IMG/VR virus record: IMGVR_UViG_3300031760_000017
Source of the DNA: a virus
Length of the DNA: 29,896 bases
Strand: one strand, 5' to 3'
Shown here: in pieces, positions 1 through 29,896 of the stretch
Layout of the letters: each line of letters begins with the position of its first letter
How positions within the stretch are numbered: the stretch's first letter is position 1
Notes under the pieces: model-generated
What the model was told of the DNA's origin: nothing
Databases searched by the model: none
The model's input: the letters and a program-made list of their open reading frames with translations, nothing else
Translations under genes and position numbers: made by a program

Positions 1-2
1 CT

Positions 3-693
3 GTGGCTGCCGCTTTTGGTTGTAAAATGGTTCTTGGTTCAGATGCTCATTATCTTAAAAAAGAAGATAGATATGTACATAAAGCATATCTTAATTCAAA
101 AGGTGGAGAGCGTGAAGTTGATGCGTTTTATGAATACGCATATCTTCAAGATGAAAATGATATAAAAGAAAACATTTTACCATCTGAATTAAACTATGAT
201 GAGTTAGTTTTTAATTCATATGAAATTTATAATAAAATTAAAAATTATGATATTAGACATCAACAAACAATTCCAAAAGTGAAAGTTAAAGATTATCCAA
301 AAGAAGATGAAGAATTAAAAAATAAAAATCATAATGGAATAAGATTTTTTAATGATAAATATCCTATTTTAGCAAATATGAAAAAATCTGAAGATATTTA
401 TGAGAGATATTGGGTAAACGAATGTATTAATAAATTAGATAAACTACGTTTATATAATAATAAATACCTTTCTCGATTAGAAGAAGAAGCGGATATTAAG
501 AAAACTATTAGTGAAAAATTAGGAACTAATATGTTTAGTTATCCAATAACTCTTCAACATTACGTTGACCTCTTTTGGGAGTGCGGAAGCACAGTTGGTG
601 CGGGACGTGGTTCATCTTGCTCAGGGTTAAATCATTATCTTTTAGGCATTACTCAGCTTGACCCAATTAAATGGGATCTTCCGTTCTGGAGAT
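3..693 (+). CDS. DNA polymerase III alpha subunit (DnaE/PolC family), exon 1. It is 5'-truncated by the window edge. It contains the PHP domain and the conserved GAGRGSSCSGLNHYLLGITQLDP...FWR stretch.
   Basis: The ORF 3..704 translation matches the DnaE PHP/palm motif GPGRGSAAGSLVAYxLGIT-DPL-FxxLFERFLN. The reading frame is broken after FWR by the intron. Exon 2 continues with YLNKERVELGDIDLDLC, which aligns with DnaE FLNPERVSMPDFDVDFC. Confidence 0.85.
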
Positions 694-1729
694 TAGAACT
701 TTAAGAAATAGTCTCCCTATACTGTGAAGTATAGTATAAAAAATTTTGTGAACTCTATTGCTCAGAGGTGTGTAAAGAACGTTAAGTATTTAGTAGGAAA
801 TGACTAATTAATCTTTATGCTAACAGGGGAGCCTTAGCAAGTAAAGTTGAAGGTAATCCAGTGCCAAGCCTATTATTAGGAAGGTGTAACGACTATCCGA
901 AAGGAGTAGGGCAGATGATGAGCTACTGCTCGAAGTGCAAAAATCTTTAAATATTTTCTACCACTTTGGTCAAAGTGGGATAAATTAATTAATCGAATTT
1001 TTATATATAATAGAGAGATATAGAAAGGAGATTAATAATATGTTAATCTATAAAATAACGAATTTAATAAATAATAAATGTTATATTGGTCAGACAATAA
1101 AAACTGCTGAATAGAGATGGAAAGAACATCAAAGTCATGCATTTGGCTCGCATTTAAATGATCAAAATAAAACTTTATATAAAGCAATAAGAAAATATGG
1201 TCTTGAAAATTTTACTTTTGAAGTTCTTCAAGATAATATTGAAACTTTTGAACAATTAGATAAGGCAGAAATTTATTGGATTGATTATTATAATAGTTTT
1301 GTAAAAGGATATAATGAAACTTTTGGTGGTCAACAATATCATAAAATTCTACCAAATAAAGAGATTATAGAAGATTATTACAAAACAAAAAGTGCTAGAA
1401 AAACTGCTTTAAAATTTGGAATAGATCATTCTACAGTAGATGACATTTTAAATCAAAATAATATTCCAAGATTCAGTTTTAGAGAAGCCACAGGAAAAAG
1501 AATTAAAATTTCAAAAGATGATTTTGAAAAAGATTTTAATTCAGTTAAAGATTGTGCTGAATGGTTTGTAGAAAATCAAATCTGCAAAACTAAAAATGTA
1601 GAAAGCGCAAGAGCTGGATTAAAAACTGCAAGATCATCTAAAGGAAATGGCTTATATTATGGTTATTTAATAGAAAATATTTAAAGAATAAGATATAGTC
1701 TGTGCCATTAGAAATAATGGAATTACACG
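694..1729 (+). mobile_element. Group I self-splicing intron in the DNA polymerase gene.
   Basis: The 5' exon end ggagaU (688-693) pairs with an internal guide gtctcc (711-716), including a U.G wobble at the splice site. Conserved R/S-like P7 elements gactatc (891-897) and aagatatagtct (1690-1701) are present. A P9-like hairpin ccatta..taatgg follows. The terminal omega-G at 1729 leaves the splice in frame (FWR-Y-LNKERV). An internal HEG has its own RBS. Confidence 0.8.
1040..1684 (+). CDS. GIY-YIG homing endonuclease encoded within the polymerase intron. It contains one in-frame TAG at 1112-1114.
   Basis: The N-terminus reads MLIYKITNLINNKCYIGQTIKTAE-TAG-RWKEH, the GIY..YIG...R..H motif as in I-TevI and Seg proteins. 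The RBS aaaggag lies 8 nt upstream. The C-terminal region is a basic DNA-binding tail. The TAG interrupts the motif and must be read through. Confidence 0.8.
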
Positions 1730-4356
1730 ATTTAAATAAAGAACGTGTTGAGTTAGGCGACATAGACTTAGATCTTTGCCCTTCAAAACGTCCATTAATT
1801 CTTCAAAAAATAAAAGAAGAACGTGGTCAGAATTTTAATAAAGATATTGATGATTTAAGTAGAAAAAACCTTGGTTGTACACTTATTGCGACTTTTGGTA
1901 CAGAAGGAACTAAATCAGCAGTATTAACAGCTTGCCGCGGTTACCGCTCAGAAGATTTTCCAGACGGGATTGATGTTGATACAGCTCAGTTTTTATCTTC
2001 TTTGATTCCAAGTGAAAGAGGTTTCTTATGGCCTCTTAAAGATGTCGTTTATGGAAATAAAGATAAAGATAGAAAACCAATTACGCCTTTTATTTCAGAA
2101 ATTAATTTATATCCTGGTCTATTAGATATTGCAATGGCGATTGAAGGATTGATAAATAAAAGGTCTAGTCATGCTTCTGGTGTTATTCTTTTTGATGAAG
2201 ACCCGTACGAGTTTGGATGTTTTATGAAAACTCCAAAAGGAGAAATTATAACTCAATGGGATCTTCATAAATGTGAAGCATGTGGCATGACAAAATATGA
2301 TTTCCTTGTAACAGAAGTTCAGGATAAAATTGTTCAAACAATTAAACTTCTTCAAAAAAATAATAAAATTGATAAAGACCTTTCTTTAAGAGAGGTGTAT
2401 GATAAATATCTTCATCCAGAAGTTTTACCTTTAAACGACGAAAAAATATGGAAAGCTCTTCAAAATAATAGCGTTTTAAATGTTTTCCAGTTTGATTCAG
2501 ATGTAGGATCACAAGCCGCAAAGAAAATTAAACCAACTAATATTCTTGAAATGGCGGATGCCAATGGTTTAATGCGTCTTATGACATCTGAGAAAGGCGA
2601 AGAGACGCCTATGGAAAAATATATTCGTTATAAAAATAATATCTTATTATGGTATCAAGAGATGAATCGAGCTGGATTAACAGATGAAGAGCAAAAAATT
2701 ATTGAACCATATTTCAAACAATCTTATGGAGTTCCGCCATCACAAGAGCAATTAATGAGAATGTTAATGGATAAGAATATTTGTAACTTCTCATTAAAAG
2801 AAGCTAATGCCGCACGTAAAATTGTTGGTAAAAAACAAATGGCAAAGATTCCTGAATTACATCAAAAAATCTTAGATACAGCTTCTAGTTCGTCTCTTGG
2901 TAAATATATTTGGAAATGCGGTGTTGGTCCTCAGATGGGATATTCGTTCTCTATTATTCACGCTCTTGCTTATTCTTTTATTGGAGTTCAAACAATTTAT
3001 TTAGCGACTAATTGGAATCCAATTTATTGGAATACCGCATGTCTAATTATTAATAGTGCTTCTCTTGAAGATGAAGATGACGATGAAGATGATGATGAAG
3101 ATAACACTAAAGATAAATCTACTGATTATTCTAAATTAGCAAAAGCTATTGGAGATATAACTTCAAAAGGAATTAAAGTATCATTAATTGATATTAATAA
3201 ATCTGGATATAGTTTTGAACCAGATGAAGAAAATAATGAAATTCTTTTTGGATTAAAAGGTGTTAATAAAATTGGCGGTCCAGTTATTGATAAGATTATT
3301 GGCGGTCGCCCCTACACTGGAATTATTGATTTTATGAATAGATGCCCGCTAAATAAAACTCAAATGATTTCATTAATTAAGTCAGGAGCTTTTGATAAGG
3401 TTGATAATAATTGGGCATCAGAAATCTGTAAAGAAAACCCAAGATATGCAATAATGGCGTATTATATATCAATAGCTAGTGAACCAAAGAAAAAATTAAC
3501 ATTACAAAATTTTAATGGATTATTAAAAAATAAATTAATTCCAGAAAGTTTACTTAAACAACAACAGATTTTTATATTTAATAAATTTCTTAAAGAAAAT
3601 AAAAAAGTTGGTAAATACTATGTTTTTGATGAAGGTTCTTTAAATTTTTATTCTTATTACTTTGATTTAAATGAATTAGATGTTATTAATGGAATTACTT
3701 GTATTCTTCAAAGTAGATGGGATAAAATTTATAAGAGAGAAATGGATGAAGTTAGAGGTTGGTTAAAAGAAAATCAAGAAGAGGTTTTAAATCAATATAA
3801 TAACTTATTATTTAAAGAAACTTGGAATAAATATGCAACTGGAAACGTTTCTGCTTGGGAGATGGAAAGTTTATGTTTTTATTATCATGAACATGAATTA
3901 CTTAATATTGATAATTATAAATATGGAATTGTAAACTTTTCATCTTTATCAGAAGAGCCAGTAGTTGATTATTTCTTTAAGAGAGGAGATAGAAAAATTC
4001 CAATCTTTAAATTATATAGAATTGCTGGAACAATTATTAGTAAAAATAATACTAAAGCATCTATCACCATTTTAACAACAGATGGAGTTGTAAATGTAAA
4101 ATTTACAAAAGAATATTATGCTATGTTTAATCGTCAAATTTCTGAAAAGCAACCAGATGGTACTAAAAAAGTATTAGAAAAAGGTTGGTTTTCTCGTGGT
4201 ACAAAAGTTTTAATCACAGGATTTAGACGAGAAGACACCTTTGTAGCAAAAACTTATAAAGCAACTCCTACTCATCAATTATATAGAATCATCAATGTAA
4301 ATGATAAAAAGATTACCTTAGAACATGAAAGGATAAACGCAAATGTAGAAGATTAA
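1730..4356 (+). CDS. DNA polymerase III alpha subunit, exon 2 (palm/fingers/OB region). It has an acidic low-complexity insert EDEDDDEDDDEDN at about 3058-3100.
   Basis: The ORF 1702..4356 (884 aa) has no in-frame TAG, TAA or TGA. It runs LNKERVELGDIDLDLCPSKR...GVILFDEDPY...QWDLHKCEACGMTKYDFL and has DnaE-like order. It ends with TAA. Confidence 0.85.
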
Positions 4357-4918
4357 AGTTCTTGCGCTTTTTGGAGAGTCAGGTGCTGGAAAAGATACAA
4401 TCCAGCACTGGCTCGAATGGTATTTAAAAGATACTATACATAGAATAGTATCTTATACAACAAGACCTCAACGAAGCTATGAAATTGAAGGTCGTGATTA
4501 TTATTTTATATCAAAAGATAAATTTTTTGAATAGCTCAATGATAATAAAATACTTGAATACACCTGTTTTAATGATTGGTATTATGGAACTTCCATTAAT
4601 GAATTAAAAAAAGATAAAATAAATATAGGAGTTTTTAATCCACAAGGTATTCGCAGCCTACTATCACATTCAGATACTATTGATGTGCTTCCAGTTTGGA
4701 TAAAAACAAAAAACAAATAGCGTCTCTTGCGCTCTTTAAAAAGAGAAATTTATCCAAACTGCACAGAGATTTGTCGTCGTTTTTTAGCAGACCAAAAAGA
4801 TTTTCAAGGAATTGATTTTGAATATGAATTCTTTTTAAACGACACAGATACAGATCATTATATTGGATTTCTTAATAGACCAAAAGTAGCAGTATTTTTA
4901 AAGGACAAAAATGATTAA
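4342..4918 (+). CDS. Guanylate kinase-like (d)NMP kinase. It has three in-frame TAGs, at codon 2, about 4531 and about 4720.
   Basis: It contains the P-loop LFGESGAGKDTI and the GMP-binding motif SYTTRPQRSYEIEGRDYYFISKDKFFE-TAG-LNDNKILEY...WYYGT. The start ATG overlaps the polymerase stop. The track ORF 4727..4918 is the C-terminal fragment after the last TAG. Confidence 0.75.
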
Positions 4919-4987
4919 TTTTATTAAAAGTTTTTTAAATAATAAGAGAGAAATTATATGATTTTTAGTAAAACGGGAGGTTTTTAA

Positions 4988-5215
4988 ATGATTATATTAT
5001 ATTCAACAAATTGCCCAAAATGCAATGTTTTAAAACAGAAACTACAAAATCTTAATATTGATTTTTAGATTTCTGAAGATATTAAAGAATTAATTTAGAG
5101 AGGTTTTAGAGAAGCTCCTATTTTAAAGATTGATAATTAGTATTTAAAATTTTCTGAAGCTATTCAATGGGTAAAGGAGAAAACGAAACTTGAACATAAC
5201 AATTAGACTAAATAA
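4988..5215 (+). CDS. NrdH/glutaredoxin-like redoxin. It has four in-frame TAGs.
   Basis: MIILYSTNCPKCNVLKQKL...GFREAPILKIDN matches the NrdH CxxC thioredoxin fold (compare YTRNDCVQCHATK...GFRQLPVV). The RBS gggagg lies upstream. The gene sits immediately upstream of nrdD, as in NrdH-containing operons. Confidence 0.65.
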
Positions 5216-7130
5216 AAACTTTACGACAGCTTATAATAGATTACAAGCTGAATATGGAACTTAGATTGCAAAAATAAACGGTTTTGCAGATGAGCAACTA
5301 TCTTATAATGATTTTATTAGTAATTTTATAAATGAAGATACCGTTGCGGATGCTAGTATTGATGGTAATTCAAATGTATCTCACAAAGACATTGTTACAT
5401 TACTAAATGAAATGCCTAAATCTCATAGAAAATTATTAGCTTTTAATAAAATTCATTATGAAATGCAGAAAAAATATGGTTTTAAAATAGCTAATGAGTG
5501 GTTAAAACTTGAATGGATGGGTGCATTATATATGCACGATTCTGATACATCTACTTTTAAAAGTTATTGTTTTGCTTATGATTTAAAAGATGTTGCAGAA
5601 AAAGGTTTGTTTTTCTTAGGTAAAAATTTTAATGCAAAACCGCCGCAACATTTAGGGACATTTGTTGATTTTGTAAAAGAATTTATTTCTTATAATAGTA
5701 ATAGAACATCTGGTGCAGTAGGTTTACCTAATTTAATTCCTTATATGTTTTATTTCTGGAATAAAGATATAAAAGAACACTATTGGTTAGGACCGCCAAA
5801 AAAATATGCTATTCAAAATTTTCAAAGATTTATTTATGCAGTAAATCAACCTTATGTAAGAGACGGTTCTCAATCAGCTTTTACTAATACATCAGTATTT
5901 GATCGTCCTTATTTTGAAGCTCTATTTGGAGGAAGTGTTTTCCCAGATGGAAGTTTTATGATTGATTATGAAGATGAAATTATTAATTTTCAAAAATGGT
6001 ATATGGAAACCATGTCTGCTATTCGATCTGAAAATATGATGACTTTCCCAGTAAGCACAATTTCATTGCTATATCAAGATGGTAATTTTGTAGATGAAGA
6101 TTTTGCAAAATGGGCTATTAAGCATAATATGAGATGGTCAGATAGTAATTTATTTGTAGATGATAGTGTTAATAGTTTATCTAACTGTTGTAGATTAAAA
6201 AGTAATATTGATGAACTAGGATACTTTAATTCTATTGGTGGAACCGCATTGAAAGTTGGTTCTGTAAAAGTTAATACTATAAACTTAGCTAGATTAGCTC
6301 TTGATACTGATTCGGAAGAAGAATATTTAAAAGAGTTAAAAAGAAGAACAATTATTTGCTTACAATCTTTAGATTGTGTTAGACACATTATCAAAAGAAA
6401 TGTAGAAAAAGGTTTACTTCCTAATTTTTCTTATGGATTAATAGATTTTGAACATCTTTATAATACTATTGGGTTCTTAGGCATTTATGAAACCATGAAA
6501 GCTTTTAATTATATTAAAGAAGACGAATTTGGAAATATTTTTTATACAGAAGAAGCTTCTAAATTTGGTAAAAAAATCTTTGATGTAATTCATTCAACAG
6601 CAGATGATTTTATTGAAAAAAATCATTTAGATTATAAAATAAATACAGAACAAATCCCTGGAGAAACTGCAGCTGATAAATTAATGAAAAAAGATAAATT
6701 CTTTTATCCAACTGCAACTATTTATGATTTGCCTCTTTATGGTAACCAATTTATCCCTCTTGGAATAAAAACAACATTACAAGAAAGAATTAGAATTCAA
6801 GCTTTATTTGATCATTATTGTAATGGAGGTTCAATTCTACATGCTAATATAGATGCTCCATTTGATAGTTTTGATAAAGCTTGGGATATGGTAAAATACA
6901 TAGCCGATCAAGGTGTAACGTATTTTGCTTTTAATACGAAGATTCAAGCATGTGAGGATAATCATGCTTTTTATGGGACAACATGCCCAATTTGTGGTAA
7001 ACCTATCGCAACAGAATATACAAGAATTGTTGGATTCTATACTCCAATTAGAACATGGTCTACTCATAGAAAACAAGAATATAGTATGAGGAGATGGGAG
7101 AAAATAAATGATAATAAAAGGACTAATTGA
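5190..7130 (+). CDS. nrdD: Anaerobic ribonucleoside-triphosphate reductase (class III RNR) NrdD. The likely start is TTG at 5190 after the RBS aaggag. There is one in-frame TAG at 5262.
   Basis: The track ORF 5412..7130 (572 aa, TAG-free) aligns with T4 NrdD: ...GALYMHDSD (compare GIIHVHDID), the zinc ribbon CPICG, and the glycyl-radical motif RIVGFYTP near the C-terminus. The conserved N-terminal region continues upstream of 5412 through one TAG, back to a TAA at 5172. The stop is TGA. Confidence 0.85.
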
Positions 7131-7608
7131 TGAAGATTTTATAAATTATAAAAAGCCTTCTATGACTATTGAATTTCCTTATTGCACTTTTAAATGTGAT
7201 AAAGAATGCAATCAATCTATATGTCAAAATAGTACTTTAATAAAATAGCCAGATATTGAAATAAGTTATGATGATTTATTACAAAGATATATAAATAATT
7301 CAATAACAAAAGCTATTATCTTTCAAGGATTAGAGCCTTTAGATTCTCTTTCTGATGTTATAAATTTAATAACTTTATTTCGTATTAAATATAATTGTAA
7401 AGATGATATAGTAATTTACACAGGATATAAAGAAGAAGAAAAAGAAGTTTGCTTTTTAAAAGAATTTCTTTTATCATCATATAAATAGATTAATAAAAAT
7501 ATTATAATTAAATATGGAAGATATATACCAAATCGATCTTCTCGTTTTGACTAGATACTAGGAGTAAATCTTTCATCAAATAACCAATATGCTAAAAAAA
7601 TTTGCTAA
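7108..7608 (+). CDS. nrdG: Anaerobic RNR activating protein (radical SAM) NrdG. It has three in-frame TAGs.
   Basis: The FPYCTFKCDKECNQSIC cluster corresponds to the T4 NrdG region GCLHKCEGCYN. QGLEPLD matches GGDPL, and IVIYTGYKEEE matches IWLWTGYKFED. It overlaps the nrdD stop, and the RBS gaggag lies upstream. Confidence 0.8.
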
Positions 7609-7620
7609 AAGAGGTTAAAA

Positions 7621-7998
7621 ATGAAAACAAAAGAAATTCCAATAGGAACTTTATATGATTTTAATAAACAAATAATATTGCGGCAAGGTAAATTAACAGG
7701 CAAAAAAATTGAATCAATTAAAAAAGAATTAGAAGATTGGTTTAATTGGCAAATTGATGGATATGCTATGTTGCTTTGTCGAGAAAGATATGATTTTACA
7801 GTATTTCATTTATATGAGAAATTGAACCGCAACCCACCTGCGGTTGCCGCAAATGAACTCATTGACATTTTAAAAAATAGAGGAAGAATCCTTTCAATAG
7901 AGCAAGAAGAAGATAAATGGGAAATTTGGTTAGAAATTGGCGGAGAAGCCTTTGCCTACTATTTATTTAATTGTGATGATTGGGTTATCCAATGTTAA
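7621..7998 (+). CDS. Hypothetical protein (125 aa), TAG-free.
   Basis: This is an intact ORF with RBS agaggt, and its spacing to neighbours is tight. I recognised no motif. Confidence 0.5.
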   Translation: MKTKEIPIGTLYDFNKQIILRQGKLTGKKIESIKKELEDWFNWQIDGYAMLLCRERYDFTVFHLYEKLNRNPPAVAANELIDILKNRGRILSIEQEEDKWEIWLEIGGEAFAYYLFNCDDWVIQC

Positions 7999-8007
7999 GG
8001 AGAAAAT

Positions 8008-8268
8008 ATGAAAAAGATTATAGGAATTATTCATCCTTTTGACTTATATCAAATCCTTTACGTCTATTAGGATGGAAATAAATTAGAAGCAAGAAAAGTT
8101 AAAACAGGAAATATTCCAGAAACAATATTTGAATTATCTTAGCTTTATGATACTTATCAAATTGACTTAACTGGAGCTAAACATTATAATCTAGGTATTA
8201 TAAAACAAATACAAGAAAAAGAATTATTAAGATATAATAAAAATAAACTAACTATAAAATGTATTTAA
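8008..8268 (+). CDS. Hypothetical small protein (about 86 aa) with two in-frame TAGs.
   Basis: ATG at 8008 follows the RBS aaggag. The frame is continuous except for two TAGs and ends with TAA. Confidence 0.45.
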
Positions 8269-8280
8269 AAAGGAGATAAT

Positions 8281-8526
8281 ATGTCAAAATATTTAGTAAG
8301 TACAGTAGAAACATATAGAGTCGATACAGAAGCGGAAGCAACTAAAGCAATAGAAGAAGCAAAAAGTGATAATGCGTATGTTCTTGGAAAATATACAAGC
8401 GAACATAAAACTCGTAAAGCAAAAGGCGAAATTGTTGATGAATATTGGAAGTTATCTTTAACAAAATTATTTAATGATATTAAAGAAGCTAATACTATTG
8501 TAGAAATTAATTATGAGGTAGAATAA
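8281..8526 (+). CDS. Hypothetical protein (81 aa).
   Basis: Track ORF with RBS aaaggag. Its stop overlaps the dut start (ATAATG). Confidence 0.5.
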   Translation: MSKYLVSTVETYRVDTEAEATKAIEEAKSDNAYVLGKYTSEHKTRKAKGEIVDEYWKLSLTKLFNDIKEANTIVEINYEVE

Positions 8527-8969
8527 TGACAGAAAATATAAAAGTTAAAAAACTTAATGATTTAGCTAGATTTCCAACGAGGGGTTCTTCGGCCGCGGCA
8601 GGATATGATTTATATGCGGCAACTGATGGTCCTGTTTATATTTTACCACATTCCACAATGAAAATTGGAACAGGTCTTTCTTTTGAACTTCCTGAAGGAA
8701 CATTTGCAGCAATATTTGCTAGATCAGGTATTGCCGCAAAACAAGGTCTTCGTCCCGCCAATTGCGTAGGCATATGTGACAGTGATTATCGTGGATAGTA
8801 TATTGTAGCTATTCATAATGATACAGATGAGGTCCAAACTATTGTATCTCAAGAACGAATCGCTCAAATGATTCTTCTTCCTTATATAGAAATGGATTTT
8901 TATGAAGTAGATAATTTATCTGAGACAGAGCGCGGAGAAGGCGGCTTTGGTTCAACTGGTAAAGTTTAA
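8526..8969 (+). CDS. dut: dUTP diphosphatase (trimeric dUTPase). It has one in-frame TAG at 8796-8798.
   Basis: Motifs present: ARFPTRGSSAAAGYDLYA (motifs 1 and 2), RSGIAAKQG, CDSDYRG-TAG-YIV (motif 3), ERIAQMI (motif 4) and ERGEGGFGSTGK (motif 5). The track ORF 8526..8798 stops at the TAG inside motif 3. Confidence 0.9.
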
Positions 8970-8989
8970 TAAAAGAGGAGATTTTTAAA

Positions 8990-9184
8990 ATGACGAAAAA
9001 AAATATTGTTACCGTTCGATGGTGGGATGGTTATATGGAATCATTTTAGTGTGAATAGGTTAGATTCGGAAGCGATTTATTATGGATGAGATTAACTGAT
9101 GGGAAAAACCGTCATATTCCTATTAAATATGTACGTTGGTATAGTTTATCAATAGAGAGTCATGAATCTAATAATGATAAATAA
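8990..9184 (+). CDS. Hypothetical small protein (64 aa) with two in-frame TAGs.
   Basis: The RBS aagaggag precedes the ATG. It is the last plus-strand gene before the terminator. Confidence 0.4.
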
Positions 9185-9188
9185 AAAA

Positions 9189-9232
9189 GAGGGTAGATGA
9201 TTTAATCATCTACCCTTTTATTTTTATTCATT
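9189..9232. terminator. Bidirectional rho-independent terminator between the convergent early (plus) and morphogenesis (minus) transcription units.
   Basis: Perfect 11-bp stem agggtagatga / tcatctaccct with a 5-nt loop. It is flanked by an A-tract on the left and tttatttttatt on the right. Confidence 0.8.
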
Positions 9233-9781
9233 TTCCATCGGTAAATTAGTTATAATATTTCTACCGCCGTTTGCATAAGTAGCAAAATCAATTACTTGTT
9301 TATATTTATTTACATCAAAACTTTCTACAATTTTTGCAGCAGCCTCTGCATTCGCGGGTAAATCATTAATAAATGATTGAATAATTGCCGCAACGCTCAT
9401 ATGATTCTGTATTAAAGAATCTTTAATCGCATTAAGTTGTACAAAAAGTTCATTATATTCCTCTTCATTAATAGCTTGGAAAAACTGTTCAAAGAATCCA
9501 TTACTCTTTAATGTATCATATAATTTTAATTCATCTTCTCTTTGTTTTTCAGTAAATGAAATATTTGTATATAAATACACTAAATTTAATTCAAAATAAA
9601 GATTCAATTTAAATTCATTATAAATACCATTTTCCTAAGCTTTCTGTAATGTAATCATTAATAAATCATACTTATCTCTTGCGGGAAGATATTGTAAAAC
9701 CTAAATCTTTTGTCCGCAAAAATCAAAAGTTTTAATCTATGAATTAACTTTTAATTTCATATTTGCATATGATACTTTCAT
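9224..9781 (-). CDS. Hypothetical protein (about 185 aa), last gene of the minus-strand operon. It has three in-frame TAGs.
   Basis: Its RBS is aaggagat. The track ORF 9224..9607 is its C-terminal 127 aa. The N-terminal continuation is in frame across TAGs. Confidence 0.55.
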
Positions 9782-9794
9782 TTTTTATCTCCTT

Positions 9795-11018
9795 TTAACT
9801 CCCTCTGCTTCTATTATTAATAGTTGTTTTTAATCTTTGTAAATCAGTATCAAGATTAATAGCATCAGTAATTTTTGTTTTTAAAACCTAATCTATTTTA
9901 TTATACAATCTATTTCGTGTATTTGCATCTTTTTTTGCTGTCTATTTCCAATTCTAAACGTCTTTTTTAGAAAAAGCCCCTTGACTTCTTACAACTTTTT
10001 CAGCGAAGTCAAAAATTTGTTTAAGTCCTAAAGAAGAAGCGCCGCCTCCTTTTATCCCATATTCTGTATCTCCTAAAGAAACATCGCCAGCTAAAAAGCC
10101 AGATTCATCATCAACTCCAACAACTCCACCATGACTCCATTTTTTTATATTATCCTAACTCGTTCCTTGCTAACTGAGATAAAGTCTTGTTCCATTTTCA
10201 TTACCAAATAAAAAAAACTCTACTTGATGTTCTAAATCTTTATTTTTAAATGGTGCAAAAATATGATTAAGAGCATAAGCTGCATAAGCCTAACTAATAT
10301 CTCCACCTGCAACAACAAAAACTCCATGCCATCTTTTATCAATTTTATATAATACAATTTTTAATTTTTCACGAGTTCCGTCAGTTTTTCTATATTTAGC
10401 ATGCCTATATCGCCATATTACTTCTAAATAAGTACTCCTTAAAGCCGAAAAATCAGAATTAGTAGTAGAAAACTCTATCATGTTTTTTTCTTCTTTTTCC
10501 TCATTAGTAGTTCTTTTATATTTATTTATATTATATTTAAATATCATATTACTTTTATCAAAGCCAGACAATAAATCTTCACTATCAGCAAAAAGAATCG
10601 TAGCATTATCTTCAAAAACAAAAACCATCTGAACATATTGATCTAAAATCTAATTCATTTTTTCTTGATACCACATAATATTTTTGTAAAAACTTTTTGT
10701 AGCTGTCTAATTTAAAGTAGCACTTTGCATATAATTTTTAAAAAAAGTAAAGTATTCTAATGTTTTTGAATCTATTTCATCTGGTTTTTTTGCAGCACTT
10801 TTTATATTTCTTCTAAGTTGAACTATTCGATTTCTAATTTTTCTTGATGTCGTAAGGCTTTTTATTATCTAATCATTCCTTTTTAAAAATAAAAAAGAAT
10901 AATTATAAATTTTTGCATTTATTTCATCAATTTCAGGTTGAGTCATTTCAATAGCATTATCACCAAGTTCTTCATATATACGTTTTATTTCATTTTGATC
11001 AGTAACTATTGAAGCCAT
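9795..11018 (-). CDS. Hypothetical protein (about 407 aa) with nine in-frame TAGs. It has a Gly/Asp-rich conserved-looking block, HGGVVGVDDESGFLAGDVSLGDTEYGIKGGGASSLGLK.
   Basis: The track ORF 10290..10628 is an internal fragment. Frame continuity runs from the ATG at 11018 (RBS aggtga) to TAA at 9795. Confidence 0.5.
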
Positions 11019-11049
11019 TTTATATCACCTATATTTATTTTTTAAAAAA

Positions 11050-11078
11050 AATAAGGGGAATATTTATATTCCCCTTAT
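11050..11078 (-). terminator. Rho-independent terminator downstream of the 330-aa structural gene.
   Basis: Minus-strand hairpin aaggggaatat-aaat-attcccctt followed by a T-run. Confidence 0.65.
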
Positions 11079-11098
11079 TAAATTAAAGATTATTGTCA

Positions 11099-12091
11099 TT
11101 AATCTCTTGATTCATCAAATTCATCTGTCTCACTTCCATTAACAGAGTCCTCATAAGATTCTTCAATAGAAGCTCTATTAGCTGGATGCGGGAAGATAGT
11201 GCTTGTTGTATCTGTTACACCAGTTGAATCATCAACAATTTGAATTGCACAAAGAACTTGTTTCTTTCTATCAAAATAAGTATATCCTGGGAAAGCGTCC
11301 ATAGTAAAAGTAAATGTACTAGGATCTCCAGTAGATGCCATTGAGAAAGTAAAGTTAGATTGAATTTTTACGTTAGGAAGTGTAATATTTGCAGGTAAAT
11401 CTTTTCCGTCTGCCTGACGTCTAAATAAAGTATCTGCTTCAACATAGTAGTATCCAGCAAAATGACCTGCATCAATTTGAAGTTCAGAAACAGTATCAGC
11501 TTTTTTCTTTACATAATAATCAACCATAACTGTTCCATTTGTAGGAGCAGTTCCAGTTCCCGCATATTCAAGAGTTCTTCCTTTGATTGTTTTTGTATTA
11601 GTGTTAGTTGTAGCACTTACTCCATAATCTTTATAAATATCACCAGTTAAATCTCCATACTCGTCAATATTCATAATATACAATGGAGCTGTTGAACAGA
11701 TTTCTTCAGTTGGTTCAAGAGCATCATCTAAATTAATAACTCCAGTTGCGCCAATTGTTGCCATAGATGTTTGATGGAAATGAATAAGATCACTTGTATT
11801 CTTCGCTCCCTTTACAACACCAGCACCAGAAAGCATAGCAAAACTAATTGGAGAAAGAAGCGCATCTTCAACAGTGAATGTTAAAGTTTTTTCACCTTCC
11901 CAAGAAATTAAACGAGTATTTCCGCGACCACCTGTTGCGTACACTGTAGTAGCCGCACCTTCTAATGTAGAGGTTTTTGCAGAGTCAAGATAAAAAACTG
12001 GCTGTCCTTGTTTAAAAATAACATTACCAATTTTCTGATCATTCTTTGCTCTAAAGACTACATTAACAATTTCACGTACACCAAATTTCAT
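11099..12091 (-). CDS. Major virion structural protein (330 aa, TAG-free), probably the major tail protein or tube. It has a Thr/Gly-rich Ig-like C-terminal region.
   Basis: It has a strong RBS aaggagg and a long TAG-free ORF. It is flanked by its own terminator. Its position is downstream of the capsid and connector genes. The composition (TxT repeats, beta-rich) is typical of major tail proteins. Confidence 0.55.
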   Translation of the reverse strand: MKFGVREIVNVVFRAKNDQKIGNVIFKQGQPVFYLDSAKTSTLEGAATTVYATGGRGNTRLISWEGEKTLTFTVEDALLSPISFAMLSGAGVVKGAKNTSDLIHFHQTSMATIGATGVINLDDALEPTEEICSTAPLYIMNIDEYGDLTGDIYKDYGVSATTNTNTKTIKGRTLEYAGTGTAPTNGTVMVDYYVKKKADTVSELQIDAGHFAGYYYVEADTLFRRQADGKDLPANITLPNVKIQSNFTFSMASTGDPSTFTFTMDAFPGYTYFDRKKQVLCAIQIVDDSTGVTDTTSTIFPHPANRASIEESYEDSVNGSETDEFDESRD

Positions 12092-12146
12092 TTGGATTTC
12101 CTCCTTATATTTTGTACAAAATATTGATTGTCTTTATTTAGTTATT

Positions 12147-12881
12147 TTATTCATGAATATCTTTTAGCCAATCTTCTGGATCATCCATTCCAGAACATCC
12201 TGCGGCTTTAAATCTCTACCAAGAATCATAACGCAGTTTTAATTCAAATCGGTTAAATTCATCCATTAATTGATAAATAGTATAATTCATTAAATCATTT
12301 ATATTTTTTTTCTCGCCAACAGCAAGAATGGAAACATAACGACTTAATATAGCAATTTTAGAATCAGGCGCCAGCTTCGCCTTTTTCTATCTACCTCTTT
12401 TTATCTTATCGGCAATTTTTTGAGCTAACTATCCACTTGGATTATACTATTTATTTTCTTTATTTGTGAGACAAAACATAGTAATAATAATTTCTTTAAA
12501 AGCTTCAAAATTATCTTCATTTATTTCATTAACTTCTCCAGTCTAATTATCACGTAATTGTATTGCCCCTTTTTCCAATAAAATTTCTTTTGTTGGAAAT
12601 AATAATGCAAGAAGAGATAAAACATTTAATTTAGCCTAATAAGCCTATAAATTTTTTTCTTGTATTATCATCATTATTATATTAAAATTTGACATATTTG
12701 ATAAATCAATTTTGTCCTAATCTATTAAATTTTCTTTATTAAATTTTAATATTTCACATCCAGGCCAAAATTGCTTCTAAGTAATGTATGCTATTTCTTT
12801 TAATCGCGGCTGATGAATTGTTAATTGAGCCTAAGGGAAAGGTAAATCATTACCAGATAATAATAATAATTCATCAATCAT
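12147..12881 (-). CDS. Hypothetical protein (about 244 aa) with 11 in-frame TAGs.
   Basis: The ATG overlaps the upstream stop (ATGATTGA). The frame is continuous apart from TAG codons and ends with TAA. Confidence 0.45.
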
Positions 12882-13482
12882 TTTTTGGAATCCATCCATG
12901 CGAACTTGGTAATACATCATCTGTCCCATGGATAGCTGAATATACCATAGTATAACCAGATAAAGTTTCATCTAAAATTAATTCATTGCAACCTGCAAAT
13001 TGAAAGGTGCCTATTCCAGATAAACGTGCTTTGTTAAGAATTCCATCAATATAGCCCGCAATTTTTAAAGGTCTAATTCTAAAATTTCCTAAATCCCAAT
13101 AATCAGTATGACAAAGAATATCAATATTAACATTACAATCTCTAAATTCAGGATTTCTCATATTTGGTCTAAAATTATCAAAACTAATTAATAAATAACT
13201 TTTAACCTATTCATGTTCAGGCATCTTTATTTTAGGCTCAAACTTTATATAACCTTGCTATCTTAATTTAGCTAAACTCATATCTTTAATAGCATTTTGA
13301 TAAACCGTACTTGTTTTATTATCTAAACAATCTTTTGTATTTATTACTAACAATCTTTTTAATTCATCACTATAAGGTTGACTAGTCACAAAAAGTCTTT
13401 TTAAAATTTCTTCTAAGTCTTTCTAGCATGATAAAAAAGATGAAGTAAAATCAACAGGTCTTAAAGCTAAATCTCTCTTCAT
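12874..13482 (-). CDS. Hypothetical protein (about 202 aa) with three in-frame TAGs, a possible neck or tail-completion protein.
   Basis: The RBS aaaaggag precedes it. The track ORF 12874..13161 is its C-terminal 95 aa. Confidence 0.5.
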
Positions 13483-13507
13483 ATATTTTATCTACTCCTT
13501 TTGTCTC

Positions 13508-14488
13508 TTATAAAGATATAATCTTTACATCTAATTTAATATCTTCTTGTCCTTCTACTCTATATATTAAAGTAAAAGACTTAAGTTTTCCTTCTATCTC
13601 TAATGGAAGAATCTTTAAAGAACTATTTAAATCCTTTTCTTCTTCTCCCCATAACAAATACCAATGTCCATTTTCAGCATTACATATCTCATAATATGCT
13701 TTACTATATTGTTGCACTTGAGTGGGACCATTAATATATGCGGCAGTTTCGTCTATAGGATCTTGTTGTCCAGTCTATTGATTTTCTTTAGCAGTTGCTT
13801 CCGCAATAGTATTCTCAAAGAATTCATCTAAAAATACTTGAATTATACCATCACCATAATAAGGATCAACACCTACCACTTGCCAAGTTTTCTCAACGTT
13901 TTTTCTTGGATCTAAAACTTTAATTGTTTTAAATCTTTCAAAATAATTATTTGTGTTTTCATCAGCTGTAATATACATAACTAATGAATAATTTATAGTG
14001 TTCCATTCAATTCCAGACTTTTGTGACCATTCAATAGAAGTTTCAACTGGACCTCTAATATAAACCCAATAACTTTTATCCCCTACTTGAACCTATTGAT
14101 CACATCTGCGGATTTCTGATCTAAAATAAGCATCTTCTTCAAGAAACTCTAAATAAACTAACCAATGTGTATTAGTCTATTTCCAAGTAAAAACGTTTCC
14201 TGGTCTCATATTAATATCAACTTCTCCATCAGAAGTTTTGCCTATTTTTGGCGCATTTAAACATATATCTCTATATGGAATTGAAATAATTTTATTATCA
14301 TAGGCGGGTTTATTTTTATCAGGGTTGATTAAACATCTAAACTATCTTCCATCTTCTAGAACTGCGGTTGCCGCCTGATAAGAATATAATAAAGCTTTTT
14401 TTAAACTTCTTAATTTGTCATTAATAAATCTTTGCTATTGATTCCCGCCATGATATTGCAATCTTTTATTTAATAATTCTAATGACAT
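13508..14488 (-). CDS. Hypothetical protein (about 326 aa) with five in-frame TAGs.
   Basis: The track ORFs 13508..13717 and 13775..13978 are in the same frame, separated only by TAG. Upstream continuity runs to the ATG at about 14488. Confidence 0.55.
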
Positions 14489-14799
14489 ATCTTTTCTTTC
14501 AATTCATTCATTAGTCCTAAACATTCAAAAATAGTTCTACGATAACATAGAAAATCATCCTCTTTAGTTAATGAATAAAGTCCTTCTAATTTATTTAATA
14601 ATGGGAAAAAAATTTCCGAATATTTTTCTCCTATTAGTCTTTTCATACCAATAAGTTCTTCTAAAATTGTTTCTAAAGGTTTTTGCCAATCTAAACCTTC
14701 TTCTCGACTAGGTAAAAGTTTATATGTTTGATTAATAAGGTTTTGCAATCTATTTGAAATTACATTATTCTAAATATTAATGTTATATTTTAATAACAT
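14470..14799 (-). CDS. Hypothetical protein (about 109 aa) with two in-frame TAGs.
   Basis: The track ORF 14479..14748 is its core. The start overlaps the upstream stop (ATAATG). Confidence 0.45.
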
Positions 14800-15338
14800 T
14801 ATTCTTCTCCCATTCTCTTTTTATAATTTTTTTCTTCTAAATTAACAGAAGAAAATTTAACAGGTTGCATAATTTTTCCAAAAGTAGATCGCATGACTCC
14901 CTATTCATCTGGTATTCTTCTTTTATATAAACGTTGTAAATGAAAACCTTCTCTTTCATAATCCTTTTTTAATTGAAGAAGTTTTTGCATATGATTTGCT
15001 TGTGAGGTAAATTTAAAATCTGTTCCGCTATATTTCATTCTAGTATTCTAAACACTAGCTAATTGCTGACTTAACCACTAAACAATCATATACACCGCTA
15101 AAATATTTATCTCTTCACGTGTCAACTCATTGTTAAAACAAAAATATTCTTCACCATTTTCTTCTAATTTTTGATAATCCCATAGATTAATTCTAGGAAA
15201 TTCAAATTTTTCAATAGCAGAAATTAATAATTCCTATAACATTCTATGAGTATCCTATAAAGTTAACTAAAGGTACATATCATCAGTAATTTTTGAAAGA
15301 AAAGAATCATATACTAATGAAAATGGAGTAGTATTCAT
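14799..15338 (-). CDS. Hypothetical protein (about 179 aa) with six in-frame TAGs, a candidate head-tail connector or adaptor.
   Basis: It runs continuously from the ATG (RBS aggggg) to TAA. It lies just downstream of the capsid module. Confidence 0.45.
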
Positions 15339-15354
15339 TTATACACCCCCTAAA

Positions 15355-15924
15355 TTAATTGTTTGGTTTATATCTTCTACCTGTTGGCGCGGCAGTCTGT
15401 TTAATCGGCGTAGCTCTTCTAGTTGTCTGTTTTGTAGCAGAATTTAAAATATTTTCTTCTCCGCTATCAAATTTAGTATTTTTAATTTCAATTGCTTTAC
15501 TAACATCAAATCCAAGTTTTTCTTGAATTGCATTTCTTTTGCTTACATCATTAAGAGGAAGATTAACTGCCATATCTTTAATATTTTCTAAAACGGATTC
15601 TGGAGCAAAATCTAAACAATCTAAAAATTGCTCTAAAGTACCAACTTTCATAAGCTCTTCTATATCTTTATTAGAATAATGATATTCTGGTTCTGGTTCT
15701 TTCCCGAAGAGTATCTTCGCAGCTTCTTCATCTTTAATTTCAAGATATTCACTTAATATAACCTTACCGCCAGGTAAAAAAGAAAGTCTTTCTAATTCAT
15801 TAAAACTTATCTATTTTTGTTCATGCGGATAAAAATCTCTATGAACTCTTAAATCTGGTACATCATATCCAACAGTGCCACCAAATTTATTAACAACTTT
15901 TATCATACTGTTTTTATCTATCAT
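15355..15924 (-). CDS. Hypothetical protein (about 189 aa) with one in-frame TAG.
   Basis: The track ORF 15355..15651 is its C-terminal 98 aa. The N-terminal continuation runs to the ATG at 15924 with a strong RBS aaaaggag. Confidence 0.5.
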
Positions 15925-15961
15925 ATTTTAAAAATCTCCTTTTATCTCCTATATAGTAGAA

Positions 15962-15992
15962 AAAAGGGAGAATTAAAAATTCTCCCTTATTA
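15962..15992 (-). terminator. Rho-independent terminator or attenuator immediately downstream of the major capsid gene.
   Basis: Hairpin gggagaat-ttttaa-ttctccc followed by a T-tract on the minus strand. Confidence 0.7.
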
Positions 15993-16111
15993 TATTTTTT
16001 GCACGTTTAGGCCTATTCCAGACTAATCTATATTAAAAACATCTTCCTCTGGAACACCCCATAAACTTGTGGGGTCATTATTCAATCTTTCCCAAGCTGA
16101 AATAGACCCAA

Positions 16112-17209
16112 TTAGTTTCCCCATGATGGGTCTTGGTCTAGTCCAGGCATAGCCTTAACTAAACTAACATTCTTATATACACAAATACCAGGATTAATCA
16201 TATAAGTAGCAACACCAAGTTTTTGATAAGTCTGGATTTCTGTTGACCAATCGCGGTTTTCAAAAGATTTTACTTGAGCAGCTCCTTCAAAAGCTACTTT
16301 AACAGGTTTCTCTGCTCCAGTAGGAATAATCCAAGCGTATGATGGATCAATTACTTTTTCACTATTAGTTTCATCTGTAAAAGACTGCGGAAGAATAATT
16401 ACTTGATGTCCTTTGTAAGTTCCTAAAGAACCATTATTCCAAATCTGTTCTTTCATTCCATCAGACATCGCATTCCAGTTTAATGAAGCCTGGTTGTTAG
16501 CAATAGTTGTAGGAGCCATTGTTGCAGCAAATTCAAATGTACAATAAATTGTACTCTTACCATAAACGTCTGCTGTCATAAGAAGCTGATCCATTGCCGC
16601 TTCATTAAATCCAGTCTGAGCTGTTTTATTTGTAGCAGGAATATTTAAAACTGTAGCTTCAAGAGCTTTTGCAATTTCACGATAAACTGCTTCATCCATT
16701 CCTTCAAGTACAAGACTATAATAATCATTCATAGTCATACGACCATCAAGAAGTTCTTCCCATTCAATACGAGAAGCGCCTCCATAAGCAGCTGTCGGTA
16801 CTTCAAGTGAATATCCATCAAGCTTGAAGACTTCATATCTACCTGCTAAACCAACTCTTGTTACAAACTGTTTAGCACGTTTCTTAGAAGCTTCACTGAT
16901 TCTTACTTTATAAACAGGTCTTGTTCCTTGCGCGAATGTACGAACATCAGCAAACTGTCCATAATTCTGAAGGACCTTTTGCGGAAGAACTTCTGTAAGA
17001 CCTACTTCAATAAGTGTATAAATAAGATTTTTATTTTCTCTAAAATCTTGAGGAGTCGCCCCAAGTTCGTTTAATTCTTTAATAAAAGTTTTATTCAGAG
17101 CTTCTGCTGAAAGCTTTTCTCCACCAAAAGAAAAAGCAGTAGAAGGATTTAATGATGCTTTCGCATTGGCTCTAGCTAATTCAATAAGCTGATCTCTTGT
17201 TAATGCCAT
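16112..17209 (-). CDS. Major capsid protein (HK97 fold, 365 aa). It is TAG-free.
   Basis: Track ORF with a strong RBS aaggagg. The length and sequence character are typical of phage major capsid protein. It is followed by a terminator and preceded by the scaffold-like and head genes. Confidence 0.8.
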   Translation of the reverse strand: MALTRDQLIELARANAKASLNPSTAFSFGGEKLSAEALNKTFIKELNELGATPQDFRENKNLIYTLIEVGLTEVLPQKVLQNYGQFADVRTFAQGTRPVYKVRISEASKKRAKQFVTRVGLAGRYEVFKLDGYSLEVPTAAYGGASRIEWEELLDGRMTMNDYYSLVLEGMDEAVYREIAKALEATVLNIPATNKTAQTGFNEAAMDQLLMTADVYGKSTIYCTFEFAATMAPTTIANNQASLNWNAMSDGMKEQIWNNGSLGTYKGHQVIILPQSFTDETNSEKVIDPSYAWIIPTGAEKPVKVAFEGAAQVKSFENRDWSTEIQTYQKLGVATYMINPGICVYKNVSLVKAMPGLDQDPSWGN

Positions 17210-17226
17210 TGTCTTTTTCCTCCTTA

Positions 17227-17775
17227 TTACTGAATTCTCTGAAGTTTAACACCAGGGGTTCCATCCGGCATTGTATAATGATCTGTTGCATTATCTTTTA
17301 CGACCTTAAAAATAGGACCATCACCTTCTCCGACAACAAGGAATCCATTTTCACCAACATGAAGTTTCTGTCCTTTGGTCGGGAAAGTTTGTGTAACTGC
17401 TACATTCGGACCTGTACCAGCCGCAAAAGTATTAGTAGTAAAAATATCACCAATATTAGTTTTAATTAAACGAGGATACATTTTTCCATCAGAAAAATCC
17501 TCGGGTTTATATACAAAATCTTTATGACTTTGAAGTCTTTCATCATAAAGTTTTTCTTCATTATAAACAAGCATAAATTCGCCATCTTCAGCAGTAAAAT
17601 TTACTTCACCAGCTGCATAATCATATTTAGCAAACTGACCCTGCTCAAGCTGTGTAATACTAGCAGCTGCAGGTAGTTGTGCATAAATCTGACCAGTTAC
17701 AATACCAGACAGATGATTAGGTTCAACTTGTCCATAACCAATTCTTTTAGTTAAGTCTCTTGCCATTTTTAGCAT
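17227..17775 (-). CDS. Head protein (182 aa, TAG-free), possibly a decoration or scaffold-associated protein.
   Basis: Track ORF with RBS aggagg. It sits between the scaffold-like gene and the capsid gene. Confidence 0.45.
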   Translation of the reverse strand: MLKMARDLTKRIGYGQVEPNHLSGIVTGQIYAQLPAAASITQLEQGQFAKYDYAAGEVNFTAEDGEFMLVYNEEKLYDERLQSHKDFVYKPEDFSDGKMYPRLIKTNIGDIFTTNTFAAGTGPNVAVTQTFPTKGQKLHVGENGFLVVGEGDGPIFKVVKDNATDHYTMPDGTPGVKLQRIQ

Positions 17776-17789
17776 CCTCCTAAAATTAA

Positions 17790-19133
17790 TTAACCAAGTT
17801 TCTCTTGTTCTTTAACAGCTTTCACCCATTCTGGCAGGCTGTCATTTTTATCACTATCTAATGTATATGTGATAGTTTTTTCTTCATTATTTTCTTCTTT
17901 CTCTTTTAAAGAAAAACTAACTTTTTTATCAAAACAAATAACTGAAAGTTTTGCTTTAATTTCTTCTAAAGTGTACTTCTACTTATTACTAATAACATCT
18001 GCTTTATCTTCTTCAGAAAGCATATAGAATTCAGCAATAAGTGCATCCTTTTTCTGATTATCAATTTCTCTTTTAAATTTCACGAGTTCTTGATATTGAT
18101 TTTGAAGAGTCTAATAAGAAGTTTTTAAAGCTTCAAGCTAATTTTCAATTAATTCATATTTTTTTGCTTTTTCCTTATCTTTATCATCATCTTCATCATC
18201 TTTATCTTCATCATCTGATGAATCTTCAGAAGAGTCTTCTTTATCTTCAGTTTCAGATTTGTCTTCTTTATCATCATCTTTTTTTACATAATCAGCAGGA
18301 ACAGAAGCATCTTCCATTTGATCAACCGTAGAAATTGTTGTATCAATTTCTTCTTCAACTTGAGTAAACTCAGTTACAGCAGTATCAGAAGTTTCATTCT
18401 CAACAACCACAGTTTTTTCAAGATTATCCATCTGTTGTCCTCCTCCGTCTAAGGCATTCTTTAAATCTTGCATCATACTAAAAAGTGTATGCCTAAAATT
18501 ATCGTCTAATGTAAATTTCAAACTTACATCTGGAGCCGTTACAGAAGCGCCTTCGAAGCAAGGCTCAACATCGTCTCCTAATATACAAATTTTTTGAATA
18601 ATTGCATCATTTATAATAAAGAAGTCTAATCCATTTTCATAATTTTTTTGCCAATTTCCTTTTAAGGTTTCTGGTTTAAATTCCATTGATTGCGGACGAC
18701 CTTCATTCACAGGTAAGCTGGATTCTGGAAATTGATCAGTCCAAAGATAACCTGTTGTCATAAGATATTTTCTTACAACAGTATTACCCATACCATCGCT
18801 ATCCTAAAAATCTTGAAACCAAACTTTTGCATCAGGAGATACAAAACCATAAGGAACAGTTTGACATTCGAATTTTACTCCTTCATCATCAATAATAACT
18901 TTTTCTCCATGATCTGTAAAATCTTCTTTACTATCTCTATAATAACCTACAATTGGCGCGCCTCGAAGACTTTTCCCAATTTCAACAGCAACCTATTTAG
19001 AAATAAAACTATGGTTTCTATTTGCGCCAAGATAAAATACTTTAATATCACATTTAGACATTAAAGGATTTATATCAAGAGGTTGAAGATTTAAAAATTC
19101 AGGAGAGCTTATCGTTGCAACTGATTGGTGCAT
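17790..19133 (-). CDS. Scaffolding / prohead-protease-like protein (about 447 aa) with five in-frame TAGs. It has a strongly acidic DE/S-rich linker and a coiled-coil C-terminus.
   Basis: The track ORF 18138..18791 is the middle segment. The frame continues upstream to the ATG at 19133 (RBS aaaggag) and downstream through TAGs to TAA at 17790. Its position is between portal and capsid. Confidence 0.55.
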
Positions 19134-19325
19134 AATAAAAATTCTCCTTTTTCATTTCCATATATAATAAAAATTTGAATAATTTTCTTAATAACTTTTG
19201 TCCAAAAAATTTTAATTCATACTTTCACGATTTTGAATTGTTTTTGTCGATTTCTAATCATCTGGTTTTTCAGGTCTTCCCGCACCCTATTTTGAATCTC
19301 CGCCAGTTTTATTACGATTTAAAAC

Positions 19326-20753
19326 CTATGCATTCATAGTACTAGACATTAATGGTGGAATAAAGACGTTAACTAAATCAAGAATATCATTTTCAAAATA
19401 AGCTGTTGCTAAAATAGCGCTTTGAGATTGTCCAAGAGCTATTTGTGGTAACATTTTAGAATAACCTAATTGAGTATGTTCTTTATATTGTTTAGCTAAA
19501 TCTTTATAATTATAAATAGTTGTAGGAAGAATTTGTGCCCTGTAATTAACCTTTTTTGGACTCTTATTATAAGGTATTAATAAAGTATTTAAGAAAGTTT
19601 CAAATTGTTGAATTAAGTTCCACATTGAAGCTTCATCATTTAAAATAGATTTTTCAAGAGCAATATTACCATCAGTATTAAATTGCATTTGTGAAACACC
19701 AGCTTCATTATAAACTGTACGTTCAACTTTTTCTAAATCATCTGTTGTTGTAGTGGTATGATTATCTGCCATATCCGCAACTTCAACATCAGCAAAAGTT
19801 GTTAAAACATCAATTCCAATTGCTTTAGACAACATTTGTACTGCATTATTATGAAGTTGCTGAGCTTCATCTACATCAAATACTAGATCACCATTTTTAT
19901 CAATAGGCATTTTCTGAATAATAATTTTTAATAATTGTTGTTGCATCTTGCGGCGATCAAGGTCTTGAGCTGCATCTAAATCAATTATAGCAGGGATAAC
20001 CGCCATAAATGGTGGAAAATCCTATCCATTTAAATTAAATTTTATAACAGAACCAATAGGAAGTAAATACCATCCAGACTCGTCTCCAGGAAAATCAGGT
20101 TTTAATTTTCCTTGTTTATATAGTCTATATCCTTTTTCAAACTCTTGCGGAAAAATCTTTAACATTCGAAAACGTTGCTCTGAATCTGTGAACATATCAT
20201 CAAAATATTTCATATTAAATTCAACAAGAGGCTGCCCACCTGCCGCAATATATCTGGATCTGCAATATCTTGGCGGCAACTATTGAACTATTACTGTTCC
20301 ATTCTTAGCTATTAAATAACCATAATAACAGCCATTTTTTACAACTTTTAAAGCTACATCACCAAAAAATTTTTTAGCTTCAAATTTATCTAAATAATTT
20401 AAAACTTGATTGAACCCCTCAAGAAGTTTATCTGGTTTCATAGAATCATTATAATATGGTGTTACTAACCAATCATATCTATACATATAAGCCATATAAC
20501 GACATAATCTTTGATAGATACCACTAATCTTATAAAAATAATTAGAAATATCTCTCATCTTATTTAAATCGCCATAATGAATAGCTCTTAAAACCTGCTC
20601 TTTATTTGCTAAATATGGATTAACTCTTTGTAAATCTCCTAGTTTTAAAATTGCATCAGATACAGTTTTTACTCCAACTCGAATTTTTGCAAAATCAACT
20701 GGTATATATCCAGTAGCCTAATTAGGAATTTGGTAATCTTCAGTTCCAATCAT
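19326..20753 (-). CDS. Portal protein (about 475 aa) with three in-frame TAGs.
   Basis: The track ORFs 19326..20006, 20022..20279 and 20280..20558 are collinear in one frame, separated only by TAG. Its size and position immediately after terminase fit a portal. Confidence 0.7.
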
Positions 20754-20815
20754 ATTAAAGCCTTTTTTCTTTATCTATGCCATTCGATTTATCAACTTTA
20801 GATACCTCTCCTTCT

Positions 20816-21178
20816 TTACCACCCATACGCCGCCTTAAGAATATAATCATAATTTACACGTGCCTAATCCCAATAAGGAATAATAACTAATTTAATATCA
20901 TGATCTCGACAATACTATCTTTTTCTCATATCATTATACTGTTGTTTTCTTAATCCATTATAACCACCAAATTTATCTTTAGCTTCATAATGTTGAATTC
21001 CTTGAAATTCAATTAAAAAATCAATATTATGCTAATCATCAAAAACAGCAAAATCAAATCTTAATGGACGTCCGGTATTACTTACTAAATCTGGAAAAGA
21101 GTATTCTTCTACGAACTCTAAACCAGAATCTTGTAATATTTCTTCTATTTTAATTTCTCCTCTGGATGCTCGCATATT
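20816..21178 (-). CDS. Free-standing PD-(D/E)XK (Vsr/DUF559-like) homing-endonuclease-like protein (about 120 aa) with three in-frame TAGs.
   Basis: The motif RFDFAVFDD-TAG-HNIDFLIEFQGIQHY resembles the D...(D/E)...IEYDG.QH core of the Vsr/DUF559 endonuclease family. It is inserted between the terminase and portal genes with its own RBS gaaggag. Confidence 0.55.
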
Positions 21179-21236
21179 TTTTCTCCTTCACTATATTATA
21201 TAAAAAAACCTTTTATAAAATTAATAACTTTCGACC

Positions 21237-22641
21237 TTAATTTTGTGTAAAAAATAAAAAGTCTGATATATTTCTTTTTCTTCTTTTCTTATTTAATTCT
21301 TCTTCATAACGTATATAATAAAGTCCATAAATAAAAGCAGAAAATTTATCTTTTTTAATACCTCTATTACTTTGCTTTAAAATAATATTAACGCCCTAAT
21401 TTTCTTCTACAAGATTTAACATTTGCTATTTTAAAATAGATGTTAAAATAAAAGGACGTAAATATTCATTCCTTTCATCCATATTCATATTTTGTCCTTG
21501 TTTAGTAGACATCAATTTTGTTTTTGCTAAACTTTCATCTATTAAAAATCTAATTTTGCCACTAAACATTTGGGTTTGAGCATAACTATACGCTTCTGTA
21601 TTAATTGGTGCGTTAGCTTTTATTATATATAATATATCACGCTATGTTTCTGGAGTTACAAATTTTTTATATTCTGGATATTCATCTGTATTAAAAACTC
21701 CAAAAGGTGGTAAATACTATCCATCCGCAGTTTCTTGAGCTTTTATTAAATAATCAATTAAACCAACACCTAATCCATTACCGTCAATAGCAATTCGTTT
21801 AGGTTTATACTTATAATATAAGTGTTTTATATGAATACATTGAGTCTCAAAATGCTAAGCATCATAAGTATAAATATTAACAAGAGTCTTATGAGCAGCG
21901 CCTTGCACTTGCGGCGTTACCTTAAAAACACAAATTTCAGTTGTACATCCTATACGCCCAACGTCCACTCCAAATACATAATATGCGGTTTTAGAAGATC
22001 TTCCGCTATACTCATACTATGGTTGCAATAAAACTCGATATTTATCAAACTTCTCAGAAGAAAAGAAAGCATTTTCTACATCTCCTGACCAAATACTCCG
22101 ATATTCTCTATTAAAAGACTAATCATTAAATGTTCCTTGTAATCTTAATTGTTCAACAAAATCTTCATCTAATAATCCAGAAACAACAGGAGTTTCATAA
22201 GTTCCACCCATTATCATATACTAATCTGGATCAAGAATAGAATTAATCAAGATCTATATCAGTTTGTGATATGCGAATGAATTTTTCCATCCTGCGGTGG
22301 TAATATAGATCTGTGACTTATTAACATTTTCTTCCTTGTGGCGGCTGCCATCTGAAAGACGTCTATCAACGTTAGTAGTAGGAATGATAACTTCATTTAA
22401 AATATCCCCATCAATAAGAACACACTATTCCATTAATCCACCTGTTCGACGTTGACCTCTAGAAGATTGTCTTGCCGCAAGAATATCAATAGTTGAGCCA
22501 TTCTTAAAAACGTATTTTACATTGTCTTTTGATTTTGTAGAAACACCTCTGTCCCAATTAATTTCATCATTTAAACCAGGAATAAGTCTACATATCTACT
22601 AGATTTTCGCGACTGTAATCGAGGCTGCTTGCTACTTACCA
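21237..22641 (-). CDS. Terminase large subunit, exon 2 (ATPase remainder plus nuclease domain). It has about 13 in-frame TAGs.
   Basis: It starts GK-TAG-QAASITVAKI (Walker A continuation). It includes FKNGSTIDILAARQSS (compare T4 gp17 LDNGSSIGAYASS). GGLME-TAG-CVLID may be Walker B. The nuclease motifs YYVFGVDVGRIGCTTEICVF and IAIDGNGLGVGLIDYL are present. Confidence 0.8.
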
Positions 22642-23567
22642 CCTGTGGTTACAAACAAATGTGAGTTAGGATATAAAATGCATCTTATCATTAATGCCAT
22701 CATTGACAAAAAAGACTTTGAATAAGCTACTTCTATTTAATATAATTCGTTAAATTATATTCGTATATACGCTCTATGTTCCCATAGAGATTAGACTATA
22801 TCATCATCCTTTAAACTTGGAAGTAAAGGAGCCTACCGCTTCGAGGAAACTTTTCCTCTACTCTCTTTCGAGATAGTCGTTGAACTTTTTATTTATAAGT
22901 AAAAGTTTTTCTTTCCGCTTTACCTAACGGAGTGTCTATATCTTTAGTAAGATAAGTCCAAGTTTCTCTTCTTCTTATTTTAGCTATAAAGCTTCTTACA
23001 GGAAAGCCAGTGATTTTAGAAATTTCTTTATCAGTATATTTATTACTTTTTAATAAATCTATTACCAACTTTGCATCTTTTTCAGTATAATGAGATAGAT
23101 TAGTTTTTTCTCCTTGTAAATATGAGAAATCAGTTAATCCAGTTTTTATGGCGTGGTGTATATTTTCTTGTGAAGTTACCCACTATAAATTATCTAATAC
23201 GTTATTCTCTTTATTACCATCTATATGATTTATTTGTAATTTTTCCATTCCTTCTATCGGTTTTAATAACATCATTAATAATCTATGATATTGAATAGAT
23301 GTTGTCCCCCCGCCTTTTTTCATTAAACTTACTCTCATATAACCATTATGATTTTTATTTATTTTAATATAATTTCCTGTATTGACATTACGAATTTTAC
23401 CCGTGTCATCAATAACATAACAGTCTTTAATATCAGGGTAGAGATCGCTAATTCTCTTCTCCATAAAAATCTCCTTATAAATAACTTAGCTGCTGATAAT
23501 CCGTTCTGGACTTCCCAGCAATTCAATAGGTTTCCTTTGAGAATATTACTATTCTCACCCCGCACTC
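22642..23567 (-). mobile_element. Group I intron in the terminase large subunit gene, just upstream of the Walker A lysine. The junctions are uncertain by a few tens of nt.
   Basis: Exon 1 reads ...FYQRVFLRIVMRHRYVYATFPRR and then breaks. The frame resumes about 0.9 kb downstream at (I)GK. The intron carries an HNH ORF with its own RBS. On the minus strand it has the same R/S-like elements as the polymerase intron: aacgactatc (plus 22872-22878) and gatatagtct (plus 22794-22803). A P9-like hairpin is present. A G precedes the proposed 3' splice site and a U ends exon 1. Confidence 0.7.
22889..23464 (-). CDS. HNH homing endonuclease (HNH_3 type, about 191 aa) inside the terminase intron. It has one in-frame TAG.
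   Basis: NHNGYMRVSL...QYHRLLMMLL...INHIDGNKENNVLDNL-TAG-WVTSQENIHHA matches the H-N-H motif (HxDGNxxNN...NLxW.T..EN). The RBS aaggagat is present. The track ORF 23183..23464 is the N-terminal part up to the TAG. Confidence 0.8.
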
Positions 23568-23818
23568 ATTCTACGGGGGAATGTTGCATATACGTATCTA
23601 TGTCTCATAACTATCCGCAAAAAAACTCTTTGATAAAAAAGAAATTCAAAAGTACTATCTTTACCTTTAATAAAATCAACAAAAATATCTGGATACTATC
23701 TAAAATAAGCAATAAGATCTCTTAATTGATCCATATCTTGTAAAAGTCTTTCTTCTGATATTCCTTGCTTTCGATATTCTCTTTCAGAAGTTATTTGTAG
23801 TAATTCTTTTAACTTCAT
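23568..23818 (-). CDS. Terminase large subunit, exon 1 (N-terminal about 83 aa). It has one in-frame TAG.
   Basis: The ATG overlaps the upstream TGA stop (ATGA). The sequence runs MKLKELLQITSERE...FYQRVFLRIVMRHRYVYATFPRR and leads into the Walker A motif. Confidence 0.7.
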
Positions 23819-25155
23819 GATGTTTGAACCCTCCGATTTAAATATTCTTTTTCAATATCTTCATCATTTAAACTATCATCATGAGCTTTCATATGATTTA
23901 AAGAATTTTTATAATTTACAAAATCCTCATCCTCAAGTTCAACTGTATCTAAACCTTTTGCTCTAGCATCTTTTTTATCTTTTTTCATTTCTTCTGAAAT
24001 CCGCTTATCTTGAAGATATTTTTCAATTTCTTGAGCTAGTGATTTATCTTCATAAATAAGATTTCTATTATATTCTTTTAGATCTCTAATAATCTAATCA
24101 ACTATATCTTGCGGCTAATTACATTTATATCTAGGAATTGAACCACTATGACTCTAAACAAAATCTACAATAGCAGAAGCAGAATCTATACCTATACCAT
24201 TACCATCCTTATTTTGAGCTTCTGTAAATTTTGCAGATTTCATCATAGTATCATAAACACGCGATAATTTTTGATAAGAATCAATATCTCCACTATCAAT
24301 AGCCTAATCCATCTTTAAAGAAGTCTTACAAATTTTCTTTAAAGTATCAATACGCGCCGCACCTTGAATATCAAAAGAATTCATAAATTCATTATATAAC
24401 TGCTCAAGAGCAACCCATTGACTAGGTCTATAAAGACGCCCCCACTTAATTGCAAGATACATTTTATCTTCTTGATCCAAATCCGCACCAGGATCAGTAA
24501 TTTCACTCTAAGGTATAAATAACTGTTCTTGAAATGGATTTTTTACCTGACTTAAAGCTTCAGCATAGGATTGCGGCTATCCATGAACTTCAATTTTATC
24601 TCCAACATGTATACCAGTAATATTGTTTCCCCATTGTTGAGGTAATTCTTTATTTTGAGTCTCAGTACTTACTAAAGTTTGATATTCAGATAATGAAATT
24701 TTTCCTTCACTTAATTTAACTTTAAGCTCAGCTTCATACCTAGCTTTTTCTTCCGCTTCAACCTTTTCTTTTGCGGCTCTCTCTTCATCCATCTATTTTT
24801 GAATTTTTTCAGTATCTTTATAACCATATTTATTCCACTGTTTAAGTTTCATCTTAGCAAGATACTTACCAATAACAGACATTCCATTCATTTTATAAGG
24901 ATCTTTTGCAAAAGCCTTATCTCTTAATACATTCCATTCGACAGGAATATAAGGAACATCCATTTTTTCAAGAATCCATTCAAAAGTATGAGAATCAAAA
25001 TTATCAATATGCGCGGTTATACATGCTTTACAAATTTCGCATTTGCTTCCATCTTTATAACTATAAAAATTTATTTGACCAAATTTCTTTCCGCATCTTT
25101 CACACGTACATTTGCCATTCTAATCTGGCTATTGTCCCATTATTTTCTTTGCCAT
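23815..25155 (-). CDS. Hypothetical protein (about 446 aa) with nine in-frame TAGs. It has an N-terminal CxxC...CxxC zinc ribbon (CTCERCGK...CEICKAC) and a central Glu/Lys-rich coiled coil.
   Basis: It is continuous from the ATG at 25155 (RBS ggagaa) to TGA at 23815. The track ORF 24577..24792 is an internal fragment. It is the second gene of the operon, directly upstream of terminase, so it may be a small-terminase or DNA-recognition analogue. Confidence 0.5.
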
Positions 25156-25198
25156 AAAATTCTCCTTTCTATTATTATAGAAAAAATATTATATAGAA

Positions 25199-26335
25199 TT
25201 AAGTGGTTTTGACCTGTATTTTATTTTTTTTATTTCTACAACATTTGCACATACTATATAAACCATCTTTCGCAGTTTTATTTTTTGTAAAAAAATAGGG
25301 ATGTGCAAGTTTTATTTCATGACACCTAGAGCATCTTTTCCACTTACCTTTTTCTTCAACGGTATAGTGCCAGATTATCCAATCTTCTTTTGCTCTTTCT
25401 GAAATTATTTTTGGGATTTTTTTGCGCCAAACGACAGAGAGGTATTCAATAGAATAAGTAATATTATATTTCTATTTTATTTGCGCGGAAATGTCTTTAT
25501 TTTGTAAACCATCAATTTTATATTTTACAATATCATATAAAATAGGATAATCTTCTTTTAATGATTTATCTATAAGATTATCAAAATCCTCCATTAAAAA
25601 CCACCAATCTCCATCAAAATTTCCCCAAGCCTATTCTTTGATTTTGGAATAATTACATAATAAACAACTTACATGATGAGGGTCAAATAGTGATATTAAA
25701 CAATTGCTTATCGGATTTCCGCTATCATCGACTTTTATTTTTTCACTTAAATTAATTTGATTTACATTCTTAGTTAATTTCATGGAGGTAATAGGAGGTT
25801 TAAATGAGCTTTTTAAGATATATTGATCTTGTCTCATTTCTATTAATTGTTTAGTTAATAGATATTTTTTTCTTCCAGTTGCTACCTTTTGTTGAATTTC
25901 AATTTTCTTTATTTCTTCTCTTAATTCTTTTAATCCTGGTATTGTTTCAATATCGTCTTCAGTAATCTATATTTTTGGAACTAATAGAATATTTTTATCC
26001 CCGCCAGTCATAAAATTATAAATACCATCTTCGCCATTTTCTAATTTTAAAACCAACCCCTAATAAGAAGTTTCTCTCTTATTAACAGTTACCATTCTAT
26101 TGTCTGTTAATACAGTCTTTTCTTTTTTGCTTTCAGGAGTCTCAACTAAATATCTAGTTAATTCTTCTAAATAATATGGAGTCAATTTATCTGCCGCAAC
26201 GCTATTTACAATCTCATGCACTAATCTATTTCGCTATTGTATATCTGTAATTGTATAATCTAGTTTAGCGTAAGGTCTTTTACTATTGTTGTTTTCCAAT
26301 AGAGGAGTATCTTTTATAACATCTTTTTGTTCCAT
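25199..26335 (-). CDS. Hypothetical protein (about 378 aa) with five in-frame TAGs, the first gene of the morphogenesis operon. It has a C-terminal zinc-ribbon-like DNA-binding module (CSRCHEIK...F...DGLYSMCKCC).
   Basis: The RBS aaaggag is 7 nt upstream of the ATG at 26335. The track ORF 25631..25837 is an internal fragment. The frame is continuous to TAA at 25199. Confidence 0.5.
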
Positions 26336-26366
26336 AAATACTCCTTTTTATTAATTCTATACTTAT

Positions 26367-26395
26367 ATTATAGCAAAAAATTTTTTCTCTGTCAA
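26367..26395 (-). promoter_or_regulatory. Consensus sigma-70/sigma-A promoter driving the minus-strand morphogenesis operon.
   Basis: On the minus strand it reads TTGACA, then a 17-nt spacer, then TATAAT. The -35 element is at plus 26390-26395 and the -10 element at plus 26367-26372. It lies about 30 nt upstream of the RBS of the first gene. Confidence 0.7.
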
Positions 26396-26417
26396 TCTAG
26401 AATAAAGGATTATTTTA

Positions 26418-26446
26418 TTGATTTTTAAAAAAATATATTATATAAT
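26418..26446 (+). promoter_or_regulatory. Sigma-70-like promoter for the rightward genes, divergent from the morphogenesis promoter.
   Basis: TTGATT (26418-26423), then a 17-nt spacer, then TATAAT (26441-26446). It is about 30 nt upstream of the ATG at 26476, which has the RBS aaaggag. Confidence 0.6.
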
Positions 26447-26475
26447 AATTATATAATAAAAAGGAGATAATAAAA

Positions 26476-26676
26476 ATGATTACAGAAAAAACTATTAAAA
26501 AGATGAGTAATATTTTTTGTGAAGAAACTGATTGTGATTATTGTCCTTTTACTGAAATGTGCACCCCAATTTGGGAGCTTTCAAAAGACTGGATGAATGA
26601 TGGAACAAGAGCAATATGGAAGAGCGGATTTCAGAAATTTTTTGAAAAGAAACTGGAAGAGGAGCTGGAAGAATGA
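26476..26676 (+). CDS. Hypothetical small protein (66 aa) with a CxxC...C motif.
   Basis: Track ORF with a strong RBS. Its stop overlaps the next start. Confidence 0.5.
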   Translation: MITEKTIKKMSNIFCEETDCDYCPFTEMCTPIWELSKDWMNDGTRAIWKSGFQKFFEKKLEEELEE

Positions 26677-27101
26677 TTTTAGCTGTAACAGGACATCGTC
26701 CGCAACGATTAAAAGGACAAGAGCAATTGATAAAAGAATGGGCGGTCGAGTAGCTTACTCGCCTTCAGCCAGCACTGGTTATTGACGGAATGGCACAGGG
26801 AACTGATCAAATTATAGCAACTGCCGCGAAAGAATTGGGGATTCATGTTCTTTGTTGTTATCCATTTCCTAAGAAATATTATCATCCAGTTGAACAATGG
26901 ATTATGGAAGACAACCCATTTGTCTTTGTTTCTAAAGAATATTCAAAAAAAGCATATTATGTTAGAGACTGTTGGATGGTAGATCATGCAGATGCTCTTT
27001 TATGTGTTTGGGATGGAATAGGTAGCGGAGGAACTTTTTTAACTAGGAATTACGCTCTTAAAAAGAATAAACAAATTATTGATTATAAAGGTTTAAGGTG
27101 A
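26673..27101 (+). CDS. YoqJ/DUF1273-like protein (SLOG-superfamily Rossmann fold, about 142 aa). It has one in-frame TAG.
   Basis: The N-terminal MILAVTGHRPQRL and the IDGMAQGTDQIIATAA motif are characteristic of the DUF1273 (SPbeta YoqJ) family. The ATG overlaps the upstream TGA. The track shows only the fragment 26790..27101 after the TAG. Confidence 0.6.
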
Positions 27102-27106
27102 TAAAA

Positions 27107-27283
27107 ATGAAAGTCAAAGCAAATTATAATATTACCCTTGATGAGGGAAGTTTTATTAAAGGTAAAGAATATAATTATAAAATAACTAATGAAGGAAAAT
27201 ATCTTGTGACAACAGAAGAAGGAATGGAACAGGATTTAAATTTTGCAGAATTTGATATATTCTTTACACCTTTGAAAAATTAA
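27107..27283 (+). CDS. Hypothetical small protein (about 58 aa).
   Basis: Track ORF 27098..27283. The ATG at 27107 has the better RBS (aaggtga). Confidence 0.4.
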   Translation: MKVKANYNITLDEGSFIKGKEYNYKITNEGKYLVTTEEGMEQDLNFAEFDIFFTPLKN

Positions 27284-27348
27284 AAAATTTATAATATAAT
27301 ATACTTGTAAATGATAAATAAATAAAAATATTAAAGATTAAAGAGAAA

Positions 27349-27399
27349 AGGAGGCAGCAGGTATGAGACGGTCATATACCTGCAAAACCGCATGGTAAC
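27349..27399 (+). promoter_or_regulatory. Leader region containing an RBS, an 11-codon uORF (MRRSYTCKTAW) and a hairpin. The uORF stop overlaps the start of the downstream gene (ATGGTAA).
   Basis: The RBS aaggagg is 8 nt before the ATG at 27364. An inverted repeat caggtat..atacctg brackets the uORF start. The TAA of the uORF overlaps the ATG at 27392, which has no RBS of its own. This is a termination-reinitiation or attenuation-like arrangement. Confidence 0.4.
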
Positions 27400-27781
27400 A
27401 ACAGAATTTATTGTAAATGAAGAGAAGCGTACTGTAGTTTGTATTATTACAACAGTAGATGACATGGCAGATAGACTTGCTAAGTATGGTCTTGCGGATG
27501 ACCAGTATGATGACATTGAAGATATTCGTGTTTATAAGGGAATTGCAAAATGCTGCCCGCAGGATACTTGGGATGAGTCTTTTGGAAAGAAGCTTGCCGA
27601 GTGGAGAGCTGCGCGGAAGCGTCAGGTGGATATTAATAATGAAATTTCTGATTATATTGTTAGTATGTATGAAAGACTTGATACACTTGATATTTATGGT
27701 AGACTAAAGAACCCAACCCCGCCTAAGGGATATTGGTATGAAGATCCTGAAGTTGAAGCCGCAAATAAAGGACTAGTGTAA
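27392..27781 (+). CDS. Hypothetical protein (129 aa). It has elevated GC content and is TAG-free.
   Basis: Track ORF. Its codon usage (gcg, ccg, cag, ctg) differs from the rest of the window. Confidence 0.5.
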   Translation: MVTTEFIVNEEKRTVVCIITTVDDMADRLAKYGLADDQYDDIEDIRVYKGIAKCCPQDTWDESFGKKLAEWRAARKRQVDINNEISDYIVSMYERLDTLDIYGRLKNPTPPKGYWYEDPEVEAANKGLV

Positions 27782-28182
27782 TGGAAGAGAGATTAACAAG
27801 AGAAACAGCATTAAATCTTCATAGACAGATGTGGGCAGATATGCTTATAAAATTAGGTAATAACCCTGATGGTCTAGCTCGCACAATGTTTAAGCTGGAT
27901 TGGATTCGAACTCATGGCTATAAGGATGTTGAATGTAATTGTTTTTTGTGCGAATATGATTACCAACAGCGGAGAAGGGGAGACGAGTGGTGTGACTTCT
28001 GTCCAATTGACTGGTCTTCTCTTTCTGCGGGAGAAGAGGATGATTTGCTTTCTCTTCCTGGGGAAGAAGTGGCAAGTTGCGGAGATAGATATATTTATGG
28101 TAACCCTGATTCTTATGAAAGTATATGGAGATCCGCACCAATTAGTGAAATTTTAAATTTACCTGAAAAAGAAGGAGTATAA
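27781..28182 (+). CDS. Cys-rich putative zinc-binding protein (133 aa).
   Basis: Track ORF with motifs CNCFLCEYD, WCDFCPIDW and SCGDRY. Its start overlaps the upstream stop (TAATG). Confidence 0.5.
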   Translation: MEERLTRETALNLHRQMWADMLIKLGNNPDGLARTMFKLDWIRTHGYKDVECNCFLCEYDYQQRRRGDEWCDFCPIDWSSLSAGEEDDLLSLPGEEVASCGDRYIYGNPDSYESIWRSAPISEILNLPEKEGV

Positions 28183-28184
28183 AA

Positions 28185-28511
28185 ATGATTGTAAACCCGT
28201 GGATTTTTTATTTAGCTGGAATATGTGATAATTTAGGATTTGTTGCTATACTTGCTGTTCTTTTTATTTGTATTTATCTGATAATTAGAATAGCGGGTTA
28301 TTACGCTGATGAAATGCCCCATTGGTGGGATAAAAATTTTAAAATTGCGACAATTGTTGGACTTTTACTTTTAGCCCTTGCGGTAGCTATTCCTTCACAG
28401 AACACTTGTTATAAAATGATTATTGCATCACAGGTCACCGCAGAAAATTTGGATAAGGTAGAAGACACTATTGAAAGAATTGCCGATTATGTGGCGGATA
28501 AGGATGAATAA
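28185..28511 (+). CDS. Membrane protein (108 aa) with two predicted TM helices. It is holin-like in size and topology.
   Basis: Track ORF with hydrophobic segments FYLAGICDNLGFVAILAVLFICIYLII and IATIVGLLLLALAVAI, and a charged C-terminus. Confidence 0.5.
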   Translation: MIVNPWIFYLAGICDNLGFVAILAVLFICIYLIIRIAGYYADEMPHWWDKNFKIATIVGLLLLALAVAIPSQNTCYKMIIASQVTAENLDKVEDTIERIADYVADKDE

Positions 28512-28513
28512 AA

Positions 28514-28666
28514 ATGGAGATATTTTTACTGTTACTTTGGATTTTTGTTGGAGCAATTAATATTGCGGGGGCTGCCGCCAATGGCGGGGTAGTTTCTATT
28601 ACTAGTTATATTTGTTGCTGGATTGTGTTAATTGTATTTTTAACTATAAGATGTTTTGATAATTAA
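28514..28666 (+). CDS. Small membrane protein (50 aa).
   Basis: ATG 3 nt after the upstream stop. MEIFLLLLWIFVGAINIAGAAANGGVVSITSYICCWIVLIVFLTI is one or two hydrophobic helices. Confidence 0.4.
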   Translation: MEIFLLLLWIFVGAINIAGAAANGGVVSITSYICCWIVLIVFLTIRCFDN

Positions 28667-28681
28667 GAGGAGTTTTAAAAT

Positions 28682-28843
28682 ATGAATGAAAAAAATGTTG
28701 TAATTAGAGAAGACGAAAAGAATGTTGTTTGGTGTCCGACGTGCGGTGCGGCGTTTTATAAGGATTCCCCCAATTGGGGTAGAGAAACTTGCGGGCATTG
28801 CGGAACGGTGCTGAATTGGGAAAATGTGGAAAAAGAGGATTAA
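28682..28843 (+). CDS. Small zinc-ribbon protein (53 aa).
   Basis: RBS aagaggag. The CPTCG and CGHCG pairs are 20 residues apart. Confidence 0.45.
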   Translation: MNEKNVVIREDEKNVVWCPTCGAAFYKDSPNWGRETCGHCGTVLNWENVEKED

Positions 28844-28846
28844 GTC

Positions 28847-29209
28847 ATGTATTATGGAAATAAAAGTTCACATTGGATAGCGGCGCTGGCTCTGTTTTTT
28901 TACGCTATTTTGATAGTAGGACTTATTGCTTTCTCACTTTGGAGACCTATTGATAAAGTTTCTAATCTACGAGAAGAAACAATTGTAGTTACGGATAAAA
29001 TGGTAAAAGATGACGTTTATTTGATTTATTCGGAAGATACTACGTATGAAATTACTGATAGTTGGCTGTATCCAAGATTTAATTCGTCTGATTTATATGG
29101 AAAAATTCAGGTCGGAGAGAGTTACAAGATAACAGTTGGCGGAAGCAGAATTCCATTTTTGAGTTGGTATCCAAATATATATAGAGCGGATAAGATAAAG
29201 AAGGGATGA
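28847..29209 (+). CDS. Membrane-anchored protein (120 aa) with an N-terminal TM helix and a beta-rich C-terminal domain.
   Basis: Track ORF with hydrophobic segment WIAALALFFYAILIVGLIAFSLW. The stop is TGA. Confidence 0.5.
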   Translation: MYYGNKSSHWIAALALFFYAILIVGLIAFSLWRPIDKVSNLREETIVVTDKMVKDDVYLIYSEDTTYEITDSWLYPRFNSSDLYGKIQVGESYKITVGGSRIPFLSWYPNIYRADKIKKG

Positions 29210-29211
29210 TA

Positions 29212-29246
29212 AGAAGGGATGATAAATCATCCCTTCTTTTTTTGAT
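29212..29246 (+). terminator. Rho-independent terminator ending the rightward operon.
   Basis: Stem gaagggatga / tcatcccttc with loop taaa, followed by tttttttg. Confidence 0.75.
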
Positions 29247-29252
29247 TTGTCG

Positions 29253-29361
29253 TTTTTTGGTTTTGGAGAGGGAAATATCGCTTTTTGGATTTGAAAATTG
29301 ATTTGGAGAGGGAAATGTATGTCCGTTTTTTAGTTTTGAAAATTGATTTGGAGAGGGAAAT
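29253..29361. repeat. Tandem direct repeats. There are three copies of ttggagagggaaat. The last two are embedded in an exact 30-bp repeat tttgaaaattgatttggagagggaaatgt (29287-29316 and 29332-29361).
   Basis: The repeats are read directly from the sequence. The spacers are 17-25 nt. Confidence 0.8.
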
Positions 29362-29599
29362 GTGGAGCACATACCCTTTTATCATTTTTTAAAAAAATTT
29401 TTCCCGAAATATACCCCCCACATAACATTCAGGGAGTGGCGCTAGCTGAGAAAAATGTATGAGCACGCTGGTAGAAAACACGGCCCTAAAAATAGCGCAA
29501 CAAAATAATAGCTGGGGATATGAATAAAGATAACATCAAAGCATTGTCTTCTCATTTGATCTCTTCTCTATTTGAAGTAGATAATTCGTCGTCGCGAGA

Positions 29600-29896
29600 G
29601 CGTCCGCTGGAAAGACGCTTGAGCGACGCTTTTGCACTTTAACGCGTTAAAGCGTTAAAACTTTAGCGCGTTAAAGCGTAACACTGCACCACGTTAAAGT
29701 CCTAAAACTCTGCCACTTCACCGCGCTAAAGTGGTAACGCGTTAATACTTTAACACGGTGAAGTGGTAACGCGTTAATTTCAGCAAGTTGCACAAAAGTC
29801 TATCCAGCTTTTTGTGCAATCTGACGAAAATATTTTTTGTGCAAACCGCACAAAAACGAGCATGAGCTTTTGTGCAAAATGACGAAAATTATTTTT
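29600..29896. repeat. GC-richer region dense in short palindromes and repeats. It includes the perfect 16-bp palindrome ctttaacgcgttaaag (about 29638-29653) and gtggtaacgcgttaat x2. It also includes ttttgtgcaa(a)tgacgaaaat x2, a copy in inverted orientation, and the palindrome ttttgtgc-N5-gcacaaaa.
   Basis: Read directly from the sequence. No ORF is plausible here. It is a candidate origin, terminus or regulator-binding array. Confidence 0.6.

What the first reader, a model, noticed from the sequence alone, without database searches (positions are those of the whole stretch)
3..17209. TAG codons are excluded from the most abundant or core proteins but frequent in neighbouring genes
Several genes have zero TAG: DNA polymerase (about 1100 codons), the NrdD core (572), the major capsid protein (365), the 182-aa head protein and the 330-aa major tail-like protein. 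In adjacent genes the density is much higher. Terminase has about 15 in 551 codons, the 244-aa gene has 11, the 407-aa gene has 9, the 446-aa gene has 9, portal has 3 and scaffold has 5. Both homing endonucleases carry TAGs too. This is not an early/late split, because capsid and terminase are in the same operon. It suggests selection against TAG where very high or early translation is needed. That would happen if suppression is inefficient or supplied late. It could also mean TAG is used to throttle or gate expression of specific late and selfish genes.
Basis: seen in the sequence. Interest (0 to 1): 0.8.

Follow-up and report, generated by a model that had tools for sequence, protein, structure and literature searches.

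The report
Phage reads TAG as glutamate, unevenly
This is part of a large gut or rumen phage genome in which the stop codon TAG appears to be read as glutamate (not glutamine, the only reading reported so far for such phages), and the phage keeps TAG out of its capsid, tail-tube and DNA-polymerase genes while using it freely in neighbouring genes.

Summary
With TAG read through, the window becomes a compact SPbeta-like phage map with 99 in-frame TAGs and none used as a stop. DnaE (1112 codons), the capsid protein YonB (365), a 182-aa head protein and the tail tube YomU (330) have none. In 55 of 55 recoded relatives the three abundant virion proteins use TAG for 0.95% of Glu-family codons, against 17.6% in other late genes. 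TAG use in late genes falls as an independent codon-bias proxy rises (rho = -0.74). DnaE avoids TAG without that bias, which points to timing as a second factor. TAG sites are not conserved, so fixed "gate" codons are unlikely.

The unexpected result is that TAG aligns with conserved Glu, not Gln: 25 of 25 conserved columns in the window, including a Walker-B-like Glu in TerL. Relatives carry a tRNA(CUA) with tRNA-Glu-like features. Sister lineages read TAG as Gln or keep the standard code.

I rate this a new variant of a known kind.

The parts
3..704 (+). DnaE (Pol III alpha-type) exon 1, cut by the window's left end; 0 TAG
   Evidence: orthologs have 0 TAG in 13,003 codons
1040..1684 (+). 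GIY-YIG homing endonuclease inside the DnaE split; 1 TAG
   Evidence: orthologs 3.2 TAG per 1000 codons, against 0.07 in DnaE exon 2
1717..4356 (+). DnaE exon 2 (exon boundary not mapped exactly); 0 TAG in 879 codons
   Evidence: orthologs have 3 TAG in 44,300 codons
4343..4918 (+). nucleotide-kinase-like gene; 3 TAG
5190..7130 (+). NrdD; the 572-codon core from ATG 5412 has 0 TAG; the likely full gene from TTG 5190 has 1 TAG (5262-5264)
   Evidence: Pfam NRDD
7108..7608 (+). NrdG-like activase; 3 TAG
   Evidence: weak Pfam Fer4_12 hit
8526..8969 (+). dUTPase; 1 TAG in the motif DSDYRG[TAG]
9795..11018 (-). 407-aa late gene; 9 TAG
11099..12091 (-). tail tube protein (Pfam YomU_Tube; PHROG virion structural protein); 0 TAG
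   Evidence: orthologs have 11 TAG in 13,766 codons
12147..12881 (-). YomV-like 244-aa gene; 10 TAG (36% of its Glu-family codons)
12874..15924 (-). five head-tail and neck-region genes (YomW-like 202 aa, 326, 109, 179 and 189 aa) with 3, 5, 2, 6 and 1 TAG
16112..17209 (-). [not shown]
   Evidence: orthologs have 9 TAG in 24,072 codons
17227..17775 (-). 182-aa head-module protein (SPbeta YonC position, function not verified); 0 TAG
   Evidence: orthologs have 8 TAG in 13,587 codons
17790..19133 (-). YonD_N scaffold-like protein; 5 TAG (10% of Glu-family codons, intermediate)
19212..20783 (-). portal protein; 7 TAG
20816..21175 (-). HE-like 119-aa gene; 3 TAG
21237..22703 (-). TerL exon 2; 13 TAG, including the Walker-B-like GGLME[TAG]C
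22889..23464 (-). HNH homing endonuclease inside the TerL split; 1 TAG
23555..23818 (-). TerL exon 1; 1 TAG
23815..25155 (-). YonG_N 446-aa gene; 9 TAG
25199..26335 (-). sigma-factor-like 378-aa gene; 5 TAG
26673..29209 (+). small plus-strand genes (early-type region); 1 TAG in five genes (632 codons)

Best explanation
The window comes from a roughly 135-kb SPbeta-like tailed phage. Its host is probably a Bacillota/Clostridia species.

In this phage TAG is a sense codon for glutamate. A phage tRNA(CUA) decodes it. That tRNA is encoded elsewhere in the genome, in a tRNA cluster.

The suppressor looks like a tRNA-Glu. It has a C1-G72 first pair, A73, U11-A24, a long D-loop with bases 20a/20b, and an anticodon loop one base away from CUC. 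The inference is that host GluRS charges it with Glu, and that neither GatCAB nor GlnRS can turn it into a Gln-tRNA.

TAG use then follows mutation-selection balance.
- TAG can arise from GAG by one G-to-T change, which AT pressure would favour.
- In genes of low or moderate expression it drifts to about 18-20% of Glu codons, and its positions turn over quickly.
- It is purged where a missed or slow decoding event costs most. These are the proteins made in hundreds of copies per virion (capsid, the 182-aa head protein, tail tube), with intermediate levels in the scaffold-like and YonA-position proteins.
- It is also purged from genes that must be translated before the suppressor accumulates (DnaE and some replication-side genes).

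Shown here: the counts, their statistics, family-wide conservation, TAG aligning to Glu, the suppressor gene in close relatives, and the correlation with codon bias.

Inferred: competition with RF1, the charging enzyme, the GAG origin of TAG codons, expression levels and timing.
For: Recoding and counts.

TAG = Glu.
- In alignments built with TAG provisionally translated as Q, columns holding TAG in which at least 90% of the other residues are one amino acid are E in 83 cases and Q in 22. The nearest non-TAG neighbour is E 67% of the time (GAA 1186, GAG 395) and Q 9%.
- In the window, all 25 TAGs that fall in columns conserved at 80% or more align to E.
- Against four standard-code TerLs, 9 of 14 window TAGs sit at invariant E, including GGLME[TAG]C against LMEEC.
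- A second, BLAST-based method agrees.

Family-wide avoidance.
- MCP 9 TAG in 24,072 codons, head 8 in 13,587, tube 11 in 13,766, DnaE 3 in 57,303.
- TerL exon 2 373 in 22,562 and portal 334 in 34,884.
- Core below other late genes in 55/55 loci and 38/38 clusters.
- The independent Gln-type lineage shows the same pattern, 2 against 176 TAGs. So does phAss-1.

Link to expression.
- Standard-code relatives already show G-ending bias in the same three genes: CAG/(CAA+CAG) 0.71 against 0.29.
- Spearman rho=-0.74, P=7e-4 across 17 late families.

Source of TAG. TAG+GAG together make up about 27-31% of Glu codons in both core and other late genes, and the base after TAG resembles that after GAG. 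Both fit an origin from GAG.

Suppressor.
- One conserved tRNA(CUA) sits in the tRNA cluster of five Glu-type contigs, including the window's closest large relative.
- Rfam scores it at 62.8 bits as a tRNA, and it folds as a cloverleaf.
- Its closest non-suppressor tRNA among 106 family tRNAs is phAss-1 tRNA-Glu(CUC).
- GatCAB needs U1-A72 and rejects the U20B D-loop (PMC2811023).

Against: - No expression, proteomic or timing data were available. Abundance is inferred from protein function and from codon bias.
- The suppressor tRNA was not found in the window or its 10-kb right flank. It is known only from relatives whose proteins are 81-87% identical.
- The suppressor has a 5-nt variable loop, unlike classical tRNA-Glu, which lacks residue 47. 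Its similarity to tRNA-Glu(CUC) is only 69%, so Glu charging is not proven.
- Within this single window, the late-operon heterogeneity is only moderately significant (P=0.007).
- NrdD orthologs are not TAG-free across the family (13 TAG in 4,514 codons). NrdG and a kinase in the same plus-strand block carry TAGs, so the 'early genes avoid TAG' part is leaky.
- No enrichment of a suppression-friendly base after TAG was seen.
- The MCP structural model is of low confidence (pLDDT 51).
Confidence: 0.72

Rival explanations
1. Chance or base composition: TAG is spread uniformly given codon and amino-acid content, and the zero counts are sampling noise.
For: Individual genes have few Glu codons (11-27 in the three late TAG-free genes). 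Single-gene tests in the window are only P of about 0.005-0.1.
Against: Heterogeneity tests give P<3e-6 over all genes and P=0.007 within the late operon. The same genes are TAG-poor in 55/55 recoded relatives and 38/38 clusters. GC3 of the TAG-free genes (0.15-0.18) equals that of their neighbours, so composition does not explain the pattern.
Confidence: 0.01
2. Pure temporal code switch (the Borges et al. model): TAG-free genes are simply those translated before the suppressor is expressed, and TAG-bearing genes are late.
For: DnaE and the small plus-strand genes at 26.7-39 kb are almost TAG-free without any codon bias. This fits published descriptions of recoded phages (bioRxiv 10.1101/2021.08.26.457843).
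Against: Capsid, head and tube genes lie inside the late operon between TAG-rich genes. They are TAG-free and carry strong expression-type codon bias, which is also present in standard-code relatives. Replication-block genes such as NrdG, the kinase-like gene and the glutaredoxin-like gene carry TAGs.
Confidence: 0.12
3. Programmed throttling or gating: TAGs are placed in particular genes (terminase, connectors, selfish endonucleases) to hold down or delay their expression.
For: With 14 TAGs, TerL yield must depend steeply on read-through efficiency. An intron endonuclease enriched in recoded stops was reported in other phages. Here GIY-YIG orthologs have about 45 times the TAG density of their host gene's second exon (3.18 against 0.07 per 1000 codons).
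Against: TAG positions are not conserved: 603 columns, median occupancy 8%, none above 80%, 208 singletons, interchanging with GAA/GAG. TAG density varies continuously with the codon-bias proxy rather than marking a discrete gene set. The HEs in the window have 1 TAG each, which is not enriched.
Confidence: 0.1
4. Mosaicism: the capsid, head and tube genes were recently acquired from standard-code phages and have not yet accumulated TAGs.
For: These genes have higher overall GC (0.35-0.36 against about 0.27-0.31). Standard-code and recoded lineages are interleaved when ranked by MCP identity to the window.
Against: The GC excess is in codon positions 1 and 2 (amino-acid composition), not position 3. 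Absence of TAG persists across lineages whose MCPs are 64-100% identical to the window's, and in two further recoded lineages. Repeated recent replacement in every lineage is not a parsimonious explanation.
Confidence: 0.05

Closest known systems
TAG-to-Gln ('code 15') recoded phages: crAss-like, Lak, and the related phAss-1/Phassvirus group (Borges et al. 2021/2022; Peters et al. 2022; Babkin et al. 2023, PMC10607447)
   Same: In-frame TAG in structural genes and TAG not used as a stop. A phage-encoded tRNA(CUA) and replication genes largely in standard code. phAss-1 is a true relative: it is syntenic with the window and its MCP is 52% identical.
   Different: Here TAG aligns with Glu, not Gln. 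Borges et al. state that only TAG-to-Gln and TGA-to-Trp were seen in phages whose code differs from the host's. The suppressor has C1-G72 and A73 plus a tRNA-Glu-type D-loop, instead of the U1-A72 and G73 seen in phAss-1 Sup3. Exclusion of TAG from capsid and tube genes was not described in the papers I could read.
Peritrich ciliate nuclear code (NCBI table 30, TAA/TAG to Glu); from my own knowledge, not tested here
   Same: UAG is read as glutamate.
   Different: It is a eukaryotic nuclear code that reassigns both UAA and UAG and involves changes in eRF1. It is not a virus-imposed code inside a standard-code host.
Expression-linked codon bias (translational selection), and avoidance of reassigned or rare codons in highly expressed genes; established codon-usage theory
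   Same: Avoidance is graded and strongest in the most abundant proteins. It correlates with bias at unrelated codon families.
   Different: The disfavoured codon is a reassigned stop. Mis-decoding it truncates the protein, and the tRNA that reads it is supplied by the virus itself.
Bacillus phage SPbeta virion module (YonG, YonF, YonE, YonD, YonB ... YomW, YomV, YomU)
   Same: Colinear Pfam hits to YonG_N, YonD_N, YonB, YomW, YomV_2nd and YomU_Tube.
   Different: SPbeta uses the standard code, as far as I know. The proteins here are too divergent to hit my local Pfam or PDB copies at the sequence level.

Membership tests
Stop-codon-recoded (alternatively coded) phages | Conserved genes are interrupted by one in-frame stop codon, and read-through restores coding density | tested here: met
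   ORF coverage rises from 17.6 to 30.9 kb, giving a compact map with portal, TerL, MCP and tube
Stop-codon-recoded (alternatively coded) phages | The recoded codon is not used as a terminator | tested here: met
   all modelled genes end in TAA or TGA
Stop-codon-recoded (alternatively coded) phages | Phage-encoded suppressor tRNA with anticodon CUA | tested here: inconclusive
   None in the window or its right flank. Present in the tRNA clusters of five Glu-type relatives, including the closest large contig.
Genetic code 15 (TAG = Gln) | TAG positions align with conserved glutamine | tested here: not met
   Window: 25/25 conserved columns are Glu and 0 are Gln. TerL against standard-code relatives: 9 of 14 at invariant Glu. 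Positive controls phAss-1 and L033/L062 do give Gln.
Temporal code-switch model (early genes standard, late genes recoded) | Replication and early genes free of the recoded stop; structural genes carry it | tested here: inconclusive
   DnaE and the small early-type genes are TAG-free. NrdG, kinase, glutaredoxin-like and dUTPase genes carry TAG. Capsid, head and tube are TAG-free although they are late.
Programmed gating by recoded stops | Conserved TAG positions or a discrete, preferentially recoded gene set | tested here: not met
   no TAG column is occupied in more than 80% of sequences, and the median is 8%; the gradient is continuous. Lysis genes are not in the window.
Translational selection on codon usage | Avoidance scales with expression level | tested here: met
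   Tested by proxy only. rho=-0.74, P=7e-4 against G-ending bias at Gln and Lys codons in standard-code relatives. The ordering follows expected copy number (capsid, tube < scaffold < portal < terminase). Direct expression data are not available with these tools.
tRNA-Glu identity / escape from the Gln route | First pair is not U1-A72 (GatCAB determinant, PMC2811023) | tested here: met
   C1-G72 in the register confirmed by ARAGORN and Rfam
tRNA-Glu identity / escape from the Gln route | Supernumerary D-loop bases (20a/20b), as in tRNA-Glu | tested here: met
   The suppressor D-loop is AGUGGCUUAA. Phage tRNA-Glu has AAUAGGCUUAG or AGCGGUUUAA, and phage tRNA-Gln has AAGUGGUAA.
tRNA-Glu identity / escape from the Gln route | Absence of residue 47 (4-nt variable loop), an E. 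coli GluRS identity element; from my own knowledge | tested here: not met
   The variable loop is GGAUC, 5 nt. phAss-1 tRNA-Glu(CUC) also has 5 nt.
tRNA-Glu identity / escape from the Gln route | The tRNA is actually aminoacylated with Glu | not testable with these tools
   Needs charging assays or proteomics
HK97-fold major capsid protein (for the 365-aa gene) | HK97 fold | tested here: met
   [not shown]
Tail tube protein (for the 330-aa gene) | Membership of a tube family | tested here: met
   Precomputed Pfam PF27173 YomU_Tube on the gene and on all 120 listed homologs. PHROG 2729, virion structural protein, E=1e-52. The structural model was too poor to use.

The most novel reading that the evidence does not exclude
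A family of large Bacillota phages holds three genetic codes side by side: standard, UAG = Gln and UAG = Glu. If so, UAG = Glu would be the first natural stop-to-glutamate code in a bacterial virus. Under this reading it arose from a tRNA-Glu(CUC)-like gene by one anticodon change. The amino acid inserted at UAG would then be toggled by a few tRNA identity nucleotides (the 1-72 pair, base 73, D-loop bases 20a/b). These decide whether the Glu-charged or GlnRS-accessible suppressor ends up carrying Glu or Gln. The cost of decoding this virus-supplied codon would be visible as an abundance-graded purge from capsid and tube genes.
Probability: 0.45. Interest if true: 0.85.

Novelty: new variant of a known kind. 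Interest (0 to 1): 0.72.

Why it matters
1. Annotation. The surveys and annotation tools covered in the papers I read assume TAG = Gln (table 15) for TAG-recoded phages. For this family, which has thousands of MCP homologs in public data, that assumption would mistranslate roughly one Glu in six in late proteins. It would include putative catalytic residues such as the Walker-B-like Glu of the terminase.

2. Mechanism of recoding. Recoded stops in phages have been viewed mainly as a timing switch. An abundance-graded purge of TAG suggests instead that suppression carries a per-codon cost. Much of the TAG pattern may therefore be mutation-selection balance rather than regulation.

3. Evolution of the code. 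Closely related standard, Gln-type and Glu-type lineages give a natural series for studying how a codon changes meaning. They also show which tRNA identity elements might decide the outcome, and these ideas can be tested with charging assays and proteomics.

Tried and rejected
- I first normalised TAG against Gln codons, assuming code 15. I dropped this once the alignments showed Glu. The CAG enrichment I had noticed in capsid genes turned out to be general G-ending bias, not a TAG-to-CAG replacement.
- Searching for tRNAs near MCP, DnaE and DnaB in about 220 related loci found none, apart from one tRNA-Ser. Walking along contigs would have needed too many scans. A pattern built on the anticodon arm shared by two phAss-1 suppressors finally hit the family's tRNA clusters.
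- Recurrent 16-mers, tried as landing sites, turned out to be early-region operator- or promoter-like repeats. A tRNA-Ser shared only 13 nt with phAss-1's.
- Sequence searches of TerL and a TerL profile against the PDB, and of six proteins against local Pfam and three against NCBIfam, gave nothing useful. The Walker B assignment therefore rests on motif order only.
- Both AlphaFold models were poor because the alignments were shallow. Only the capsid model gave a coherent fold-search result.
- The base after TAG shows no enrichment that would suggest selection for read-through context.
- TAG position within genes was non-uniform, but this is confounded by where Glu sits and by relatedness among sequences, so I did not interpret it.
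- The 'tRNA-Stop(tta)' in L251 looks like a pseudo-tRNA or false positive.
- An initial frame error on the glutaredoxin-like gene was corrected.
Full report
**1. What the window is.**
The window is 29.9 kb at about 29% GC. Neither ARAGORN nor Rfam finds an RNA gene in it.

Under the standard code, the minus strand between 9 and 26 kb is a field of short ORFs. Treating only TAA and TGA as stops raises the summed length of ORFs of 100 codons or more from 17.6 to 30.9 kb. Reading TGA through gives only 23.0 kb. Reading TAA through inflates ORFs on every strand, as expected for the real stop codon.

The TAG read-through map is compact and phage-like.
- A plus-strand replication and nucleotide block covers 3-8969. 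It holds a Pol III alpha/DnaE gene split by a GIY-YIG endonuclease, then a kinase-like gene, a glutaredoxin-like gene, NrdD, NrdG, three small genes and dUTPase.
- A minus-strand late operon covers 9224-26335.
- Small plus-strand genes follow from 26673.

PHROG and Pfam labels show that the late operon is colinear with the SPbeta virion module:
- YonG_N (446 aa)
- TerL, split by an HNH endonuclease
- a small HE-like gene
- portal
- YonD_N scaffold-like protein (447 aa)
- a 182-aa protein
- YonB (365 aa)
- four small genes
- YomW (202 aa)
- YomV (244 aa)
- YomU_Tube (330 aa)
- 407-aa and 185-aa genes

A published relative exists. Phage phAss-1 (136 kb, human gut) is syntenic with the window, has an MCP 52% identical, is annotated as TAG = Gln, and is predicted to infect Clostridia.

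**2. The observation.**
There are 99 in-frame TAGs in 35 modelled genes, and no gene ends in TAG.

- DnaE 0/1112
- NrdD core 0/572
- MCP 0/365
- 182-aa protein 0/182
- tube 0/330

The TAG-rich genes are essentially correct:
- TerL 14/575
- 244-aa gene 10
- 407-aa gene 9
- 446-aa gene 9
- scaffold-like 5
- the two intron-type endonucleases, 1 each

Portal has 7, not 3. NrdD probably starts at TTG 5190 and then has 1 TAG. A missed 75-codon glutaredoxin-like gene (4988-5215) has 4. The stated coordinates omit the terminase, portal and scaffold genes.

Tests with TAG counted among Glu codons give these results.
- All genes: P<3e-6.
- Late operon alone: P=0.007.
- Left operon alone: P=0.0009.
- The three late TAG-free genes together have 0 of 56 Glu-family codons as TAG, against 83 of 409 elsewhere in the operon. 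P=3e-6, or about 0.0025 after allowing for post-hoc choice.

The higher GC of these genes lies in codon positions 1 and 2, not position 3. So it reflects amino-acid composition rather than foreign origin.

**3. The pattern is a family property.**
MCP, DnaE and DnaB queries recovered about 220 related loci from IMG/VR, several on contigs of 130-165 kb. Orthologs were called on TAG read-through ORFs.

| Gene family | TAG | Codons |
|---|---|---|
| DnaE (both exons) | 3 | 57,303 |
| MCP | 9 | 24,072 |
| head182 | 8 | 13,587 |
| tube | 11 | 13,766 |
| TerL exon 2 | 373 | 22,562 |
| portal | 334 | 34,884 |
| 244-aa gene | 300 | 11,953 |

In every one of the 55 Glu-type loci that hold both gene classes, the three abundant proteins use TAG less than the other late genes do (0.95% against 17.6% of Glu-family codons). 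The same holds in all 38 clusters defined at 80% MCP codon identity (Wilcoxon 1e-10; sign test 7e-12).

About 13 relatives use the standard code.

**4. What TAG means.**
The alignments were built with TAG provisionally translated as Gln, so any bias would favour Gln. Even so:
- Columns that contain TAG and are otherwise at least 90% one residue are Glu in 83 cases and Gln in 22.
- The nearest relative lacking TAG at a site has Glu 67% of the time (GAA 1186, GAG 395) and Gln 9%.
- In the window, all 25 TAGs in conserved columns align with Glu.
- Against four standard-code TerL proteins about 65-71% identical, 9 of the window's 14 TAGs fall on invariant Glu. Only one of roughly 55 aligned residues is Gln.

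The sites include GGK[TAG]QAAS against GGKEQAAS, AKI[TAG][TAG]ICRL against AKIEEICRL, and GGLME[TAG]C against LMEEC. The last has the position and pattern of a Walker B motif whose second acidic residue is the catalytic Glu. That assignment comes from motif order and is not anchored to a solved structure.

The Gln cases come from one lineage, L033/L062/L216, which gives Q 26: E 1. phAss-1 gives Q 10: E 2, in agreement with its publication. Glu-type controls give E 17: Q 1 and E 36: Q 2.

So one phage family contains standard, TAG = Gln and TAG = Glu members.

Borges et al. wrote that only TAG-to-Gln and TGA-to-Trp were observed in phages whose code differs from the host's. Later surveys and tools use tables 15 and 4 only. 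My searches of the held literature found no report of TAG-to-Glu in phages. That library is incomplete, so this negative is provisional.

**5. The suppressor.**
No tRNA lies in the window, in its 10-kb right flank, or near MCP, DnaE or DnaB in relatives.

A pattern scan built from phAss-1 suppressors hit tRNA clusters on five Glu-type contigs, including the window's closest large relative. Each carries one tRNA(CUA). The sequence is identical in three of the contigs, differs at one base in a fourth, and is more divergent in the fifth, L295 (63 of 73 aligned bases):

CGCCCGAUAGUGGAGUGGCUUAACACAGCGGUCUCUAAAACCGCGGAUCCUGGGUUCGAAUCCCAGUCGGGUGA.

Rfam scores it at 62.8 bits as a tRNA in the same register. 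Its minimum-free-energy fold is a cloverleaf.

Its features are:
- C1-G72 and G2.U71
- A73
- U8
- U11-A24
- a 3-bp D-stem
- a D-loop with two extra bases after G18 G19 (C20 U20a U20b)

The phage tRNA-Glu genes share the A73 and the long D-loop. The phage tRNA-Gln genes have U1, G73 and a short D-loop.

The anticodon loop CUCUAAA differs from that of phAss-1 tRNA-Glu(CUC), CUCUCAA, only at position 36. That tRNA is the suppressor's best non-suppressor match among 106 family tRNAs, although at only 69% identity.

Bacterial GatCAB requires U1-A72 and rejects the U20B D-loop of tRNA-Glu (PMC2811023). From my own knowledge, GlnRS favours a weak 1-72 pair and G73.

The inference is that GluRS charges this tRNA and that neither route to Gln can use it. 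The 5-nt variable loop departs from the E. coli tRNA-Glu identity set. Charging has not been tested.

**6. Why TAG is unevenly used.**
Three lines of evidence point to selection that scales with protein output.

- First, the same three genes carry strong G-ending codon bias in standard-code relatives: CAG/(CAA+CAG) 0.71 against 0.29, and GAG/(GAA+GAG) 0.31 against 0.22. They do so in phAss-1 too (MCP GAA 2 / GAG 21, CAA 0 / CAG 15). The bias therefore predates and is independent of recoding.
- Second, across 17 late gene families, TAG per Glu codon in recoded phages falls as G-ending bias at Gln and Lys codons in the separate standard-code genomes rises (rho=-0.74, P=7e-4). The order is the one expected from virion copy number: capsid, 182-aa protein and tube are lowest, then the YonA-position and scaffold-like proteins, then portal, then terminase.
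- Third, the independent Gln-type lineage shows the same purge, with 2 TAGs in core genes against 176 in other late genes.

Early and replication genes break the correlation. DnaE, hyp81 and hyp125 are TAG-poor with no bias. When they are included, rho falls to -0.04. So a second factor, most simply time of expression as in the published model, acts on them. It is leaky, though. NrdG, the kinase-like gene and the glutaredoxin-like gene carry TAGs, and NrdD orthologs are not TAG-free.

TAG+GAG together are about 27-31% of Glu codons in both gene classes, and the base after TAG resembles that after GAG. This fits TAG arising from GAG by a single G-to-T change in an AT-rich genome.

TAG sites turn over fast: 603 columns, median occupancy 8%, none above 80%. 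That argues against fixed regulatory TAGs.

A gene with 14 TAGs can only be expressed if per-codon read-through is high. The cost being selected against in capsid genes is therefore probably small per codon, and multiplied by very high output. This last step is inference.

**7. Verdict.**
Selection against TAG where output is highest or earliest fits the data. Deliberate throttling is not supported.
- Stop-codon recoding in phages is known, so this is not a new kind of system. Two aspects appear undescribed in the literature I could read. One is the Glu assignment, with its tRNA-Glu-like suppressor and with Gln-type and standard-code sister lineages. The other is the abundance-graded exclusion of the recoded codon from capsid and tube genes.
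- Cook et al.'s figure hints that the second aspect may be general. In table-15 phages the MCP was found with the standard code in 407 genomes, against 475 with table 15.
- Direct proof needs proteomics and charging assays.

Noticed in passing
window 705-1716 and 22704-23554: Two essential genes are split by endonuclease-bearing inserts. DnaE is split by a GIY-YIG gene, and TerL by an HNH gene. Exon 1 of DnaE ends ...DLPFWRLEL and exon 2 resumes ...LNKERVELGDIDLDL. Rfam finds no group I or II intron at E<0.1, so the type of insert (intron or other) is unresolved. Some relatives have unsplit TerL.
   Followed up: partly
window 29636-29780, continuing in L221 11050-16500 (window-equivalent 29.9-35.3 kb): An array of repeated motifs lies in the early-type region. 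There are palindromic CACTTTAACGCGTTAAAGTG-like and CTTCACCGCG(C/T)TAAAG elements, plus four copies of AAAATGGGGGTTGACA (a -35-like TTGACA). It looks like an early promoter and operator array among small TAG-free genes.
   Followed up: partly
window 4988-5215: A 75-codon glutaredoxin/NrdH-like gene (CPKC motif) has 4 TAGs, the highest TAG density in the window. It overlaps the probable TTG start of NrdD at 5190.
   Followed up: partly
L075 12442-12532 (phAss-1 62442-62532): One of phAss-1's three tRNA(CUA) genes is a class II tRNA with a long variable arm. Its anticodon arm resembles that of the family's tRNA-Ser(UGA) in L155. It might insert Ser rather than Gln, so phAss-1 may decode TAG ambiguously.
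   Followed up: no
L251 2898-2972: ARAGORN calls a tRNA with anticodon UUA (ochre-type). It is 33% GC, has a weak acceptor stem, and occurs only in this contig. It is probably a pseudo-tRNA or a false positive.
   Followed up: partly
L033, L062, L216, L217 (IMGVR_UViG_3300035499_000522 and 3300043104_000251): This lineage within the same family reads TAG as Gln, and TAG makes up about half of its Gln-family codons in late genes (176 TAG, 150 CAA, 30 CAG). Its suppressor tRNA was not recovered.
   Followed up: partly
L249 1426-1501 (IMGVR_UViG_3300021387_000866): A tRNA(CUA) has the same D-arm, variable loop and T-arm as the Glu-type suppressor, but a different acceptor stem (GCGGCAA/UUGCCGU, G1.U72) and anticodon-stem changes. 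It could be a natural variant useful for mapping identity elements.
   Followed up: no
L106 3666-5498: The RecJ-like replication-block gene carries 10 TAGs in the most TAG-dense relative, while the neighbouring DnaB, primase and RecD-like genes carry 0-1. TAG avoidance within the replication block is therefore gene-specific too.
   Followed up: no

What the first reader, a model, noticed from the sequence alone, without database searches (positions are those of the whole stretch)
1040..26335. Amber (UAG) codon is reassigned to a sense codon across this genome segment
About 90-100 in-frame TAG codons sit inside genes whose conserved motifs run straight through them. Examples are dUTPase motif 3 (DSDYRG-TAG-YIV), NrdG, guanylate kinase, NrdH, and terminase Walker A and nuclease motifs. 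Further examples are the HNH NL-TAG-W motif, GIY-YIG, and portal, which the six-frame track splits into three collinear ORFs separated only by TAG. None of about 50 genes ends with TAG. Every terminator is TAA or TGA. TGA clearly terminates nrdD and others, so this is not translation table 4. The pattern is the stop-codon recoding known from some gut phages (translation table 15-like).
Basis: partly seen in the sequence, partly recalled or inferred. Interest (0 to 1): 0.9.

Follow-up and report, generated by a model that had tools for sequence, protein, structure and literature searches.

The report
Phage reads TAG stop as glutamate
This large gut/rumen phage uses the stop codon TAG as an ordinary codon, and homolog alignments indicate it encodes glutamate rather than the glutamine assumed for all such phages so far, so current databases truncate or probably mistranslate its proteins.

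Summary
About 96 in-frame TAGs sit inside roughly 24 genes, no gene ends in TAG, and reading TAG as sense raises ORF coverage from 42% to 86%. Pfam and PHROG domains run straight through the TAGs.

At 89 TAG columns, relatives carry Glu 53% and Gln 6%. The log-likelihood is -172 for Glu and -262 for Gln, and Glu won all 2000 bootstraps. Of the strongly conserved TAG columns, 33 are Glu and 1 is Gln. The same test applied to Phass-1 (published as TAG->Gln) and to a related human-gut clade returns Gln, so the method discriminates.

TAG-recoded relatives carry tRNA arrays that include one tRNA(CUA). Its body resembles the co-resident tRNA-Glu genes and lacks every tRNA-Gln hallmark. The family also contains TGA->Trp and standard-code members.

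Two gaps remain. The window phage's own suppressor tRNA was not reached, and no proteomic evidence is available. No report of TAG->Glu in phages was found in the searchable literature. Public collections hold this phage's dUTPase either truncated or with Gln at the TAG.

The parts
1040..1684 (+). GIY-YIG homing endonuclease ORF with 1 in-frame TAG, lying between the two DnaE pieces
   Evidence: Pfam GIY-YIG 2-92 spans the TAG at codon 25.
4343..4918 (+). Guanylate kinase, 3 in-frame TAGs
   Evidence: Pfam Guanylate_kin 5-173 against profile 3-171/182 crosses the TAGs at codons 64 and 126.
4988..5215 (+). NrdH-like glutaredoxin ORF, 4 in-frame TAGs, ends in TAA
   Evidence: Translation and sequence. 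The NrdH assignment rests on motif and length only (CPKC) and was not profile-tested.
5190..7130 (+). Anaerobic ribonucleotide reductase NrdD, 1 in-frame TAG (5262-5264), ends in TGA
   Evidence: Pfam NRDD 85-635. Relatives have E in 9 of 9 at the TAG column.
7108..7608 (+). NrdG-like activase, 3 in-frame TAGs
   Evidence: Pfam Fer4_12. TAG columns are mostly E in relatives.
8526..8969 (+). dUTPase, 1 in-frame TAG (8796-8798) directly after DSDYRG
   Evidence: Pfam dUTPase 15-145 against profile 4-129/129. Relatives have E at 83% of this column. Public copies are either truncated at 90 aa or carry Q.
9224..9781 (-). Late-module ORF (phrog_30570), 3 TAGs
9795..11018 (-). Late-module ORF of 407 aa, 9 TAGs
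   Evidence: Called full-length in near-identical contigs.
12147..12971 (-). YomV-like virion protein, about 10 TAGs (N-terminus possibly over-extended)
   Evidence: phrog_4051 29-271. Precomputed Pfam YomV_2nd on the identical gene.
12874..13482 (-). YomW-like virion protein, 3 TAGs, ends in TGA
   Evidence: phrog_6123. TAG columns are 70% E.
13508..14488 (-). Late ORF of 326 aa, 5 TAGs
14470..14799 (-). Late ORF of 109 aa, 2 TAGs
   Evidence: phrog_29637.
14799..15338 (-). Late ORF of 179 aa, 6 TAGs
   Evidence: phrog_3853 3-139. TAG columns are 58% E.
15355..15924 (-). Late ORF of 189 aa, 1 TAG
   Evidence: phrog_30998. TAG column is 78% E.
17790..19133 (-). YonD-like head-module protein, 5 TAGs
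   Evidence: phrog_3313 19-434. Precomputed Pfam YonD_N.
19212..20822 (-). Portal protein, 7 TAGs (three fragments under the standard code)
   Evidence: phrog_2739 portal 73-534 against profile 49-495/501. TAG columns are 59% E.
20816..21175 (-). Small homing-endonuclease-like ORF, 3 TAGs
   Evidence: phrog_9084/559.
21237..22709 (-). Terminase large subunit, C-terminal piece, 13 TAGs (33% of inferred Glu codons)
   Evidence: phrog_15503, 24618 and 5909. TAG columns are 62% E, 24% TAG and 2% Q in relatives.
22889..23464 (-). HNH endonuclease ORF inside the terminase gap, 1 TAG within the NL-x-W motif
   Evidence: Pfam HNH_3 74-101 and NUMOD4. TAG column is E in 9 of 10.
23555..23818 (-). Terminase N-terminal ORF (ends ...YVYATFPR), 1 TAG
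   Evidence: Translation. Called as an 87-aa gene in the near-identical contig.
23815..25155 (-). YonG-like protein, 9 TAGs, ends in TGA
   Evidence: phrog_3314. Precomputed Pfam YonG_N.
25199..26335 (-). Sigma-factor-like protein (phrog_5767), 5 TAGs
26673..27101 (+). phrog_289-like ORF, 1 TAG. Its single TAG column is Q in relatives, an exception to the Glu pattern.
3..704 (+). DnaE-type DNA polymerase III alpha, upstream piece, TAG-free
   Evidence: Pfam DNA_pol3_alpha profile 19-92. 0 TAG against 21 GAA/GAG.
1702..4356 (+). DnaE, downstream piece, TAG-free (0 TAG against 65 GAA/GAG)
   Evidence: Pfam DNA_pol3_alpha profile 94-259, finger and HHH_6 domains. Counts.
11099..12091 (-). Tail tube protein (YomU-like), TAG-free
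   Evidence: phrog_2729. Precomputed Pfam YomU_Tube. Counts.
16112..17209 (-). Major capsid protein (YonB-like), TAG-free
   Evidence: phrog_4088. Precomputed Pfam YonB. Counts.
17227..17775 (-). Head-module protein of 182 aa, TAG-free
27098..29209 (+). Block of small plus-strand ORFs (presumed early genes), TAG-free, ending in TAA or TGA
   Evidence: The block continues for about 20 kb in the near-identical contig.

Best explanation
The window comes from a phage of roughly 130-145 kb with an SPbeta-like virion module, from a ruminant or herbivore gut. It is a distant relative of Phass-1 and of Enterococcus phage EF1. In this phage UAG is a sense codon, and the evolutionary evidence says it stands for glutamate.

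The most likely mechanism is as follows. The phage carries, elsewhere in its genome, a tRNA array that includes a tRNA-Glu-derived suppressor with a CUA anticodon. A host glutamyl-tRNA synthetase charges that tRNA with Glu. The CUA anticodon keeps U35, and a non-discriminating GluRS already tolerates variation at position 36. The charged tRNA is not converted to Gln, because it lacks the U1-A72 pair and has the enlarged D-loop that distinguish tRNA-Gln from tRNA-Glu for the GatCAB amidotransferase.

Genes needed before, or independently of, the suppressor avoid TAG: the small early ORFs, DnaE, and the sigma factor next to the tRNA array. So do the proteins needed in the highest copy number (capsid and tube). 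Most other late genes use TAG for 10-36% of their Glu positions, and some nucleotide-metabolism genes for up to 23%.

What is shown: TAG is sense; it aligns with Glu; relatives carry a Glu-like tRNA(CUA); and sister clades use TAG->Gln, TGA->Trp or the standard code.

What is inferred: that this phage itself carries the suppressor gene; which enzyme charges the tRNA; that GatCAB does not act on it; and the temporal and expression-level logic behind TAG avoidance.
For: TAG is sense. ORF coverage rises from 42% to 86%. Domains span the TAGs. No gene ends in TAG. Full-length gene calls exist in near-identical contigs.

TAG stands for Glu. There are 89 TAG columns with at least 3 relatives each. 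Column-weighted residues in relatives are E 53%, K 7%, Q 6% and D 6%. True-E columns give E 62%, while true-Q columns give Q 56% and E 7%. Log-likelihoods are E -171.9, D -257.5 and Q -262.3. E won 2000 of 2000 bootstraps, and the 95% interval for the E-minus-Q log-likelihood difference is 72-108. Among conserved columns, 33 are E and 1 is Q. Using standard-code relatives alone gives E 50% and Q 7%. In the reciprocal test, relatives' in-frame TAGs lie opposite window E 895 times, TAG 566, D 195 and Q 174. The commonest codons at TAG columns are GAA 1400, TAG 566, GAG 383 and CAA 131.

Controls. The same pipeline returns Gln for Phass-1, which is published as code 15. It also returns Gln for the human-gut clade L477, L488 and L502.

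Suppressor tRNA. Arrays of up to 27 tRNAs, each with one tRNA(CUA), occur in TAG-recoded relatives. Six genomes that carry the suppressor (L441, L434, L448, L451, L436, L433) each score Glu at their own TAG columns, as do two loci of the 132.7-kb relative, L417 and L307. The isotype classifier has 89% leave-one-out accuracy, with Glu 16/17 and Gln 39/40 correct. It puts Glu first for 5 of 11 distinct suppressors and in the top three for 10 of 11, and never puts Gln in the top four. The structural table shows G1-C72 or C1-G72, G2.U71, mostly A73, and a 3-bp D-stem with an 11-nt D-loop. The D-loop AAGCGGTTTAA and the variable loop AGAC are identical to those of co-resident tRNA-Glu genes. Every parsed tRNA-Gln has G73, and all but three have a U1-A72 or A1-U72 pair.

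TAG avoidance. DnaE has 0 TAG against 86 GAA/GAG. Capsid, tube and the 182-aa protein together have 0 against 56. The overall TAG share of inferred Glu codons is 12.7%. My own arithmetic gives binomial probabilities of about 1e-5 and 5e-4 for these two absences.
Against: No tRNA(CUA) was seen in the window or in the roughly 20 kb of near-identical genome to its right. That region holds only a tRNA-Lys(UUU). The suppressor is therefore inferred from relatives at about 60-90% protein identity.

The classifier is not unanimous: Asp, Met or Cys score first for 6 of 11 suppressors.

About 47 of 81 well-sampled TAG columns are variable, and one conserved column is Q. The single TAG in 26673-27101 aligns with Q.

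Alignment evidence shows which residue is tolerated or ancestral at a site. It does not show which residue is actually inserted. A mixture of Glu and Gln, or competition from termination, cannot be excluded.

The host, and therefore its GluRS, GlnRS and GatCAB complement, is unknown, because MAG binning of these contigs is taxonomically inconsistent. No release-factor or synthetase gene was found in the regions inspected by eye, and those regions were not systematically profile-searched.
Confidence: 0.8

Rival explanations
1. This is ordinary genetic code 15. TAG is read as glutamine by a Gln-type suppressor, as in crAss-like phages, Lak phages and Phass-1. The excess of Glu at aligned columns would then reflect only where TAGs happened to arise, through GAG->TAG mutations at sites that tolerate Gln.
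For: All published phage TAG reassignments found in the library are Gln. The distant relative Phass-1 and a human-gut sister clade do score as Gln. Glu and Gln are chemically similar, and both GAG and CAG lie one mutation from TAG. A few columns are Q.
Against: TAG columns behave quantitatively like true Glu columns (53% E against 62%) and unlike true Gln columns (7% E). The log-likelihood difference is about 90, and E won every bootstrap. Among conserved columns, 33 are E and 1 is Q. These include sites such as NrdD codon 25 (E in 9 of 9) and the dUTPase motif (E in 83%). The suppressors in relatives lack every tRNA-Gln hallmark seen in 44 co-resident tRNA-Gln genes. The same method recovers Gln where Gln is expected.
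Confidence: 0.06
2. Decoding of TAG is ambiguous or only partly efficient. The suppressor inserts a mixture (Glu with some Gln or Lys) and competes with host RF1, so each TAG lowers the yield. TAG would then act mainly as a translational throttle or timing device rather than as a clean 21st sense codon.
For: TAG is completely avoided in the highest-copy virion proteins and in DnaE, but is frequent in low-copy late proteins such as TerL and portal, and in the 2,861-aa tape-measure-like ORF of a relative, which has 45 TAGs. No release-factor gene was seen. From memory, engineered tRNA-Glu amber suppressors in E. coli insert mostly Glu with some Gln (Normanly, Kleina and co-workers, 1990); this was not verified here.
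Against: Thirteen TAGs in TerL and 45 in a tape-measure protein would be prohibitive unless suppression were efficient. The column statistics fit a single amino acid (Glu) about as well as true Glu codons do. This rival refines the best explanation rather than replacing it.
Confidence: 0.1
3. The TAG-interrupted genes are pseudogenes in a decaying or defective element, or the TAGs are sequencing or assembly artefacts.
For: Under the standard code more than half of the genes are broken.
Against: Only TAG interrupts the frames. No frameshifts and no in-frame TAA or TGA are needed to restore full-length, profile-matching proteins. The same TAGs occur in independent assemblies from several samples. 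TAG positions are partly shared with relatives: 566 TAG-on-TAG alignments. Dozens of contigs of 100-146 kb show the same pattern.
Confidence: 0.01
4. TAG encodes some other residue: Asp, pyrrolysine, or a non-canonical or modified amino acid with Glu-like properties.
For: ARAGORN labels any CUA tRNA 'Pyl'. Asp is the second-best amino acid by likelihood, and Asp profiles score highest for 2 of 11 suppressors.
Against: Asp is about 86 log-likelihood units worse than Glu. The CUA tRNAs are ordinary cloverleaves with Glu-type D-arms and do not have the compact tRNA-Pyl architecture. No pyl genes were noticed in the regions read, though these were not systematically searched.
Confidence: 0.03

Closest known systems
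Genetic code 15 phages (TAG->Gln): crAss-like, Lak and Garnet/Topaz phages, and the Phassvirus group (Phass-1, OQ749652)
   Same: TAG occurs in-frame in conserved genes, mostly late ones, and is never used as a terminator. TAA and TGA terminate. A tRNA(CUA) is encoded in a phage tRNA array, and some genes are kept TAG-free. Phass-1 is a true, though distant, relative (capsid protein 52% identical, partly syntenic).
   Different: The amino acid inferred at TAG is Glu rather than Gln (against 43). The suppressor has a tRNA-Glu-like body rather than the Gln-like features of U1/A1 with a weak 1:72 pair and G73. Borges et al. state that only TAG->Gln and TGA->Trp are seen in phages whose code differs from the host's.
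Code 4 phages (TGA->Trp), such as the Agate, Jade and Sapphire clades
   Same: The same phenomenon of phage stop-codon recoding. Members of this very family use it: L036-L038, L041, L044-L050 and others gain coverage only when TGA is sense, and their in-frame TGAs lie opposite window Trp in 41 of 58 cases.
   Different: A different codon and a different amino acid. In the window itself, TGA is a genuine terminator.
Peritrich ciliate nuclear code (NCBI table 30: TAA and TAG -> Glu)
   Same: From my own knowledge, this is the only established code in which UAG means glutamate.
   Different: It is a eukaryotic nuclear genome in which TAA is reassigned as well, and it has no relation to phage-host code conflict. 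No comparison was run here.
Engineered E. coli tRNA-Glu(CUA) amber suppressors (Normanly, Kleina, Abelson, Miller, 1990)
   Same: They show that a tRNA-Glu body with a CUA anticodon can still be charged, largely with Glu, by a bacterial GluRS. This is from memory and was not checked here.
   Different: Those are laboratory constructs. Here the arrangement appears to be natural and fixed across a phage clade.
Bacillus phage SPbeta and Enterococcus phages EF1/EF5
   Same: The virion module matches Pfam families named after SPbeta proteins (YonB, YonD, YonG, YomU, YomV, YomW). Both have a DnaE-type polymerase and a genome of about 130-145 kb.
   Different: No stop-codon recoding was found in EF1 (Babkin et al., PMC10607447), and none is known to me for SPbeta or EF5. 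Capsid identity to EF1 is only 34%.

Membership tests
Phage stop-codon recoding (alternatively coded phages in the sense of Ivanova 2014, Yutin 2021 and Borges 2022) | One stop codon occurs repeatedly in-frame inside conserved genes, and reading it as sense restores full-length proteins and coding density | tested here: met
   Coverage rises from 42% to 86% for TAG but only to 47% for TGA. Pfam and PHROG matches span the TAGs.
Phage stop-codon recoding | The recoded codon is not used as a terminator | tested here: met
   None of 34 curated ORFs given in their correct frame ends in TAG: 27 end in TAA and 7 in TGA. NrdH and the TerL N-terminal ORF also end in TAA or TGA.
Phage stop-codon recoding | A phage-encoded suppressor tRNA has the matching anticodon (reported in only about 35-40% of published cases) | tested here: inconclusive
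   There is none in the window or in about 20 kb of near-identical flank. It is present in 14 loci of TAG-recoded relatives (11 distinct sequences).
Phage stop-codon recoding | A subset of genes, early or regulatory, is kept free of the recoded codon | tested here: met
   DnaE, the small plus-strand ORFs, capsid and tube proteins have 0 TAG. In relatives, the sigma factor and the 508-aa protein next to the tRNA array have 0 TAG.
Phage stop-codon recoding | The host uses the standard code | not testable with these tools
   The host is unknown. The contigs are binned into taxonomically inconsistent MAGs.
NCBI translation table 15 (TAG -> Gln) | TAG aligns with glutamine in homologs | tested here: not met
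   E 53% against Q 6%. Log-likelihood E -171.9 against Q -262.3. Conserved columns are 33 E and 1 Q. Positive controls give Q.
NCBI translation table 15 (TAG -> Gln) | The suppressor tRNA has glutamine identity | tested here: not met
   The relatives' tRNA(CUA) lack U1-A72 or A1-U72 together with G73, and never score Gln-like. This was tested on relatives, not on the window phage itself.
UAG -> Glu code (proposed here) | TAG columns are statistically indistinguishable from Glu columns and distinct from those of all other residues | tested here: met
UAG -> Glu code (proposed here) | A tRNA(CUA) with tRNA-Glu architecture | tested here: met
   Its D-arm, variable loop and acceptor features are shared with co-resident tRNA-Glu genes. 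Glu is in the classifier's top three for 10 of 11. This holds in relatives only.
UAG -> Glu code (proposed here) | Glu is physically incorporated at UAG | not testable with these tools
   This needs proteomics or aminoacylation assays.
Pyrrolysine decoding of UAG | tRNA-Pyl architecture and pylBCD/pylS genes | tested here: not met
   The CUA tRNAs are standard cloverleaves with Glu-type D-arms. No pyl genes were noticed, and the ARAGORN label 'Pyl' is based on the anticodon alone.

The most novel reading that the evidence does not exclude
A natural UAG->glutamate genetic code exists in a clade of roughly 130-145 kb herbivore-gut phages. It is implemented by a tRNA-Glu-derived CUA suppressor. 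The clade sits next to sister clades of the same phage family that use UAG->Gln, UGA->Trp or the standard code. On this reading, the meaning of a reassigned stop codon in phages is set by the identity of the captured tRNA and is not restricted to Gln and Trp, and table-15 gene callers systematically mistranslate these phages.
Probability: 0.78. Interest if true: 0.85.

Novelty: new variant of a known kind. Interest (0 to 1): 0.8.

Why it matters
First, it would add a new natural genetic code to bacteria and phages. The survey by Borges et al. reports only TAG->Gln and TGA->Trp in phages whose code differs from their host's. It explains this by the susceptibility of GlnRS and TrpRS to charging suppressors. 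A Glu reassignment breaks that rule and points to GluRS, possibly the non-discriminating type found in hosts without GlnRS, as a third entry point.

Second, a single phage family now offers closely related genomes with UAG=Glu, UAG=Gln, UGA=Trp and the standard code. That is a natural experiment for how codes switch.

Third, there is a practical consequence. Current pipelines either truncate these proteins or translate TAG as Gln. The public collection holds this phage's dUTPase only in those two forms. About 1% of all residues, and up to a third of the Glu positions in some proteins, are therefore probably wrong. This affects structure prediction, profile building and metaproteomic peptide matching.

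Fourth, a natural, efficient tRNA-Glu-like amber suppressor may be of interest for genetic-code engineering.

Tried and rejected
- Searching for the suppressor tRNA near the window. ARAGORN found nothing in the window, in 4 near-identical loci, or in about 250 loci anchored on DnaE, the capsid gene, the helicase-side ORFs, the tape-measure gene and tail genes. The single metagenome scan then recovered many arrays.
- Extending the near-identical genome rightwards. This found only small ORFs and a conserved tRNA-Lys(UUU). The window phage's own array was not reached.
- Treating the tRNA-Lys(UUU) as a possible suppressor. It is a canonical Lys tRNA, and Lys fits the TAG columns poorly (log-likelihood -272).
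- Looking for a tRNA in the gap upstream of nrdD, where Phass-1 has two Sup-CTA genes. That gap is an NrdH-like ORF.
- A first tRNA comparison by crude pairwise identity, which was uninformative. It was replaced by a validated column-profile classifier and a structural table.
- PDB dUTPase alignments. The residue after DxDYRG is E, N or P in distant homologs, which is compatible with E but not decisive.
- Host identification through GTDB genomes. The hits are phage-sized contigs binned into Methanobrevibacter, Lachnospiraceae, Endomicrobiaceae, Bacilli, Succinatimonas and others, so they carry no host information.
- A whole-window Rfam search, which found no tRNA and no intron at E<=1.
- The pseudogene reading and the table-4 reading were both rejected.

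Full report
**1. The observation**

The window is 29,896 bases at 30% G+C. Under the standard code, ORFs of at least 100 aa cover only 42% of it. With TAG read as sense they cover 86%, in 31 ORFs with a mean length of 278 aa. With TGA read as sense, coverage is 47%.

In 35 curated ORFs there are 92 in-frame TAGs, compared with 94 GAG and 539 GAA. An NrdH-like ORF at 4988-5215 adds four, and the terminase N-terminal ORF adds one. No ORF ends in TAG: 27 end in TAA and 7 in TGA among the 34 ORFs given in their correct frame, and NrdH and the TerL N-terminal ORF also end in TAA or TGA. NrdD ends in TGA.

Profile matches run through the TAGs:
- Guanylate_kin covers residues 5-173 of 191.
- dUTPase covers 15-145 of 147.
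- GIY-YIG and HNH_3 also match across their TAGs.
- Portal covers 73-534 against profile positions 49-495 of 501.
- Several virion-protein PHROGs match nearly end to end.

Independent assemblies from ENA, JGI and Logan samples carry identical genes, and these were already called full-length by a recoding-aware gene caller. Pseudogenes and artefacts are excluded, because only TAG interrupts the frames and no frameshifts are needed.

**2. What the element is**

Precomputed Pfam hits on the identical genes (YonB, YonD_N, YonG_N, YomU_Tube, YomV_2nd, YomW) point to an SPbeta-like virion module, and the phage also has a DnaE-type polymerase.

The closest annotated genomes are:
- Phage Phass-1, with capsid protein 52% identical. 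It is a 136-kb human-gut phage published as code 15.
- The standard-code Enterococcus phages EF1 and EF5, at 34%.

IMG/VR and metagenome collections hold a large family of contigs of 100-146 kb, mostly from rumen and other herbivore-gut samples. Copies in GTDB MAGs are phage-sized contigs binned into unrelated taxa, so the host is unknown.

**3. Which amino acid TAG encodes**

I aligned every window protein, with TAG written as X, against 153 related loci by tblastn. I then recorded what the relatives carry at the TAG columns.

Raw codons at those columns are GAA 1400, TAG 566, GAG 383, GAT 205, AAA 137 and CAA 131.

E and K are common in AT-rich genomes. To correct for that, I built an empirical substitution table from the non-TAG columns of the same alignments.

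| Column type in the window | What relatives carry |
|---|---|
| True E | E 62% |
| True Q | Q 56%, E 7% |
| TAG (89 columns) | E 53%, K 7%, Q 6%, D 6% |

The log-likelihoods are E -171.9, D -257.5, Q -262.3 and K -271.8.

- Bootstrapping the columns gives E in 2000 of 2000 replicates. The 95% interval for the E-minus-Q difference is 72-108.
- Among TAG columns with at least 8 relatives and at least 70% of one residue, 33 are E and 1 is Q.
- Standard-code relatives alone give E 50% and Q 7%.
- In the reciprocal direction, relatives' in-frame TAGs lie opposite window E 895 times, TAG 566, D 195 and Q 174. E makes up 7.3% of the background.

Individual examples: the NrdD column is E in 9 of 9, dUTPase is E at 83%, HNH is E in 9 of 10, and TerL is E 62% against Q 2%.

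**4. Controls**

The same pipeline applied to Phass-1 returns Gln as the best residue (Q -204.4, K -220.7, E -222.5). That agrees with its published annotation (PMC10607447).

Applied genome by genome:
- A related human-gut clade (L477, L488, L502) also returns Gln.
- Eight loci of the rumen clade return Glu. L509, with only 12 TAG columns, is ambiguous.

So the method discriminates, and sister clades of one family read TAG differently. A third group of relatives gains coverage only with TGA as sense. Its in-frame TGAs lie opposite window Trp in 41 of 58 cases. Other relatives use the standard code.

**5. The suppressor tRNA**

The window has no tRNA. I walked outward on relatives and on a near-identical contig.

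The roughly 20 kb to the right of the window consists of small plus-strand ORFs with a single canonical tRNA-Lys(UUU).

To the left, in order, lie:
- the rest of the replication module;
- a 2,861-aa tape-measure-like ORF with 45 TAGs;
- tail genes;
- a tRNA array, at about 116 kb on a 132.7-kb relative.

A metagenome scan anchored beside the array recovered many copies. TAG-recoded members carry up to 27 tRNAs, including one with a CUA anticodon. There are 14 loci and 11 distinct sequences.

A column-profile isotype classifier was trained on 320 class-I tRNAs from these arrays. Its leave-one-out accuracy is 89%, with Glu 16 of 17 and Gln 39 of 40 correct. It ranks Glu first for 5 of 11 suppressors and in the top three for 10 of 11. 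Gln never reaches the top four.

The structural parse is clearer:

| Feature | tRNA-Gln (44 parsed) | Suppressors |
|---|---|---|
| 1:72 pair | U1-A72 or A1-U72 (three have G1.U72) | G1-C72, C1-G72 or G1.U72 |
| 2:71 pair | Watson-Crick | usually G2.U71 |
| Position 73 | always G | mostly A |
| D-arm | 3-bp stem, mostly 9-nt loop | 3-bp stem with 11-nt loop, or GTCT...GGAC, as in co-resident tRNA-Glu |

The D-loop AAGCGGTTTAA and the variable loop AGAC are identical between a suppressor and a tRNA-Glu. The genomes that carry these suppressors score Glu at their own TAG columns.

**6. Mechanism (inferred)**

A tRNA-Glu body with a CUA anticodon retains U35, which GluRS, GlnRS and LysRS all read. 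This is established tRNA-identity knowledge, stated from memory.

A GluRS, and especially a non-discriminating one that already accepts both C36 and G36, could plausibly charge it. The absence of U1-A72, together with the enlarged D-loop, should keep GatCAB from converting Glu to Gln.

TAG is absent from DnaE (0 against 86 GAA/GAG) and from capsid, tube and the 182-aa head protein (0 against 56). It is also absent from the early small ORFs, and in relatives from the sigma factor and the 508-aa protein beside the array. By contrast it supplies 10-36% of inferred Glu codons in most other late genes. This fits two ideas:
- a timing model, in which the suppressor must be made first;
- a cost per TAG that the highest-copy proteins avoid.

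No synthetase or release-factor gene was noticed, but the search for them was not systematic.

**7. Comparison with what is known**

Stop-codon recoding in phages is well described. In the searchable literature every TAG case is assigned to Gln. Borges et al. state that only TAG->Gln and TGA->Trp are seen in phages whose code differs from their host's. I found no report of TAG->Glu in phages or bacteria. From memory, the only established UAG=Glu code is the peritrich ciliate nuclear code.

The finding is therefore a new variant of a known kind. It fails the defining test for table 15, which is Gln at TAG, but it works like the known recoded phages.

Public data already reflect the problem. The window's dUTPase exists in the collection with Q at the TAG, and as 90-aa truncations. 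The E version is absent.

**8. Limits**

- The suppressor was seen only in relatives, not in the window phage itself.
- Alignment statistics show which residue fits a site. They do not show which residue is inserted.
- Mixed decoding, or competition with RF1, is not excluded.
- The host is unknown.
- One TAG (in 26673-27101) and one conserved column look like Q.

Noticed in passing
window 705-1701 (between DnaE pieces 3-704 and 1702-4356): The DnaE polymerase gene is split by about 1 kb that holds a GIY-YIG endonuclease ORF (1040-1684). Two collinear sub-threshold Rfam group I intron matches flank the ORF: 762-909 (18.3 bits) and 1690-1719 (16 bits, matching the 3' end of the model). This is probably a group I intron with a homing endonuclease, and the endonuclease ORF itself contains a TAG.
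   Followed up: partly
window 22710-23572, minus strand (between TerL pieces 21237-22709 and 23555-23818): The terminase large subunit is also split. The N-terminal ORF ends ...YVYATFPR, and the Walker-A-like continuation YSKSFL resumes at about 22735. An HNH/NUMOD4 endonuclease ORF lies between them. The non-coding part shares a motif (AACGACTATC..GAAAG..AGTAG) with the DnaE gap. Stretches of 34-58 nt from both gaps match crAss-like and Klebsiella phages at 88-100% identity.
   Followed up: partly
relatives: L036-L038, L041, L044-L050, L064, L071 (TGA class); L477, L488, L502 (TAG->Gln class); L043, L049, L054, L081 and others (standard code): The same phage family contains TGA->Trp members, TAG->Gln members and standard-code members alongside the TAG->Glu clade. 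That implies several independent code switches among fairly close relatives.
   Followed up: partly
L417:50-135 (IMGVR_UViG_3300037400_003961, about 116.9 kb): The array holds an 86-nt tRNA with an 8-bp acceptor stem, a long variable arm and a UUU anticodon. It resembles the '8/4 allo-tRNAs' of Mukai et al. (PMC5389517). If SerRS charged it, it would misread Lys codons.
   Followed up: no
L469, L470, L477, L480, L487-L489, L492, L494, L502 (human-gut TAG->Gln clade): ARAGORN reports tRNAs with an 8-nt anticodon loop, shown as '(taaa)', conserved across this clade. No CUA tRNA was seen in the 10 kb sampled there. Their function is unknown; a UAA/UAG-related or frameshift suppressor is one possibility.
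   Followed up: no
L308:12834-12909 (near-identical genome, about 11.5 kb right of the window end); also in L310, L312, L313, L511: A lone canonical tRNA-Lys(UUU) sits in a GC-rich island (about 50% G+C against 30% for the genome). It is followed by two strong terminator hairpins, lies far from the main tRNA array, and is conserved across relatives.
   Followed up: partly
window 29694-29784; L308 1144-1524 and 4484-6094: Long near-perfect hairpins recur in the intergenic spaces of the early small-ORF region. Rfam picks them up as spurious miRNA-precursor matches. They may be repeated regulatory or terminator elements.
   Followed up: no
window 21237-22709 (TerL), PHROG families 15503 and 24618: The two halves of TerL match two different PHROG families of 'unknown function', each nearly end to end. 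These PHROGs were probably built from TAG-truncated fragments of recoded phages.
   Followed up: no
L225-L235 (GTDB genome contigs): Phage-sized contigs of this family (up to 139.6 kb) are included in MAGs labelled Methanobrevibacter, Endomicrobiaceae, Succinatimonas, Lachnospiraceae, Bacilli and others. This is likely binning contamination of public MAGs.
   Followed up: no
L307:741-9326 (minus strand) on the 132.7-kb relative: A 2,861-aa tape-measure-like ORF carries 45 in-frame TAGs. It lies about 40 kb from the head and tube module, with the whole replication module inserted between them on the opposite strand.
   Followed up: no
L018:922-3094 and L236:6477-8925: Further split genes occur in relatives. 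A DnaB-like helicase ORF is followed by a LAGLIDADG endonuclease ORF with 7 TAGs. A GyrB/topoisomerase-like ORF is followed by a GIY-YIG ORF. The family seems rich in homing-endonuclease insertions that are themselves adapted to the recoded code. These assignments were made by eye from motifs and were not profile-tested.
   Followed up: no
window 12874-12971: The TAG-sense ORFs 12147-12971 and 12874-13482 overlap by about 100 nt. The near-identical contig's gene call starts the downstream gene later (256 aa), so the N-terminal extension, and perhaps one of its TAGs, may not be coding.
   Followed up: no

What the first reader, a model, noticed from the sequence alone, without database searches (positions are those of the whole stretch)
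694..1729. Group I intron with a GIY-YIG homing endonuclease splits the DNA polymerase III alpha gene
The polymerase reading frame stops at 704, although the conserved sequence (FWR | Y LNKERVELGDIDLDLC) continues at 1730. The intervening 1036 nt have a P1 pairing (exon ggagaU with guide gtctcc 18 nt into the intron). They also carry the conserved P7-like elements, a P9-like hairpin and a terminal G. The GIY-YIG ORF sits in a peripheral loop with its own RBS. Splicing restores an in-frame FWRYLNKERV junction that matches DnaE FERFLNPERV. Group I introns in DnaE-type replicative polymerase genes of phages are uncommon.
Basis: partly seen in the sequence, partly recalled or inferred. Interest (0 to 1): 0.7.

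Follow-up and report, generated by a model that had tools for sequence, protein, structure and literature searches.

The report
Mobile intron splitting a phage polymerase

Summary
Window 694-1729 is a group I intron (subgroup IA-like, with P7.1 and P7.2) in a DnaE-type polymerase gene.

Joining 693 to 1730 gives ...LPFWR|YLNKERVELGDIDLD. Intron-less alleles of the same phage family read exactly this sequence, one of them 98% identical in protein.

I derived a full fold, P1 to P9.0, with the P3/P7 pseudoknot and a terminal G. On 19 related introns, 97% of pair cells are paired, against 39-46% in slid controls. 24 pairs carry compensatory changes, including two in P1, where the exon changes from GGAGAU to GGCGCU and the guide from GUCUCC to GGUGCC.

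The I-TevI-like GIY-YIG gene (1040-1684) lies in the P8 loop.

This is not decay, because the whole window is TAG-to-Gln recoded and the endonuclease gene is under purifying selection. Sister lineages carry up to five TAGs, or TGAs at Trp codons, in the same gene.

A recoded intron endonuclease in an early gene was already reported for 'Agate' phages (Borges et al.). Verdict: a real feature and a new member of a known kind, of modest interest.

The parts
3..693 (+). DnaE-type polymerase, exon 1. It is cut by the window start and ends in TGG AGA T.
   Evidence: Pfam DNA_pol3_alpha, profile positions 19-92. Colinear with uninterrupted SPbeta YorL and VRE9_4 polymerases. No in-frame TAG.
694..1729 (+). 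Group I intron, 1036 nt, subgroup IA-like.
   Evidence: Fold with covariation. Core region 855-912 is 86-88% identical to an intron that passes Rfam RF00028. Absent from allele L081.
688..716 (+). P1: exon 688-693 (GGAGAU) pairs with the internal guide 711-716 (GUCUCC). The U693-G711 wobble marks the 5' splice site.
   Evidence: In L026 and L027 the exon is GGCGCU and the guide GGUGCC, giving two compensatory pairs and one GC-to-GU change.
717..734 (+). P2 hairpin, 7 bp, with a GUGA tetraloop.
   Evidence: 5 of 7 pairs show double changes; 100% of cells are paired.
753..807 (+). Two peripheral hairpins: P2.1 (753-756 with 764-767) and P2.2 (790-794 with 803-807).
   Evidence: 2 of 4 and 4 of 5 pairs show double changes.
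814..820 (+). P3, 5' strand. It pairs with 937-943 and forms a pseudoknot with P7.
   Evidence: 82.7% of cells paired. There is one A-A mismatch, which becomes U-A in two lineages. There are no double changes, so this helix is the weakest. Its position matches P3 in the Rfam alignment of the related Klebsiella phage intron.
823..884 (+). The P4-P5-P5a-P6 domain: P4 823-828 with 857-862; P5 832-835 with 850-853; P5a 838-840 with 847-849; P6 864-865 with 883-884, plus a hairpin 869-880.
   Evidence: Rfam RF00028 fragment 823-895 matches model positions 60-148. P5 and P5a have compensatory changes. The P6 hairpin differs in sequence between lineages but always forms a hairpin, and L008-L010 and L021 carry a 112-nt insertion in its loop.
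891..896 (+). P7, 5' strand (GACUAU). It pairs with 1695-1700, the helix that holds the guanosine-binding site in group I introns.
   Evidence: Invariant in all 19 introns. The same sequence occupies this place in the Rfam-positive Klebsiella phage intron.
897..931 (+). P7.1 (897-898 with 903-904, GAAA loop) and P7.2 (909-914 with 926-931).
   Evidence: P7.2 has 4 of 6 pairs with double changes and 100% of cells paired.
937..943 (+). P3, 3' strand.
   Evidence: See P3 5' strand.
944..960 (+). P8, 5' strand. It pairs with 1671-1687.
   Evidence: A 17-nt perfect inverted repeat across 710 nt. In L015 a one-base deletion in each strand keeps the pairing.
979..1044 (+). Hairpin that ties up the ribosome-binding site (AAAGGAG, 1024-1030) and the spacer before ATG 1040. 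The main arms are 989-1006 and 1018-1035.
   Evidence: The minimum-free-energy fold gives the same two-tier hairpin in every one of the 14 distinct sequences folded, although their sequences differ. Its regulatory role is inferred.
1040..1684 (+). GIY-YIG homing endonuclease gene, 214 codons, in the P8 loop, with an in-frame TAG (read as Gln) at 1112-1114. The last codons and the TAA stop lie inside the P8 3' strand.
   Evidence: Pfam GIY-YIG, 31.3 bits against a cut-off of 22.6. I-TevI catalytic domain, E 4.8e-6. PHROG homing endonuclease families. 493 homologs. dN/dS 0.09-0.18. Codon 25 is CAA in L022.
1671..1687 (+). P8, 3' strand. It overlaps the codons for I-E-N-I and the stop codon.
1688..1700 (+). 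J8/7 (1688-1694) and the P7 3' strand (1695-1700, AUAGUC).
   Evidence: Rfam fragment 1690-1719 matches model positions 221-251. Invariant in all 19 introns.
1702..1729 (+). P9.0 (1702-1704 with 1726-1728), P9 hairpin (1705-1710 with 1715-1720, GAAA loop) and the terminal G at 1729.
   Evidence: P9.0 has 2 of 3 pairs with double changes and P9 has 2 of 6. The terminal G is invariant.
1730..4356 (+). DnaE-type polymerase, exon 2. It starts with AT, which completes the Tyr codon T|AT.
   Evidence: Pfam DNA_pol3_alpha positions 94-259, DNA_pol3_finger and HHH_6. No in-frame TAG among 30 Gln codons.

Best explanation
Window 694-1729 is a mobile group I intron of the phage IA type. It sits in phase 1 between the Arg and Tyr codons of ...FWR|YLNKER..., nine codons before the D-I-D-L-D motif of a DnaE-type polymerase gene.

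**Host phage.** The window comes from a phage related to SPbeta. An identical contig carries YomU/YomV/YomW/YonB-type structural genes, and related contigs are about 130-146 kb. The phage reads TAG as glutamine.

**Splicing (inferred).** After transcription the RNA folds into P1-P9 with the P3/P7 pseudoknot. Exogenous guanosine bound in P7 attacks after U693 of the U-G wobble in P1. The freed exon end then attacks after the terminal G1729. This joins TGG AGA T to AT TTA and restores one polymerase reading frame. The fold is shown by covariation and the junction by intron-less alleles. The chemistry is inferred from what is known of the family.

**Homing (inferred).** The P8 loop holds an I-TevI-like GIY-YIG endonuclease gene. 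Its presumed role is to cut intron-less alleles during co-infection, so that repair copies the intron in.

**Timing of the endonuclease (inferred).** Two features appear to hold its expression back. A conserved hairpin ties up its ribosome-binding site. An in-frame TAG at codon 25 stops translation unless TAG is being read as Gln. The polymerase exons contain no TAG. The end of the endonuclease ORF forms the 3' strand of P8, so a ribosome reading to the end of the ORF would unwind the ribozyme core. Stopping early at codon 25 would therefore protect splicing.
For: **Junction**
- The upstream and downstream pieces match adjacent parts of one Pfam domain.
- A single tblastn segment spans the junction in SPbeta YorL and Enterococcus phage VRE9.
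- Intron-less alleles in the same family read LPFWRYLNKERVELGDIDLD; P0122/L081 is 98% identical in protein.

**Fold**
- 84 pairs are 97% paired across 19 introns, against 39-46% when partners are slid.
- 24 pairs have double changes, against 1-5 when slid; 0 of 500 shuffles reached the observed value.
- P1 covaries with a synonymous Arg codon change in the exon.
- A 17-bp P8 stem closes the ORF loop.

**Homology to known introns**
- The core matches 119 phage records by blastn.
- It is 86-88% identical over 58 nt to an intron that scores 70.6 bits on RF00028.
- Rfam fragments in the window are colinear with the model.

**Endonuclease**
- GIY-YIG domain hits.
- dN/dS is 0.09-0.18, including within the clade that carries the TAG.

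**Recoding**
- Reading through TAG raises long-ORF coverage from 16.2 to 26.5 kb.
- There are about 95 in-frame TAGs and no gene ends in TAG.
- TAGs in sister endonuclease genes fall where others have CAA.
- The polymerase has 0 TAG among 35 Gln codons.

**RBS hairpin:** conserved across lineages despite different sequences.
Against: - No RNA or biochemical data exist; splicing, cleavage and timing are all inferred.
- Rfam RF00028 does not reach its gathering score on the window. The best fragments score 21.5, 16 and 14.2 bits.
- P3, P4, P7 and most of P8 are invariant or nearly so, so covariation says nothing about them. P3 and P4 each contain one mismatched position in most sequences.
- P10 is weak and ambiguous.
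- No suppressor tRNA was found in the window or in seven fetched loci, so the agent that decodes TAG has not been seen.
- TAG codons also occur in nucleotide-metabolism genes next to the polymerase. 'Recoded' therefore does not simply mean 'late' in this phage.
Confidence: 0.93

Rival explanations
1. The ribozyme is intact, but the endonuclease gene is a dead pseudogene. On this view the TAG at codon 25 is a plain nonsense mutation, and the intron in this phage splices but can no longer home.
For: In the standard code the ORF stops after 24 codons. There is no in-frame ATG, GTG or TTG downstream of the TAG (one search lists no ORF there). Most homologs have Glu at this codon, and GAG to TAG is a single step. 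No suppressor tRNA was seen.
Against: About 95 in-frame TAGs occur in 25 of 34 candidate genes of the window, and no gene ends in TAG. The 189 codons after the TAG remain open. Their dN/dS is 0.15-0.18 between members of the clade that carries the TAG. L022 has CAA (Gln) at the same codon. Sister lineages carry five TAGs at positions that are CAA elsewhere, or TGA at invariant Trp codons.
Confidence: 0.04
2. The polymerase is truly split into two polypeptides by a free-standing endonuclease gene, as in 'fractured' or split phage genes, and no RNA splicing takes place.
For: Gene callers report two polymerase pieces with a GIY-YIG gene between them. Rfam finds no intron at its threshold.
Against: The break falls inside a codon, in phase 1. 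The upstream frame runs only three codons past the junction. The downstream piece has no ribosome-binding site or start codon at the junction; the first in-frame start is GTG 1702, inside P9.0. The flanking 390 nt fold into a group I core supported by covariation, including a guide sequence that tracks the exon. Intron-less alleles are exact fusions of the two pieces.
Confidence: 0.02
3. Another kind of intervening element, such as an intein, a group II intron or an insertion sequence.
For: None beyond the fact that the gene is interrupted.
Against: The insert is not in frame with the polymerase, since there are stops in frame at 702 and beyond. No reverse transcriptase or domain V was found, and there are no terminal inverted repeats. 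Group I signatures are present.
Confidence: 0.01

Closest known systems
Phage T4 td intron with I-TevI (group IA2 intron with a GIY-YIG homing endonuclease)
   Same: Both are IA-type ribozymes with extra helices between P7 and P3'. Both carry a GIY-YIG endonuclease looped out of a peripheral helix. The catalytic domain aligns to I-TevI structures 1mk0 and 1ln0 (E 4.8e-6). A hairpin over the ribosome-binding site of the endonuclease resembles the I-TevI translational control; that comparison rests on my own knowledge of the T4 literature.
   Different: Here the ORF lies in the P8 loop; to my knowledge the td ORF lies in P6. The host gene is a DnaE-type polymerase rather than thymidylate synthase. 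The ORF carries a recoded stop codon. Its 3' end forms one strand of P8.
The 'group I intron endonuclease inserted in an early gene' of TGA-recoded Agate phages (Borges et al., bioRxiv 10.1101/2021.08.26.457843)
   Same: That work covers gut phages of about 127-154 kb with standard-code, TGA-recoded and TAG-recoded members. It describes an intron endonuclease enriched in recoded stops inside an early gene that uses the standard code, and proposes that the stops delay endonuclease production. The family found here has the same size range, the same mix of codes and the same arrangement.
   Different: The paper gives no gene name, coordinates or intron structure in its main text, so I could not confirm that it is the same intron. 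Its statistics are for the TGA lineage; the window belongs to a TAG lineage and has only one recoded codon.
The interrupted DnaE-type polymerase genes of Enterococcus phages EF1/EF5 and Staphylococcus phage SPbeta-like 2
   Same: The same gene family is split in the same conserved region, just before the D-x-D motif.
   Different: Their insertion site is 9 codons downstream (ELP|D[VI]DID). The EF1 endonuclease is HNH, not GIY-YIG. No sequence similarity to this intron was detected at those loci, and Rfam did not confirm them at threshold.
Group I introns of T7-like Klebsiella phages (for example RCIP0099) and other phage polymerase introns
   Same: The P4'-P6-P7-P7.1 core is 86-88% identical over 58 nt. 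Helices are in the same order, and J8/7 carries GAUAUAGUC.
   Different: Those introns are about 210 nt, carry no ORF in the RNA core and pass RF00028 (70.6 bits). Their host genes and phage families differ.

Membership tests
Group I intron | P1 helix between the end of the 5' exon and an internal guide sequence, with a U-G wobble at the splice site | tested here: met
   688-693 pairs with 711-716. All cells are paired in 19 introns, with two compensatory pairs in L026 and L027.
Group I intron | Conserved core P3-P9 in canonical order, with the P3/P7 pseudoknot | tested here: met
   All helices were placed. 97% of cells are paired against 39-46% in slid controls, and 24 pairs show double changes. 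The order matches the Rfam alignment of a related intron. P3, P4 and P7 themselves are conserved rather than covarying.
Group I intron | Terminal G at the 3' splice site, with P9.0 and P7 next to it | tested here: met
   G1729 and P7 (GACUAU with AUAGUC) are invariant. P9.0 covaries.
Group I intron | Match to the Rfam RF00028 covariance model at its gathering score | tested here: inconclusive
   There is no hit at gathering. Colinear fragments score 14-21 bits. The model also misses relatives L013, L015 and L031, which carry the same intron, and the interrupted polymerase genes of EF1 and Staphylococcus SPbeta-like 2. It does pass the ORF-less relative in L001 (70.6 bits).
Group I intron | Guanosine-dependent self-splicing | not testable with these tools
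   This needs in vitro transcription with GTP, or RT-PCR.
Group I intron, subgroup IA | Extra helices P7.1 and P7.2 between P7 and P3' | tested here: met
   P7.1 is 897-904 with a GAAA loop. P7.2 is 909-931, with 4 of 6 pairs covarying. Assignment to IA2 in particular is from memory of the classification and was not tested.
GIY-YIG homing endonuclease (I-TevI-like) | N-terminal GIY-YIG catalytic domain with the conserved Tyr, Tyr, Arg, His, Glu and Asn residues | tested here: met
   Pfam PF01541 scores 31.3 bits against a cut-off of 22.6. The alignment to I-TevI 1mk0 covers IY..YIG..RWKEH..E..GYN.
GIY-YIG homing endonuclease (I-TevI-like) | C-terminal DNA-binding module | tested here: inconclusive
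   Only weak PHROG matches cover residues 99-193: intron-encoded nuclease at 3e-5 and DNA-binding protein at 4e-4. No Pfam domain was found there.
GIY-YIG homing endonuclease (I-TevI-like) | Presence or absence of the element at one site among close relatives, the signature of homing | tested here: met
   The same site is occupied in more than 20 loci and empty in L081, L082 and several database proteins.
GIY-YIG homing endonuclease (I-TevI-like) | Site-specific cleavage of the intron-less allele | not testable with these tools
   This needs the protein and a substrate such as TTCTGGAGAT|ATCTTAATAAAGAACG (L081).
TAG-to-Gln recoded phage (code 15 type, as in Agate, crAss-like and Lak phages) | Many in-frame TAGs that restore long ORFs, and TAG not used as a terminator | tested here: met
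   Coverage rises from 16.2 to 26.5 kb. There are about 95 in-frame TAGs, and all stops are TAA or TGA.
TAG-to-Gln recoded phage (code 15 type, as in Agate, crAss-like and Lak phages) | TAG aligns with Gln in homologs | tested here: met
   Tested within the endonuclease family only. TAG at codons 31, 42, 64 and 72 of L013 or L015 is CAA in most other lineages. Window codon 25 is CAA in L022.
TAG-to-Gln recoded phage (code 15 type, as in Agate, crAss-like and Lak phages) | Phage-encoded suppressor tRNA (anticodon CUA) or a release-factor change | tested here: inconclusive
   No tRNA was found in the 29.9-kb window or in seven loci of about 20 kb each. Most of each genome was not held.
DnaE-type (Pol III alpha) polymerase | DNA_pol3_alpha, finger and HhH domains, colinear with uninterrupted homologs | tested here: met

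The most novel reading that the evidence does not exclude
The recoded stop codon in the intron's endonuclease gene acts as splicing insurance, and is not just a by-product of the phage's code.

The ORF ends inside P8, three bases from J8/7. A ribosome that reads to the end of the ORF would melt the ribozyme core of the polymerase pre-mRNA. An early in-frame TAG (in other lineages several TAGs, or TGAs at Trp codons), together with the hairpin over the ribosome-binding site, would keep ribosomes out of the core until the code switch. By then enough polymerase has been made.

The independent gain of different recoded stops in the same gene in sister lineages, while the host polymerase stays free of them, would be convergent selection for this timing.
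Probability: 0.3. Interest if true: 0.55.

Novelty: new member of a known kind. Interest (0 to 1): 0.35.

Why it matters
**Annotation.** The polymerase of this phage group should be annotated as one spliced gene, and the endonuclease as a 214-residue protein read with TAG as Gln. Standard pipelines would report two polymerase fragments and a truncated or missing endonuclease.

**A comparative data set.** The family gives a clean natural case for group I introns. The guide sequence tracks a synonymous codon change in the exon. Occupied and empty alleles exist at 98% protein identity.

**The recoding hypothesis.** The same intron endonuclease carries TAG in some lineages, TGA in others and no recoded stop in others still. 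This is a convenient system for testing whether stop-codon recoding times protein production during infection. The idea has been published but, as far as I found, not tested for an intron endonuclease.

Tried and rejected
- **Rfam at gathering score on the whole window:** no hit.
- **The best Rfam fragment is spurious.** It aligns 640-734 to the 3' part of the model (positions 166-253, 21.5 bits). It arises because the P1 loop, guide and P2 (TAAGAAATAGTCT..hairpin) resemble J8/7-P7'-P9 (direct repeat D5). L013 and L015 have different P1 loops, so I treat the resemblance as chance.
- **My first pairing for P7.2** (904-909 with 927-932) was dropped in favour of 909-914 with 926-931, which covaries.
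- **An outer P5 pair G831-U854** was dropped, because L013 has A and C at those positions.
- **A simple P10** of 706-709 with 1730-1733 is only 4 A-U pairs. The alternative, 700-705 with 1731-1736, is longer but not conserved in L015. P10 is left tentative.
- **A second, ORF-less intron before nrdD:** rejected. The 75-codon ORF at 4988-5215 is a separate glutaredoxin-like gene with TAG codons. The window's NrdD is a different, divergent type from the ATP-cone NrdD of relatives.
- **Promoter and terminator scan of 600-1800:** not above chance, so no claim is made for an internal promoter.
- **tRNA scans:** none found.
- **Rfam on the EF1 and Staphylococcus SPbeta-like 2 loci:** no hit, so I could not confirm that those interruptions are group I introns.
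- **Literature search** for group I introns in phage dnaE: nothing specific found.
Full report
**1. The observation**

The plus-strand frame that begins at the window start encodes part of a DnaE-type polymerase and stops at TAA 702-704. The frame resumes at 1730. Joining 693 to 1730 gives TGG AGA T|AT TTA AAT, which reads ...DLPFWR|YLNKERVELGDIDLD.

Pfam places profile positions 19-92 of DNA_pol3_alpha in the upstream piece and 94-259 in the downstream piece. The finger and HhH domains follow.

The six exon bases GGAGAU (688-693) are complementary to GUCUCC (711-716), with U693 pairing to G711 as a wobble. The last intron base is G1729.

**2. The junction is right, and the gene is single elsewhere**

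A tblastn search with the spliced protein gives single segments across the junction in Bacillus phage SPbeta YorL and in Enterococcus phage VRE9 polymerases, at 41-44% identity. Both align as DLPHWR|HIHKSRPDLPDIDID (SPbeta YorL) and D-MSWR|HLAESRPELPDVDID (VRE9_4).

A search of the large protein collection found uninterrupted alleles in the same phage family. All of them read LPFWRYLNKERVELGDIDLD. P0122 is 98% identical over the region. Its contig (L081) has TTCTGGAGAT|ATCTTAATAAAGAACG with nothing inserted, and is 86.5% identical in DNA to the window's joined exons.

The polymerase is not made as two polypeptides in relatives, and the site is occupied in some close relatives and empty in others.

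**3. The RNA fold**

Rfam reports nothing at its gathering score. With permissive settings, RF00028 gives colinear fragments: 823-895 matches model positions 60-148, and 1690-1719 matches 221-251. A third fragment at 640-734 I consider spurious.

A 17-nt perfect inverted repeat, 944-960 with 1671-1687, closes the ORF into a loop directly before the AUAAGAUAUAGUC motif.

The core at 823-938 matches 119 phage records by blastn. These include Staphylococcus, Klebsiella, Escherichia and Pseudoalteromonas phages, and one match carries an Intron_gpI annotation. The Klebsiella phage RCIP0099 match lies inside a 209-nt element that scores 70.6 bits on RF00028. Its alignment shows the same GUAACGACUAUCCGAAAGGAGUAGGG string and the same order of helices.

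To test the fold directly, I collected the same intron from relatives, using the endonuclease protein as a handle. I located the exon boundaries in each. I then aligned 19 distinct introns with the ORF removed.

The structure in window coordinates is:

| Element | Pairing or position |
|---|---|
| P1 | 688-693 with 711-716 |
| P2 | 717-723 with 728-734 (GUGA loop) |
| P2.1 | 753-756 with 764-767 |
| P2.2 | 790-794 with 803-807 |
| P3 | 814-820 with 937-943 |
| P4 | 823-828 with 857-862 |
| P5 | 832-835 with 850-853 |
| P5a | 838-840 with 847-849 |
| P6 | 864-865 with 883-884, plus a variable hairpin |
| P7 | 891-896 with 1695-1700 |
| P7.1 | 897-898 with 903-904 (GAAA loop) |
| P7.2 | 909-914 with 926-931 |
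| P8 | 944-960 with 1671-1687 |
| P9.0 | 1702-1704 with 1726-1728 |
| P9 | 1705-1710 with 1715-1720 (GAAA loop) |
| Terminal G | 1729 |

Across the 84 pairs that were counted (the variable P6 hairpin was left out), 97.0% of cells form standard pairs, against 39-46% when the 3' partners are slid by 1-3 columns. 24 pairs carry changes on both sides, against 1-5 in the slid controls. None of 500 shuffles reached the observed values.

The clearest case is P1. In L026 and L027 the Arg codon is CGC instead of AGA, so the exon reads GGCGCU, and the guide reads GGUGCC instead of GUCUCC. That gives two compensatory pairs and one GC-to-GU change.

P2, P2.1, P2.2, P5/P5a, P7.2, P9.0 and P9 all covary. 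P3, P4, P7 and most of P8 are conserved, so covariation is silent on them. P3 and P4 each have one position that is mismatched in most sequences. In L015 a one-base deletion in each strand of P8 keeps the pairing.

The helices P7.1 and P7.2, lying between P7 and P3', fit subgroup IA.

**4. The endonuclease gene and the TAG codon**

ATG 1040 follows AAAGGAG (1024-1030). The frame runs to TAA 1682-1684 but contains TAG at 1112-1114, which is codon 25.

The protein has a GIY-YIG domain (Pfam, 31.3 bits). It aligns to the I-TevI catalytic domain structures (E 4.8e-6) and matches PHROG homing endonuclease families.

The TAG is not a sign of decay, for these reasons:

- **The whole window is recoded.** Reading TAG through raises coverage by stop-to-stop ORFs of at least 100 codons from 16.2 to 26.5 kb. 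It also produces a clean tiling of minus-strand genes from 9224 to 26347.
- **TAG is used as a sense codon, not a terminator.** About 95 in-frame TAGs occur in 25 of 34 candidate genes, and no gene ends in TAG.
- **TAG aligns with Gln.** In sister lineages the same endonuclease gene has five TAGs (L013/L014 and L015/L016). These include codons 31, 42, 64 and 72, which are CAA in most other lineages. At codon 25 itself, L022 has CAA.
- **A second recoding occurs in the same gene.** L026 and L027 instead have TGA at codons 27 and 175, and L028 at codon 175. These codons are TGG in every other lineage.
- **The gene is under purifying selection.** dN/dS of the endonuclease gene is 0.09-0.18, including between members of the clade that carries the TAG.

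The polymerase exons have no TAG among 35 Gln codons. In relatives whose endonuclease gene has five TAGs, they have at most one.

**5. Further anatomy bearing on expression**

The last four sense codons and the stop codon of the endonuclease gene form the 3' strand of P8. This stretch is almost invariant across lineages.

The 66 nt before the ATG fold into a two-tier hairpin that covers the ribosome-binding site and spacer. The same hairpin appears in all 14 distinct sequences folded, although their sequences differ.

I infer that endonuclease translation is held back by two means, the hairpin and the recoded stop, and that this protects folding of the ribozyme on polymerase pre-mRNA. This step is not shown by any data here.

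**6. Context and prior knowledge**

An ENA contig identical to the window carries SPbeta-type structural genes (YomU, YomV, YomW, YonB). Related contigs are 130-146 kb.

Borges et al. (bioRxiv 10.1101/2021.08.26.457843) describe 'Agate' phages. These have large genomes (a ~127 kb lineage was analysed in detail) and include standard-code, TGA-recoded and TAG-recoded members. The paper states that a group I intron endonuclease inserted in an early gene is preferentially recoded with TGA, and that in-frame stops should delay its production. The family found here fits that description. I could not confirm that it is the same intron, because the paper's main text names no gene.

GenBank records of Enterococcus phages EF1/EF5 and a Staphylococcus SPbeta-like phage already show the same polymerase gene interrupted nine codons downstream; EF1 carries an HNH endonuclease annotated as 'Phage intron'. 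Relatives of the window phage carry further endonuclease genes between pieces of the polymerase and nrdD genes.

**7. Verdict**

The feature is a classical mobile group I intron with a GIY-YIG homing endonuclease, in a gene family and phage group where such elements turn out to be common.

The recoded endonuclease ORF is the most interesting aspect, but the idea is already in the literature. I rate it a new member of a known kind, with modest interest.

Noticed in passing
window 4337-29209, whole window: The phage reads TAG as a sense codon, apparently Gln. About 95 in-frame TAGs occur in 25 of 34 candidate genes, and every gene ends in TAA or TGA. Reading TAG through raises long-ORF coverage from 16.2 to 26.5 kb. 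A few genes have none: the DnaE exons, the YomU-like tube gene 11099-12133, and the genes at 16112-17245 and 17227-17811.
   Followed up: partly
window 4988-5215 and 5175-5412: A 75-codon glutaredoxin/NrdH-like ORF has in-frame TAGs. The NrdD gene probably starts upstream of the listed ATG 5412, at TTG near 5187, and reads through in-frame TAG there. This NrdD is a divergent type without an ATP-cone. It is only about 23% identical to the ATP-cone NrdD found at the same place in relatives such as L011.
   Followed up: partly
L026, L027 and L028 (endonuclease codons 27 and 175); L013-L016 (five TAGs each): The same intron endonuclease carries different recoded stops in sister lineages. Some have TGA at invariant Trp codons, some have several TAGs at Gln positions, and some have none (L008-L011, L021-L023). 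Genetic code therefore differs among close relatives that share one intron.
   Followed up: partly
L008, L009, L010 and L021; alignment A1 columns 196-310: A 112-nt insertion sits in the P6 hairpin loop of the intron in one lineage. Its ends pair with each other (AUAAUA.. with ..UAUUAU). Its nature is unknown; it could be an extended P6 arm or a small inserted element.
   Followed up: no
window 702-714 and 1689-1701: A direct repeat, TAAGAAATAGTCT and TAAGATATAGTCT. The P1 loop plus guide resembles J8/7-P7' and draws a spurious Rfam alignment. It is not conserved in L013 or L015, so it is probably chance.
   Followed up: yes
window 1730-1737 compared with L081 and L082: Most intron-bearing alleles (L015/L016 are the exception) start exon 2 with ATTTAAAT, which is complementary to UUUAAG at 700-705 and could form P10. 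Intron-less alleles have ATCTTAAT or ATCTGAAT. This may reflect co-conversion or co-adaptation of the flanking exon sequence.
   Followed up: no
L013 12035-12859; L082 7308-9477; L008 14522-16797; L009 16284-17210: Relatives carry further GIY-YIG or NUMOD3 endonuclease genes between pieces of the same polymerase gene (after the finger domain) and between pieces of nrdD. Several more introns probably exist in this phage family. Several database polymerase fragments end abruptly at ...GIEGL or nearby, which suggests another insertion site about 130 codons downstream.
   Followed up: no
window 773-782 and 1737-1746: The 10-mer TAAAGAACGT occurs identically in the intron and in exon 2, 8 nt after the splice site. 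It is only partly conserved in relatives and is probably chance in AT-rich sequence.
   Followed up: no
L081 984-1111: The end of this short intron-less contig matches the polymerase gene in reverse orientation at 95% identity. This is probably an assembly artefact and does not affect the junction region.
   Followed up: no

What the first reader, a model, noticed from the sequence alone, without database searches (positions are those of the whole stretch)
1112..23185. Homing endonuclease genes themselves carry in-frame TAG codons
The GIY-YIG HEG has TAG at 1112, the HNH HEG at 23183-23185 and the Vsr-like HEG has three. Selfish elements that recently invaded from standard-code donors would be expected to be TAG-free or TAG-terminated. 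Their TAG content implies long residence in a recoded lineage. Alternatively, these elements may only be expressed when suppression is active.
Basis: inference. Interest (0 to 1): 0.5.

Follow-up and report, generated by a model that had tools for sequence, protein, structure and literature searches.

The report
Homing endonucleases in amber-recoded phage
The three nuclease genes really do read through in-frame TAG codons, but only because this whole phage uses TAG as an ordinary sense codon; the surprise is that here TAG seems to mean glutamate, not the glutamine reported for other phages.

Summary
Observation confirmed. TAG lies in frame at 1112-1114 (GIY-YIG codon 25), 23183-23185 (HNH codon 94), and 21032-34, 20915-17 and 20864-66 (Vsr-like gene). 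Each lies inside a conserved domain, with homology continuing downstream.

The window comes from a TAG-recoded phage of about 130-145 kb, distantly related to phAss-1. No gene in it ends in TAG.

The TAG density of the three genes matches their neighbours, so there is no signal specific to homing endonuclease genes (HEGs).

GIY-YIG and HNH sit in group I-type introns, in DnaE (694-1729) and TerL (22728-23572). Both introns are sporadic among relatives and far better conserved than the flanking exons. They are therefore recently mobile within the recoded clade, not long-term residents of this genome.

The Vsr-like gene has an I-Bth0305I-like fold. It is fixed between TerL and portal across the clade, so it is a long resident and probably not an active HEG.

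The idea that HEGs are expressed only under suppression was already proposed by Borges et al. for TGA-recoded phages. Here it is possible but unsupported.

Unexpected result: in this clade TAG alternates with GAA/GAG, not CAA/CAG. It also occupies the invariant Walker-B glutamate of TerL and the NLEW glutamate of HNH. That points to TAG = Glu, whereas phAss-1 places TAG on invariant Gln. No suppressor tRNA was found in the window.

The parts
3..693 (+). DnaE (DNA polymerase III alpha) exon 1, partial at the window edge; contains no TAG
   Evidence: Pfam PF07733 profile positions 19-92. The boundary comes from comparison with the intact allele L165. Exon 1 ends in U at 693.
694..1729 (+). Group I-type intron in DnaE, 1036 nt, carrying the GIY-YIG ORF
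   Evidence: It is a precise insertion relative to intact alleles. Removing it restores W-R-Y-L-N-K-E-R, identical to L165. The 5' exon ends in U and the intron ends in G. P1 pairs GGAGAU(688-693) with GUCUCC(711-716), read from the sequence. The P7'-like AAGAUAUAGUC follows the ORF, and Rfam gives weak partial Intron_gpI hits at 1690-1719 and 823-895. 63 of 79 relatives lack an insertion here.
1040..1684 (+). GIY-YIG homing endonuclease ORF, 214 aa, with its own AGGAG ribosome-binding site
   Evidence: Pfam PF01541, E=5.5e-8. phrog_7168/314 'homing endonuclease'. 493 homologues. Ribosome-binding site seen.
1112..1114 (+). In-frame TAG, codon 25 of GIY-YIG
   Evidence: The same codon is TAG in the 97-98% identical copies and GAA in the copies 81-90% identical. 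The majority residue among homologues is E.
1730..4356 (+). DnaE exon 2; contains no TAG
   Evidence: Pfam PF07733 positions 94-259, PF17657 and PF14579. Boundary.
20816..21175 (-). Vsr-like / I-Bth0305I-like PD-(D/E)XK nuclease gene, 119 aa, free-standing between TerL and portal, with TAG at 21032-34, 20915-17 and 20864-66
   Evidence: phrog_9084. AlphaFold model with pLDDT 85. The best TM-score match by Foldseek is the I-Bth0305I catalytic domain 3r3p_B; Vsr 1vsr, Hjc and TnsA also match. The gene sits at the same place in nearly all clade loci and in phAss-1. It is absent between TerL and portal in standard-code relatives.
21237..22727 (-). TerL (YonF/SPbeta-type large terminase) exon 2, with 13 in-frame TAG
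   Evidence: phrog_24618/15503/5909. tblastn hits to Firmicute phage terminases. Boundary.
22425..22427 (-). TAG on the putative Walker-B catalytic glutamate of TerL (GGLME-TAG)
   Evidence: This column is E in six standard-code TerLs and in phAss-1. Within the clade it holds only TAG, GAA or GAG (TerL column 103).
22728..23572 (-). Group I-type intron in TerL, 845 nt, at the Walker-A site, carrying the HNH ORF
   Evidence: It is a precise phase-0 insertion between codons 82 and 83 relative to the intact L085. Rfam Intron_gpI scores 39.9 bits, E=1.7e-8, at 22772-22963(-), below the gathering score of 50. P1 pairs CCCCGU with GCGGGG and P10 pairs GCUUAUUC with GAAUGAGU, read from the sequence. 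The last intron base is A, not G.
22889..23464 (-). HNH homing endonuclease ORF, 191 aa, HNH_3 + NUMOD4, with its own AAGGAG ribosome-binding site
   Evidence: Pfam PF13392 and PF07463. phrog_59. 124 homologues. Ribosome-binding site seen.
23183..23185 (-). In-frame TAG, codon 94 of HNH, inside the NL-x-W motif
   Evidence: All five intron copies share the TAG. All homologues at or below 74% identity have E here (NLEW).
23573..23818 (-). TerL exon 1, 82 codons, with one TAG
   Evidence: tblastn to phAss-1 and to intact relatives. Boundary.

Best explanation
The three nuclease genes are intact ORFs that pass through TAG because TAG is a normal sense codon in this phage. The genes picked up TAG by the same drift as every other gene in this phage population.

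Shown:
1. The whole window is TAG-recoded, and no gene stops at TAG.
2. The TAG frequency of the three genes equals that of their neighbours.
3. GIY-YIG and HNH are carried by group I-type introns that split DnaE next to its catalytic aspartates and TerL at Walker A. These introns are present in a minority of relatives and are much more conserved than the exons, so they are homing among phages of the same recoded clade.
4. The Vsr-like nuclease is a fixed, vertically inherited gene. It consists of a nuclease domain only, so it is probably no longer, or never was, an autonomous HEG.
5. In this clade TAG exchanges with GAA/GAG and occupies invariant Glu positions.

Inferred:
- TAG is decoded as glutamate by a phage-supplied tRNA(CUA) of tRNA-Glu type, encoded outside the window.
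- TAG codons arise by GAG to TAG changes that are synonymous in this code.
- Full-length HEG protein can be made only once TAG decoding is available. For the GIY-YIG ORF, inside a TAG-free early gene, this could delay its production, but that is a by-product and has not been shown to be an adaptation.
For: Recoding of the whole window.

Domains span the TAGs.

TAG share of Glu-like codons is 12.8% in the three genes, 3.9% in early genes and 17.8% in late genes, with no significant deviation.

Intron status and mobility:
- Insertion boundaries.
- Rfam Intron_gpI, E=1.7e-8.
- Sporadic distribution: 63 intact against 16 inserted DnaE loci; HNH intron in 4 of 64 TerL loci.
- Mosaic identity: DnaE intron 98-100% against exons 74-87%; TerL intron 91-98% against exons 78-86%.

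Vsr-like gene is fixed and syntenic and has an I-Bth0305I/Vsr-type fold.

TAG = Glu:
- Of 86 alignment columns holding TAG in TerL, portal and the Vsr-like gene, 77 also hold E. 24 hold only E besides TAG, and none holds only Q.
- The substitution profile of TAG mirrors that of GAG, not CAG.
- Among close sequence pairs, TAG is replaced by GAA 26 times, GAG 9 times and CAG twice.
- Invariant-Gln columns of the Vsr-like gene use CAA/CAG only in 54 sequences.
- In six standard-code TerLs, the window's 14 TAG columns hold E in 32 cells and Q in 3, and they include the invariant Walker-B EE.
- In a multi-gene comparison with standard-code phages, aligned residues were E 29, D 12, Q 5.
- The HNH motif is NLEW in homologues, and GIY-YIG codon 25 is mostly E.

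Glu-type tRNA(CUA) in related contigs: it lies next to tRNA-Glu(UUC) and tRNA-Glu(CUC). Its D-arm matches, but for one extra T, GTCAAGCGGTTAAGAC, a motif found in tRNA-Glu in 113 of 115 bacterial tRNAs that contain it.
Against: - No tRNA of any kind is in the window. No tRNA(CUA) was found in about 57 kb of the closest related contig, nor within 10 kb of DnaE in 80 relatives. The decoder of this phage is therefore unidentified.
- The Glu-type tRNA(CUA) comes from more distant relatives, whose link to the window rests on short similarities.
- The amino-acid assignment is comparative only, with no proteomics.
- Both Rfam intron scores are below the gathering threshold. The TerL intron ends in A instead of the canonical G. 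Splicing is untested.
- The Walker-B assignment of the EE motif rests on position and invariance, because TerL has no sequence match in the PDB.
- One real Gln codon (CAA) occurs at GIY-YIG codon 25 in one relative (L003), so that position tolerates Q.
Confidence: 0.8

Rival explanations
1. TAG in the HEG ORFs is a selected timing device. The endonucleases, above all GIY-YIG inside the early TAG-free DnaE gene, are kept silent until the phage turns on TAG decoding late in infection. This would protect intron splicing and the phage's own DNA.
For: - The TAG is at codon 25 of 214, upstream of all catalytic residues. The ORF has its own AGGAG site.
- The host gene DnaE has 0 TAG in 1105 codons.
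- The same idea was proposed for a preferentially TGA-recoded group I intron endonuclease in Agate phages.
- Delayed translation of T4 I-TevI is established knowledge (Gibb and Edgell 2010, cited from memory).
- The HNH TAG is conserved in all five intron copies.
Against: - GIY-YIG has a single TAG, at the early-module background rate (P(at least 1 TAG) = 0.49).
- Sister copies of the same intron HEG have GAA at that codon, so the TAG is neither conserved nor required.
- Other early-module genes carry 1-3 TAG each (Gmk 3, NrdG 3, dUTPase 1), so TAG does not cleanly mark late expression here.
- The HNH HEG sits in a gene that already has 14 TAG, so its own TAG adds no gating.
Confidence: 0.2
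2. This is ordinary genetic code 15. TAG is glutamine, as reported for phAss-1, crAss-like and Lak phages, and the HEG TAGs are CAG to TAG synonymous changes.
For: - The closest described relative, phAss-1, is annotated as TAG = Gln with a Gln-type tRNA-Sup (PMC10607447). Its TAGs do fall on invariant Gln columns of the Vsr-like gene and on one such column of TerL.
- The public protein database translates these genes with Q at TAG.
- L003 has CAA at GIY-YIG codon 25.
Against: - Within the window's clade no column pairs TAG only with Q, against 24 that pair it only with E.
- Invariant Gln columns never show TAG although CAG is common there.
- TAG sits on the invariant EE motif of TerL and the NLEW motif of HNH.
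- At TAG columns, standard-code homologues have E at about ten times the count of Q in TerL and about six times in the multi-gene comparison.
Confidence: 0.06
3. The HEG ORFs are decaying pseudogenes. TAG acts as a stop in them, and the downstream similarity is a relic.
For: - HEGs commonly degenerate.
- Two related GIY-YIG copies (L218, L228) carry a premature TAA or TGA after codon 26.
Against: - Downstream parts are conserved at the protein level across hundreds of homologues without frameshifts.
- The same TAG codon is used 79 times in essential late genes of the same genome.
- The introns show recent horizontal spread, which needs an active endonuclease.
Confidence: 0.02
4. The DnaE and TerL interruptions are not introns. 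They are free-standing HEG insertions that split each gene into two separately translated pieces, as in the Aeh1 nrdA/mobE case.
For: - DnaE exon 1 runs into a stop four codons after the junction.
- An ATG (1717) with some upstream spacing precedes exon 2.
- Rfam scores are below threshold.
Against: - The TerL C-terminal part has no start codon before the conserved P-loop residues. An in-frame stop lies three codons upstream.
- There are 108 + 161 nt and 346 + 45 nt of non-coding sequence around the ORFs. These include group I core motifs and good P1/P10 pairings at exactly the junctions that restore the intact protein.
Confidence: 0.1

Closest known systems
TGA-recoded group I intron endonuclease of Agate phages (Borges et al. 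2021/2022, bioRxiv 10.1101/2021.08.26.457843)
   Same: A homing endonuclease inside a self-splicing intron of an early gene of a stop-codon-recoded gut phage carries in-frame recoded stop codons. Production of the protein should therefore depend on the phage's code switch.
   Different: In Agate phages the codon is TGA (Trp) and the gene family is statistically enriched for it. Here the codon is TAG, there is one per intron HEG, at background frequency and not conserved among sister copies.
phAss-1 / proposed Phassvirus group, 'Caudoviricetes code 15 clade' (PMC10607447)
   Same: - Phages of about 135 kb with SPbeta/YonF-type TerL, a DnaE-type polymerase, class III RNR and TAG in late genes.
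- MCP 52% and TerL 45% identical to the window's.
- The same Vsr-like gene lies between TerL and portal.
   Different: - phAss-1 has uninterrupted DnaE and TerL, 36 tRNAs and three tRNA(CUA).
- Its TAGs fall on invariant Gln columns.
- The window's clade puts TAG on Glu columns and never on those Gln columns.
- The paper does not mention homing endonucleases or introns.
Genetic code 15 in crAss-like and Lak phages (TAG to Gln; proteomic validation in PMC9523058)
   Same: The amber codon is used as a sense codon, mostly in late genes and rarely or never in early genes. Hosts are presumed to use the standard code.
   Different: The inferred amino acid is Glu. Borges et al. state that only TAG to Gln and TGA to Trp were seen in phages whose code differs from the host's. 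I found no report of TAG to Glu in phages in the searchable library.
Phage group I introns with HEGs, for example T4 td/I-TevI (GIY-YIG) and SPO1 DNA-polymerase/I-HmuI (HNH) (own knowledge)
   Same: - Intron inserted at the most conserved catalytic motif of an essential gene.
- HEG ORF with its own ribosome-binding site in a peripheral loop.
- GAUAUAGUC-type P7 sequence.
- Sporadic distribution, and an intron more conserved than its exons.
   Different: - The host genes are DnaE and TerL of a recoded phage.
- The HEG ORFs contain amber codons.
- The TerL intron appears to end in A rather than G.
I-Bth0305I (EDxHD / Vsr-like homing endonuclease; PDB 3r3p)
   Same: It is the best structural match of the 119-aa protein (probability 1.0, TM 0.59/0.70). 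PHROG families containing this domain are annotated as homing or intron-encoded nucleases.
   Different: - The window protein is the nuclease domain alone, without a DNA-binding region.
- It is free-standing, not in an intron.
- It is fixed in the clade rather than sporadic.
- Sequence identity to 3r3p is about 15%.
Peritrich ciliate nuclear code 30 (TAA/TAG to Glu) (own knowledge)
   Same: It is a precedent for an amber codon reassigned to glutamate, through a tRNA-Glu-like suppressor.
   Different: It is a eukaryotic nuclear code in which both TAA and TAG are reassigned genome-wide. Here only TAG is reassigned, in a phage, and with a gradient between early and late genes.

Membership tests
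GIY-YIG homing endonuclease | GIY-YIG catalytic domain above the curated threshold | tested here: met
   PF01541 scores 33.4 bits against a cut-off of 22.6, over residues 2-92. phrog_7168 E=9.5e-32.
GIY-YIG homing endonuclease | Mobile-element behaviour: sporadic presence at one conserved target site, with the element more conserved than its flanks | tested here: met
   9 of 79 DnaE loci carry it at the same site and 63 are intact. The intron plus HEG is 98-100% identical in nucleotides against 74-87% for the exons.
HNH homing endonuclease (HNH_3 + NUMOD) | HNH motif and NUMOD DNA-binding module | tested here: met
   PF13392 scores 35.6 bits (cut-off 24.8). PF07463 scores 24.0 bits (cut-off 23.4).
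HNH homing endonuclease (HNH_3 + NUMOD) | Sporadic distribution at a conserved target | tested here: met
   It is present at the TerL Walker-A site in the window and in 4 of 64 related loci. It is absent from a relative whose TerL protein is 97% identical.
Group I self-splicing intron (DnaE insertion 694-1729) | Precise removal restores the conserved ORF; 5' exon ends in U paired with G in P1; intron ends in G | tested here: met
   Removal restores WRYLNKER, identical to intact alleles. U is at 693, G at 1729, and P1 pairs GGAGAU with GUCUCC.
Group I self-splicing intron (DnaE insertion 694-1729) | Conserved catalytic core recognised by the family model | tested here: inconclusive
   Only partial Intron_gpI hits of 14-21 bits, against a gathering score of 50.
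Group I self-splicing intron (TerL insertion 22728-23572) | Conserved catalytic core recognised by the family model | tested here: inconclusive
   Intron_gpI scores 39.9 bits, E=1.7e-8 in the 1-kb search, below the gathering score of 50. P7/P8/P9 motifs align well.
Group I self-splicing intron (TerL insertion 22728-23572) | Terminal guanosine at the 3' splice site | tested here: not met
   The boundary is uniquely defined against nine intact alleles. All five intron copies end ...UA|GCUUAUUC. No in-frame alternative ends in G.
Group I self-splicing intron (both insertions) | Self-splicing activity | not testable with these tools
   Needs RT-PCR or in vitro splicing.
Vsr-like / EDxHD (I-Bth0305I-type) homing endonuclease | PD-(D/E)XK Vsr-type nuclease fold | tested here: met
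   The model has pLDDT 85. Foldseek matches 3r3p_B with probability 1.0 and TMt 0.70, and also 1vsr, Hjc and TnsA. All E-values are 7e-3 or weaker.
Vsr-like / EDxHD (I-Bth0305I-type) homing endonuclease | Behaves as a mobile element (sporadic, in an intron or intein, or variable location) and has a DNA-binding domain | tested here: not met
   It is present at the same intergenic position in nearly all clade loci and in phAss-1, and its identity tracks its flanks. It has 119 aa with no extra domain.
Genetic code 15 (TAG = Gln) phage | In-frame TAG in conserved genes, with TAG not used as a stop | tested here: met
Genetic code 15 (TAG = Gln) phage | TAG aligns with glutamine in homologues | tested here: not met
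   TAG aligns with Glu. Invariant Gln columns are never TAG.
Genetic code 15 (TAG = Gln) phage | Phage-encoded tRNA(CUA) | tested here: inconclusive
   None is in the window or in the parts of related contigs that could be fetched. A Glu-type tRNA(CUA) exists in more distant relatives.

The most novel reading that the evidence does not exclude
This phage clade has reassigned the amber codon to glutamate rather than glutamine, while its relative phAss-1 uses TAG = Gln. Two different amber reassignments would then coexist within one phage family.

The likely decoder is a tRNA(CUA) derived from a Bacillota-type tRNA-Glu. In related contigs such a tRNA lies directly after tRNA-Glu(UUC) and tRNA-Glu(CUC).

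Intron-borne homing endonucleases that carry TAG at functionally conserved Glu positions (NLEW in HNH) would be correctly translated only in phages sharing this code. The code itself would then act as a barrier, or a passport, for the spread of selfish elements between phage lineages. Public pipelines that apply code 15 would mistranslate every TAG of this clade as Q.
Probability: 0.65. Interest if true: 0.8.

Novelty: new variant of a known kind. Interest (0 to 1): 0.55.

Why it matters
The finding as written, that HEGs contain recoded stop codons, is an expected and already published consequence of living in a recoded phage. It matters little on its own.

Three things add value.

1. There is a clear natural example of two intron-HEG elements actively homing within a recoded phage population. 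This shows that selfish elements adapt to, and are confined by, the host's code.

2. Comparative evidence is strong that TAG means Glu here.
   - If confirmed, this widens the known repertoire of phage code changes beyond TAG to Gln and TGA to Trp.
   - It implies that host GluRS can be co-opted, for example the non-discriminating enzyme of Bacillota.
   - It means databases that translate this abundant gut/rumen phage clade under code 15 carry systematic E-to-Q errors, including at catalytic residues.

3. Related phages with different amber meanings offer a test bed for how code switches evolve.

Tried and rejected
- Whole-window Rfam search at E up to 1 found no intron. The TerL intron appeared only when a 1-kb stretch was searched, and the DnaE intron gave only weak partial hits.
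- Hunt for the suppressor tRNA:
  - ARAGORN on the window found nothing.
  - ARAGORN on all fetched loci found no tRNA(CUA) in window-clade loci.
  - Walking right of the window in the closest contig, IMGVR_UViG_3300021400_001206, to about 77 kb found only tRNA-Lys.
  - 80 loci covering 10 kb either side of DnaE held no tRNA except one tRNA-SeC(TCA) call at the edge of L203, and none with a CUA anticodon.
  - A pattern taken from the long-arm Sup tRNA of phAss-1 gave 10 hits, none in the clade.
  - A Glu-D-arm plus CUA pattern in metagenomes gave 14 contigs, none demonstrably the window's phage.
- A PDB sequence search with TerL, meant to anchor Walker B, found no match.
- The dUTPase TAG position turned out to be a variable residue (P or E in solved homologues) and is uninformative.
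- phAss-1 TAG positions compared with standard-code homologues gave too few columns (Q 6, E 6). The Vsr-like alignment was more telling.
- The ~314-nt insertion inside the Vsr-like gene of some relatives has no Rfam match.
- I looked for an in-frame alternative 3' splice site ending in G for the TerL intron. None exists unless the 5' site follows A instead of U.
- Rejected: truncation at TAG, and recent import from standard-code donors.

Full report
**1. What the window is**

The 29.9-kb window has about 29% GC. It encodes:
- a DnaE-type polymerase, guanylate kinase, class III ribonucleotide reductase (NrdD/NrdG) and dUTPase on the + strand (1-9 kb);
- a late module on the - strand (9.2-26.3 kb) with virion proteins, major capsid protein, portal and a YonF/SPbeta-type large terminase;
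- small + strand genes to the right.

Under the standard code, ORFs of at least 100 aa cover 17.6 kb. With TAG read through they cover 30.9 kb. The 32 genes hold 91 in-frame TAGs, and every one of them ends in TAA or TGA.

The nearest described phage is phAss-1 (OQ749652): MCP 52% and TerL 45% identical. It is a 136-kb human-gut phage published as using TAG = Gln with three tRNA-Sup(CTA) (PMC10607447). IMG/VR holds many closer relatives of 130-145 kb.

**2. The observation**

All cited TAGs are present and in frame:
- 1112-1114 is codon 25 of the GIY-YIG ORF (1040..1684, +).
- 23183-23185 is codon 94 of the HNH ORF (22889..23464, -).
- 21032-34, 20915-17 and 20864-66 are codons 48, 87 and 104 of the Vsr-like gene (20816..21175, -).

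The Pfam and PHROG matches span the TAGs and continue beyond them. Hundreds of full-length homologues exist. The proteins are therefore not truncated at TAG.

The TAG content is not special. Relative to Glu-like codons, the three genes have 1/17, 1/11 and 3/11 TAG. The early module has 3.9% and late genes 17.8%.

**3. What the three genes are**

*GIY-YIG.* The window's DnaE is interrupted exactly between Pfam PF07733 positions 92 and 94.
- Comparison with intact alleles defines a 1036-nt insertion, 694..1729. Its removal restores W-R-Y-L-N-K-E-R, identical to the intact genes.
- The upstream exon ends in U and the insertion ends in G.
- GGAGAU(688-693) can pair with GUCUCC(711-716) as P1.
- A P7-like AAGAUAUAGUC follows the ORF.
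- 63 of 79 related DnaE loci are intact at this site. 16 have an insertion, and 9 of those carry this GIY-YIG gene.
- The intron plus HEG is 98-100% identical in nucleotides to copies in L170, L172, L176 and L191, whose DnaE exons are only 74-87% identical to the window's. The window's exons are 95-99% identical to the intron-less L165.

This is the signature of recent homing.

*HNH.* TerL is interrupted by an 845-nt insertion (22728..23572, - strand) between codons 82 and 83, at the Walker-A motif.
- Rfam's group I model matches the 3' part (39.9 bits, E=1.7e-8 in the 1-kb search, below the gathering score of 50), with P7/P8/P9 well aligned.
- CCCCGU/GCGGGG (P1) and GCUUAUUC/GAAUGAGU (P10) pair at exactly the junctions that restore FPR|AYSKSF.
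- The intron is present in the window and in four of 64 related loci. It is absent from L085, whose TerL protein is 97% identical.
- In L107 and L138 it is 91-98% identical while the exons are 78-86% identical.
- One oddity: all copies end in A rather than the canonical G.

*Vsr-like gene.* Pfam finds nothing, but PHROGs place it in families annotated as homing or intron-encoded nucleases.
- A model of its 95%-identical homologue P0241 (pLDDT 85) is closest to the catalytic domain of the homing endonuclease I-Bth0305I (3r3p_B, TM 0.59/0.70). It also resembles Vsr, Hjc and TnsA.
- Unlike the other two, it is present at the same place in nearly every relative and in phAss-1. Its identity tracks its neighbours, and it consists of the nuclease domain alone.
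- Standard-code relatives have TerL followed directly by portal.

It is an old insertion that has become fixed. Whether it still acts as a HEG is doubtful.

**4. What TAG means here**

I expected TAG = Gln. The data say otherwise.
- In codon alignments of TerL (47 sequences), portal (40) and the Vsr-like gene (54), 86 columns contain TAG. Of these, 77 also contain Glu. 24 contain nothing but Glu besides TAG, and none contains only Gln.
- TAG's substitution profile (GAA 0.49, GAG 0.12, GAT 0.11) copies that of GAG, not that of CAG.
- Between close sequence pairs TAG is exchanged with GAA 26 times, GAG 9 times and CAG twice.
- The invariant Gln columns of the Vsr-like gene use CAA and CAG only in all 54 sequences. 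CAG is common there, and a CAG to TAG change would be silent under code 15.
- Against six standard-code Firmicute-phage terminases, the window's 14 TerL TAG columns hold E in 32 cells and Q in 3.
- One TAG (22425-27) sits on the second E of the invariant EE motif that I take to be Walker B.
- Across several genes, standard-code homologues have E 29, D 12 and Q 5 at TAG positions.

The HEGs fit the same pattern.
- The HNH TAG replaces the E of NLEW, which is present in all homologues at or below 74% identity.
- GIY-YIG codon 25 is GAA in sister intron copies, and E is the family majority.
- The Vsr-like TAGs alternate with E.

By contrast, phAss-1 puts TAG on the invariant Gln columns of the same Vsr-like gene and on a conserved Gln column of TerL. 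More distant GIY-YIG homologues from other phages show TAG at the invariant Q of YIGQT.

I conclude that TAG is most probably Glu in the window's clade and Gln in phAss-1.

Borges et al. state that only TAG to Gln and TGA to Trp were seen in phages whose code differs from the host's. Three literature searches found no report of TAG to Glu in phages. The searchable library is incomplete.

**5. The decoder**

The window has no tRNA. I could not find a tRNA(CUA) in the fetched parts of the closest contigs.

More distant relatives (L270, L515, L516) have a cluster tRNA-Glu(UUC), tRNA-Glu(CUC), tRNA(CUA).
- The D-arm of this tRNA(CUA), GTCAAGCGGTTTAAGAC, differs by one extra T from GTCAAGCGGTTAAGAC. 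In a sample of bacterial genomes, that motif belongs to tRNA-Glu in 113 of the 115 tRNAs containing it, almost all from Bacillota.
- These contigs are linked to the window only weakly. L270 and L515 share short similarities with DnaE-flank loci of the wider clade. L270 also shares genes at 29-75% amino-acid identity with L162, a contig whose TerL is 81% identical to the window's. L516 shares a gene with the DnaE loci L208 and L221.

This is suggestive, not proof.

A plausible route, which is inference, runs as follows. Many Bacillota lack GlnRS and charge tRNA-Gln with Glu through a non-discriminating GluRS. A CUA tRNA that GluRS accepts and GatCAB ignores would then insert Glu.

**6. Interpretation of the finding**

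- The HEGs carry TAG because they live and move in a gene pool where TAG is a sense codon.
- 'Long residence' is right for the Vsr-like gene and wrong for the two intron HEGs in this genome.
- 'Expression only under suppression' follows directly for the full-length proteins. It has a published precedent and a classical analogue in the late translation of T4 I-TevI (own knowledge).
- It could matter for GIY-YIG, whose host gene DnaE has no TAG in 1105 codons.
- Against selection: the single TAG is at background frequency, sister copies have GAA there, and the neighbouring early-module genes Gmk, NrdG and dUTPase carry TAG. I see no evidence that it is selected.

**7. Verdict**

As stated, the finding is correct in its observation, ordinary in its meaning and already anticipated in the literature.

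The follow-up uncovered two well-supported group I-type intron/HEG elements homing within a recoded clade. It also uncovered strong comparative evidence for an amber-to-glutamate code variant that differs from the code of the closest described relative. That second point is what deserves experimental follow-up.

Noticed in passing
window 16112-17209(-), 17227-17775(-), 11099-12091(-): The major capsid protein and two other presumably abundant virion proteins have no TAG, although they sit in the TAG-rich late module. They also use CAG much more than other genes (10 of 17 Gln codons in MCP) and have higher GC (0.33-0.375). This looks like avoidance of TAG in the most highly expressed late genes.
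   Followed up: partly
window 22728 (3' end of the TerL intron); same in L086, L088, L107, L138: The TerL intron ends in A, not the canonical terminal G. The boundary is unambiguous against nine intact alleles, and P1 and P10 pairings support it. The only in-frame alternative that ends in G would put the 5' splice site after A and change Ala to Thr in the P-loop.
   Followed up: partly
L133 1104-1201(-) and L111 1104-1201(-), next to tRNA-Leu(CAA): A tRNA-like gene (Rfam tRNA 39.9 bits) has a 6-bp anticodon stem, an 8-nt loop (UUAAAGGU) and a long extra region. ARAGORN reads a 4-base anticodon. It occupies the position after tRNA-Leu that the tRNA-Sup(CTA) genes occupy in phAss-1. It is absent from the window.
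   Followed up: partly
L129, L131, L135, L136, L139-L144, L147, L148 (TerL loci of relatives): TerL of relatives carries further insertions at other sites, with other HNH genes 32-42% identical to the window's. In L141-L143 and L148 the gene is stretched to about 4.5 kb by several insertions. TerL is an intron hot-spot in this clade.
   Followed up: no
L088 3892-4553, and also L089, L101, L135: In some relatives the Vsr-like gene is itself interrupted by an insertion of about 314 nt that has no ORF hit and no Rfam match.
   Followed up: partly
L168, L189, L190, L196, L201, L204, L217, L219 (DnaE loci): Eight relatives have insertions of 0.8-1.2 kb at or near the same DnaE site. None matches the window's GIY-YIG or HNH proteins, so other elements use the same target.
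   Followed up: no
L218 and L228 (GIY-YIG copies about 82% identical): The ORF has a premature TAA or TGA after codon 26, yet similarity continues over the full length. Either the HEG is degenerating or something else is happening at that codon.
   Followed up: no
Proteins P0001-P0020, P0121-P0135 and P0241 onward in the public protein collection: Database translations of this clade show Q wherever the DNA has TAG, so code 15 was assumed. If TAG is Glu, these entries carry systematic E-to-Q errors, including at the HNH NLEW motif.
   Followed up: partly
L149 19400-20345 and L151/L154 (region right of the window in related contigs): The early region to the right of the window consists of many small TAG-free + strand genes. 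They are separated by repeated promoter-like elements (TTGACA ... TATACTAATAAC), GC-rich hairpins and isolated tRNA-Lys genes.
   Followed up: no
L504-L514 (metagenome contigs, two of them about 143 kb): A second family of Glu-D-arm tRNA(CUA) genes lies inside arrays of about 20 tRNAs, in the order Val, Sup, Ser, Ser. L505 and L507 also carry a tRNA with a 4-base anticodon call (tagg). Their phage lineage was not determined.
   Followed up: no
window 4919-5411: About 490 nt between Gmk and the NrdD start have no assigned gene. In phAss-1 the region beside NrdD holds two tRNA-Sup(CTA) genes and a tRNA-Leu, but no tRNA is detectable here.
   Followed up: partly

What the first reader, a model, noticed from the sequence alone, without database searches (positions are those of the whole stretch)
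20816..21178. Free-standing PD-(D/E)XK (Vsr/DUF559-like) endonuclease gene wedged between terminase and portal
A 120-codon ORF with the ...FDFAVFDD...IEFQGIQHY core sits in the terminase-portal junction. That position is normally a tightly coupled gene pair. Together with the two intron-borne homing endonucleases, it gives three different endonuclease classes within 23 kb. It may be a free-standing homing endonuclease targeting the terminase or portal gene of related phages.
Basis: partly seen in the sequence, partly recalled or inferred. Interest (0 to 1): 0.55.

Follow-up and report, generated by a model that had tools for sequence, protein, structure and literature searches.

The report
Fixed Vsr-like nuclease gene between terminase and portal
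The small gene between the phage's DNA-packaging genes is real and encodes the cutting domain of a homing-endonuclease family, but every relative carries it and keeps it under selection like a core gene, so it looks domesticated rather than mobile.

Summary
The ORF is real: minus strand 20816-21175, 119 codons plus TAA, with its own AAGGAG ribosome site. It is open only if three in-frame TAG codons are read as sense.

The "free-standing homing endonuclease" reading holds only as ancestry:
- It is the nuclease domain alone, without the zinc-ribbon or NUMOD DNA-binding part that mobile relatives carry.
- It sits at this junction in 98 of 98 relatives found through their portal gene.
- It is absent from 7 outgroup SPbeta-like phages, where terminase abuts portal.
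- Its tree matches the portal tree.
- Its dN/dS is 0.06-0.17, like portal and terminase.

True mobile endonucleases in the same junction are rare (3/79 and 1/79).

Best reading: one ancient insertion, then retention as a late-expressed nuclease of the packaging module. Its exact role is untested.

Side observation, possibly more important: in this clade TAG behaves as a glutamate codon, not glutamine. Conserved Glu columns hold 264 TAG; conserved Gln columns hold 3.

The parts
20816..21175 (-). ORF119: a stand-alone Vsr/EDxHD-type PD-(D/E)XK nuclease domain of 119 aa plus a TAA stop.
21183..21188 (-). Shine-Dalgarno sequence AAGGAG, 7 nt upstream of the ORF119 ATG. It lies in the 61-nt spacer after the terminase stop codon.
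   Evidence: Read directly from the sequence.
21032..21034 (-). In-frame TAG, codon 48. Non-TAG homologs have N, E or D here.
20915..20917 (-). In-frame TAG, codon 87. Non-TAG homologs have E in 59 of 61 cases.
20864..20866 (-). In-frame TAG, codon 104. Non-TAG homologs have E in 72 of 74 cases.
21053..21055 (-). Codon D41 in RFDF, on strand beta-2. It is the predicted Mg2+-binding aspartate, equivalent to Vsr D51 and I-Bth0305I D196.
   Evidence: Invariant in 80 of 80 clade members and across 34 diverse family members. The mapping rests on secondary-structure register and the residue roles given in PMC3239194.
20990..21010 (-). Codons E56-F-Q58-G-I-Q-H62 (IEFQGIQH), spanning strand beta-3 and the following turn. 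E56 corresponds to the extra conserved acid of EDxHD enzymes. Q58 corresponds to Vsr H64 and I-Bth0305I N208. H62 corresponds to Vsr H69 and I-Bth0305I H213.
   Evidence: At E56, 75 sequences have GAA or GAG and 5 have TAG; none has CAA or CAG.
20930..20932 (-). Codon D82 in QQYND, on helix alpha-2. It is equivalent to Vsr D97 and I-Bth0305I D222.
   Evidence: Invariant in 80 of 80 members and across the diverse family.
21155..21157 (-). Codon E7 in SRGE, on helix alpha-1. It is equivalent to Vsr E25 and I-Bth0305I E170.
   Evidence: 76 sequences have GAA or GAG and 4 have TAG. hhalign places E7 opposite Vsr E25, but that alignment is not statistically significant.
19212..20783 (-). Portal protein gene, the downstream neighbour. 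It is 523 codons with 7 TAG, and its start lies 32 nt after the ORF119 stop.
   Evidence: phrog_2739 E=1.5e-82. It matches annotated portal proteins of related phages.
21237..22727 (-). Large terminase exon 2, the upstream neighbour. The exon start is approximate. It contains the Walker B motif GGLME[TAG].
   Evidence: An intron-less relative, L003, has one continuous 578-aa terminase.
22728..23572 (-). Intron-like insert in the terminase gene, with approximate boundaries. It carries an HNH_3+NUMOD4 endonuclease ORF at 22889-23464.
   Evidence: Pfam hit. Exon junctions were inferred by comparison with L003. The relative MT836163.1 is about 820 nt shorter here. No Rfam group I intron hit reached the gathering threshold.
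23573..23818 (-). Large terminase exon 1, with an approximate end.

Best explanation
ORF119 is a real, late-expressed gene. [quoted passage not shown]

This domain normally forms the C-terminal cutting module of phage homing endonucleases, whose N-terminal zinc-ribbon or NUMOD repeats bind DNA. An ancestor of the phAss-1 / Enterococcus EF1-like group of SPbeta-related phages acquired it once, in the otherwise tight terminase-portal junction. The donor was probably a homing endonuclease. Since then it has been inherited vertically with the packaging genes and kept under strong purifying selection, with the Vsr-type active site intact.

That part is shown. What follows is inferred. The protein is an Mg2+-dependent DNA endonuclease that now serves the phage itself. 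D41 and D82, with E7 and E56, would hold the metal, and H62 would activate water, as in Vsr and I-Bth0305I. It is made together with terminase and portal, once TAG becomes readable. It has no DNA-binding domain of its own. It would therefore act on DNA presented by the packaging machinery, or on DNA structures rather than sequences. Possible tasks are helping to cut, trim or debranch concatemers. This would parallel the conserved HNH nucleases that sit next to terminase genes in HK97-like and Skunavirus phages.
For: **The gene is real and constrained.**
- It has 3310 homologs, the best 120 all 111-123 aa (nearly all 118-120).
- All 80 clade members are intact, with 41 invariant residues.
- dN/dS is 0.06-0.17, equal to portal and terminase, and its dN tracks portal dN in every divergence bin.
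- Between the window and phage EF1 it is 53.5% identical. Portal is 31% and terminase 37-49%.

**Fold and active site.**
- The AlphaFold2 model has pLDDT 94.8 and an a-bbb-a-b core.
- D41, E56, H62 and D82 are invariant across 34 diverse family members, and E7 is nearly so. They match the residues described for Vsr and I-Bth0305I (PMC3239194).

**Ancestry from homing endonucleases.**
- At 40-50% identity most homologs are 230-500 aa proteins with the domain at the C-terminus, after CapR/DUF4379 zinc ribbons.
- One example is the intron-encoded gp002 inside the Staphylococcus phage SEP1 terminase gene.
- BFVD structural matches include proteins named 'Group I intron-associated VSR homing endonuclease'.

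**Fixed and vertical.**
- It is present in 79/79 plus 19/19 portal-seeded loci.
- Five of six more distant stand-alone homologs are at the same position.
- Seven outgroup phages lack it and have terminase next to portal.
- In the portal tree the carriers form one clade, and the ORF tree is congruent.
- There is no sharp identity peak at the ORF of the kind that recent homing would leave.

**Contrast within the same data.** Full-length mobile endonucleases in the same junction are sporadic: 3/79 between terminase and ORF119, and 1/79 (a GIY-YIG) between ORF119 and portal.

**Late co-expression.** The ORF has 3 TAG in 119 codons, similar to terminase (13 in 488) and portal (7 in 523).

**Precedent.** A conserved HNH nuclease next to the terminase genes, HrdP, cuts DNA non-specifically and is essential for virion maturation (PMC12967558).
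Against: - No biochemical or genetic data exist for any member, so nuclease activity and any link to packaging are inferred.
- The active-site mapping rests on fold similarity and secondary-structure register. It does not come from a residue-level superposition, and sequence profiles do not connect the family to Vsr.
- Position 58 is Q here, where mobile relatives have D or N and Vsr has H.
- The terminase keeps its own nuclease motifs (read from the sequence), so there is no obvious need for a second nuclease.
- Gene adjacency to terminase and portal could simply be the scar of where a homing endonuclease landed.
- Seven related phage lineages package DNA without this gene.
Confidence: 0.5

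Rival explanations
1. It is still an active, selfish free-standing homing endonuclease, or a marker-exclusion nuclease. It would cut the terminase-portal junction of co-infecting relatives that lack it and be copied in by repair.
For: - It belongs to a nuclease family used by intron-borne and free-standing phage homing endonucleases. PMC3239194 notes free-standing Hef-type members.
- It interrupts a junction that is tight in the outgroups.
- The catalytic residues are kept.
- The same junction is a landing site for other mobile endonucleases.
- I-Bth0305I reads its target mainly through the region around the cut, so a catalytic core could carry some specificity.
- Synonymous divergence of the ORF is somewhat lower than that of its flanks among close relatives: 0.60 against 0.83-0.92.
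Against: - It is present in 98/98 relatives, and no empty site was found in the clade.
- Its tree is congruent with the portal tree.
- Purifying selection has held over a divergence at which the portal is only 31% identical. A fixed selfish endonuclease is expected to decay (established knowledge of the homing cycle).
- It has no DNA-binding module, unlike the sporadic full-length relatives in the same junction.
- The identity profile shows no sharp peak with decaying flanks.
Confidence: 0.15
2. It is an active nuclease kept for a role unrelated to packaging. Examples are degrading host or competitor DNA, countering a host defence, or processing RNA. Its position would then be only historical.
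For: - It has the nuclease fold and conserved active site.
- There is a weak hit to a defence-system nuclease model, NsnC, at E=0.023.
- Seven related lineages do without the gene, which suits an accessory role.
Against: - The position between terminase and portal is conserved even at 45% identity.
- Its TAG content matches the late packaging genes, whereas host-takeover nucleases are usually early.
- The PADLOC hit is not significant.
Confidence: 0.2
3. It is a catalytically dead nuclease fold, reused as a DNA-binding or adaptor protein of the packaging or assembly machinery.
For: - Inactive PD-(D/E)XK folds are common (PMC3424549).
- Position 58 has changed from D/N/H to Q.
- The C-terminal helix motif Y109-D110-Y111-I112 is almost invariant and could be an interaction surface.
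- If TAG were read as Gln, E7 or E56 would be Q in 8 of the 80 relatives.
Against: - D41, H62 and D82 are invariant in 80/80 members, and E7 and E56 are never replaced by any ordinary non-Glu codon.
- The TAG codons at E7 and E56 are best read as Glu. That leaves the full catalytic set intact in all 80 members.
Confidence: 0.1
4. It is not a functional gene: a pseudogene, or a chance ORF broken by three stop codons.
For: Under the standard code the ORF ends after 47 codons.
Against: - TAG is a sense codon throughout this genome.
- There are thousands of full-length homologs, and dN/dS is about 0.1.
- The structure prediction is confident.
- The ORF has its own ribosome-binding site.
Confidence: 0.01

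Closest known systems
I-Bth0305I and the EDxHD family of homing endonucleases (PDB 3R3P; PMC3239194)
   Different: I-Bth0305I is 266 aa, with an N-terminal NUMOD/helix-turn-helix DNA-binding region. It sits in a group I intron and is mobile. ORF119 is the catalytic domain alone, lies between genes, and is fixed in its clade. No sequence-level match was detected.
Phage endonucleases with zinc-ribbon (CapR/DUF4379) repeats plus a C-terminal DUF2726-like domain. Examples are Staphylococcus phage SEP1 gp002 inside the terminase gene, and PHROGs 559, 9084 and 7140.
   Same: These are the closest sequence relatives outside the stand-alone group, at 40-50% identity over the whole ORF119 length. They are often inserted in or next to terminase genes.
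   Different: They are 230-500 aa and have DNA-binding repeats. They have D or N where ORF119 has Q58. They are sporadic: 3/79 and 1/79 in this same junction.
Vsr very-short-patch repair endonuclease (PDB 1CW0)
   Different: Vsr is a 156-aa cellular repair enzyme that nicks at T:G mismatches. It has a zinc site, intercalating tryptophans, and F62 where ORF119 has E56. The Pfam Vsr model does not hit ORF119.
DUF559 (PDB 3HRL) and DUF2726 (PF10881) families. These form group 58 of the PD-(D/E)XK classification in PMC3424549.
   Different: ORF119 itself hits neither model. Both families are of unknown function and mostly bacterial.
Conserved HNH nucleases of packaging modules: Skunavirus HrdP (PMC12967558), and HK97 gp74 (the latter from my own knowledge)
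   Same: The comparison is a working analogy only. Each is a small nuclease of a homing-endonuclease-type family. Each is conserved rather than sporadic, is encoded next to terminase or portal genes, and lacks sequence specificity of its own.
   Different: They have an unrelated fold (beta-beta-alpha-metal HNH). For ORF119, neither essentiality nor interaction with terminase has been tested.

Membership tests
PD-(D/E)XK (restriction-endonuclease-like) superfamily | An alpha-beta-beta-beta-alpha-beta core, with acidic residues on strands 2 and 3. | tested here: met
Vsr-like / EDxHD nuclease group (Vsr, DUF559, DUF2726, I-Bth0305I) | The closest structural neighbours are members of this group. 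| tested here: met
Vsr-like / EDxHD nuclease group | The composite active site: Glu (helix 1), Asp (strand 2), a polar residue or His (strand 3), His, and Asp (helix 2). | tested here: met
   E7, D41, Q58, H62 and D82, plus E56, are conserved. Their positions match Vsr E25/D51/H64/H69/D97 and I-Bth0305I E170/D196/N208/H213/D222. This match is by secondary-structure register, not by residue-level superposition.
Vsr-like / EDxHD nuclease group | A significant match to the curated sequence models (Pfam Vsr PF03852, DUF559 PF04480, DUF2726 PF10881). | tested here: not met
   ORF119 hits no Pfam or NCBIfam family. PDB sequence and profile searches are empty. hhalign against a Vsr sequence recalled from memory was not significant. 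Only homologs reach roughly the DUF2726 cutoff.
Homing endonuclease (functional class) | A DNA-binding module giving a long recognition site (NUMOD, helix-turn-helix or zinc ribbons in this family). | tested here: not met
   The whole 119 aa is the catalytic core. Mobile relatives carry 100-400 extra N-terminal residues with DUF4379/CapR zinc ribbons.
Homing endonuclease (functional class) | A sporadic presence/absence pattern among close relatives, with a phylogeny incongruent with the host genes. | tested here: not met
   It is present in 79/79 and 19/19 portal-seeded loci. Its tree is congruent with the portal tree. dN/dS is 0.06-0.17.
Homing endonuclease (functional class) | It lies in an intron or intein, or as a free-standing insert between conserved genes that are adjacent in genomes lacking it. 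| tested here: met
   Terminase and portal are adjacent in 7 outgroup phages that lack the ORF, 12-24 bp apart in six and overlapping in one. This shows an insertion, but only at the level of an ancient ancestor.
Homing endonuclease (functional class) | It cleaves the empty allele near its own insertion site and is inherited preferentially. | not testable with these tools
   This needs purified protein and mixed-infection crosses. No empty allele exists among close relatives.
Packaging-associated accessory nuclease (HrdP / HK97 gp74 type) | Conserved gene adjacency to terminase or portal across a phage lineage. | tested here: met
Packaging-associated accessory nuclease (HrdP / HK97 gp74 type) | An HNH (beta-beta-alpha-metal) catalytic motif. 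| tested here: not met
   The fold is PD-(D/E)XK. The relation is therefore an analogy at most, not membership.
Packaging-associated accessory nuclease (HrdP / HK97 gp74 type) | It is required for DNA maturation or packaging and interacts with terminase. | not testable with these tools
   This needs a knockout in a culturable relative (Enterococcus phages EF1, H1 or VRE9) and interaction assays.

The most novel reading that the evidence does not exclude
The catalytic domain of a homing endonuclease was captured by the phage and became an obligatory second nuclease of the DNA-packaging motor. It would be a Vsr-fold counterpart of the HNH-terminase partnership. It would have been retained for a time long enough for the portal to diverge to about 31% identity, in phages infecting hosts from Enterococcus to gut Clostridia.
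Probability: 0.3. Interest if true: 0.6.

Novelty: new variant of a known kind. Interest (0 to 1): 0.4.

Why it matters
If the reading is right, this is a clean natural example of a selfish homing-endonuclease domain turned into a core phage gene. It can be dated to one insertion, and mobile cousins are still landing in the same junction for comparison. It can be tested directly, because culturable Enterococcus phages (EF1, H1, VRE9) carry a 53%-identical copy at the same position.

In practical terms, databases label these proteins 'homing endonuclease' or 'hypothetical'. That label hides the fact that they behave as a conserved member of the packaging module in a large group of gut phages.

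The side observation may matter more. In this clade TAG appears to encode glutamate, not glutamine. If so, automatic code-15 translation puts a wrong residue at every recoded site of these phages, including the catalytic Walker B glutamate of the terminase. It would also mean that sister clades of one phage group reassigned the same stop codon to different amino acids.

Tried and rejected
**Sequence routes to a named family mostly failed.**
- Pfam and NCBIfam found nothing significant for ORF119.
- PDB sequence and profile searches were empty.
- PADLOC gave only a non-significant hit.
- A homolog search seeded with the SEP1 C-terminal domain returned a single protein and did not deepen the alignment.

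**Tests for signs of recent homing.**
- A sliding identity profile across terminase, ORF and portal showed only a mild rise at the ORF, with no peak and decaying flanks.
- I considered whether ORF119 replaces a decayed terminase nuclease. I rejected this because the terminase keeps its nuclease-domain motifs (read).

**Other searches.**
- Rfam found no group I intron at gathering threshold, so the terminase and DnaE inserts are called intron-like from exon comparison only.
- The search for a suppressor tRNA failed. There is none in the window. None was found in about 55 kb (four stretches) fetched from the near-identical contig IMGVR_UViG_3300021400_001206. None was found in any window-clade locus among the 211 fetched; the only tRNA-Sup(CTA) is the known one in the phAss-1 locus L125.
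- The phAss-1 suppressor tRNA resembles none of that phage's own tRNAs closely enough to be informative.
- The first attempt at the regional alignment timed out and was rerun with faster settings.

Full report
**1. What is in the sequence**

The finding lies on the minus strand. The ORF starts at the ATG at 21175-21173 and ends at the TAA at 20818-20816, giving 119 sense codons. Both quoted motifs are present.

Codons 48, 87 and 104 are TAG. Under the standard bacterial code only a 47-aa ORF exists. This is a property of the whole genome, not a defect of this gene. Treating TAG as sense raises the summed length of ORFs of 100 or more codons from 17.6 kb to 30.9 kb. It also restores continuous terminase, portal, scaffold and tail genes.

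An AAGGAG ribosome-binding site lies 7 nt before the ATG, in a 61-nt spacer after the terminase stop. The portal start follows 32 nt after the ORF's stop.

- The portal gene is at 19212-20783 (phrog_2739, E=1.5e-82).
- The large terminase is in two pieces, about 23573-23818 and 21237 to about 22727.
- The pieces are separated by an insert of about 845 nt that carries an HNH_3+NUMOD4 ORF.
- A GIY-YIG ORF interrupts the DnaE gene at 1040-1684.

**2. Which phage this is**

Neighbouring gene products of relatives match the Pfam families YonG_N, YonD_N and YonB of Bacillus phage SPbeta.

The closest named relatives are phage phAss-1 (NCBI 'Caudoviricetes code 15 clade', portal 38% identical) and Enterococcus phages EF1, EF5, H1 and VRE9 (portal 31%). 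More distant are Brevibacillus phage Sundance, Bacillus Tsamsa-like phages, Staphylococcus 'SPbeta-like' phage and Lactococcus phage P1048. The phAss-1 paper describes this monophyletic group and its TAG recoding (PMC10607447).

**3. What the protein is**

Sequence models give little:
- There is no Pfam or NCBIfam hit.
- There is no PDB sequence hit, even with profiles.
- PHROGs annotated 'homing endonuclease', 'HNH endonuclease' and 'intron encoded nuclease' hit strongly, at E=3e-28 to 1e-16. ORF119 covers only an internal or C-terminal part of those longer profiles.

An exhaustive search found 14,058 representative clusters. Above about 50% identity, the full-length hits (those not cut short at a TAG) are about 117-161 aa. 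At 40-50% identity most are 230-500 aa, with the domain at the C-terminus. Those longer proteins carry N-terminal CapR/DUF4379 zinc-ribbon repeats, and their C-terminal domain scores at about the threshold of DUF2726.

An AlphaFold2 model has pLDDT 94.8. It was built on P0001, which is 97% identical to ORF119, because the tool refuses the TAG-containing translation. It shows helix, three strands, a long helix and a strand.

- RAP domains next.

The published PD-(D/E)XK classification places Vsr, DUF559, DUF2726 and I-Bth0305I in one group (PMC3424549). The closest viral structure models include 'DUF2726 domain-containing protein', 'Homing endonuclease' and 'Group I intron-associated VSR homing endonuclease'.

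The residues described as catalytic in Vsr and I-Bth0305I (PMC3239194) have positional equivalents in ORF119:
- E7 on helix 1.
- D41 on strand 2.
- E56 and Q58 on strand 3.
- H62 just after strand 3.
- D82 on helix 2.

D41, E56, H62 and D82 are invariant across 34 diverse family members. D41, Q58, H62 and D82 are invariant in 80 of 80 clade members.

This mapping rests on fold and register, not on a residue-level superposition. The precise family is the Vsr-like/EDxHD/DUF2726 group.

**4. Is it a mobile element?**

To avoid circularity I collected relatives through their portal gene, not through the ORF.
- All 79 informative IMG/VR loci, with portals 63-90% identical, carry the ORF between terminase and portal.
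- So do all 19 loci found with the phAss-1 and EF1 portals. These include a third lineage, L111-L113.
- Five of six more distant stand-alone homologs (45-51% identical) have the same neighbours.
- Seven outgroup phages lack it: Sundance, Staphylococcus SPbeta-like, Tsamsa, KKP_3916, P1048, FADO and phi36. In six of them the annotated terminase stop lies 12-24 bp from the annotated portal start; in phi36 short annotated ORFs overlap the junction and the portal ORF reads directly on from the terminase.

In a portal tree the carriers form one clade, and the ORF tree has the same topology.

The ORF is at least as conserved as its neighbours:

| Comparison | ORF119 | Portal | Terminase |
|---|---|---|---|
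| Window vs EF1, identity | 53.5% | 31% | 37-49% |

Its dN/dS is 0.06-0.17, like portal and terminase, and its dN rises in step with portal dN. A sliding identity profile shows only a mild rise at the ORF.

The same dataset contains true mobile endonucleases in this junction, and these are rare:
- A 272-301-aa zinc-ribbon plus Vsr-like protein lies between terminase and ORF119 in 3 of 79 loci.
- A GIY-YIG protein lies between ORF119 and portal in 1 of 79 loci.
- Intron-borne versions lie inside the terminase gene of a few loci.

ORF119 behaves quite differently from all of these.

**5. How it most likely works**

Shown:
- There was a single ancient insertion into the terminase-portal junction.
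- Inheritance has been vertical.
- Purifying selection is strong.
- The Vsr-type catalytic constellation is intact.
- There is no DNA-binding module.
- The TAG content is typical of the late packaging genes.

Inferred: the protein is an Mg2+-dependent DNA endonuclease that benefits the phage, made together with terminase and portal. Lacking its own DNA-binding domain, it would depend on partners or on DNA structure for targeting.

I favour a role in DNA processing linked to packaging. This is by analogy with conserved HNH nucleases next to terminase genes. One of them, Skunavirus HrdP, cuts DNA non-specifically and is essential for virion maturation (PMC12967558).

I put this at about 0.5, including the weaker claim of 'a phage-serving nuclease of the late module'. 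The rivals are:
- A nuclease kept for another role: 0.2.
- A still-selfish homing endonuclease: 0.15.
- A catalytically dead adaptor: 0.1.
- Not a gene: 0.01.

The main weaknesses are these. There are no experiments. The terminase appears to keep its own nuclease motifs. Seven related lineages manage without the gene.

**6. Comparison with what is known, and novelty**

ORF119 works like, and descends from, the catalytic module of EDxHD/Vsr-like homing endonucleases. It fails two defining features of a homing endonuclease that could be tested here: a DNA-binding module and a sporadic distribution. I therefore do not file it as one.

Databases label members 'homing endonuclease' or 'hypothetical protein'. 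I found no description of a fixed, single-domain form tied to the packaging module, but the literature search was limited.

I rate it a new variant of a known kind, of moderate interest. It is testable in culturable Enterococcus phages.

**7. Side observation: TAG looks like glutamate, not glutamine, in this clade**

While checking the catalytic residues I saw that every 'Q' at E7 and E56 in relatives is a TAG codon and never CAA or CAG. The invariant glutamines Q58, Q61, Q78 and Q79 are never TAG.

I then compared eight gene families across 33-80 relatives:

| Column type | GAA | GAG | TAG | CAA | CAG |
|---|---|---|---|---|---|
| At least 90% Glu | 3482 | 791 | 264 | 13 | 4 |
| At least 90% Gln | 5 | 1 | 3 | 2011 | 678 |

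Using only the ten non-recoded relatives as the reference, 37 of 68 Glu-conserved columns carry TAG in a recoded relative. None of 34 Gln-conserved columns does (Fisher p=2.8e-9).

In the window, the codon after GGLME in the terminase is TAG. It aligns with the second acidic residue of the Walker B motif, which is Glu in all 43 non-TAG relatives. That Glu is essential for ATP hydrolysis (the role is from general knowledge of these ATPases; the column data are).

In the sister clade the pattern differs. In the phAss-1 homolog of ORF119, TAG sits at the invariant Q61, Q78 and Q79. This fits the published Gln assignment for that phage.

A survey of recoded phages reports only TAG-to-Gln and TGA-to-Trp reassignments in phages that differ from their host (bioRxiv 10.1101/2021.08.26.457843).

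I could not find the suppressor tRNA, so the mechanism is open.

If TAG is Glu, ORF119 residues 48, 87 and 104 are Glu. That matches the family consensus, and all 80 members then keep the full catalytic set.

Noticed in passing
Whole window. Examples are the TAG at codon 93 of the terminase exon-2 ORF (about 22427-22425, minus strand) and ORF119 codons 48, 87 and 104. Also loci L011-L090.: In this clade TAG behaves as a glutamate codon, not the glutamine of code 15. Columns conserved for Glu hold 264 TAG against 17 CAA/CAG. Columns conserved for Gln hold 3 TAG against 2689 CAA/CAG. Against non-recoded relatives only, 37/68 Glu columns and 0/34 Gln columns carry TAG (p=2.8e-9). The terminase Walker B Glu is a TAG in the window. 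The sister phAss-1 clade puts TAG at invariant Gln positions instead. The held literature reports only TAG-to-Gln in phages.
   Followed up: partly
Window 1-29896. Also contig IMGVR_UViG_3300021400_001206 (loci L208, L017, L128, L211).: No suppressor tRNA, and almost no tRNA at all, was found in the window or in about 55 kb (four stretches) fetched from a near-identical genome. The only tRNA there is a tRNA-Lys(UUU). phAss-1, by contrast, has a cluster of 32 tRNAs that includes Sup-CTA. How TAG is decoded here is unknown.
   Followed up: partly
L012 3297-4115, L021 3210-4115, L023 3188-4093. These correspond to the spacer at window 21176-21236.: In 3 of 79 relatives, a 272-301-aa free-standing endonuclease is inserted between the terminase stop and the ORF119 start. 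It has zinc-ribbon repeats and a Vsr-like domain 39-42% identical to ORF119, and its stop overlaps the ORF119 ATG. It is a sporadic, presumably mobile cousin of ORF119 in the same junction.
   Followed up: partly
L027 2372-3070. This corresponds to the spacer at window 20784-20815.: One relative has a 232-aa GIY-YIG endonuclease inserted between ORF119 and the portal gene.
   Followed up: no
Window 22728-23572 (minus strand). Also L072-L074 and L106.: The terminase gene is split after ...YATFPR / AYSKSFLS... by an insert of about 845 nt carrying an HNH_3+NUMOD4 ORF. Relatives are intron-less (L003, MT836163.1) or carry a different endonuclease (zinc ribbon plus Vsr-like) inside the terminase gene. 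Rfam detected no group I intron at gathering threshold.
   Followed up: partly
Window 705-1716 (plus strand).: The DNA polymerase III alpha (DnaE-like) gene is interrupted between 704 and 1717 by an insert carrying a GIY-YIG ORF (1040-1684, Pfam E=5.5e-8). The ribozyme was not characterised.
   Followed up: no
Window 16112-17209, 11099-12091, 1717-4356 and 5412-7130.: The major capsid protein, a 330-aa structural protein, DnaE and NrdD have no TAG codons at all. Neighbouring late genes have up to 13. TAG use is therefore strongly gene-specific.
   Followed up: no
Window 26600-29896.: The right end of the window switches to the plus strand. It has higher G+C (0.31-0.36 against about 0.28), positive GC skew and essentially no TAG codons. 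In the related contig, the region beyond it carries repeated strong sigma-70-like promoters (TTGACA...TATACT). It is probably an early-gene block.
   Followed up: no
L129 9507-9836 (IMGVR_UViG_3300029904_000002).: ARAGORN called a tmRNA gene (tag peptide ANRKVAMAA) on a 165-kb viral contig distantly related to the right end of the window.
   Followed up: no

What the first reader, a model, noticed from the sequence alone, without database searches (positions are those of the whole stretch)
22642..23567. A second group I intron of the same family, carrying an HNH endonuclease, interrupts the large terminase at the Walker A motif
Terminase exon 1 ends at ...YVYATFPRR. The frame then hits TGA, and the Walker A lysine and the rest of the protein resume about 0.9 kb downstream. 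The insert shares the aacgactatc and gatatagtct elements with the polymerase intron. It encodes an HNH_3 endonuclease with its own RBS. Two introns of one family carrying different homing endonuclease classes (GIY-YIG and HNH) in the same genome suggests intron and homing-endonuclease shuffling. The exact splice junction is ambiguous. One candidate is a P1 helix ccccgU/gcgggg ending exon 1 at FPR. A frame-compatible alternative ends it at FPRR(I). Both keep GK-TAG.
Basis: partly seen in the sequence, partly recalled or inferred. Interest (0 to 1): 0.7.

Follow-up and report, generated by a model that had tools for sequence, protein, structure and literature searches.

The report
Terminase intron lacking a canonical splice junction
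A real self-splicing group I intron carrying a homing endonuclease gene splits this phage's DNA-packaging ATPase inside its ATP-binding loop, and its conserved sequence allows no splice junction that obeys both standard group I rules and still yields the normal protein.

Summary
The core claim holds. An 845-nt group I intron (window 23572-22728, minus strand) splits the large terminase inside its P-loop (FPR|AYSKS) and carries an I-HmuI-like HNH gene in its P6 loop.

- **Fold:** a naturally ORF-less copy scores 100.9 bits on Rfam RF00028 (cut-off 50). Ten copies show 99% pairing and 11 compensatory pairs.
the 3' end is 86 nt off. The Walker A lysine is AYSK (22718-22716), not "GGK-TAG". The polymerase intron shares only the P7 consensus 10-mers.
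- **Anomaly:** the only junction that restores the invariant Ala (CGU|GCU) ends the intron in A, not G. Using the nearby G needs either a 5' cut after A, giving Thr (never seen in about 165 homologues), or a lethal frameshift. Five sister introns are canonical. Guide-sequence covariation favours CGU|GCU, but only RNA data can settle it.
- **Side finding:** TAG codons in this clade sit at conserved Glu positions (49/75 columns) and rarely at Gln (3/51). This suggests TAG = Glu, not code 15.

The parts
23573..23818 (-). Terminase large subunit exon 1 (ATG 23818-23816, ending ...TTC CCC CGT = F-P-R at 23581-23573)
   Evidence: aligns to residues 1-82 of uninterrupted homologues
22728..23572 (-). 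Group I intron (IA, td-like), 845 nt, defined as the DNA absent from uninterrupted alleles
23558..23571 (-). Internal guide sequence. GAAUGAGU (23571-23564) pairs with the start of exon 2 (P10). GCGGGG (23563-23558) pairs with the end of exon 1, CCCCGU 23578-23573 (P1, U.G at the splice site).
   Evidence: P10 covaries (A-U, U-A, U.G; U.G, C-G)
23538..23557 (-). P2 hairpin with GUAA loop
   Evidence: 4 of 8 pairs show compensatory double changes
23489..23530 (-). P3 5' strand (23530-23525), P4 (23521-23515 with 23496-23490) and P5 (23511-23508 with 23502-23499), including the P and Q consensus elements
23474..23484 (-). P6 5' strand UUAUUUAUAAG, overlapping the AAGGAG ribosome-binding site of the endonuclease gene
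   Evidence: Perfect 11-bp complement to 22899-22889; invariant in 9 ORF-bearing copies
22889..23464 (-). HNH homing endonuclease gene (191 aa, I-HmuI-like) in the P6 loop. It has one in-frame TAG at 23185-23183, and its last codons plus stop (22899-22889) form the P6 3' strand.
   Evidence: Pfam HNH_3 and NUMOD4; phrog_59; PDB 1U3E E = 1.6e-13; an intact ORF of 181 or 191 aa in 9 of 10 copies
22793..22885 (-). Catalytic core 3' half: R element and P7 5' strand (22880-22873, guanosine-binding G-C pair present), P7.1, P7.2, P3 3' strand (22837-22832), P8, and S element / P7 3' strand (22799-22793)
22740..22789 (-). P9 (GGAA loop; GAAA in the ORF-less copy), P9.1 and P9.2 hairpins
   Evidence: 3 of 4 P9.1 pairs compensatory
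22728..22739 (-). 3' tail UAAAUAGAAGUA. Its last base, A22728, directly precedes the Ala codon.
   Evidence: every copy ends ...UA before GC(U/G/A). The other copies have no other G in the last 20 nt.
21237..22727 (-). Terminase exon 2, starting GCT TAT TCA AAG = A-Y-S-K (Walker A lysine 22718-22716), stop at 21239-21237

Best explanation
The insert at 23572-22728 (minus strand) is a mobile, self-splicing group I intron of the td-like IA type. It sits between the Arg and Ala codons of the terminase P-loop (F-P-R | A-Y-S-K-S).

Inferred mechanism:
1. Exogenous guanosine attacks after U23573, which forms the U.G wobble that closes P1 (CCCCGU/GCGGGG).
2. The freed exon 1 is then joined to G22727. 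An 8-bp P10 (GAAUGAGU/GCUUAUUC) stacked directly on P1 guides this step.
3. The result is CGU|GCU, which restores the invariant PRAYSKS P-loop.

On this reading the intron's last nucleotide is A22728, not the usual G. Helix register rather than a terminal guanosine would then choose the 3' splice site, even though the guanosine-binding pair in P7 is ordinary.

The P6 loop holds an I-HmuI-like HNH endonuclease gene. By inference this enzyme cuts or nicks intron-less terminase alleles at TTCCCCCGT|GCTTATTC, and repair copies the intron in (homing).

The P6 stem pairs the ribosome-binding-site region of that gene with its stop-codon region, and the gene contains one recoded TAG. Both features probably restrain its translation.

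Shown here: the fold, the insertion site, presence/absence polymorphism of the intron, the protein families, and the absence of any canonical in-frame junction. Inferred: the chemistry of splicing, which junction is used, and homing.
For: Fold:
- RF00028 scores 39.9 bits (E = 2e-8) on the window copy, whose 576-nt ORF interrupts P6.
- The naturally ORF-less orthologue L049 scores 100.9 bits against a cut-off of 50, full model length, with the model's U.G aligned to CGU/GCGGGG.
- Across 10 distinct copies, 99.1% of 820 cells pair. 11 pairs have compensatory double changes, against at most 1 in slid controls and 0 of 500 shuffles reaching the observed value.

Insertion site:
- 37 uninterrupted alleles read [PT]RA[YF]SKSF with CG(T/C) GCN.
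- The exact target TTCCCCCGTGCTTATTC occurs uninterrupted in 15 further terminase alleles.

Junction CGU|GCU:
- The residue after the P-loop Arg is Ala or Gly in about 165 homologues from 32 to 96% identity, and never Thr or Ser.
- The guide sequence covaries with exon 2. Guide nt 7 with exon nt 3 is A-U in 8 copies, U-A in L071 and U.G in L064. Guide nt 9 with the exon's first G is U.G in 9 copies and C-G in L057. The C-G variant strengthens pairing of that G and would mispair with the first intron base.
- Sister introns in the same gene have P10 directly abutting P1, as read from the sequences.

Endonuclease. An intact ORF of 181 or 191 aa in 9 of 10 copies.
Against: - A 3'-terminal guanosine is treated as universal in group I introns. 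The review PMC3984707 describes it as the group that leaves at exon ligation. In PMC13011429, replacing it with C abolished ligation.
- The guanosine-binding G-C pair in P7 is unchanged here, and it is identical to that of sister introns that do end in G. Nothing in the sequence explains how an A would be accepted.
- G22727 could dock in that pocket at the cost of one wobble pair, which would give a frameshifted product.
- A22728 is invariant even though a single A-to-G change would create a canonical end.
- P1 and P7 never vary, so covariation does not test them.
- No RNA evidence was available.
Confidence: 0.5

Rival explanations
1. Same intron, but the 3' splice site is canonical: G22727 is the terminal guanosine and exon 2 starts at C22726. 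The 5' cut falls one base later, after A23572. The product is CGU-ACU-UAU, and the terminase reads PRTYSKS (Thr instead of Ala).
For: It keeps the terminal-G rule and the normal guanosine pocket. The product is in frame in all ten copies. P1 (CCCCGUA/UGCGGGG) and P10 (CUUAUUC/GAAUGAG in the window, GAAUAAG in most copies) would still abut. The 3' end AUAG|C resembles the td intron's AAUG|C (td sequence from memory).
Against: - The cut would be one base downstream of a conserved U.G wobble, which Rfam's model aligns as the splice-site pair.
- In L057 the pair at the cut would be an A.C mismatch.
- Thr never occurs at this position in about 165 homologues.
- No terminase allele carries CGTACT.
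- A23572 never mutates to G, although that change would restore Ala under this model.
Confidence: 0.2
2. Fully canonical splicing: a cut after U23573 and ligation after G22727. This removes one base too many, so the main spliced RNA is frameshifted (FPRLIQSLFCQ-stop). Functional terminase would come only from a minor alternative product or some unknown correction, which might throttle terminase expression.
For: Both canonical determinants, the U.G wobble and a G before exon 2, are present and invariant. Exon skipping and other mis-splicing by group I introns in phage terminase genes is documented (PMC11878797).
Against: - The product stops 9 codons after the junction in every copy, and terminase is essential.
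- The lineage has diversified while keeping compensatory changes and an intact endonuclease gene.
- One exon-2 protein cluster alone has 273 member sequences.
- I found no slippery site that would restore the frame before the Walker A lysine (my reading of the sequence).
Confidence: 0.12
3. Not an intron: a free-standing endonuclease gene has split the terminase into two polypeptides that assemble after translation.
For: Gene callers in public databases start an exon-2 protein at MMALMIRC.
Against: The break lies inside the P-loop, so neither fragment would have a complete Walker A. A complete group I fold supported by covariation flanks the ORF. One copy has the ribozyme without the ORF. The guide sequence covaries with exon 2.
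Confidence: 0.02

Closest known systems
Phage T4 td intron (group IA2) with I-TevI
   Same: The core is very similar: AACGACUAUC...GAGUAG, GAUAUAGUCU, the extra helices P7.1/P7.2 and P9.1/P9.2, and a UAACGA-type P9.2 loop. The endonuclease ORF sits in the P6 loop, with RNA structure around its start. The td sequence is from memory, not tested here.
   Different: td ends in a canonical G. Its endonuclease is GIY-YIG, not HNH. Its host gene is thymidylate synthase.
Bacillus phage SPO1 DNA-polymerase intron encoding I-HmuI (PDB 1U3E)
   Same: The endonuclease is a homologue of I-HmuI (E = 1.6e-13 over residues 15-116). Both are group I introns in an essential gene of a phage of Gram-positive bacteria.
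   Different: Different host gene. Nicking activity here is inferred only. This gene contains a recoded TAG.
Group I introns in phage terminase large-subunit genes: Bastillevirinae (PMC11878797), Enterococcus phage EF1 (MF001358.1), Lactobacillus phage LL-H (from memory)
   Same: Terminase is a known target, and some terminase genes hold two or three introns. EF1's homologous gene holds three introns with the same P, Q, R and S elements, one of them carrying an HNH gene.
   Different: The EF1 introns sit at other positions, and all three allow canonical U/G junctions. None of these cases is in the P-loop.
Recoded stop codons inside an intron endonuclease gene of TGA-recoded 'Agate' phages (Borges et al., bioRxiv 10.1101/2021.08.26.457843)
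   Same: An in-frame reassigned stop codon inside a group I intron homing endonuclease gene, proposed there to delay endonuclease production until late infection.
   Different: Here the codon is TAG, and in this clade it appears to stand for Glu rather than Gln.

Membership tests
Group I intron (Rfam RF00028) | Covariance-model score at or above the curated cut-off (50 bits) | tested here: met
   The window copy scores 39.9 bits (E = 2e-8), below the cut-off because the 576-nt ORF splits P6. The orthologous ORF-less copy L049 scores 100.9 bits over the full model. One search (gathering threshold, whole window) found nothing.
Group I intron | Conserved core helices P3-P9, including the P3/P7 pseudoknot, kept by compensatory change | tested here: met
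   82 pairs, 99.1% paired, 11 pairs with double changes (P2, P7.2, P8, P9.1, P10). Slid controls gave 0-1. P1, P4, P7, P7.1 and P9 never vary, so they are consistent with the fold but not tested by covariation.
Group I intron | U.G wobble at the 5' splice site in P1 | tested here: met
   U23573 pairs with G23563 in all ten copies. Rfam aligns it to the model's conserved U.G.
Group I intron | Guanosine-binding G-C pair in P7 | tested here: met
   G22878-C22794 in the context ACGACUAU/AUAGUCU. This matches the Rfam consensus and the sister introns.
Group I intron | 3'-terminal guanosine immediately before exon 2 | tested here: not met
   At the only junction that restores the homologous protein, the last intron base is A22728. 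The neighbouring G22727 is the first base of the Ala codon. Five sister introns pass the same test.
Group I intron | Guanosine-dependent self-splicing | not testable with these tools
   Needs in vitro transcription and splicing, or RNA from infected cells.
Subgroup IA (td-like, IA2) | Extra helices P7.1 and P7.2 between P7 and the 3' strand of P3, plus P9.1 and P9.2 | tested here: met
   P7.1 at 22872-22863 and P7.2 at 22858-22843 (2 compensatory pairs). P9.1 and P9.2 at 22771-22740. The subgroup label itself rests on my recollection of the classification.
HNH homing endonuclease, I-HmuI type | HNH_3 catalytic domain and NUMOD4 module above Pfam cut-offs; similarity to I-HmuI | tested here: met
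   HNH_3 35.6 bits against 24.8 and NUMOD4 24.0 against 23.4. phrog_59 at 1e-33. PDB 1U3E at 1.6e-13.
Mobile (homing) intron | Presence/absence polymorphism at one precise site among close relatives | tested here: met
   Ten distinct intron-bearing alleles against 37 uninterrupted ones at the same codon boundary. One copy has lost the ORF. Cleavage and homing themselves were not tested.
Terminase large subunit (YonF / SPbeta-E3 type) | Homology to annotated terminase large subunits and a Walker A P-loop | tested here: met
   43-45% identity to the annotated terminases of Enterococcus phage H1 and Geobacillus virus E3. phrog_2 at 9e-20. P-loop PRAYSKS. No Pfam family matched.

The most novel reading that the evidence does not exclude
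This is a natural, evolutionarily stable group I intron lineage that ligates its exons after a 3'-terminal adenosine while keeping an ordinary guanosine-binding pocket. The 8-bp P10 helix stacked on P1, rather than a terminal G, would then choose the 3' splice site.
Probability: 0.4. Interest if true: 0.85.

Novelty: new variant of a known kind. Interest (0 to 1): 0.6.

Why it matters
Group I introns with homing endonucleases in phage terminase genes are known, so the basic finding adds one more member.

What is unusual is that ten diverged copies share splice-site sequences that cannot satisfy all three normal conditions together: a cut after the U.G wobble, ligation after a terminal G, and an intact protein. 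Whichever condition gives way, the case tests how strictly the 'universal' splice-site rules bind a ribozyme in nature. The naturally ORF-less 273-nt copy makes this a simple bench experiment.

Practically, the corrected boundaries allow the terminase, a standard phylogenetic marker, to be annotated as one 578-aa protein in this clade instead of as fragments.

The side observation that TAG behaves as a Glu codon here, but as a Gln codon in the related phage Phass-1, would matter for gene prediction in gut and rumen viromes if it is confirmed. It would also show that one stop codon has been reassigned in two different ways among related phages.

Tried and rejected
- **Rfam at gathering threshold, whole window:** no hit. 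The permissive local search and the ORF-less orthologue resolved this.
- **Assembly error (one G of a GG pair lost):** rejected. Ten distinct copies from independent metagenomes share the single G.
- **Another G as the terminal base:** rejected. Outside the window copy there is no other G in the last 20 nt. The window's two extra Gs are in the same wrong phase.
- **Upstream U as the 5' splice site:** it would delete F-P-R and has no P1 partner.
- **Junction variants in IMG/VR:** none found. L075 was a chance match in GC-rich DNA.
- **Spliced or intron-lost alleles of the rival types (CGTACT, or one base shorter):** none found in terminase genes.
- **Automated junction calling:** it failed where BLAST segments overlapped (L037, L040, L043, and parts of L041 and L042). 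Only the five cleanly anchored controls were used.
- **Sister introns in human-gut contigs (L047 and others):** no intron-less references were available, so I dropped them.
- **Literature on a natural terminal base other than G:** nothing in the searchable library.
- **Suppressor tRNA for the TAG question:** none in the window. None within 10 kb of either window end in 98 related loci. One tRNA(CUA) turned up on a clade contig, but overall similarity does not assign it to an amino acid.
- **Polymerase exon 1 as a replicate for the codon test:** unusable, because it contains no TAG in 77 relatives.

Full report
**Setting.** The window comes from a phage that reads TAG as a sense codon. Long reading frames appear only when TAA and TGA are the sole stops. 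On the minus strand lie a portal gene (phrog_2739), a small homing-endonuclease-like ORF, and a large terminase of the YonF / SPbeta-E3 type. The terminase is 43-45% identical to the annotated terminases of Enterococcus phage H1 and Geobacillus virus E3 and 73% identical to an uninterrupted gene on a human faecal contig. It matches phrog_2 at 9e-20.

**Checking the observation.** Exon 1 runs from ATG 23818 to ...TTC CCC CGT (F-P-R) at 23573, then continues RMSAG-TGA. The uninterrupted homologue L001 reads ...YVYATFPRAYSKSFLSMM..., with the DNA CCG CGT GCT TAT TCT. The window has GCT TAT TCA AAG at 22727-22716. The interruption is therefore 845 nt (23572-22728). It lies between the Arg and Ala codons of the P-loop, and the Walker A lysine is AAG at 22718-22716.

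**It is a group I intron.** All four classical elements are present: P (AATTGCTGGGAAG, 23523-23511), Q (TATCAGCAGC, 23498-23489), R (GTTCAACGACTATC, 22885-22872) and S (GATATAGTCT, 22802-22793). Rfam RF00028 scores 39.9 bits on the 3' half (E = 2e-8). That is below the 50-bit cut-off because a 576-nt ORF splits P6.

Scans of related contigs found the same insert at the same codon boundary in ten distinct copies from rumen and gut metagenomes. One of them (L049) is a naturally ORF-less 273-nt version. It scores 100.9 bits over the full model, and the model's conserved splice-site U.G aligns to CGU/GCGGGG.

I drew the fold by hand: P1, P2, P3-P9 with P7.1, P7.2, P9.1 and P9.2, and P10. On the ten-copy alignment it is 99.1% paired. 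Eleven pairs carry compensatory double changes, against at most one in any slid control. The extra helices and the core sequence make it td-like (group IA2); that label rests on my memory of the td sequence.

**The endonuclease gene.** The 191-aa ORF lies in the P6 loop. It matches HNH_3 and NUMOD4 above Pfam's cut-offs, phrog_59, and I-HmuI of phage SPO1 (PDB 1U3E, E = 1.6e-13). An intact ORF of 181 or 191 aa is present in nine of the ten copies, always with one in-frame TAG at NL-TAG-WVT.

The P6 stem is a perfect 11-bp pairing between UUAUUUAUAAG, which overlaps the AAGGAG box, and CUUAUAAAUAA, the last codons plus the stop. It is invariant, so covariation does not test it. By analogy with td it could restrain translation. 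Ten intron-bearing alleles against 37 uninterrupted ones at one precise site is the population signature of a homing element.

**The junction problem.** All ten copies read ...TTCCCCCGT | A GAAU(A/G)(A/U)G(U/C) GCGGGG ... AUA | G C(U/G/A) UA(U/C) UC. There are three candidate junctions.

- **(a) CGU|GCU.** This restores FPRAYSKS, but the intron then ends in A22728.
- **(b) CGUA|CU.** This uses G22727 as the terminal G, but the 5' cut falls after A23572, one base beyond the U.G wobble, and the protein reads FPRTYSKS.
- **(c) Fully canonical.** A cut after U and ligation after G22727 loses one base and stops nine codons later.

This is not an assembly error, because independent copies agree. In the other copies no other G occurs in the last 20 nt. 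It is also not an artefact of my junction calling. Five cleanly anchored sister introns all allow a canonical U/G junction at the top protein score, and this intron does not. The five are at aa ~236 in L036, at aa ~400 in L029, and the three in Enterococcus phage EF1.

**Weighing the junctions.** For (a):

- The residue after the P-loop Arg is Ala in all 37 uninterrupted relatives. It is Ala in 113 and Gly in 2 of 115 database homologues. It is Gly or Ala in distant YonF-type terminases: TRGSSKS, TRGTSKS, SRGISKT, TRAFSKS. It is never Thr.
- The sequence TTCCCCCGT|GCTTATTC exists uninterrupted in 15 more terminase alleles, while CGTACT and the one-base-shorter form never occur in a terminase.
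- The guide sequence is complementary to that contiguous target, and it covaries with exon 2. GCU pairs with guide A, GCA in L071 with U, and GCG in L064 with U as a wobble. In L057 the guide base opposite G22727 is C instead of U. That makes a Watson-Crick pair with that G and a mismatch with the first intron base.
- In sister introns P10 abuts P1 directly, as it does in (a).

Against (a): the guanosine-binding G-C pair in P7 is unchanged. The terminal G is the leaving group in the textbook mechanism (PMC3984707). Replacing it abolishes ligation in other introns (PMC13011429).

I commit to (a) at about 0.5, (b) at about 0.2 and (c) at about 0.12. Only RNA data can decide.

**Relation to the polymerase intron.** The insert in the polymerase gene (about 690-1745, plus strand) carries a GIY-YIG ORF (Pfam 5.5e-8). 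Outside the ORFs the two inserts share only the two 10-mers of P7. The ORFs are in different loops, and the P/Q regions differ. They are two group IA introns, not one family that has swapped endonuclease genes.

**Comparison with what is known.** Terminase genes are established intron targets (PMC11878797; PMC3984707). EF1's homologous gene has three introns. Recoded stops inside an intron endonuclease gene have been described for TGA-recoded phages. The new elements are the P-loop insertion site and the lack of a canonical junction.

**Side result: TAG looks like Glu.** TAG codons here behave as Glu codons.

- The 14 TAGs in this terminase align with Glu in standard-code homologues (11/14, 10/14, 7/14 and 7/14) and with Gln at most once.
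- In a codon alignment of 29 alleles, TAG shares columns with GAA (37 of 39) and GAG (28), but rarely with CAA (6) or CAG (3).
- Counting columns where one residue is conserved:

| Gene | Conserved-Glu columns with TAG | Conserved-Gln columns with TAG | Call |
|---|---|---|---|
| Terminase | 22/32 | 0/15 | 75 |
| Portal | 8/18 | 2/21 | 95 |
| Upstream 446-aa gene | 19/25 | 1/15 | 95 |
| Combined | 49/75 | 3/51 | 98 (Fisher p = 4e-12) |

- The related phage Phass-1, filed by NCBI under a 'code 15 clade', places TAG on the Gln of GGKE-Q-AAS and ILKE-Q-M. The window places it on the neighbouring Glu of the same motifs.
- Phass-1's three tRNA(CUA) genes have Gln-like acceptor ends. A tRNA(CUA) on a contig of the window's clade could not be assigned to an amino acid.
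- The papers I could search report only TAG-to-Gln in phages. I found no report of TAG-to-Glu.

This needs proteomic confirmation.

Noticed in passing
Whole window; tested on terminase 23818-21237(-), portal 20783-19215(-) and the upstream gene 25155-23818(-): In-frame TAG codons sit at conserved Glu positions (49 of 75 conserved-Glu columns) and almost never at conserved Gln positions (3 of 51; Fisher p = 4e-12). They interchange with GAA/GAG rather than CAA/CAG among close relatives. This points to TAG = Glu, not code 15 (TAG = Gln). The related phage Phass-1 uses TAG at the neighbouring Gln of the same motifs. I found no report of TAG-to-Glu in phages in the searchable library.
   Followed up: partly
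window 690-1745 (+), ORF 1040-1684: The DNA polymerase gene is interrupted by another group I-like insert carrying a GIY-YIG ORF (Pfam 5.5e-8), which contains its own in-frame TAG. Rfam gives only weak partial hits (21.8 and 16 bits). The exact splice sites were not determined.
   Followed up: partly
window 20816-21172 (-): A 119-aa ORF between the terminase and portal genes matches homing-endonuclease families (phrog_9084 at 3e-28, phrog_559 at 2e-26). It is a third endonuclease-like gene in the window, apparently free-standing, and it contains in-frame TAGs.
   Followed up: no
L029, L036, L037, L040, L041, L042, L043, L045 (terminase relatives); L002 (Enterococcus phage EF1): The terminase gene of this phage group is an intron hot spot. 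Inserts of 250-1,100 nt occur at about six other positions (about aa 113, 230-240, 293, 343 and 400). Some alleles carry three or four at once (L041). EF1's homologue has three.
   Followed up: partly
window 3-701 (+) and 77 related loci (L125-L204): Polymerase exon 1 contains no TAG codon in the window or in any of the 77 relatives, while the terminase, portal and endonuclease genes contain many. TAG use is confined to a subset of genes, as described for late genes of other recoded phages.
   Followed up: partly
L275:3273-6639 (IMGVR_UViG_3300021431_000004, a 130-kb contig of the window's clade): A 12-gene tRNA array includes a tRNA with anticodon CUA (4138-4213). It lies about 0.8 kb downstream of a tRNA-Glu(UUC), with tRNA-Lys and tRNA-Trp between them. 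Its amino-acid identity could not be assigned by similarity. The window itself and 1.48 Mb of related flanks contain no tRNA(CUA).
   Followed up: partly
L123:12445-12610 and L124:5747-5820 (Phage Phass-1, OQ749652.1): Phass-1 encodes three different tRNA(CUA) genes. One is 88 nt, with an extra segment after the anticodon stem. All three have a weak 1-72 pair and G73, as in tRNA-Gln.
   Followed up: partly
L047, L050-L052, L054, L055, L058, L060, L062, L066, L067, L073 (human-gut phage contigs of 65-98 kb): Introns with a P7-P9 segment identical to that of the terminase intron over 31 nt, but with different 3' ends, occur in other genes of unrelated gut phages. The same ribozyme module seems to be circulating between phage groups.
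   Followed up: no
L049 minus strand, about 4024-3752 (= L041, L059): An ORF-less 273-nt version of the terminase intron has a longer P5 region and a short P6 hairpin in place of the endonuclease gene. It is a compact natural ribozyme suitable for in vitro work.
   Followed up: yes

Follow-up and report, generated by a model that had tools for sequence, protein, structure and literature searches.

Six consecutive plus-strand ORFs (27392–29209) lie towards the right side of the window, the whole 29,896-nt stretch of DNA that was analysed. They form one operon with a promoter (27272–27300), a conserved leader and a terminator (29211–29238). This block is probably an early operon, readable in the standard code and located at the promoter-proximal edge of a large early-gene domain. 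The reading draws on how the operon is built, on its composition and conservation, on TAG distribution and promoter density, and on where a suppressor tRNA lies in close relatives. From these features we infer when the genes are expressed and why codon usage is biased, so that the label 'early' depends on promoter consensus and gene style. An earlier sequence-only reading had offered expression before suppression becomes available as its fallback, and this alternative is supported by the promoters, the TAG gradient, the downstream domain and the suppressor position.

The source phage is a GC-poor, amber-recoded phage of about 140 kb from the gut or rumen, in which TAG is read as an amino acid. 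When TAG is treated as a sense codon, ORFs of at least 100 codons add up to 30.9 kb instead of 17.6 kb (with overlapping frames counted); TerL has 13 in-frame TAGs and the portal gene seven. The phage is related to Phass-1 and Enterococcus phage EF1 (52% and 34% capsid protein identity, respectively), and relatives at 72–90% nucleotide identity have genomes of 140–144 kb. The possibility that the window is a complete circular genome was rejected. Its left end starts within the DnaE gene, and its right end runs on in the L010 contig, which is 99.98% identical to window positions 18847–29896 and reaches 9.3 kb further right. The 'right end' at which the sequence-only reading placed the block is thus an assembly break and not a genome end.

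Anatomy of the operon

A divergent promoter region (26367–26446) separates the minus-strand late block from the plus-strand early domain. The minus-strand promoter (TTGACA-17-TATAAT, 26395–26367) scores 12/12 and carries an extended TG. The plus-strand promoter (TTGATT-17-TATAAT, 26418–26446) stands before a three-gene plus-strand unit (26476–27283) composed of ORF0a (26476–26676), ORF0b (26673–27101), which has a weak SLOG/ShosA-like match, and ORF0c (27098–27283). The sigma-70-type promoter of the operon itself (TTGAAA-17-TATAAT, 27272–27300, plus strand) scores 11/12, is among only three matches of at least 11/12 in the 29.9 kb window and is invariant in the related loci L001 and L003.

The 5´ leader (27301–27399) contains a Shine-Dalgarno sequence, AAAGGAGG (27349–27356), and a mini-ORF of 11 codons (ATG at 27364, TAA at 27397–27399), the stop of which overlaps the ORF1 start (ATGGTAA). 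A hairpin formed by GCAGGTAT and ATACCTGC encloses the mini-ORF ATG (fold of -17.9 kcal/mol, z = -2.5). Column identity across the leader is 96% in three phages, compared with 72–90% for the coding DNA of the same phages, and the promoter and leader are thus better conserved than the coding DNA.

The strong terminator recognised in the sequence-only reading is real and conserved. This intrinsic terminator (29211–29238, plus strand) consists of a 12-bp stem and a T run, and is kept in L001 and L003. The following segment, 29240–29896, had been counted in the module but is a non-coding, repeat-rich spacer outside the operon. It contains three copies of TTTGGAGAGGGAAAT (29262, 29302 and 29347), arrayed short repeats of the TAACGCGTTAA type together with palindromes (29626–29776), and three copies of TTTTGTGCAA within 29809–29888. 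The full spacer measures 1.2 kb and occurs again four times downstream; the window covers its first 0.66 kb and ends inside it. An Rfam search of the window and L010 returned no family, so that neither leader nor spacer shows a tRNA or riboswitch.

Composition, TAG usage and the probable early domain

The sliding-window GC and codon-usage analysis that had been proposed as a check showed that composition is not uniform across the 29.9 kb window. The GC content is 37.4% at 27350–29896 compared with 29.3% at 1–27349, and every 2547-nt window of the first 27 kb stays at or below 0.345; in local 200-nt windows, GC ranges from 0.29 to 0.455. The six ORFs exhibit GC3 values of 0.25–0.42, whereas the range is 0.09–0.20 for the full set of 29 genes located at 3–26335. 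The capsid gene is high in GC yet has a GC3 of only 0.18, and the GC3 contrast therefore reflects a synonymous shift and not only an amino-acid effect. Calculated from counts, the pooled GC3 of 0.28 lies about eight standard errors from the 0.15–0.17 found elsewhere. The predicted changes in codon choice are present for GCG (0.13 to 0.32), CCG (0.11 to 0.20), CTG (0.01 to 0.14) and CAG (0.18 to 0.89), and AAG likewise rises to 0.56 of the Lys codons compared with 0.14 elsewhere. The boundary had been misplaced, because the shift begins not at 27350 but at about 26476 (GC3 of 0.30 in ORF0a and 0.24 in ORF0b). Nor is the block compositionally distinct on its right side, where the same or a stronger bias extends over at least 30 kb.

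TAG usage follows a gradient, from 1.53% of codons in late genes (82/5355) and 0.53% in replication genes to 0/593 in the operon and 1/1535 downstream. The zero count in the operon has P of about 2e-4 against late-gene usage and only about 0.05 against the replication genes. With the 1535 downstream codons and their one TAG added, these values become 3e-11 and 5e-4. The depletion is decisive only with the downstream codons; the operon alone is marginal against the replication genes.

The 9.3 kb right extension of L010 carries at least 20 small plus-strand genes with a pooled GC3 of 0.41 and 13 plus-strand promoters of at least 11/12, compared with only two on the plus strand of the whole window. 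The operon is the first unit of a plus-strand domain that extends over at least 30 kb and consists of small, almost TAG-free, GC3-rich genes with many near-consensus sigma-70 promoters. The TAG-poor plus-strand domain of the closest relative spans at least 40 kb and includes 21 tRNAs, among them a CUA suppressor located inside the domain (L102 16285–16358); in close relatives, the tRNA array with this suppressor lies 33–41 kb further along. tRNA searches found none in the window or in the 10 kb upstream of DnaE (58 related loci), and none in the first ~30 kb to the right of the operon except a tRNA-Lys(UUU), which is carried by the close relatives L097 and L098 and fits the AAA-rich late genes. 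L001 and L003 keep the operon in synteny, without TAG and under purifying selection, and a more distant TAG-recoded relative (L099/L100) displays the same late/early contrast.

These features are consistent with the following order of events. At infection only host machinery would be present, and the host sigma-70/sigma-A RNA polymerase would fire the near-consensus promoters of the domain. Host ribosomes would still stop at TAG and the phage tRNAs would not yet be made, so early genes would have to be TAG-free. They may also use more of the codons that the host decodes well, which would account for the higher GC3 and for CAG, AAG, CTG and GCG. Expression of the tRNA array with its CUA suppressor would then permit full translation of TAG-containing genes. 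Several observations complicate this order. ORF0b, just upstream in the same domain, holds one TAG in the source phage. A minus-strand gene (25199–26335) has a perfect sigma-70 promoter but five TAGs, so that promoter type maps uncleanly onto TAG use. The capsid, 11099–12091 and DnaE genes are TAG-free yet not early, which indicates that TAG avoidance has several causes.

The sequence-only reading preferred a moron or accessory cassette, and its strongest form, a recent insertion at the genome end from a GC-richer, standard-code donor, is improbable. The composition does differ from that of the late and replication genes, the ORF6 family is scattered across unrelated phages, and a search of Phass-1 found no homologue of any of the six ORFs; a nucleotide search with the cassette against 50,697 phage records gave no match. 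Whether relatives lack the block has a mixed answer: L001 and L003 possess all six ORFs, whereas L099/L100 lack ORF2–ORF6 and carry other small genes instead. L099 keeps ORF1 but lacks the other five, so ORF2–ORF6 are dispensable accessory genes, and this part of the claim stands. The pattern is that of gene turnover within the early domain rather than of one discrete insertion. The part that placed an insertion at the end does not hold, because the block is syntenic in relatives at 72–90% identity, flanking repeats and an integrase are absent, at least 30 kb of neighbouring genes share its composition and TAG avoidance, and the 'end' is a contig break. In addition, L001 and L003 both carry the cassette, which has a promoter and a terminator of its own, and the promoter and leader are its most conserved part, which fits an integrated regulatory unit.

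Products of the six ORFs

The six products (129, 133, 108, 50, 53 and 120 aa) are as originally described, with zero in-frame TAG and with TAA as the stop in five cases and TGA in one. Related phages retain all six under purifying selection, and Pfam, NCBIfam and PADLOC searches gave nothing above threshold. ORF1 (27392–27781) is the most conserved gene of the operon and encodes an acidic Acb4/dsRBD-like protein (net charge -8) with three β-strands and a long helix. Its profile search against PDB sequences returned chance hits only. ORF2 (27781–28182) is very acidic (net charge -12) and fast-evolving (dN/dS 0.29–0.44), and the alignment reveals an invariant zinc-type motif, C54-x2-C57 ... C71-x2-C74; no Pfam, PHROG or NCBIfam family was found for this Cys-rich protein. 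The CxxC...CxxC motif also occurs in ORF5 (28682–28843, GC3 0.415), a zinc ribbon (CPTCG ... CGHCG) under strong purifying selection (dN/dS 0.03–0.10), for which all zinc-ribbon family matches are sub-threshold.

The remaining three products have the expected membrane segments. ORF3 (28185–28511) contains two TM segments and an acidic C-terminal helix and matches phrog_3878, a family without an assigned function (E = 2.6e-12), with DUF7442 below threshold. ORF4 (28514–28666) also contains two TM segments. ORF6 (28847–29209) combines an N-terminal TM anchor with an OB-fold domain and matches phrog_301, a widespread phage family annotated as 'secreted protein' (E = 1e-17); ORF6 itself reaches no Pfam threshold, and only two of its remote homologues carry PF07509. 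The set of two strongly acidic soluble proteins (one Acb4/dsRBD-like), two zinc ribbons and three membrane proteins tentatively suggests host-takeover or anti-defence roles together with envelope-acting roles such as superinfection exclusion, although we regard these assignments as possible rather than probable. The toxin-like role raised in the sequence-only reading is also possible.

The same membrane proteins could be read as a lysis module, with ORF3 as a class II-like holin, ORF4 as an antiholin or spanin-like protein and ORF6 as an anchored accessory protein. The TM segments, the charged C-terminus of ORF3 and weak holin-family matches fit this reading, but these matches (E 0.09–0.5) are far below threshold. 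The operon neither contains nor adjoins an endolysin gene, and ORF3–ORF6 are missing in L099/L100, which is unexpected if they were essential. Moreover, the genes are TAG-free and follow an early-type promoter, whereas, in the published survey of alternatively coded phages, lysis genes are preferentially recoded (bioRxiv 10.1101/2021.08.26.457843). A lysis module is therefore very unlikely.

Meaning of TAG and comparison with known systems

GAA/GAG takes the place of TAG at 36 of the 49 variable sites and CAA/CAG at five, and the log-likelihood for TAG favours Glu over Gln by 219 units, whereas the Phass-1 control behaves as TAG = Gln. The TAG positions thus do not correspond to Gln in relatives and homologues, as would be expected of an amber-to-Gln code (table 15). 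Codon substitutions, homologue alignments and tRNA features thus indicate that TAG would be a Glu codon in the source clade. On balance, we favour a scheme in which the clade reads amber as Glu through a phage-borne CUA suppressor that derives from tRNA-Glu or resembles it in shape, the early domain acts as a standard-code 'boot sector' before the switch, and the assignment has diverged from the TAG = Gln of the Phass-1 lineage. In several relatives, the CUA tRNA adjoins tRNA-Glu(UUC) and tRNA-Glu(CUC). In our literature searches, we found no phage or bacterium reported to use an amber-to-Glu code, a result that does not by itself establish novelty.

One change in the anticodon of tRNA-Glu(CUC), from CUC to CUA, would suffice to create such a suppressor.

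That the composition and zero TAG count are an amino-acid by-product or chance is largely refuted: the operon has only nine Gln codons (P of zero TAG 0.05–0.24 given TAG = Gln), and high-GC late genes such as the capsid are also TAG-free, but the shift sits at third positions and within synonymous families, the pattern recurs in three other phages, and under the better-supported TAG = Glu, 43 Glu codons occur without TAG (P = 2e-4 against late genes), or one TAG in 141 Glu-type codons with the downstream genes (P = 3e-11), which leaves this explanation scarcely credible.

The operon that we consider early provides a clear case of early/late separation by synonymous codon usage, beyond stop-codon use, and this contrast could delimit early regions in uncultured phage genomes. 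Its small conserved proteins (the Acb4-like fold, two zinc ribbons and the anchored OB fold) are candidates for anti-defence or exclusion. If TAG = Glu is true, table 15 pipelines would mistranslate about 1.5% of late-protein residues in a widespread rumen/gut phage clade, and one stop codon would have taken different meanings in related phages.

In large virulent phages, the SPO1 host-takeover module and the early genes of T4 and T5 are characterised by densely packed strong host-type promoters, each serving one to a few tiny ORFs without an assigned function, many of them acidic or membrane-associated, with rapid turnover. The source early domain resembles these clusters in style; no sequence homology was found, and the timing here is presumed. 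The Acb4 anti-CBASS sponge (PF13876; PDB 9e4w; PMC11722364) is a possible counterpart of ORF1 in monomer fold, but ORF1 and 27 homologues gave no PF13876 match even at E = 10, and the 40-residue helix and C-terminal tail of ORF1 have no room in the 95-residue Acb4 chain. The ORF1 fold is of the generic dsRBD/HPF-like β3-α kind, and Rv1738 outscores Acb4 as a match. ORF6 shares its architecture, an N-terminal anchor and a β-domain of ~85 residues, with DUF1523 (PF07509)/phrog_301, a family that itself has no known function.

Phass-1 (OQ749652; proposed Phassvirus group) and EF1 (Babkin et al., 2023; PMC10607447) share with the source phage a similar genome size, TAG recoding, a DnaE-type polymerase, NrdD/NrdG, YonG_N/YonD_N-type proteins and a large tRNA set with CUA suppressors. 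Phass-1 differs in its GC content (44.5% compared with 29%) and gene order, and its suppressor is tRNA-Gln-like, with TAG sites that align with Gln.

A recoded phage that keeps its first-expressed genes in the host code is a known arrangement. In the work of Borges et al., structural genes of alternatively coded phages are rich in in-frame TAG and a gene block that includes the suppressor tRNA region is free of it, for which temporal control of translation was proposed (bioRxiv 10.1101/2021.08.26.457843). The source phage shares both the TAG-rich structural genes and a TAG-free block, and in its closest relative the suppressor tRNA lies within the corresponding TAG-poor domain. Its ~140 kb clade is not among the clades named in the accessible part of that work, its early domain also differs from its other genes in synonymous usage (GC3 of 0.28–0.41 compared with 0.15–0.17), and its TAG appears to specify Glu rather than Gln.

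Gene layout and relatives

Under the bacterial code, the coding density of the window is poor. When TAG is read as sense, ORFs of at least 100 codons add up to 30.9 kb instead of 17.6 kb (counting overlapping frames), and long genes with 1–13 in-frame TAGs each are restored. The genes fall into three blocks: a plus-strand replication and nucleotide-metabolism block (3–8969; DnaE-type polymerase, kinase, glutaredoxin, NrdD, NrdG and dUTPase), a minus-strand structural block (9224–26335; capsid gene at 16112–17209, portal gene and TerL) and a second plus-strand block that starts at 26476 and reaches the window end. The left end lies in the interior of the polymerase gene, and no tRNA genes were found across the window. 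A GIY-YIG homing-endonuclease gene (1040–1684) divides the polymerase gene into 3–704 and 1702–4356. An HNH homing-endonuclease gene (22889–23464) is located within an insertion (22728–23572) adjoining TerL; two close relatives, L001 and L003, are without the insertion and have contiguous flanks.

Three late genes, presumably highly expressed, are free of TAG: the capsid gene, its neighbour (17227–17775) and 11099–12091, which encodes 330 aa and has a homologue within the structural block of Phage Phass-1. The capsid gene and its neighbour prefer CAG over CAA, opposite to the other late genes, and the capsid gene of relatives has TAG at a GAA position of the window phage.

Capsid protein identity is 52% to Phass-1 (OQ749652) and 34% to Enterococcus phage EF1, which places the window phage in the wider group of Babkin et al. 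(PMC10607447). DnaE fragments belonging to this clade occur at more than 300 IMG/VR loci, many on contigs of 120–180 kb. Unusual RNA genes of individual clade members include a UUA-anticodon (ochre suppressor) tRNA (L112, 16446–16520), tRNAs with a four-base AUCA anticodon call (L114, 13780–13854; L115, 15785–15859; L116, 14906–14980), a UCA-anticodon tRNA called as SeC (L052, 20488–20582) and phage-borne tmRNAs (L119, 16757–17034; L009, 9507–9836).

The six-gene operon

Six plus-strand ORFs (ORF1–ORF6, 27392–29209) form an operon that ends at a real terminator (29211–29238). The sequence-only reading had described a compositionally distinct, TAG-free module from about 27350, and this observation is confirmed. 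The GC content of 27350–29896 is 37.4% compared with 29.3% before it, and equal-sized windows elsewhere never exceed 34.5%. GC3 is 0.25–0.42 in the six ORFs and 0.09–0.20 in all genes of 3–26335. The capsid gene is also GC-richer, yet its GC3 stays within 0.09–0.20 and the extra GC sits in codon positions 1 and 2. The shift in the operon is synonymous: codon families move to GCG, CCG, CTG and CAG, as had been noted, and also to AAG (0.56 of Lys codons versus 0.14 in the AAA-rich late genes). Only the limits of the region require correction, because the onset lies one operon earlier, at 26476, and 29240–29896 consists of non-coding repeats.

The six genes are real. Their order is kept in two IMG/VR contigs (140 and 144 kb) at 72–90% nucleotide identity, with dN/dS of 0.03–0.7 and no TAG. 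The 160 nt 5´ of ORF1, which include a promoter (TTGAAA-17-TATAAT, plus strand), are better conserved than the coding DNA, at 96% identity among the three phages. The leader (27349–27399, plus strand) comprises an 11-codon mini-ORF (MRRSYTCKTAW), which has the only good Shine-Dalgarno sequence, a strong one, and a conserved hairpin over the mini-ORF ATG. The mini-ORF is almost invariant in nucleotides among relatives, and its stop codon shares bases with the start of ORF1 (ATGGTAA). This arrangement suggests that ORF1 may be regulated, translationally coupled, or both.

The products match their earlier description. ORF3 and ORF4 each have two TM segments, ORF6 has a single anchor, ORF5 is a zinc ribbon with CxxC pairs, and ORF2 has a net charge of -12 and an invariant CxxC-x13-CxxC motif. 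Early proteins that are small and acidic, or that lie in the membrane, typically have anti-defence, host-takeover and superinfection-exclusion roles; by analogy, such functions are a tentative best guess for these products. ORF0b (26673–27101; 142 aa, N-terminus MILAVTGHRP...), in the unit directly upstream, lies right where the early domain begins and weakly matches PADLOC ShosA (E = 6e-4). It has a single TAG in the window phage, with Gln at that site in the relative L008.

The probable early domain beyond the window

The operon had been taken for a right-end module, which it is not. An ENA contig, L010, is 99.98% identical to window 18847–29896 and extends 9.3 kb further, and the window end is therefore an assembly break that falls in a repeat. 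At least 20 small plus-strand genes (34–209 aa), several as paralogous sets, occupy the extension, with a pooled GC3 of 0.41. It also contains 13 plus-strand promoters (TTGACA-N16–18-TATAAT, at least 11/12 matches), nearly one per gene; the whole 29.9 kb window contains two, one of which is the operon promoter. In the closest relative, the TAG-poor plus-strand domain runs on for at least 40 kb. A tRNA array lies in the same domain and on the same strand, 33–41 kb downstream, and has 21 genes in the closest relative, one with a CUA anticodon.

In-frame TAG accounts for 1.53% of codons in late genes, 0.53% in replication genes, 0/593 in the operon and 1/1535 (0.07%) in the downstream early genes. 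Taken alone, the operon gives a decisive depletion only by comparison with late genes (P = 2e-4; P ~0.05 with replication genes); including the downstream genes makes it clear in both comparisons (P = 3e-11 and 5e-4, respectively).

These features fit the fallback of the sequence-only reading, an early region expressed before suppression is available, and through it the earlier interpretation is partly right. The operon would open, as its first unit, an early domain under host-type promoters, written for translation while TAG is still a stop and before the phage tRNAs exist. The AAA-rich late genes and a phage-borne tRNA-Lys(UUU), present in close relatives, point in the same direction. From sequence, we infer both the timing of expression and the adaptation of codons to the host.

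Acquisition of the operon as a moron by horizontal transfer is weakened by synteny in relatives, where the two 140 and 144 kb contigs keep all six genes, and by a right flank of similar composition. It retains one point in its favour: a more distant TAG-recoded relative has ORF0c (the gene preceding ORF1) and ORF1 heading its early domain, with other small genes replacing ORF2–ORF6, so ORF2–ORF6 are accessory genes, and there is turnover in the early domain. A lysis module is argued against by this dispensability of ORF2–ORF6, by the absence of any endolysin and by a promoter of early type.

In the early domain, long non-coding spacers of 0.6–1.2 kb recur about every 1.6 kb (window 29240–29896; L010 10364–11574, 12483–13161, 14010–14781 and 15615–16232), and the assembly break falls within the first copy. 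They consist of palindromes and short, degenerate repeat units (TAACGCGTTAA, CACTTCAYCAC, GTGTTAACAC) plus TTTTGTGCAA / TTGCACAAAA motifs, have no Rfam match, and may act as arrays for protein binding, as an origin or in regulation. Between the plus-strand early genes lie four sigma-70 promoters of perfect consensus in antisense orientation (L010 17316, 18024, 18707 and 19585, minus strand), which may produce antisense or small RNAs, or serve minus-strand mini-ORFs. Within the window, a perfect minus-strand TTGACA-17-TATAAT promoter with extended TG (26395–26367) serves 25199–26335 (378 aa, five in-frame TAGs), a candidate for transcription by the host polymerase with translation withheld until suppression.

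The meaning of TAG

In this clade, in-frame TAG looks like Glu rather than Gln, and four lines agree. The reading covers window 9224–26335 and 1040–8969, L001, L003 and the related loci L014–L093 and L102–L119. In codon alignments of late genes with two close relatives, one or more genomes carry TAG at 67 sites, of which 49 are variable; the alternates are GAA/GAG at 36, CAA/CAG at 5 and GAT at 3. TAG is the second commonest partner of GAA, after GAG; among the partners of CAA, TAG and GAA are equally rare. Against more distant relatives, in alignments that are not phylogenetically independent, TAG positions align with Glu at 122 of 377, Lys at 54 and Gln at 25, with log-likelihoods of -1000 (Glu), -1121 (Lys) and -1219 (Gln). 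As a control, Phass-1 TAG sites correspond to Gln in 5/18 and Glu in 1/18 in the window phage, in agreement with the published assignment of Gln; conversely, window-phage TAG sites correspond to Glu in 12/56 and Gln in 3/56 in Phass-1.

The CUA tRNAs of the clade are without the U1-A72 pair of tRNA-Gln. At four related loci, the suppressor gene comes immediately after tRNA-Glu(UUC) and tRNA-Glu(CUC), and the suppressor has the same four-base variable loop and D-arm sequence as tRNA-Glu. The CUA tRNA of the closest relatives has C1-G72, G2.U71, A73 and the D-loop in common with tRNA-Glu(CUC), to which it is 65% identical compared with 43% to tRNA-Gln; the tRNA evidence is suggestive only, as the identities are modest. 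In contrast, the Phass-1 suppressor is tRNA-Gln-like, with a UGGGG start and G73, and Phass-1 has 44.5% GC and lacks all of the operon ORFs.

The literature searched held no description of an amber-to-Glu code in a phage, and this possible code is a more interesting result than the operon itself. The operon is a further example of a known arrangement, and its pattern agrees with the published model of alternatively coded phages (10.1101/2021.08.26.457843).
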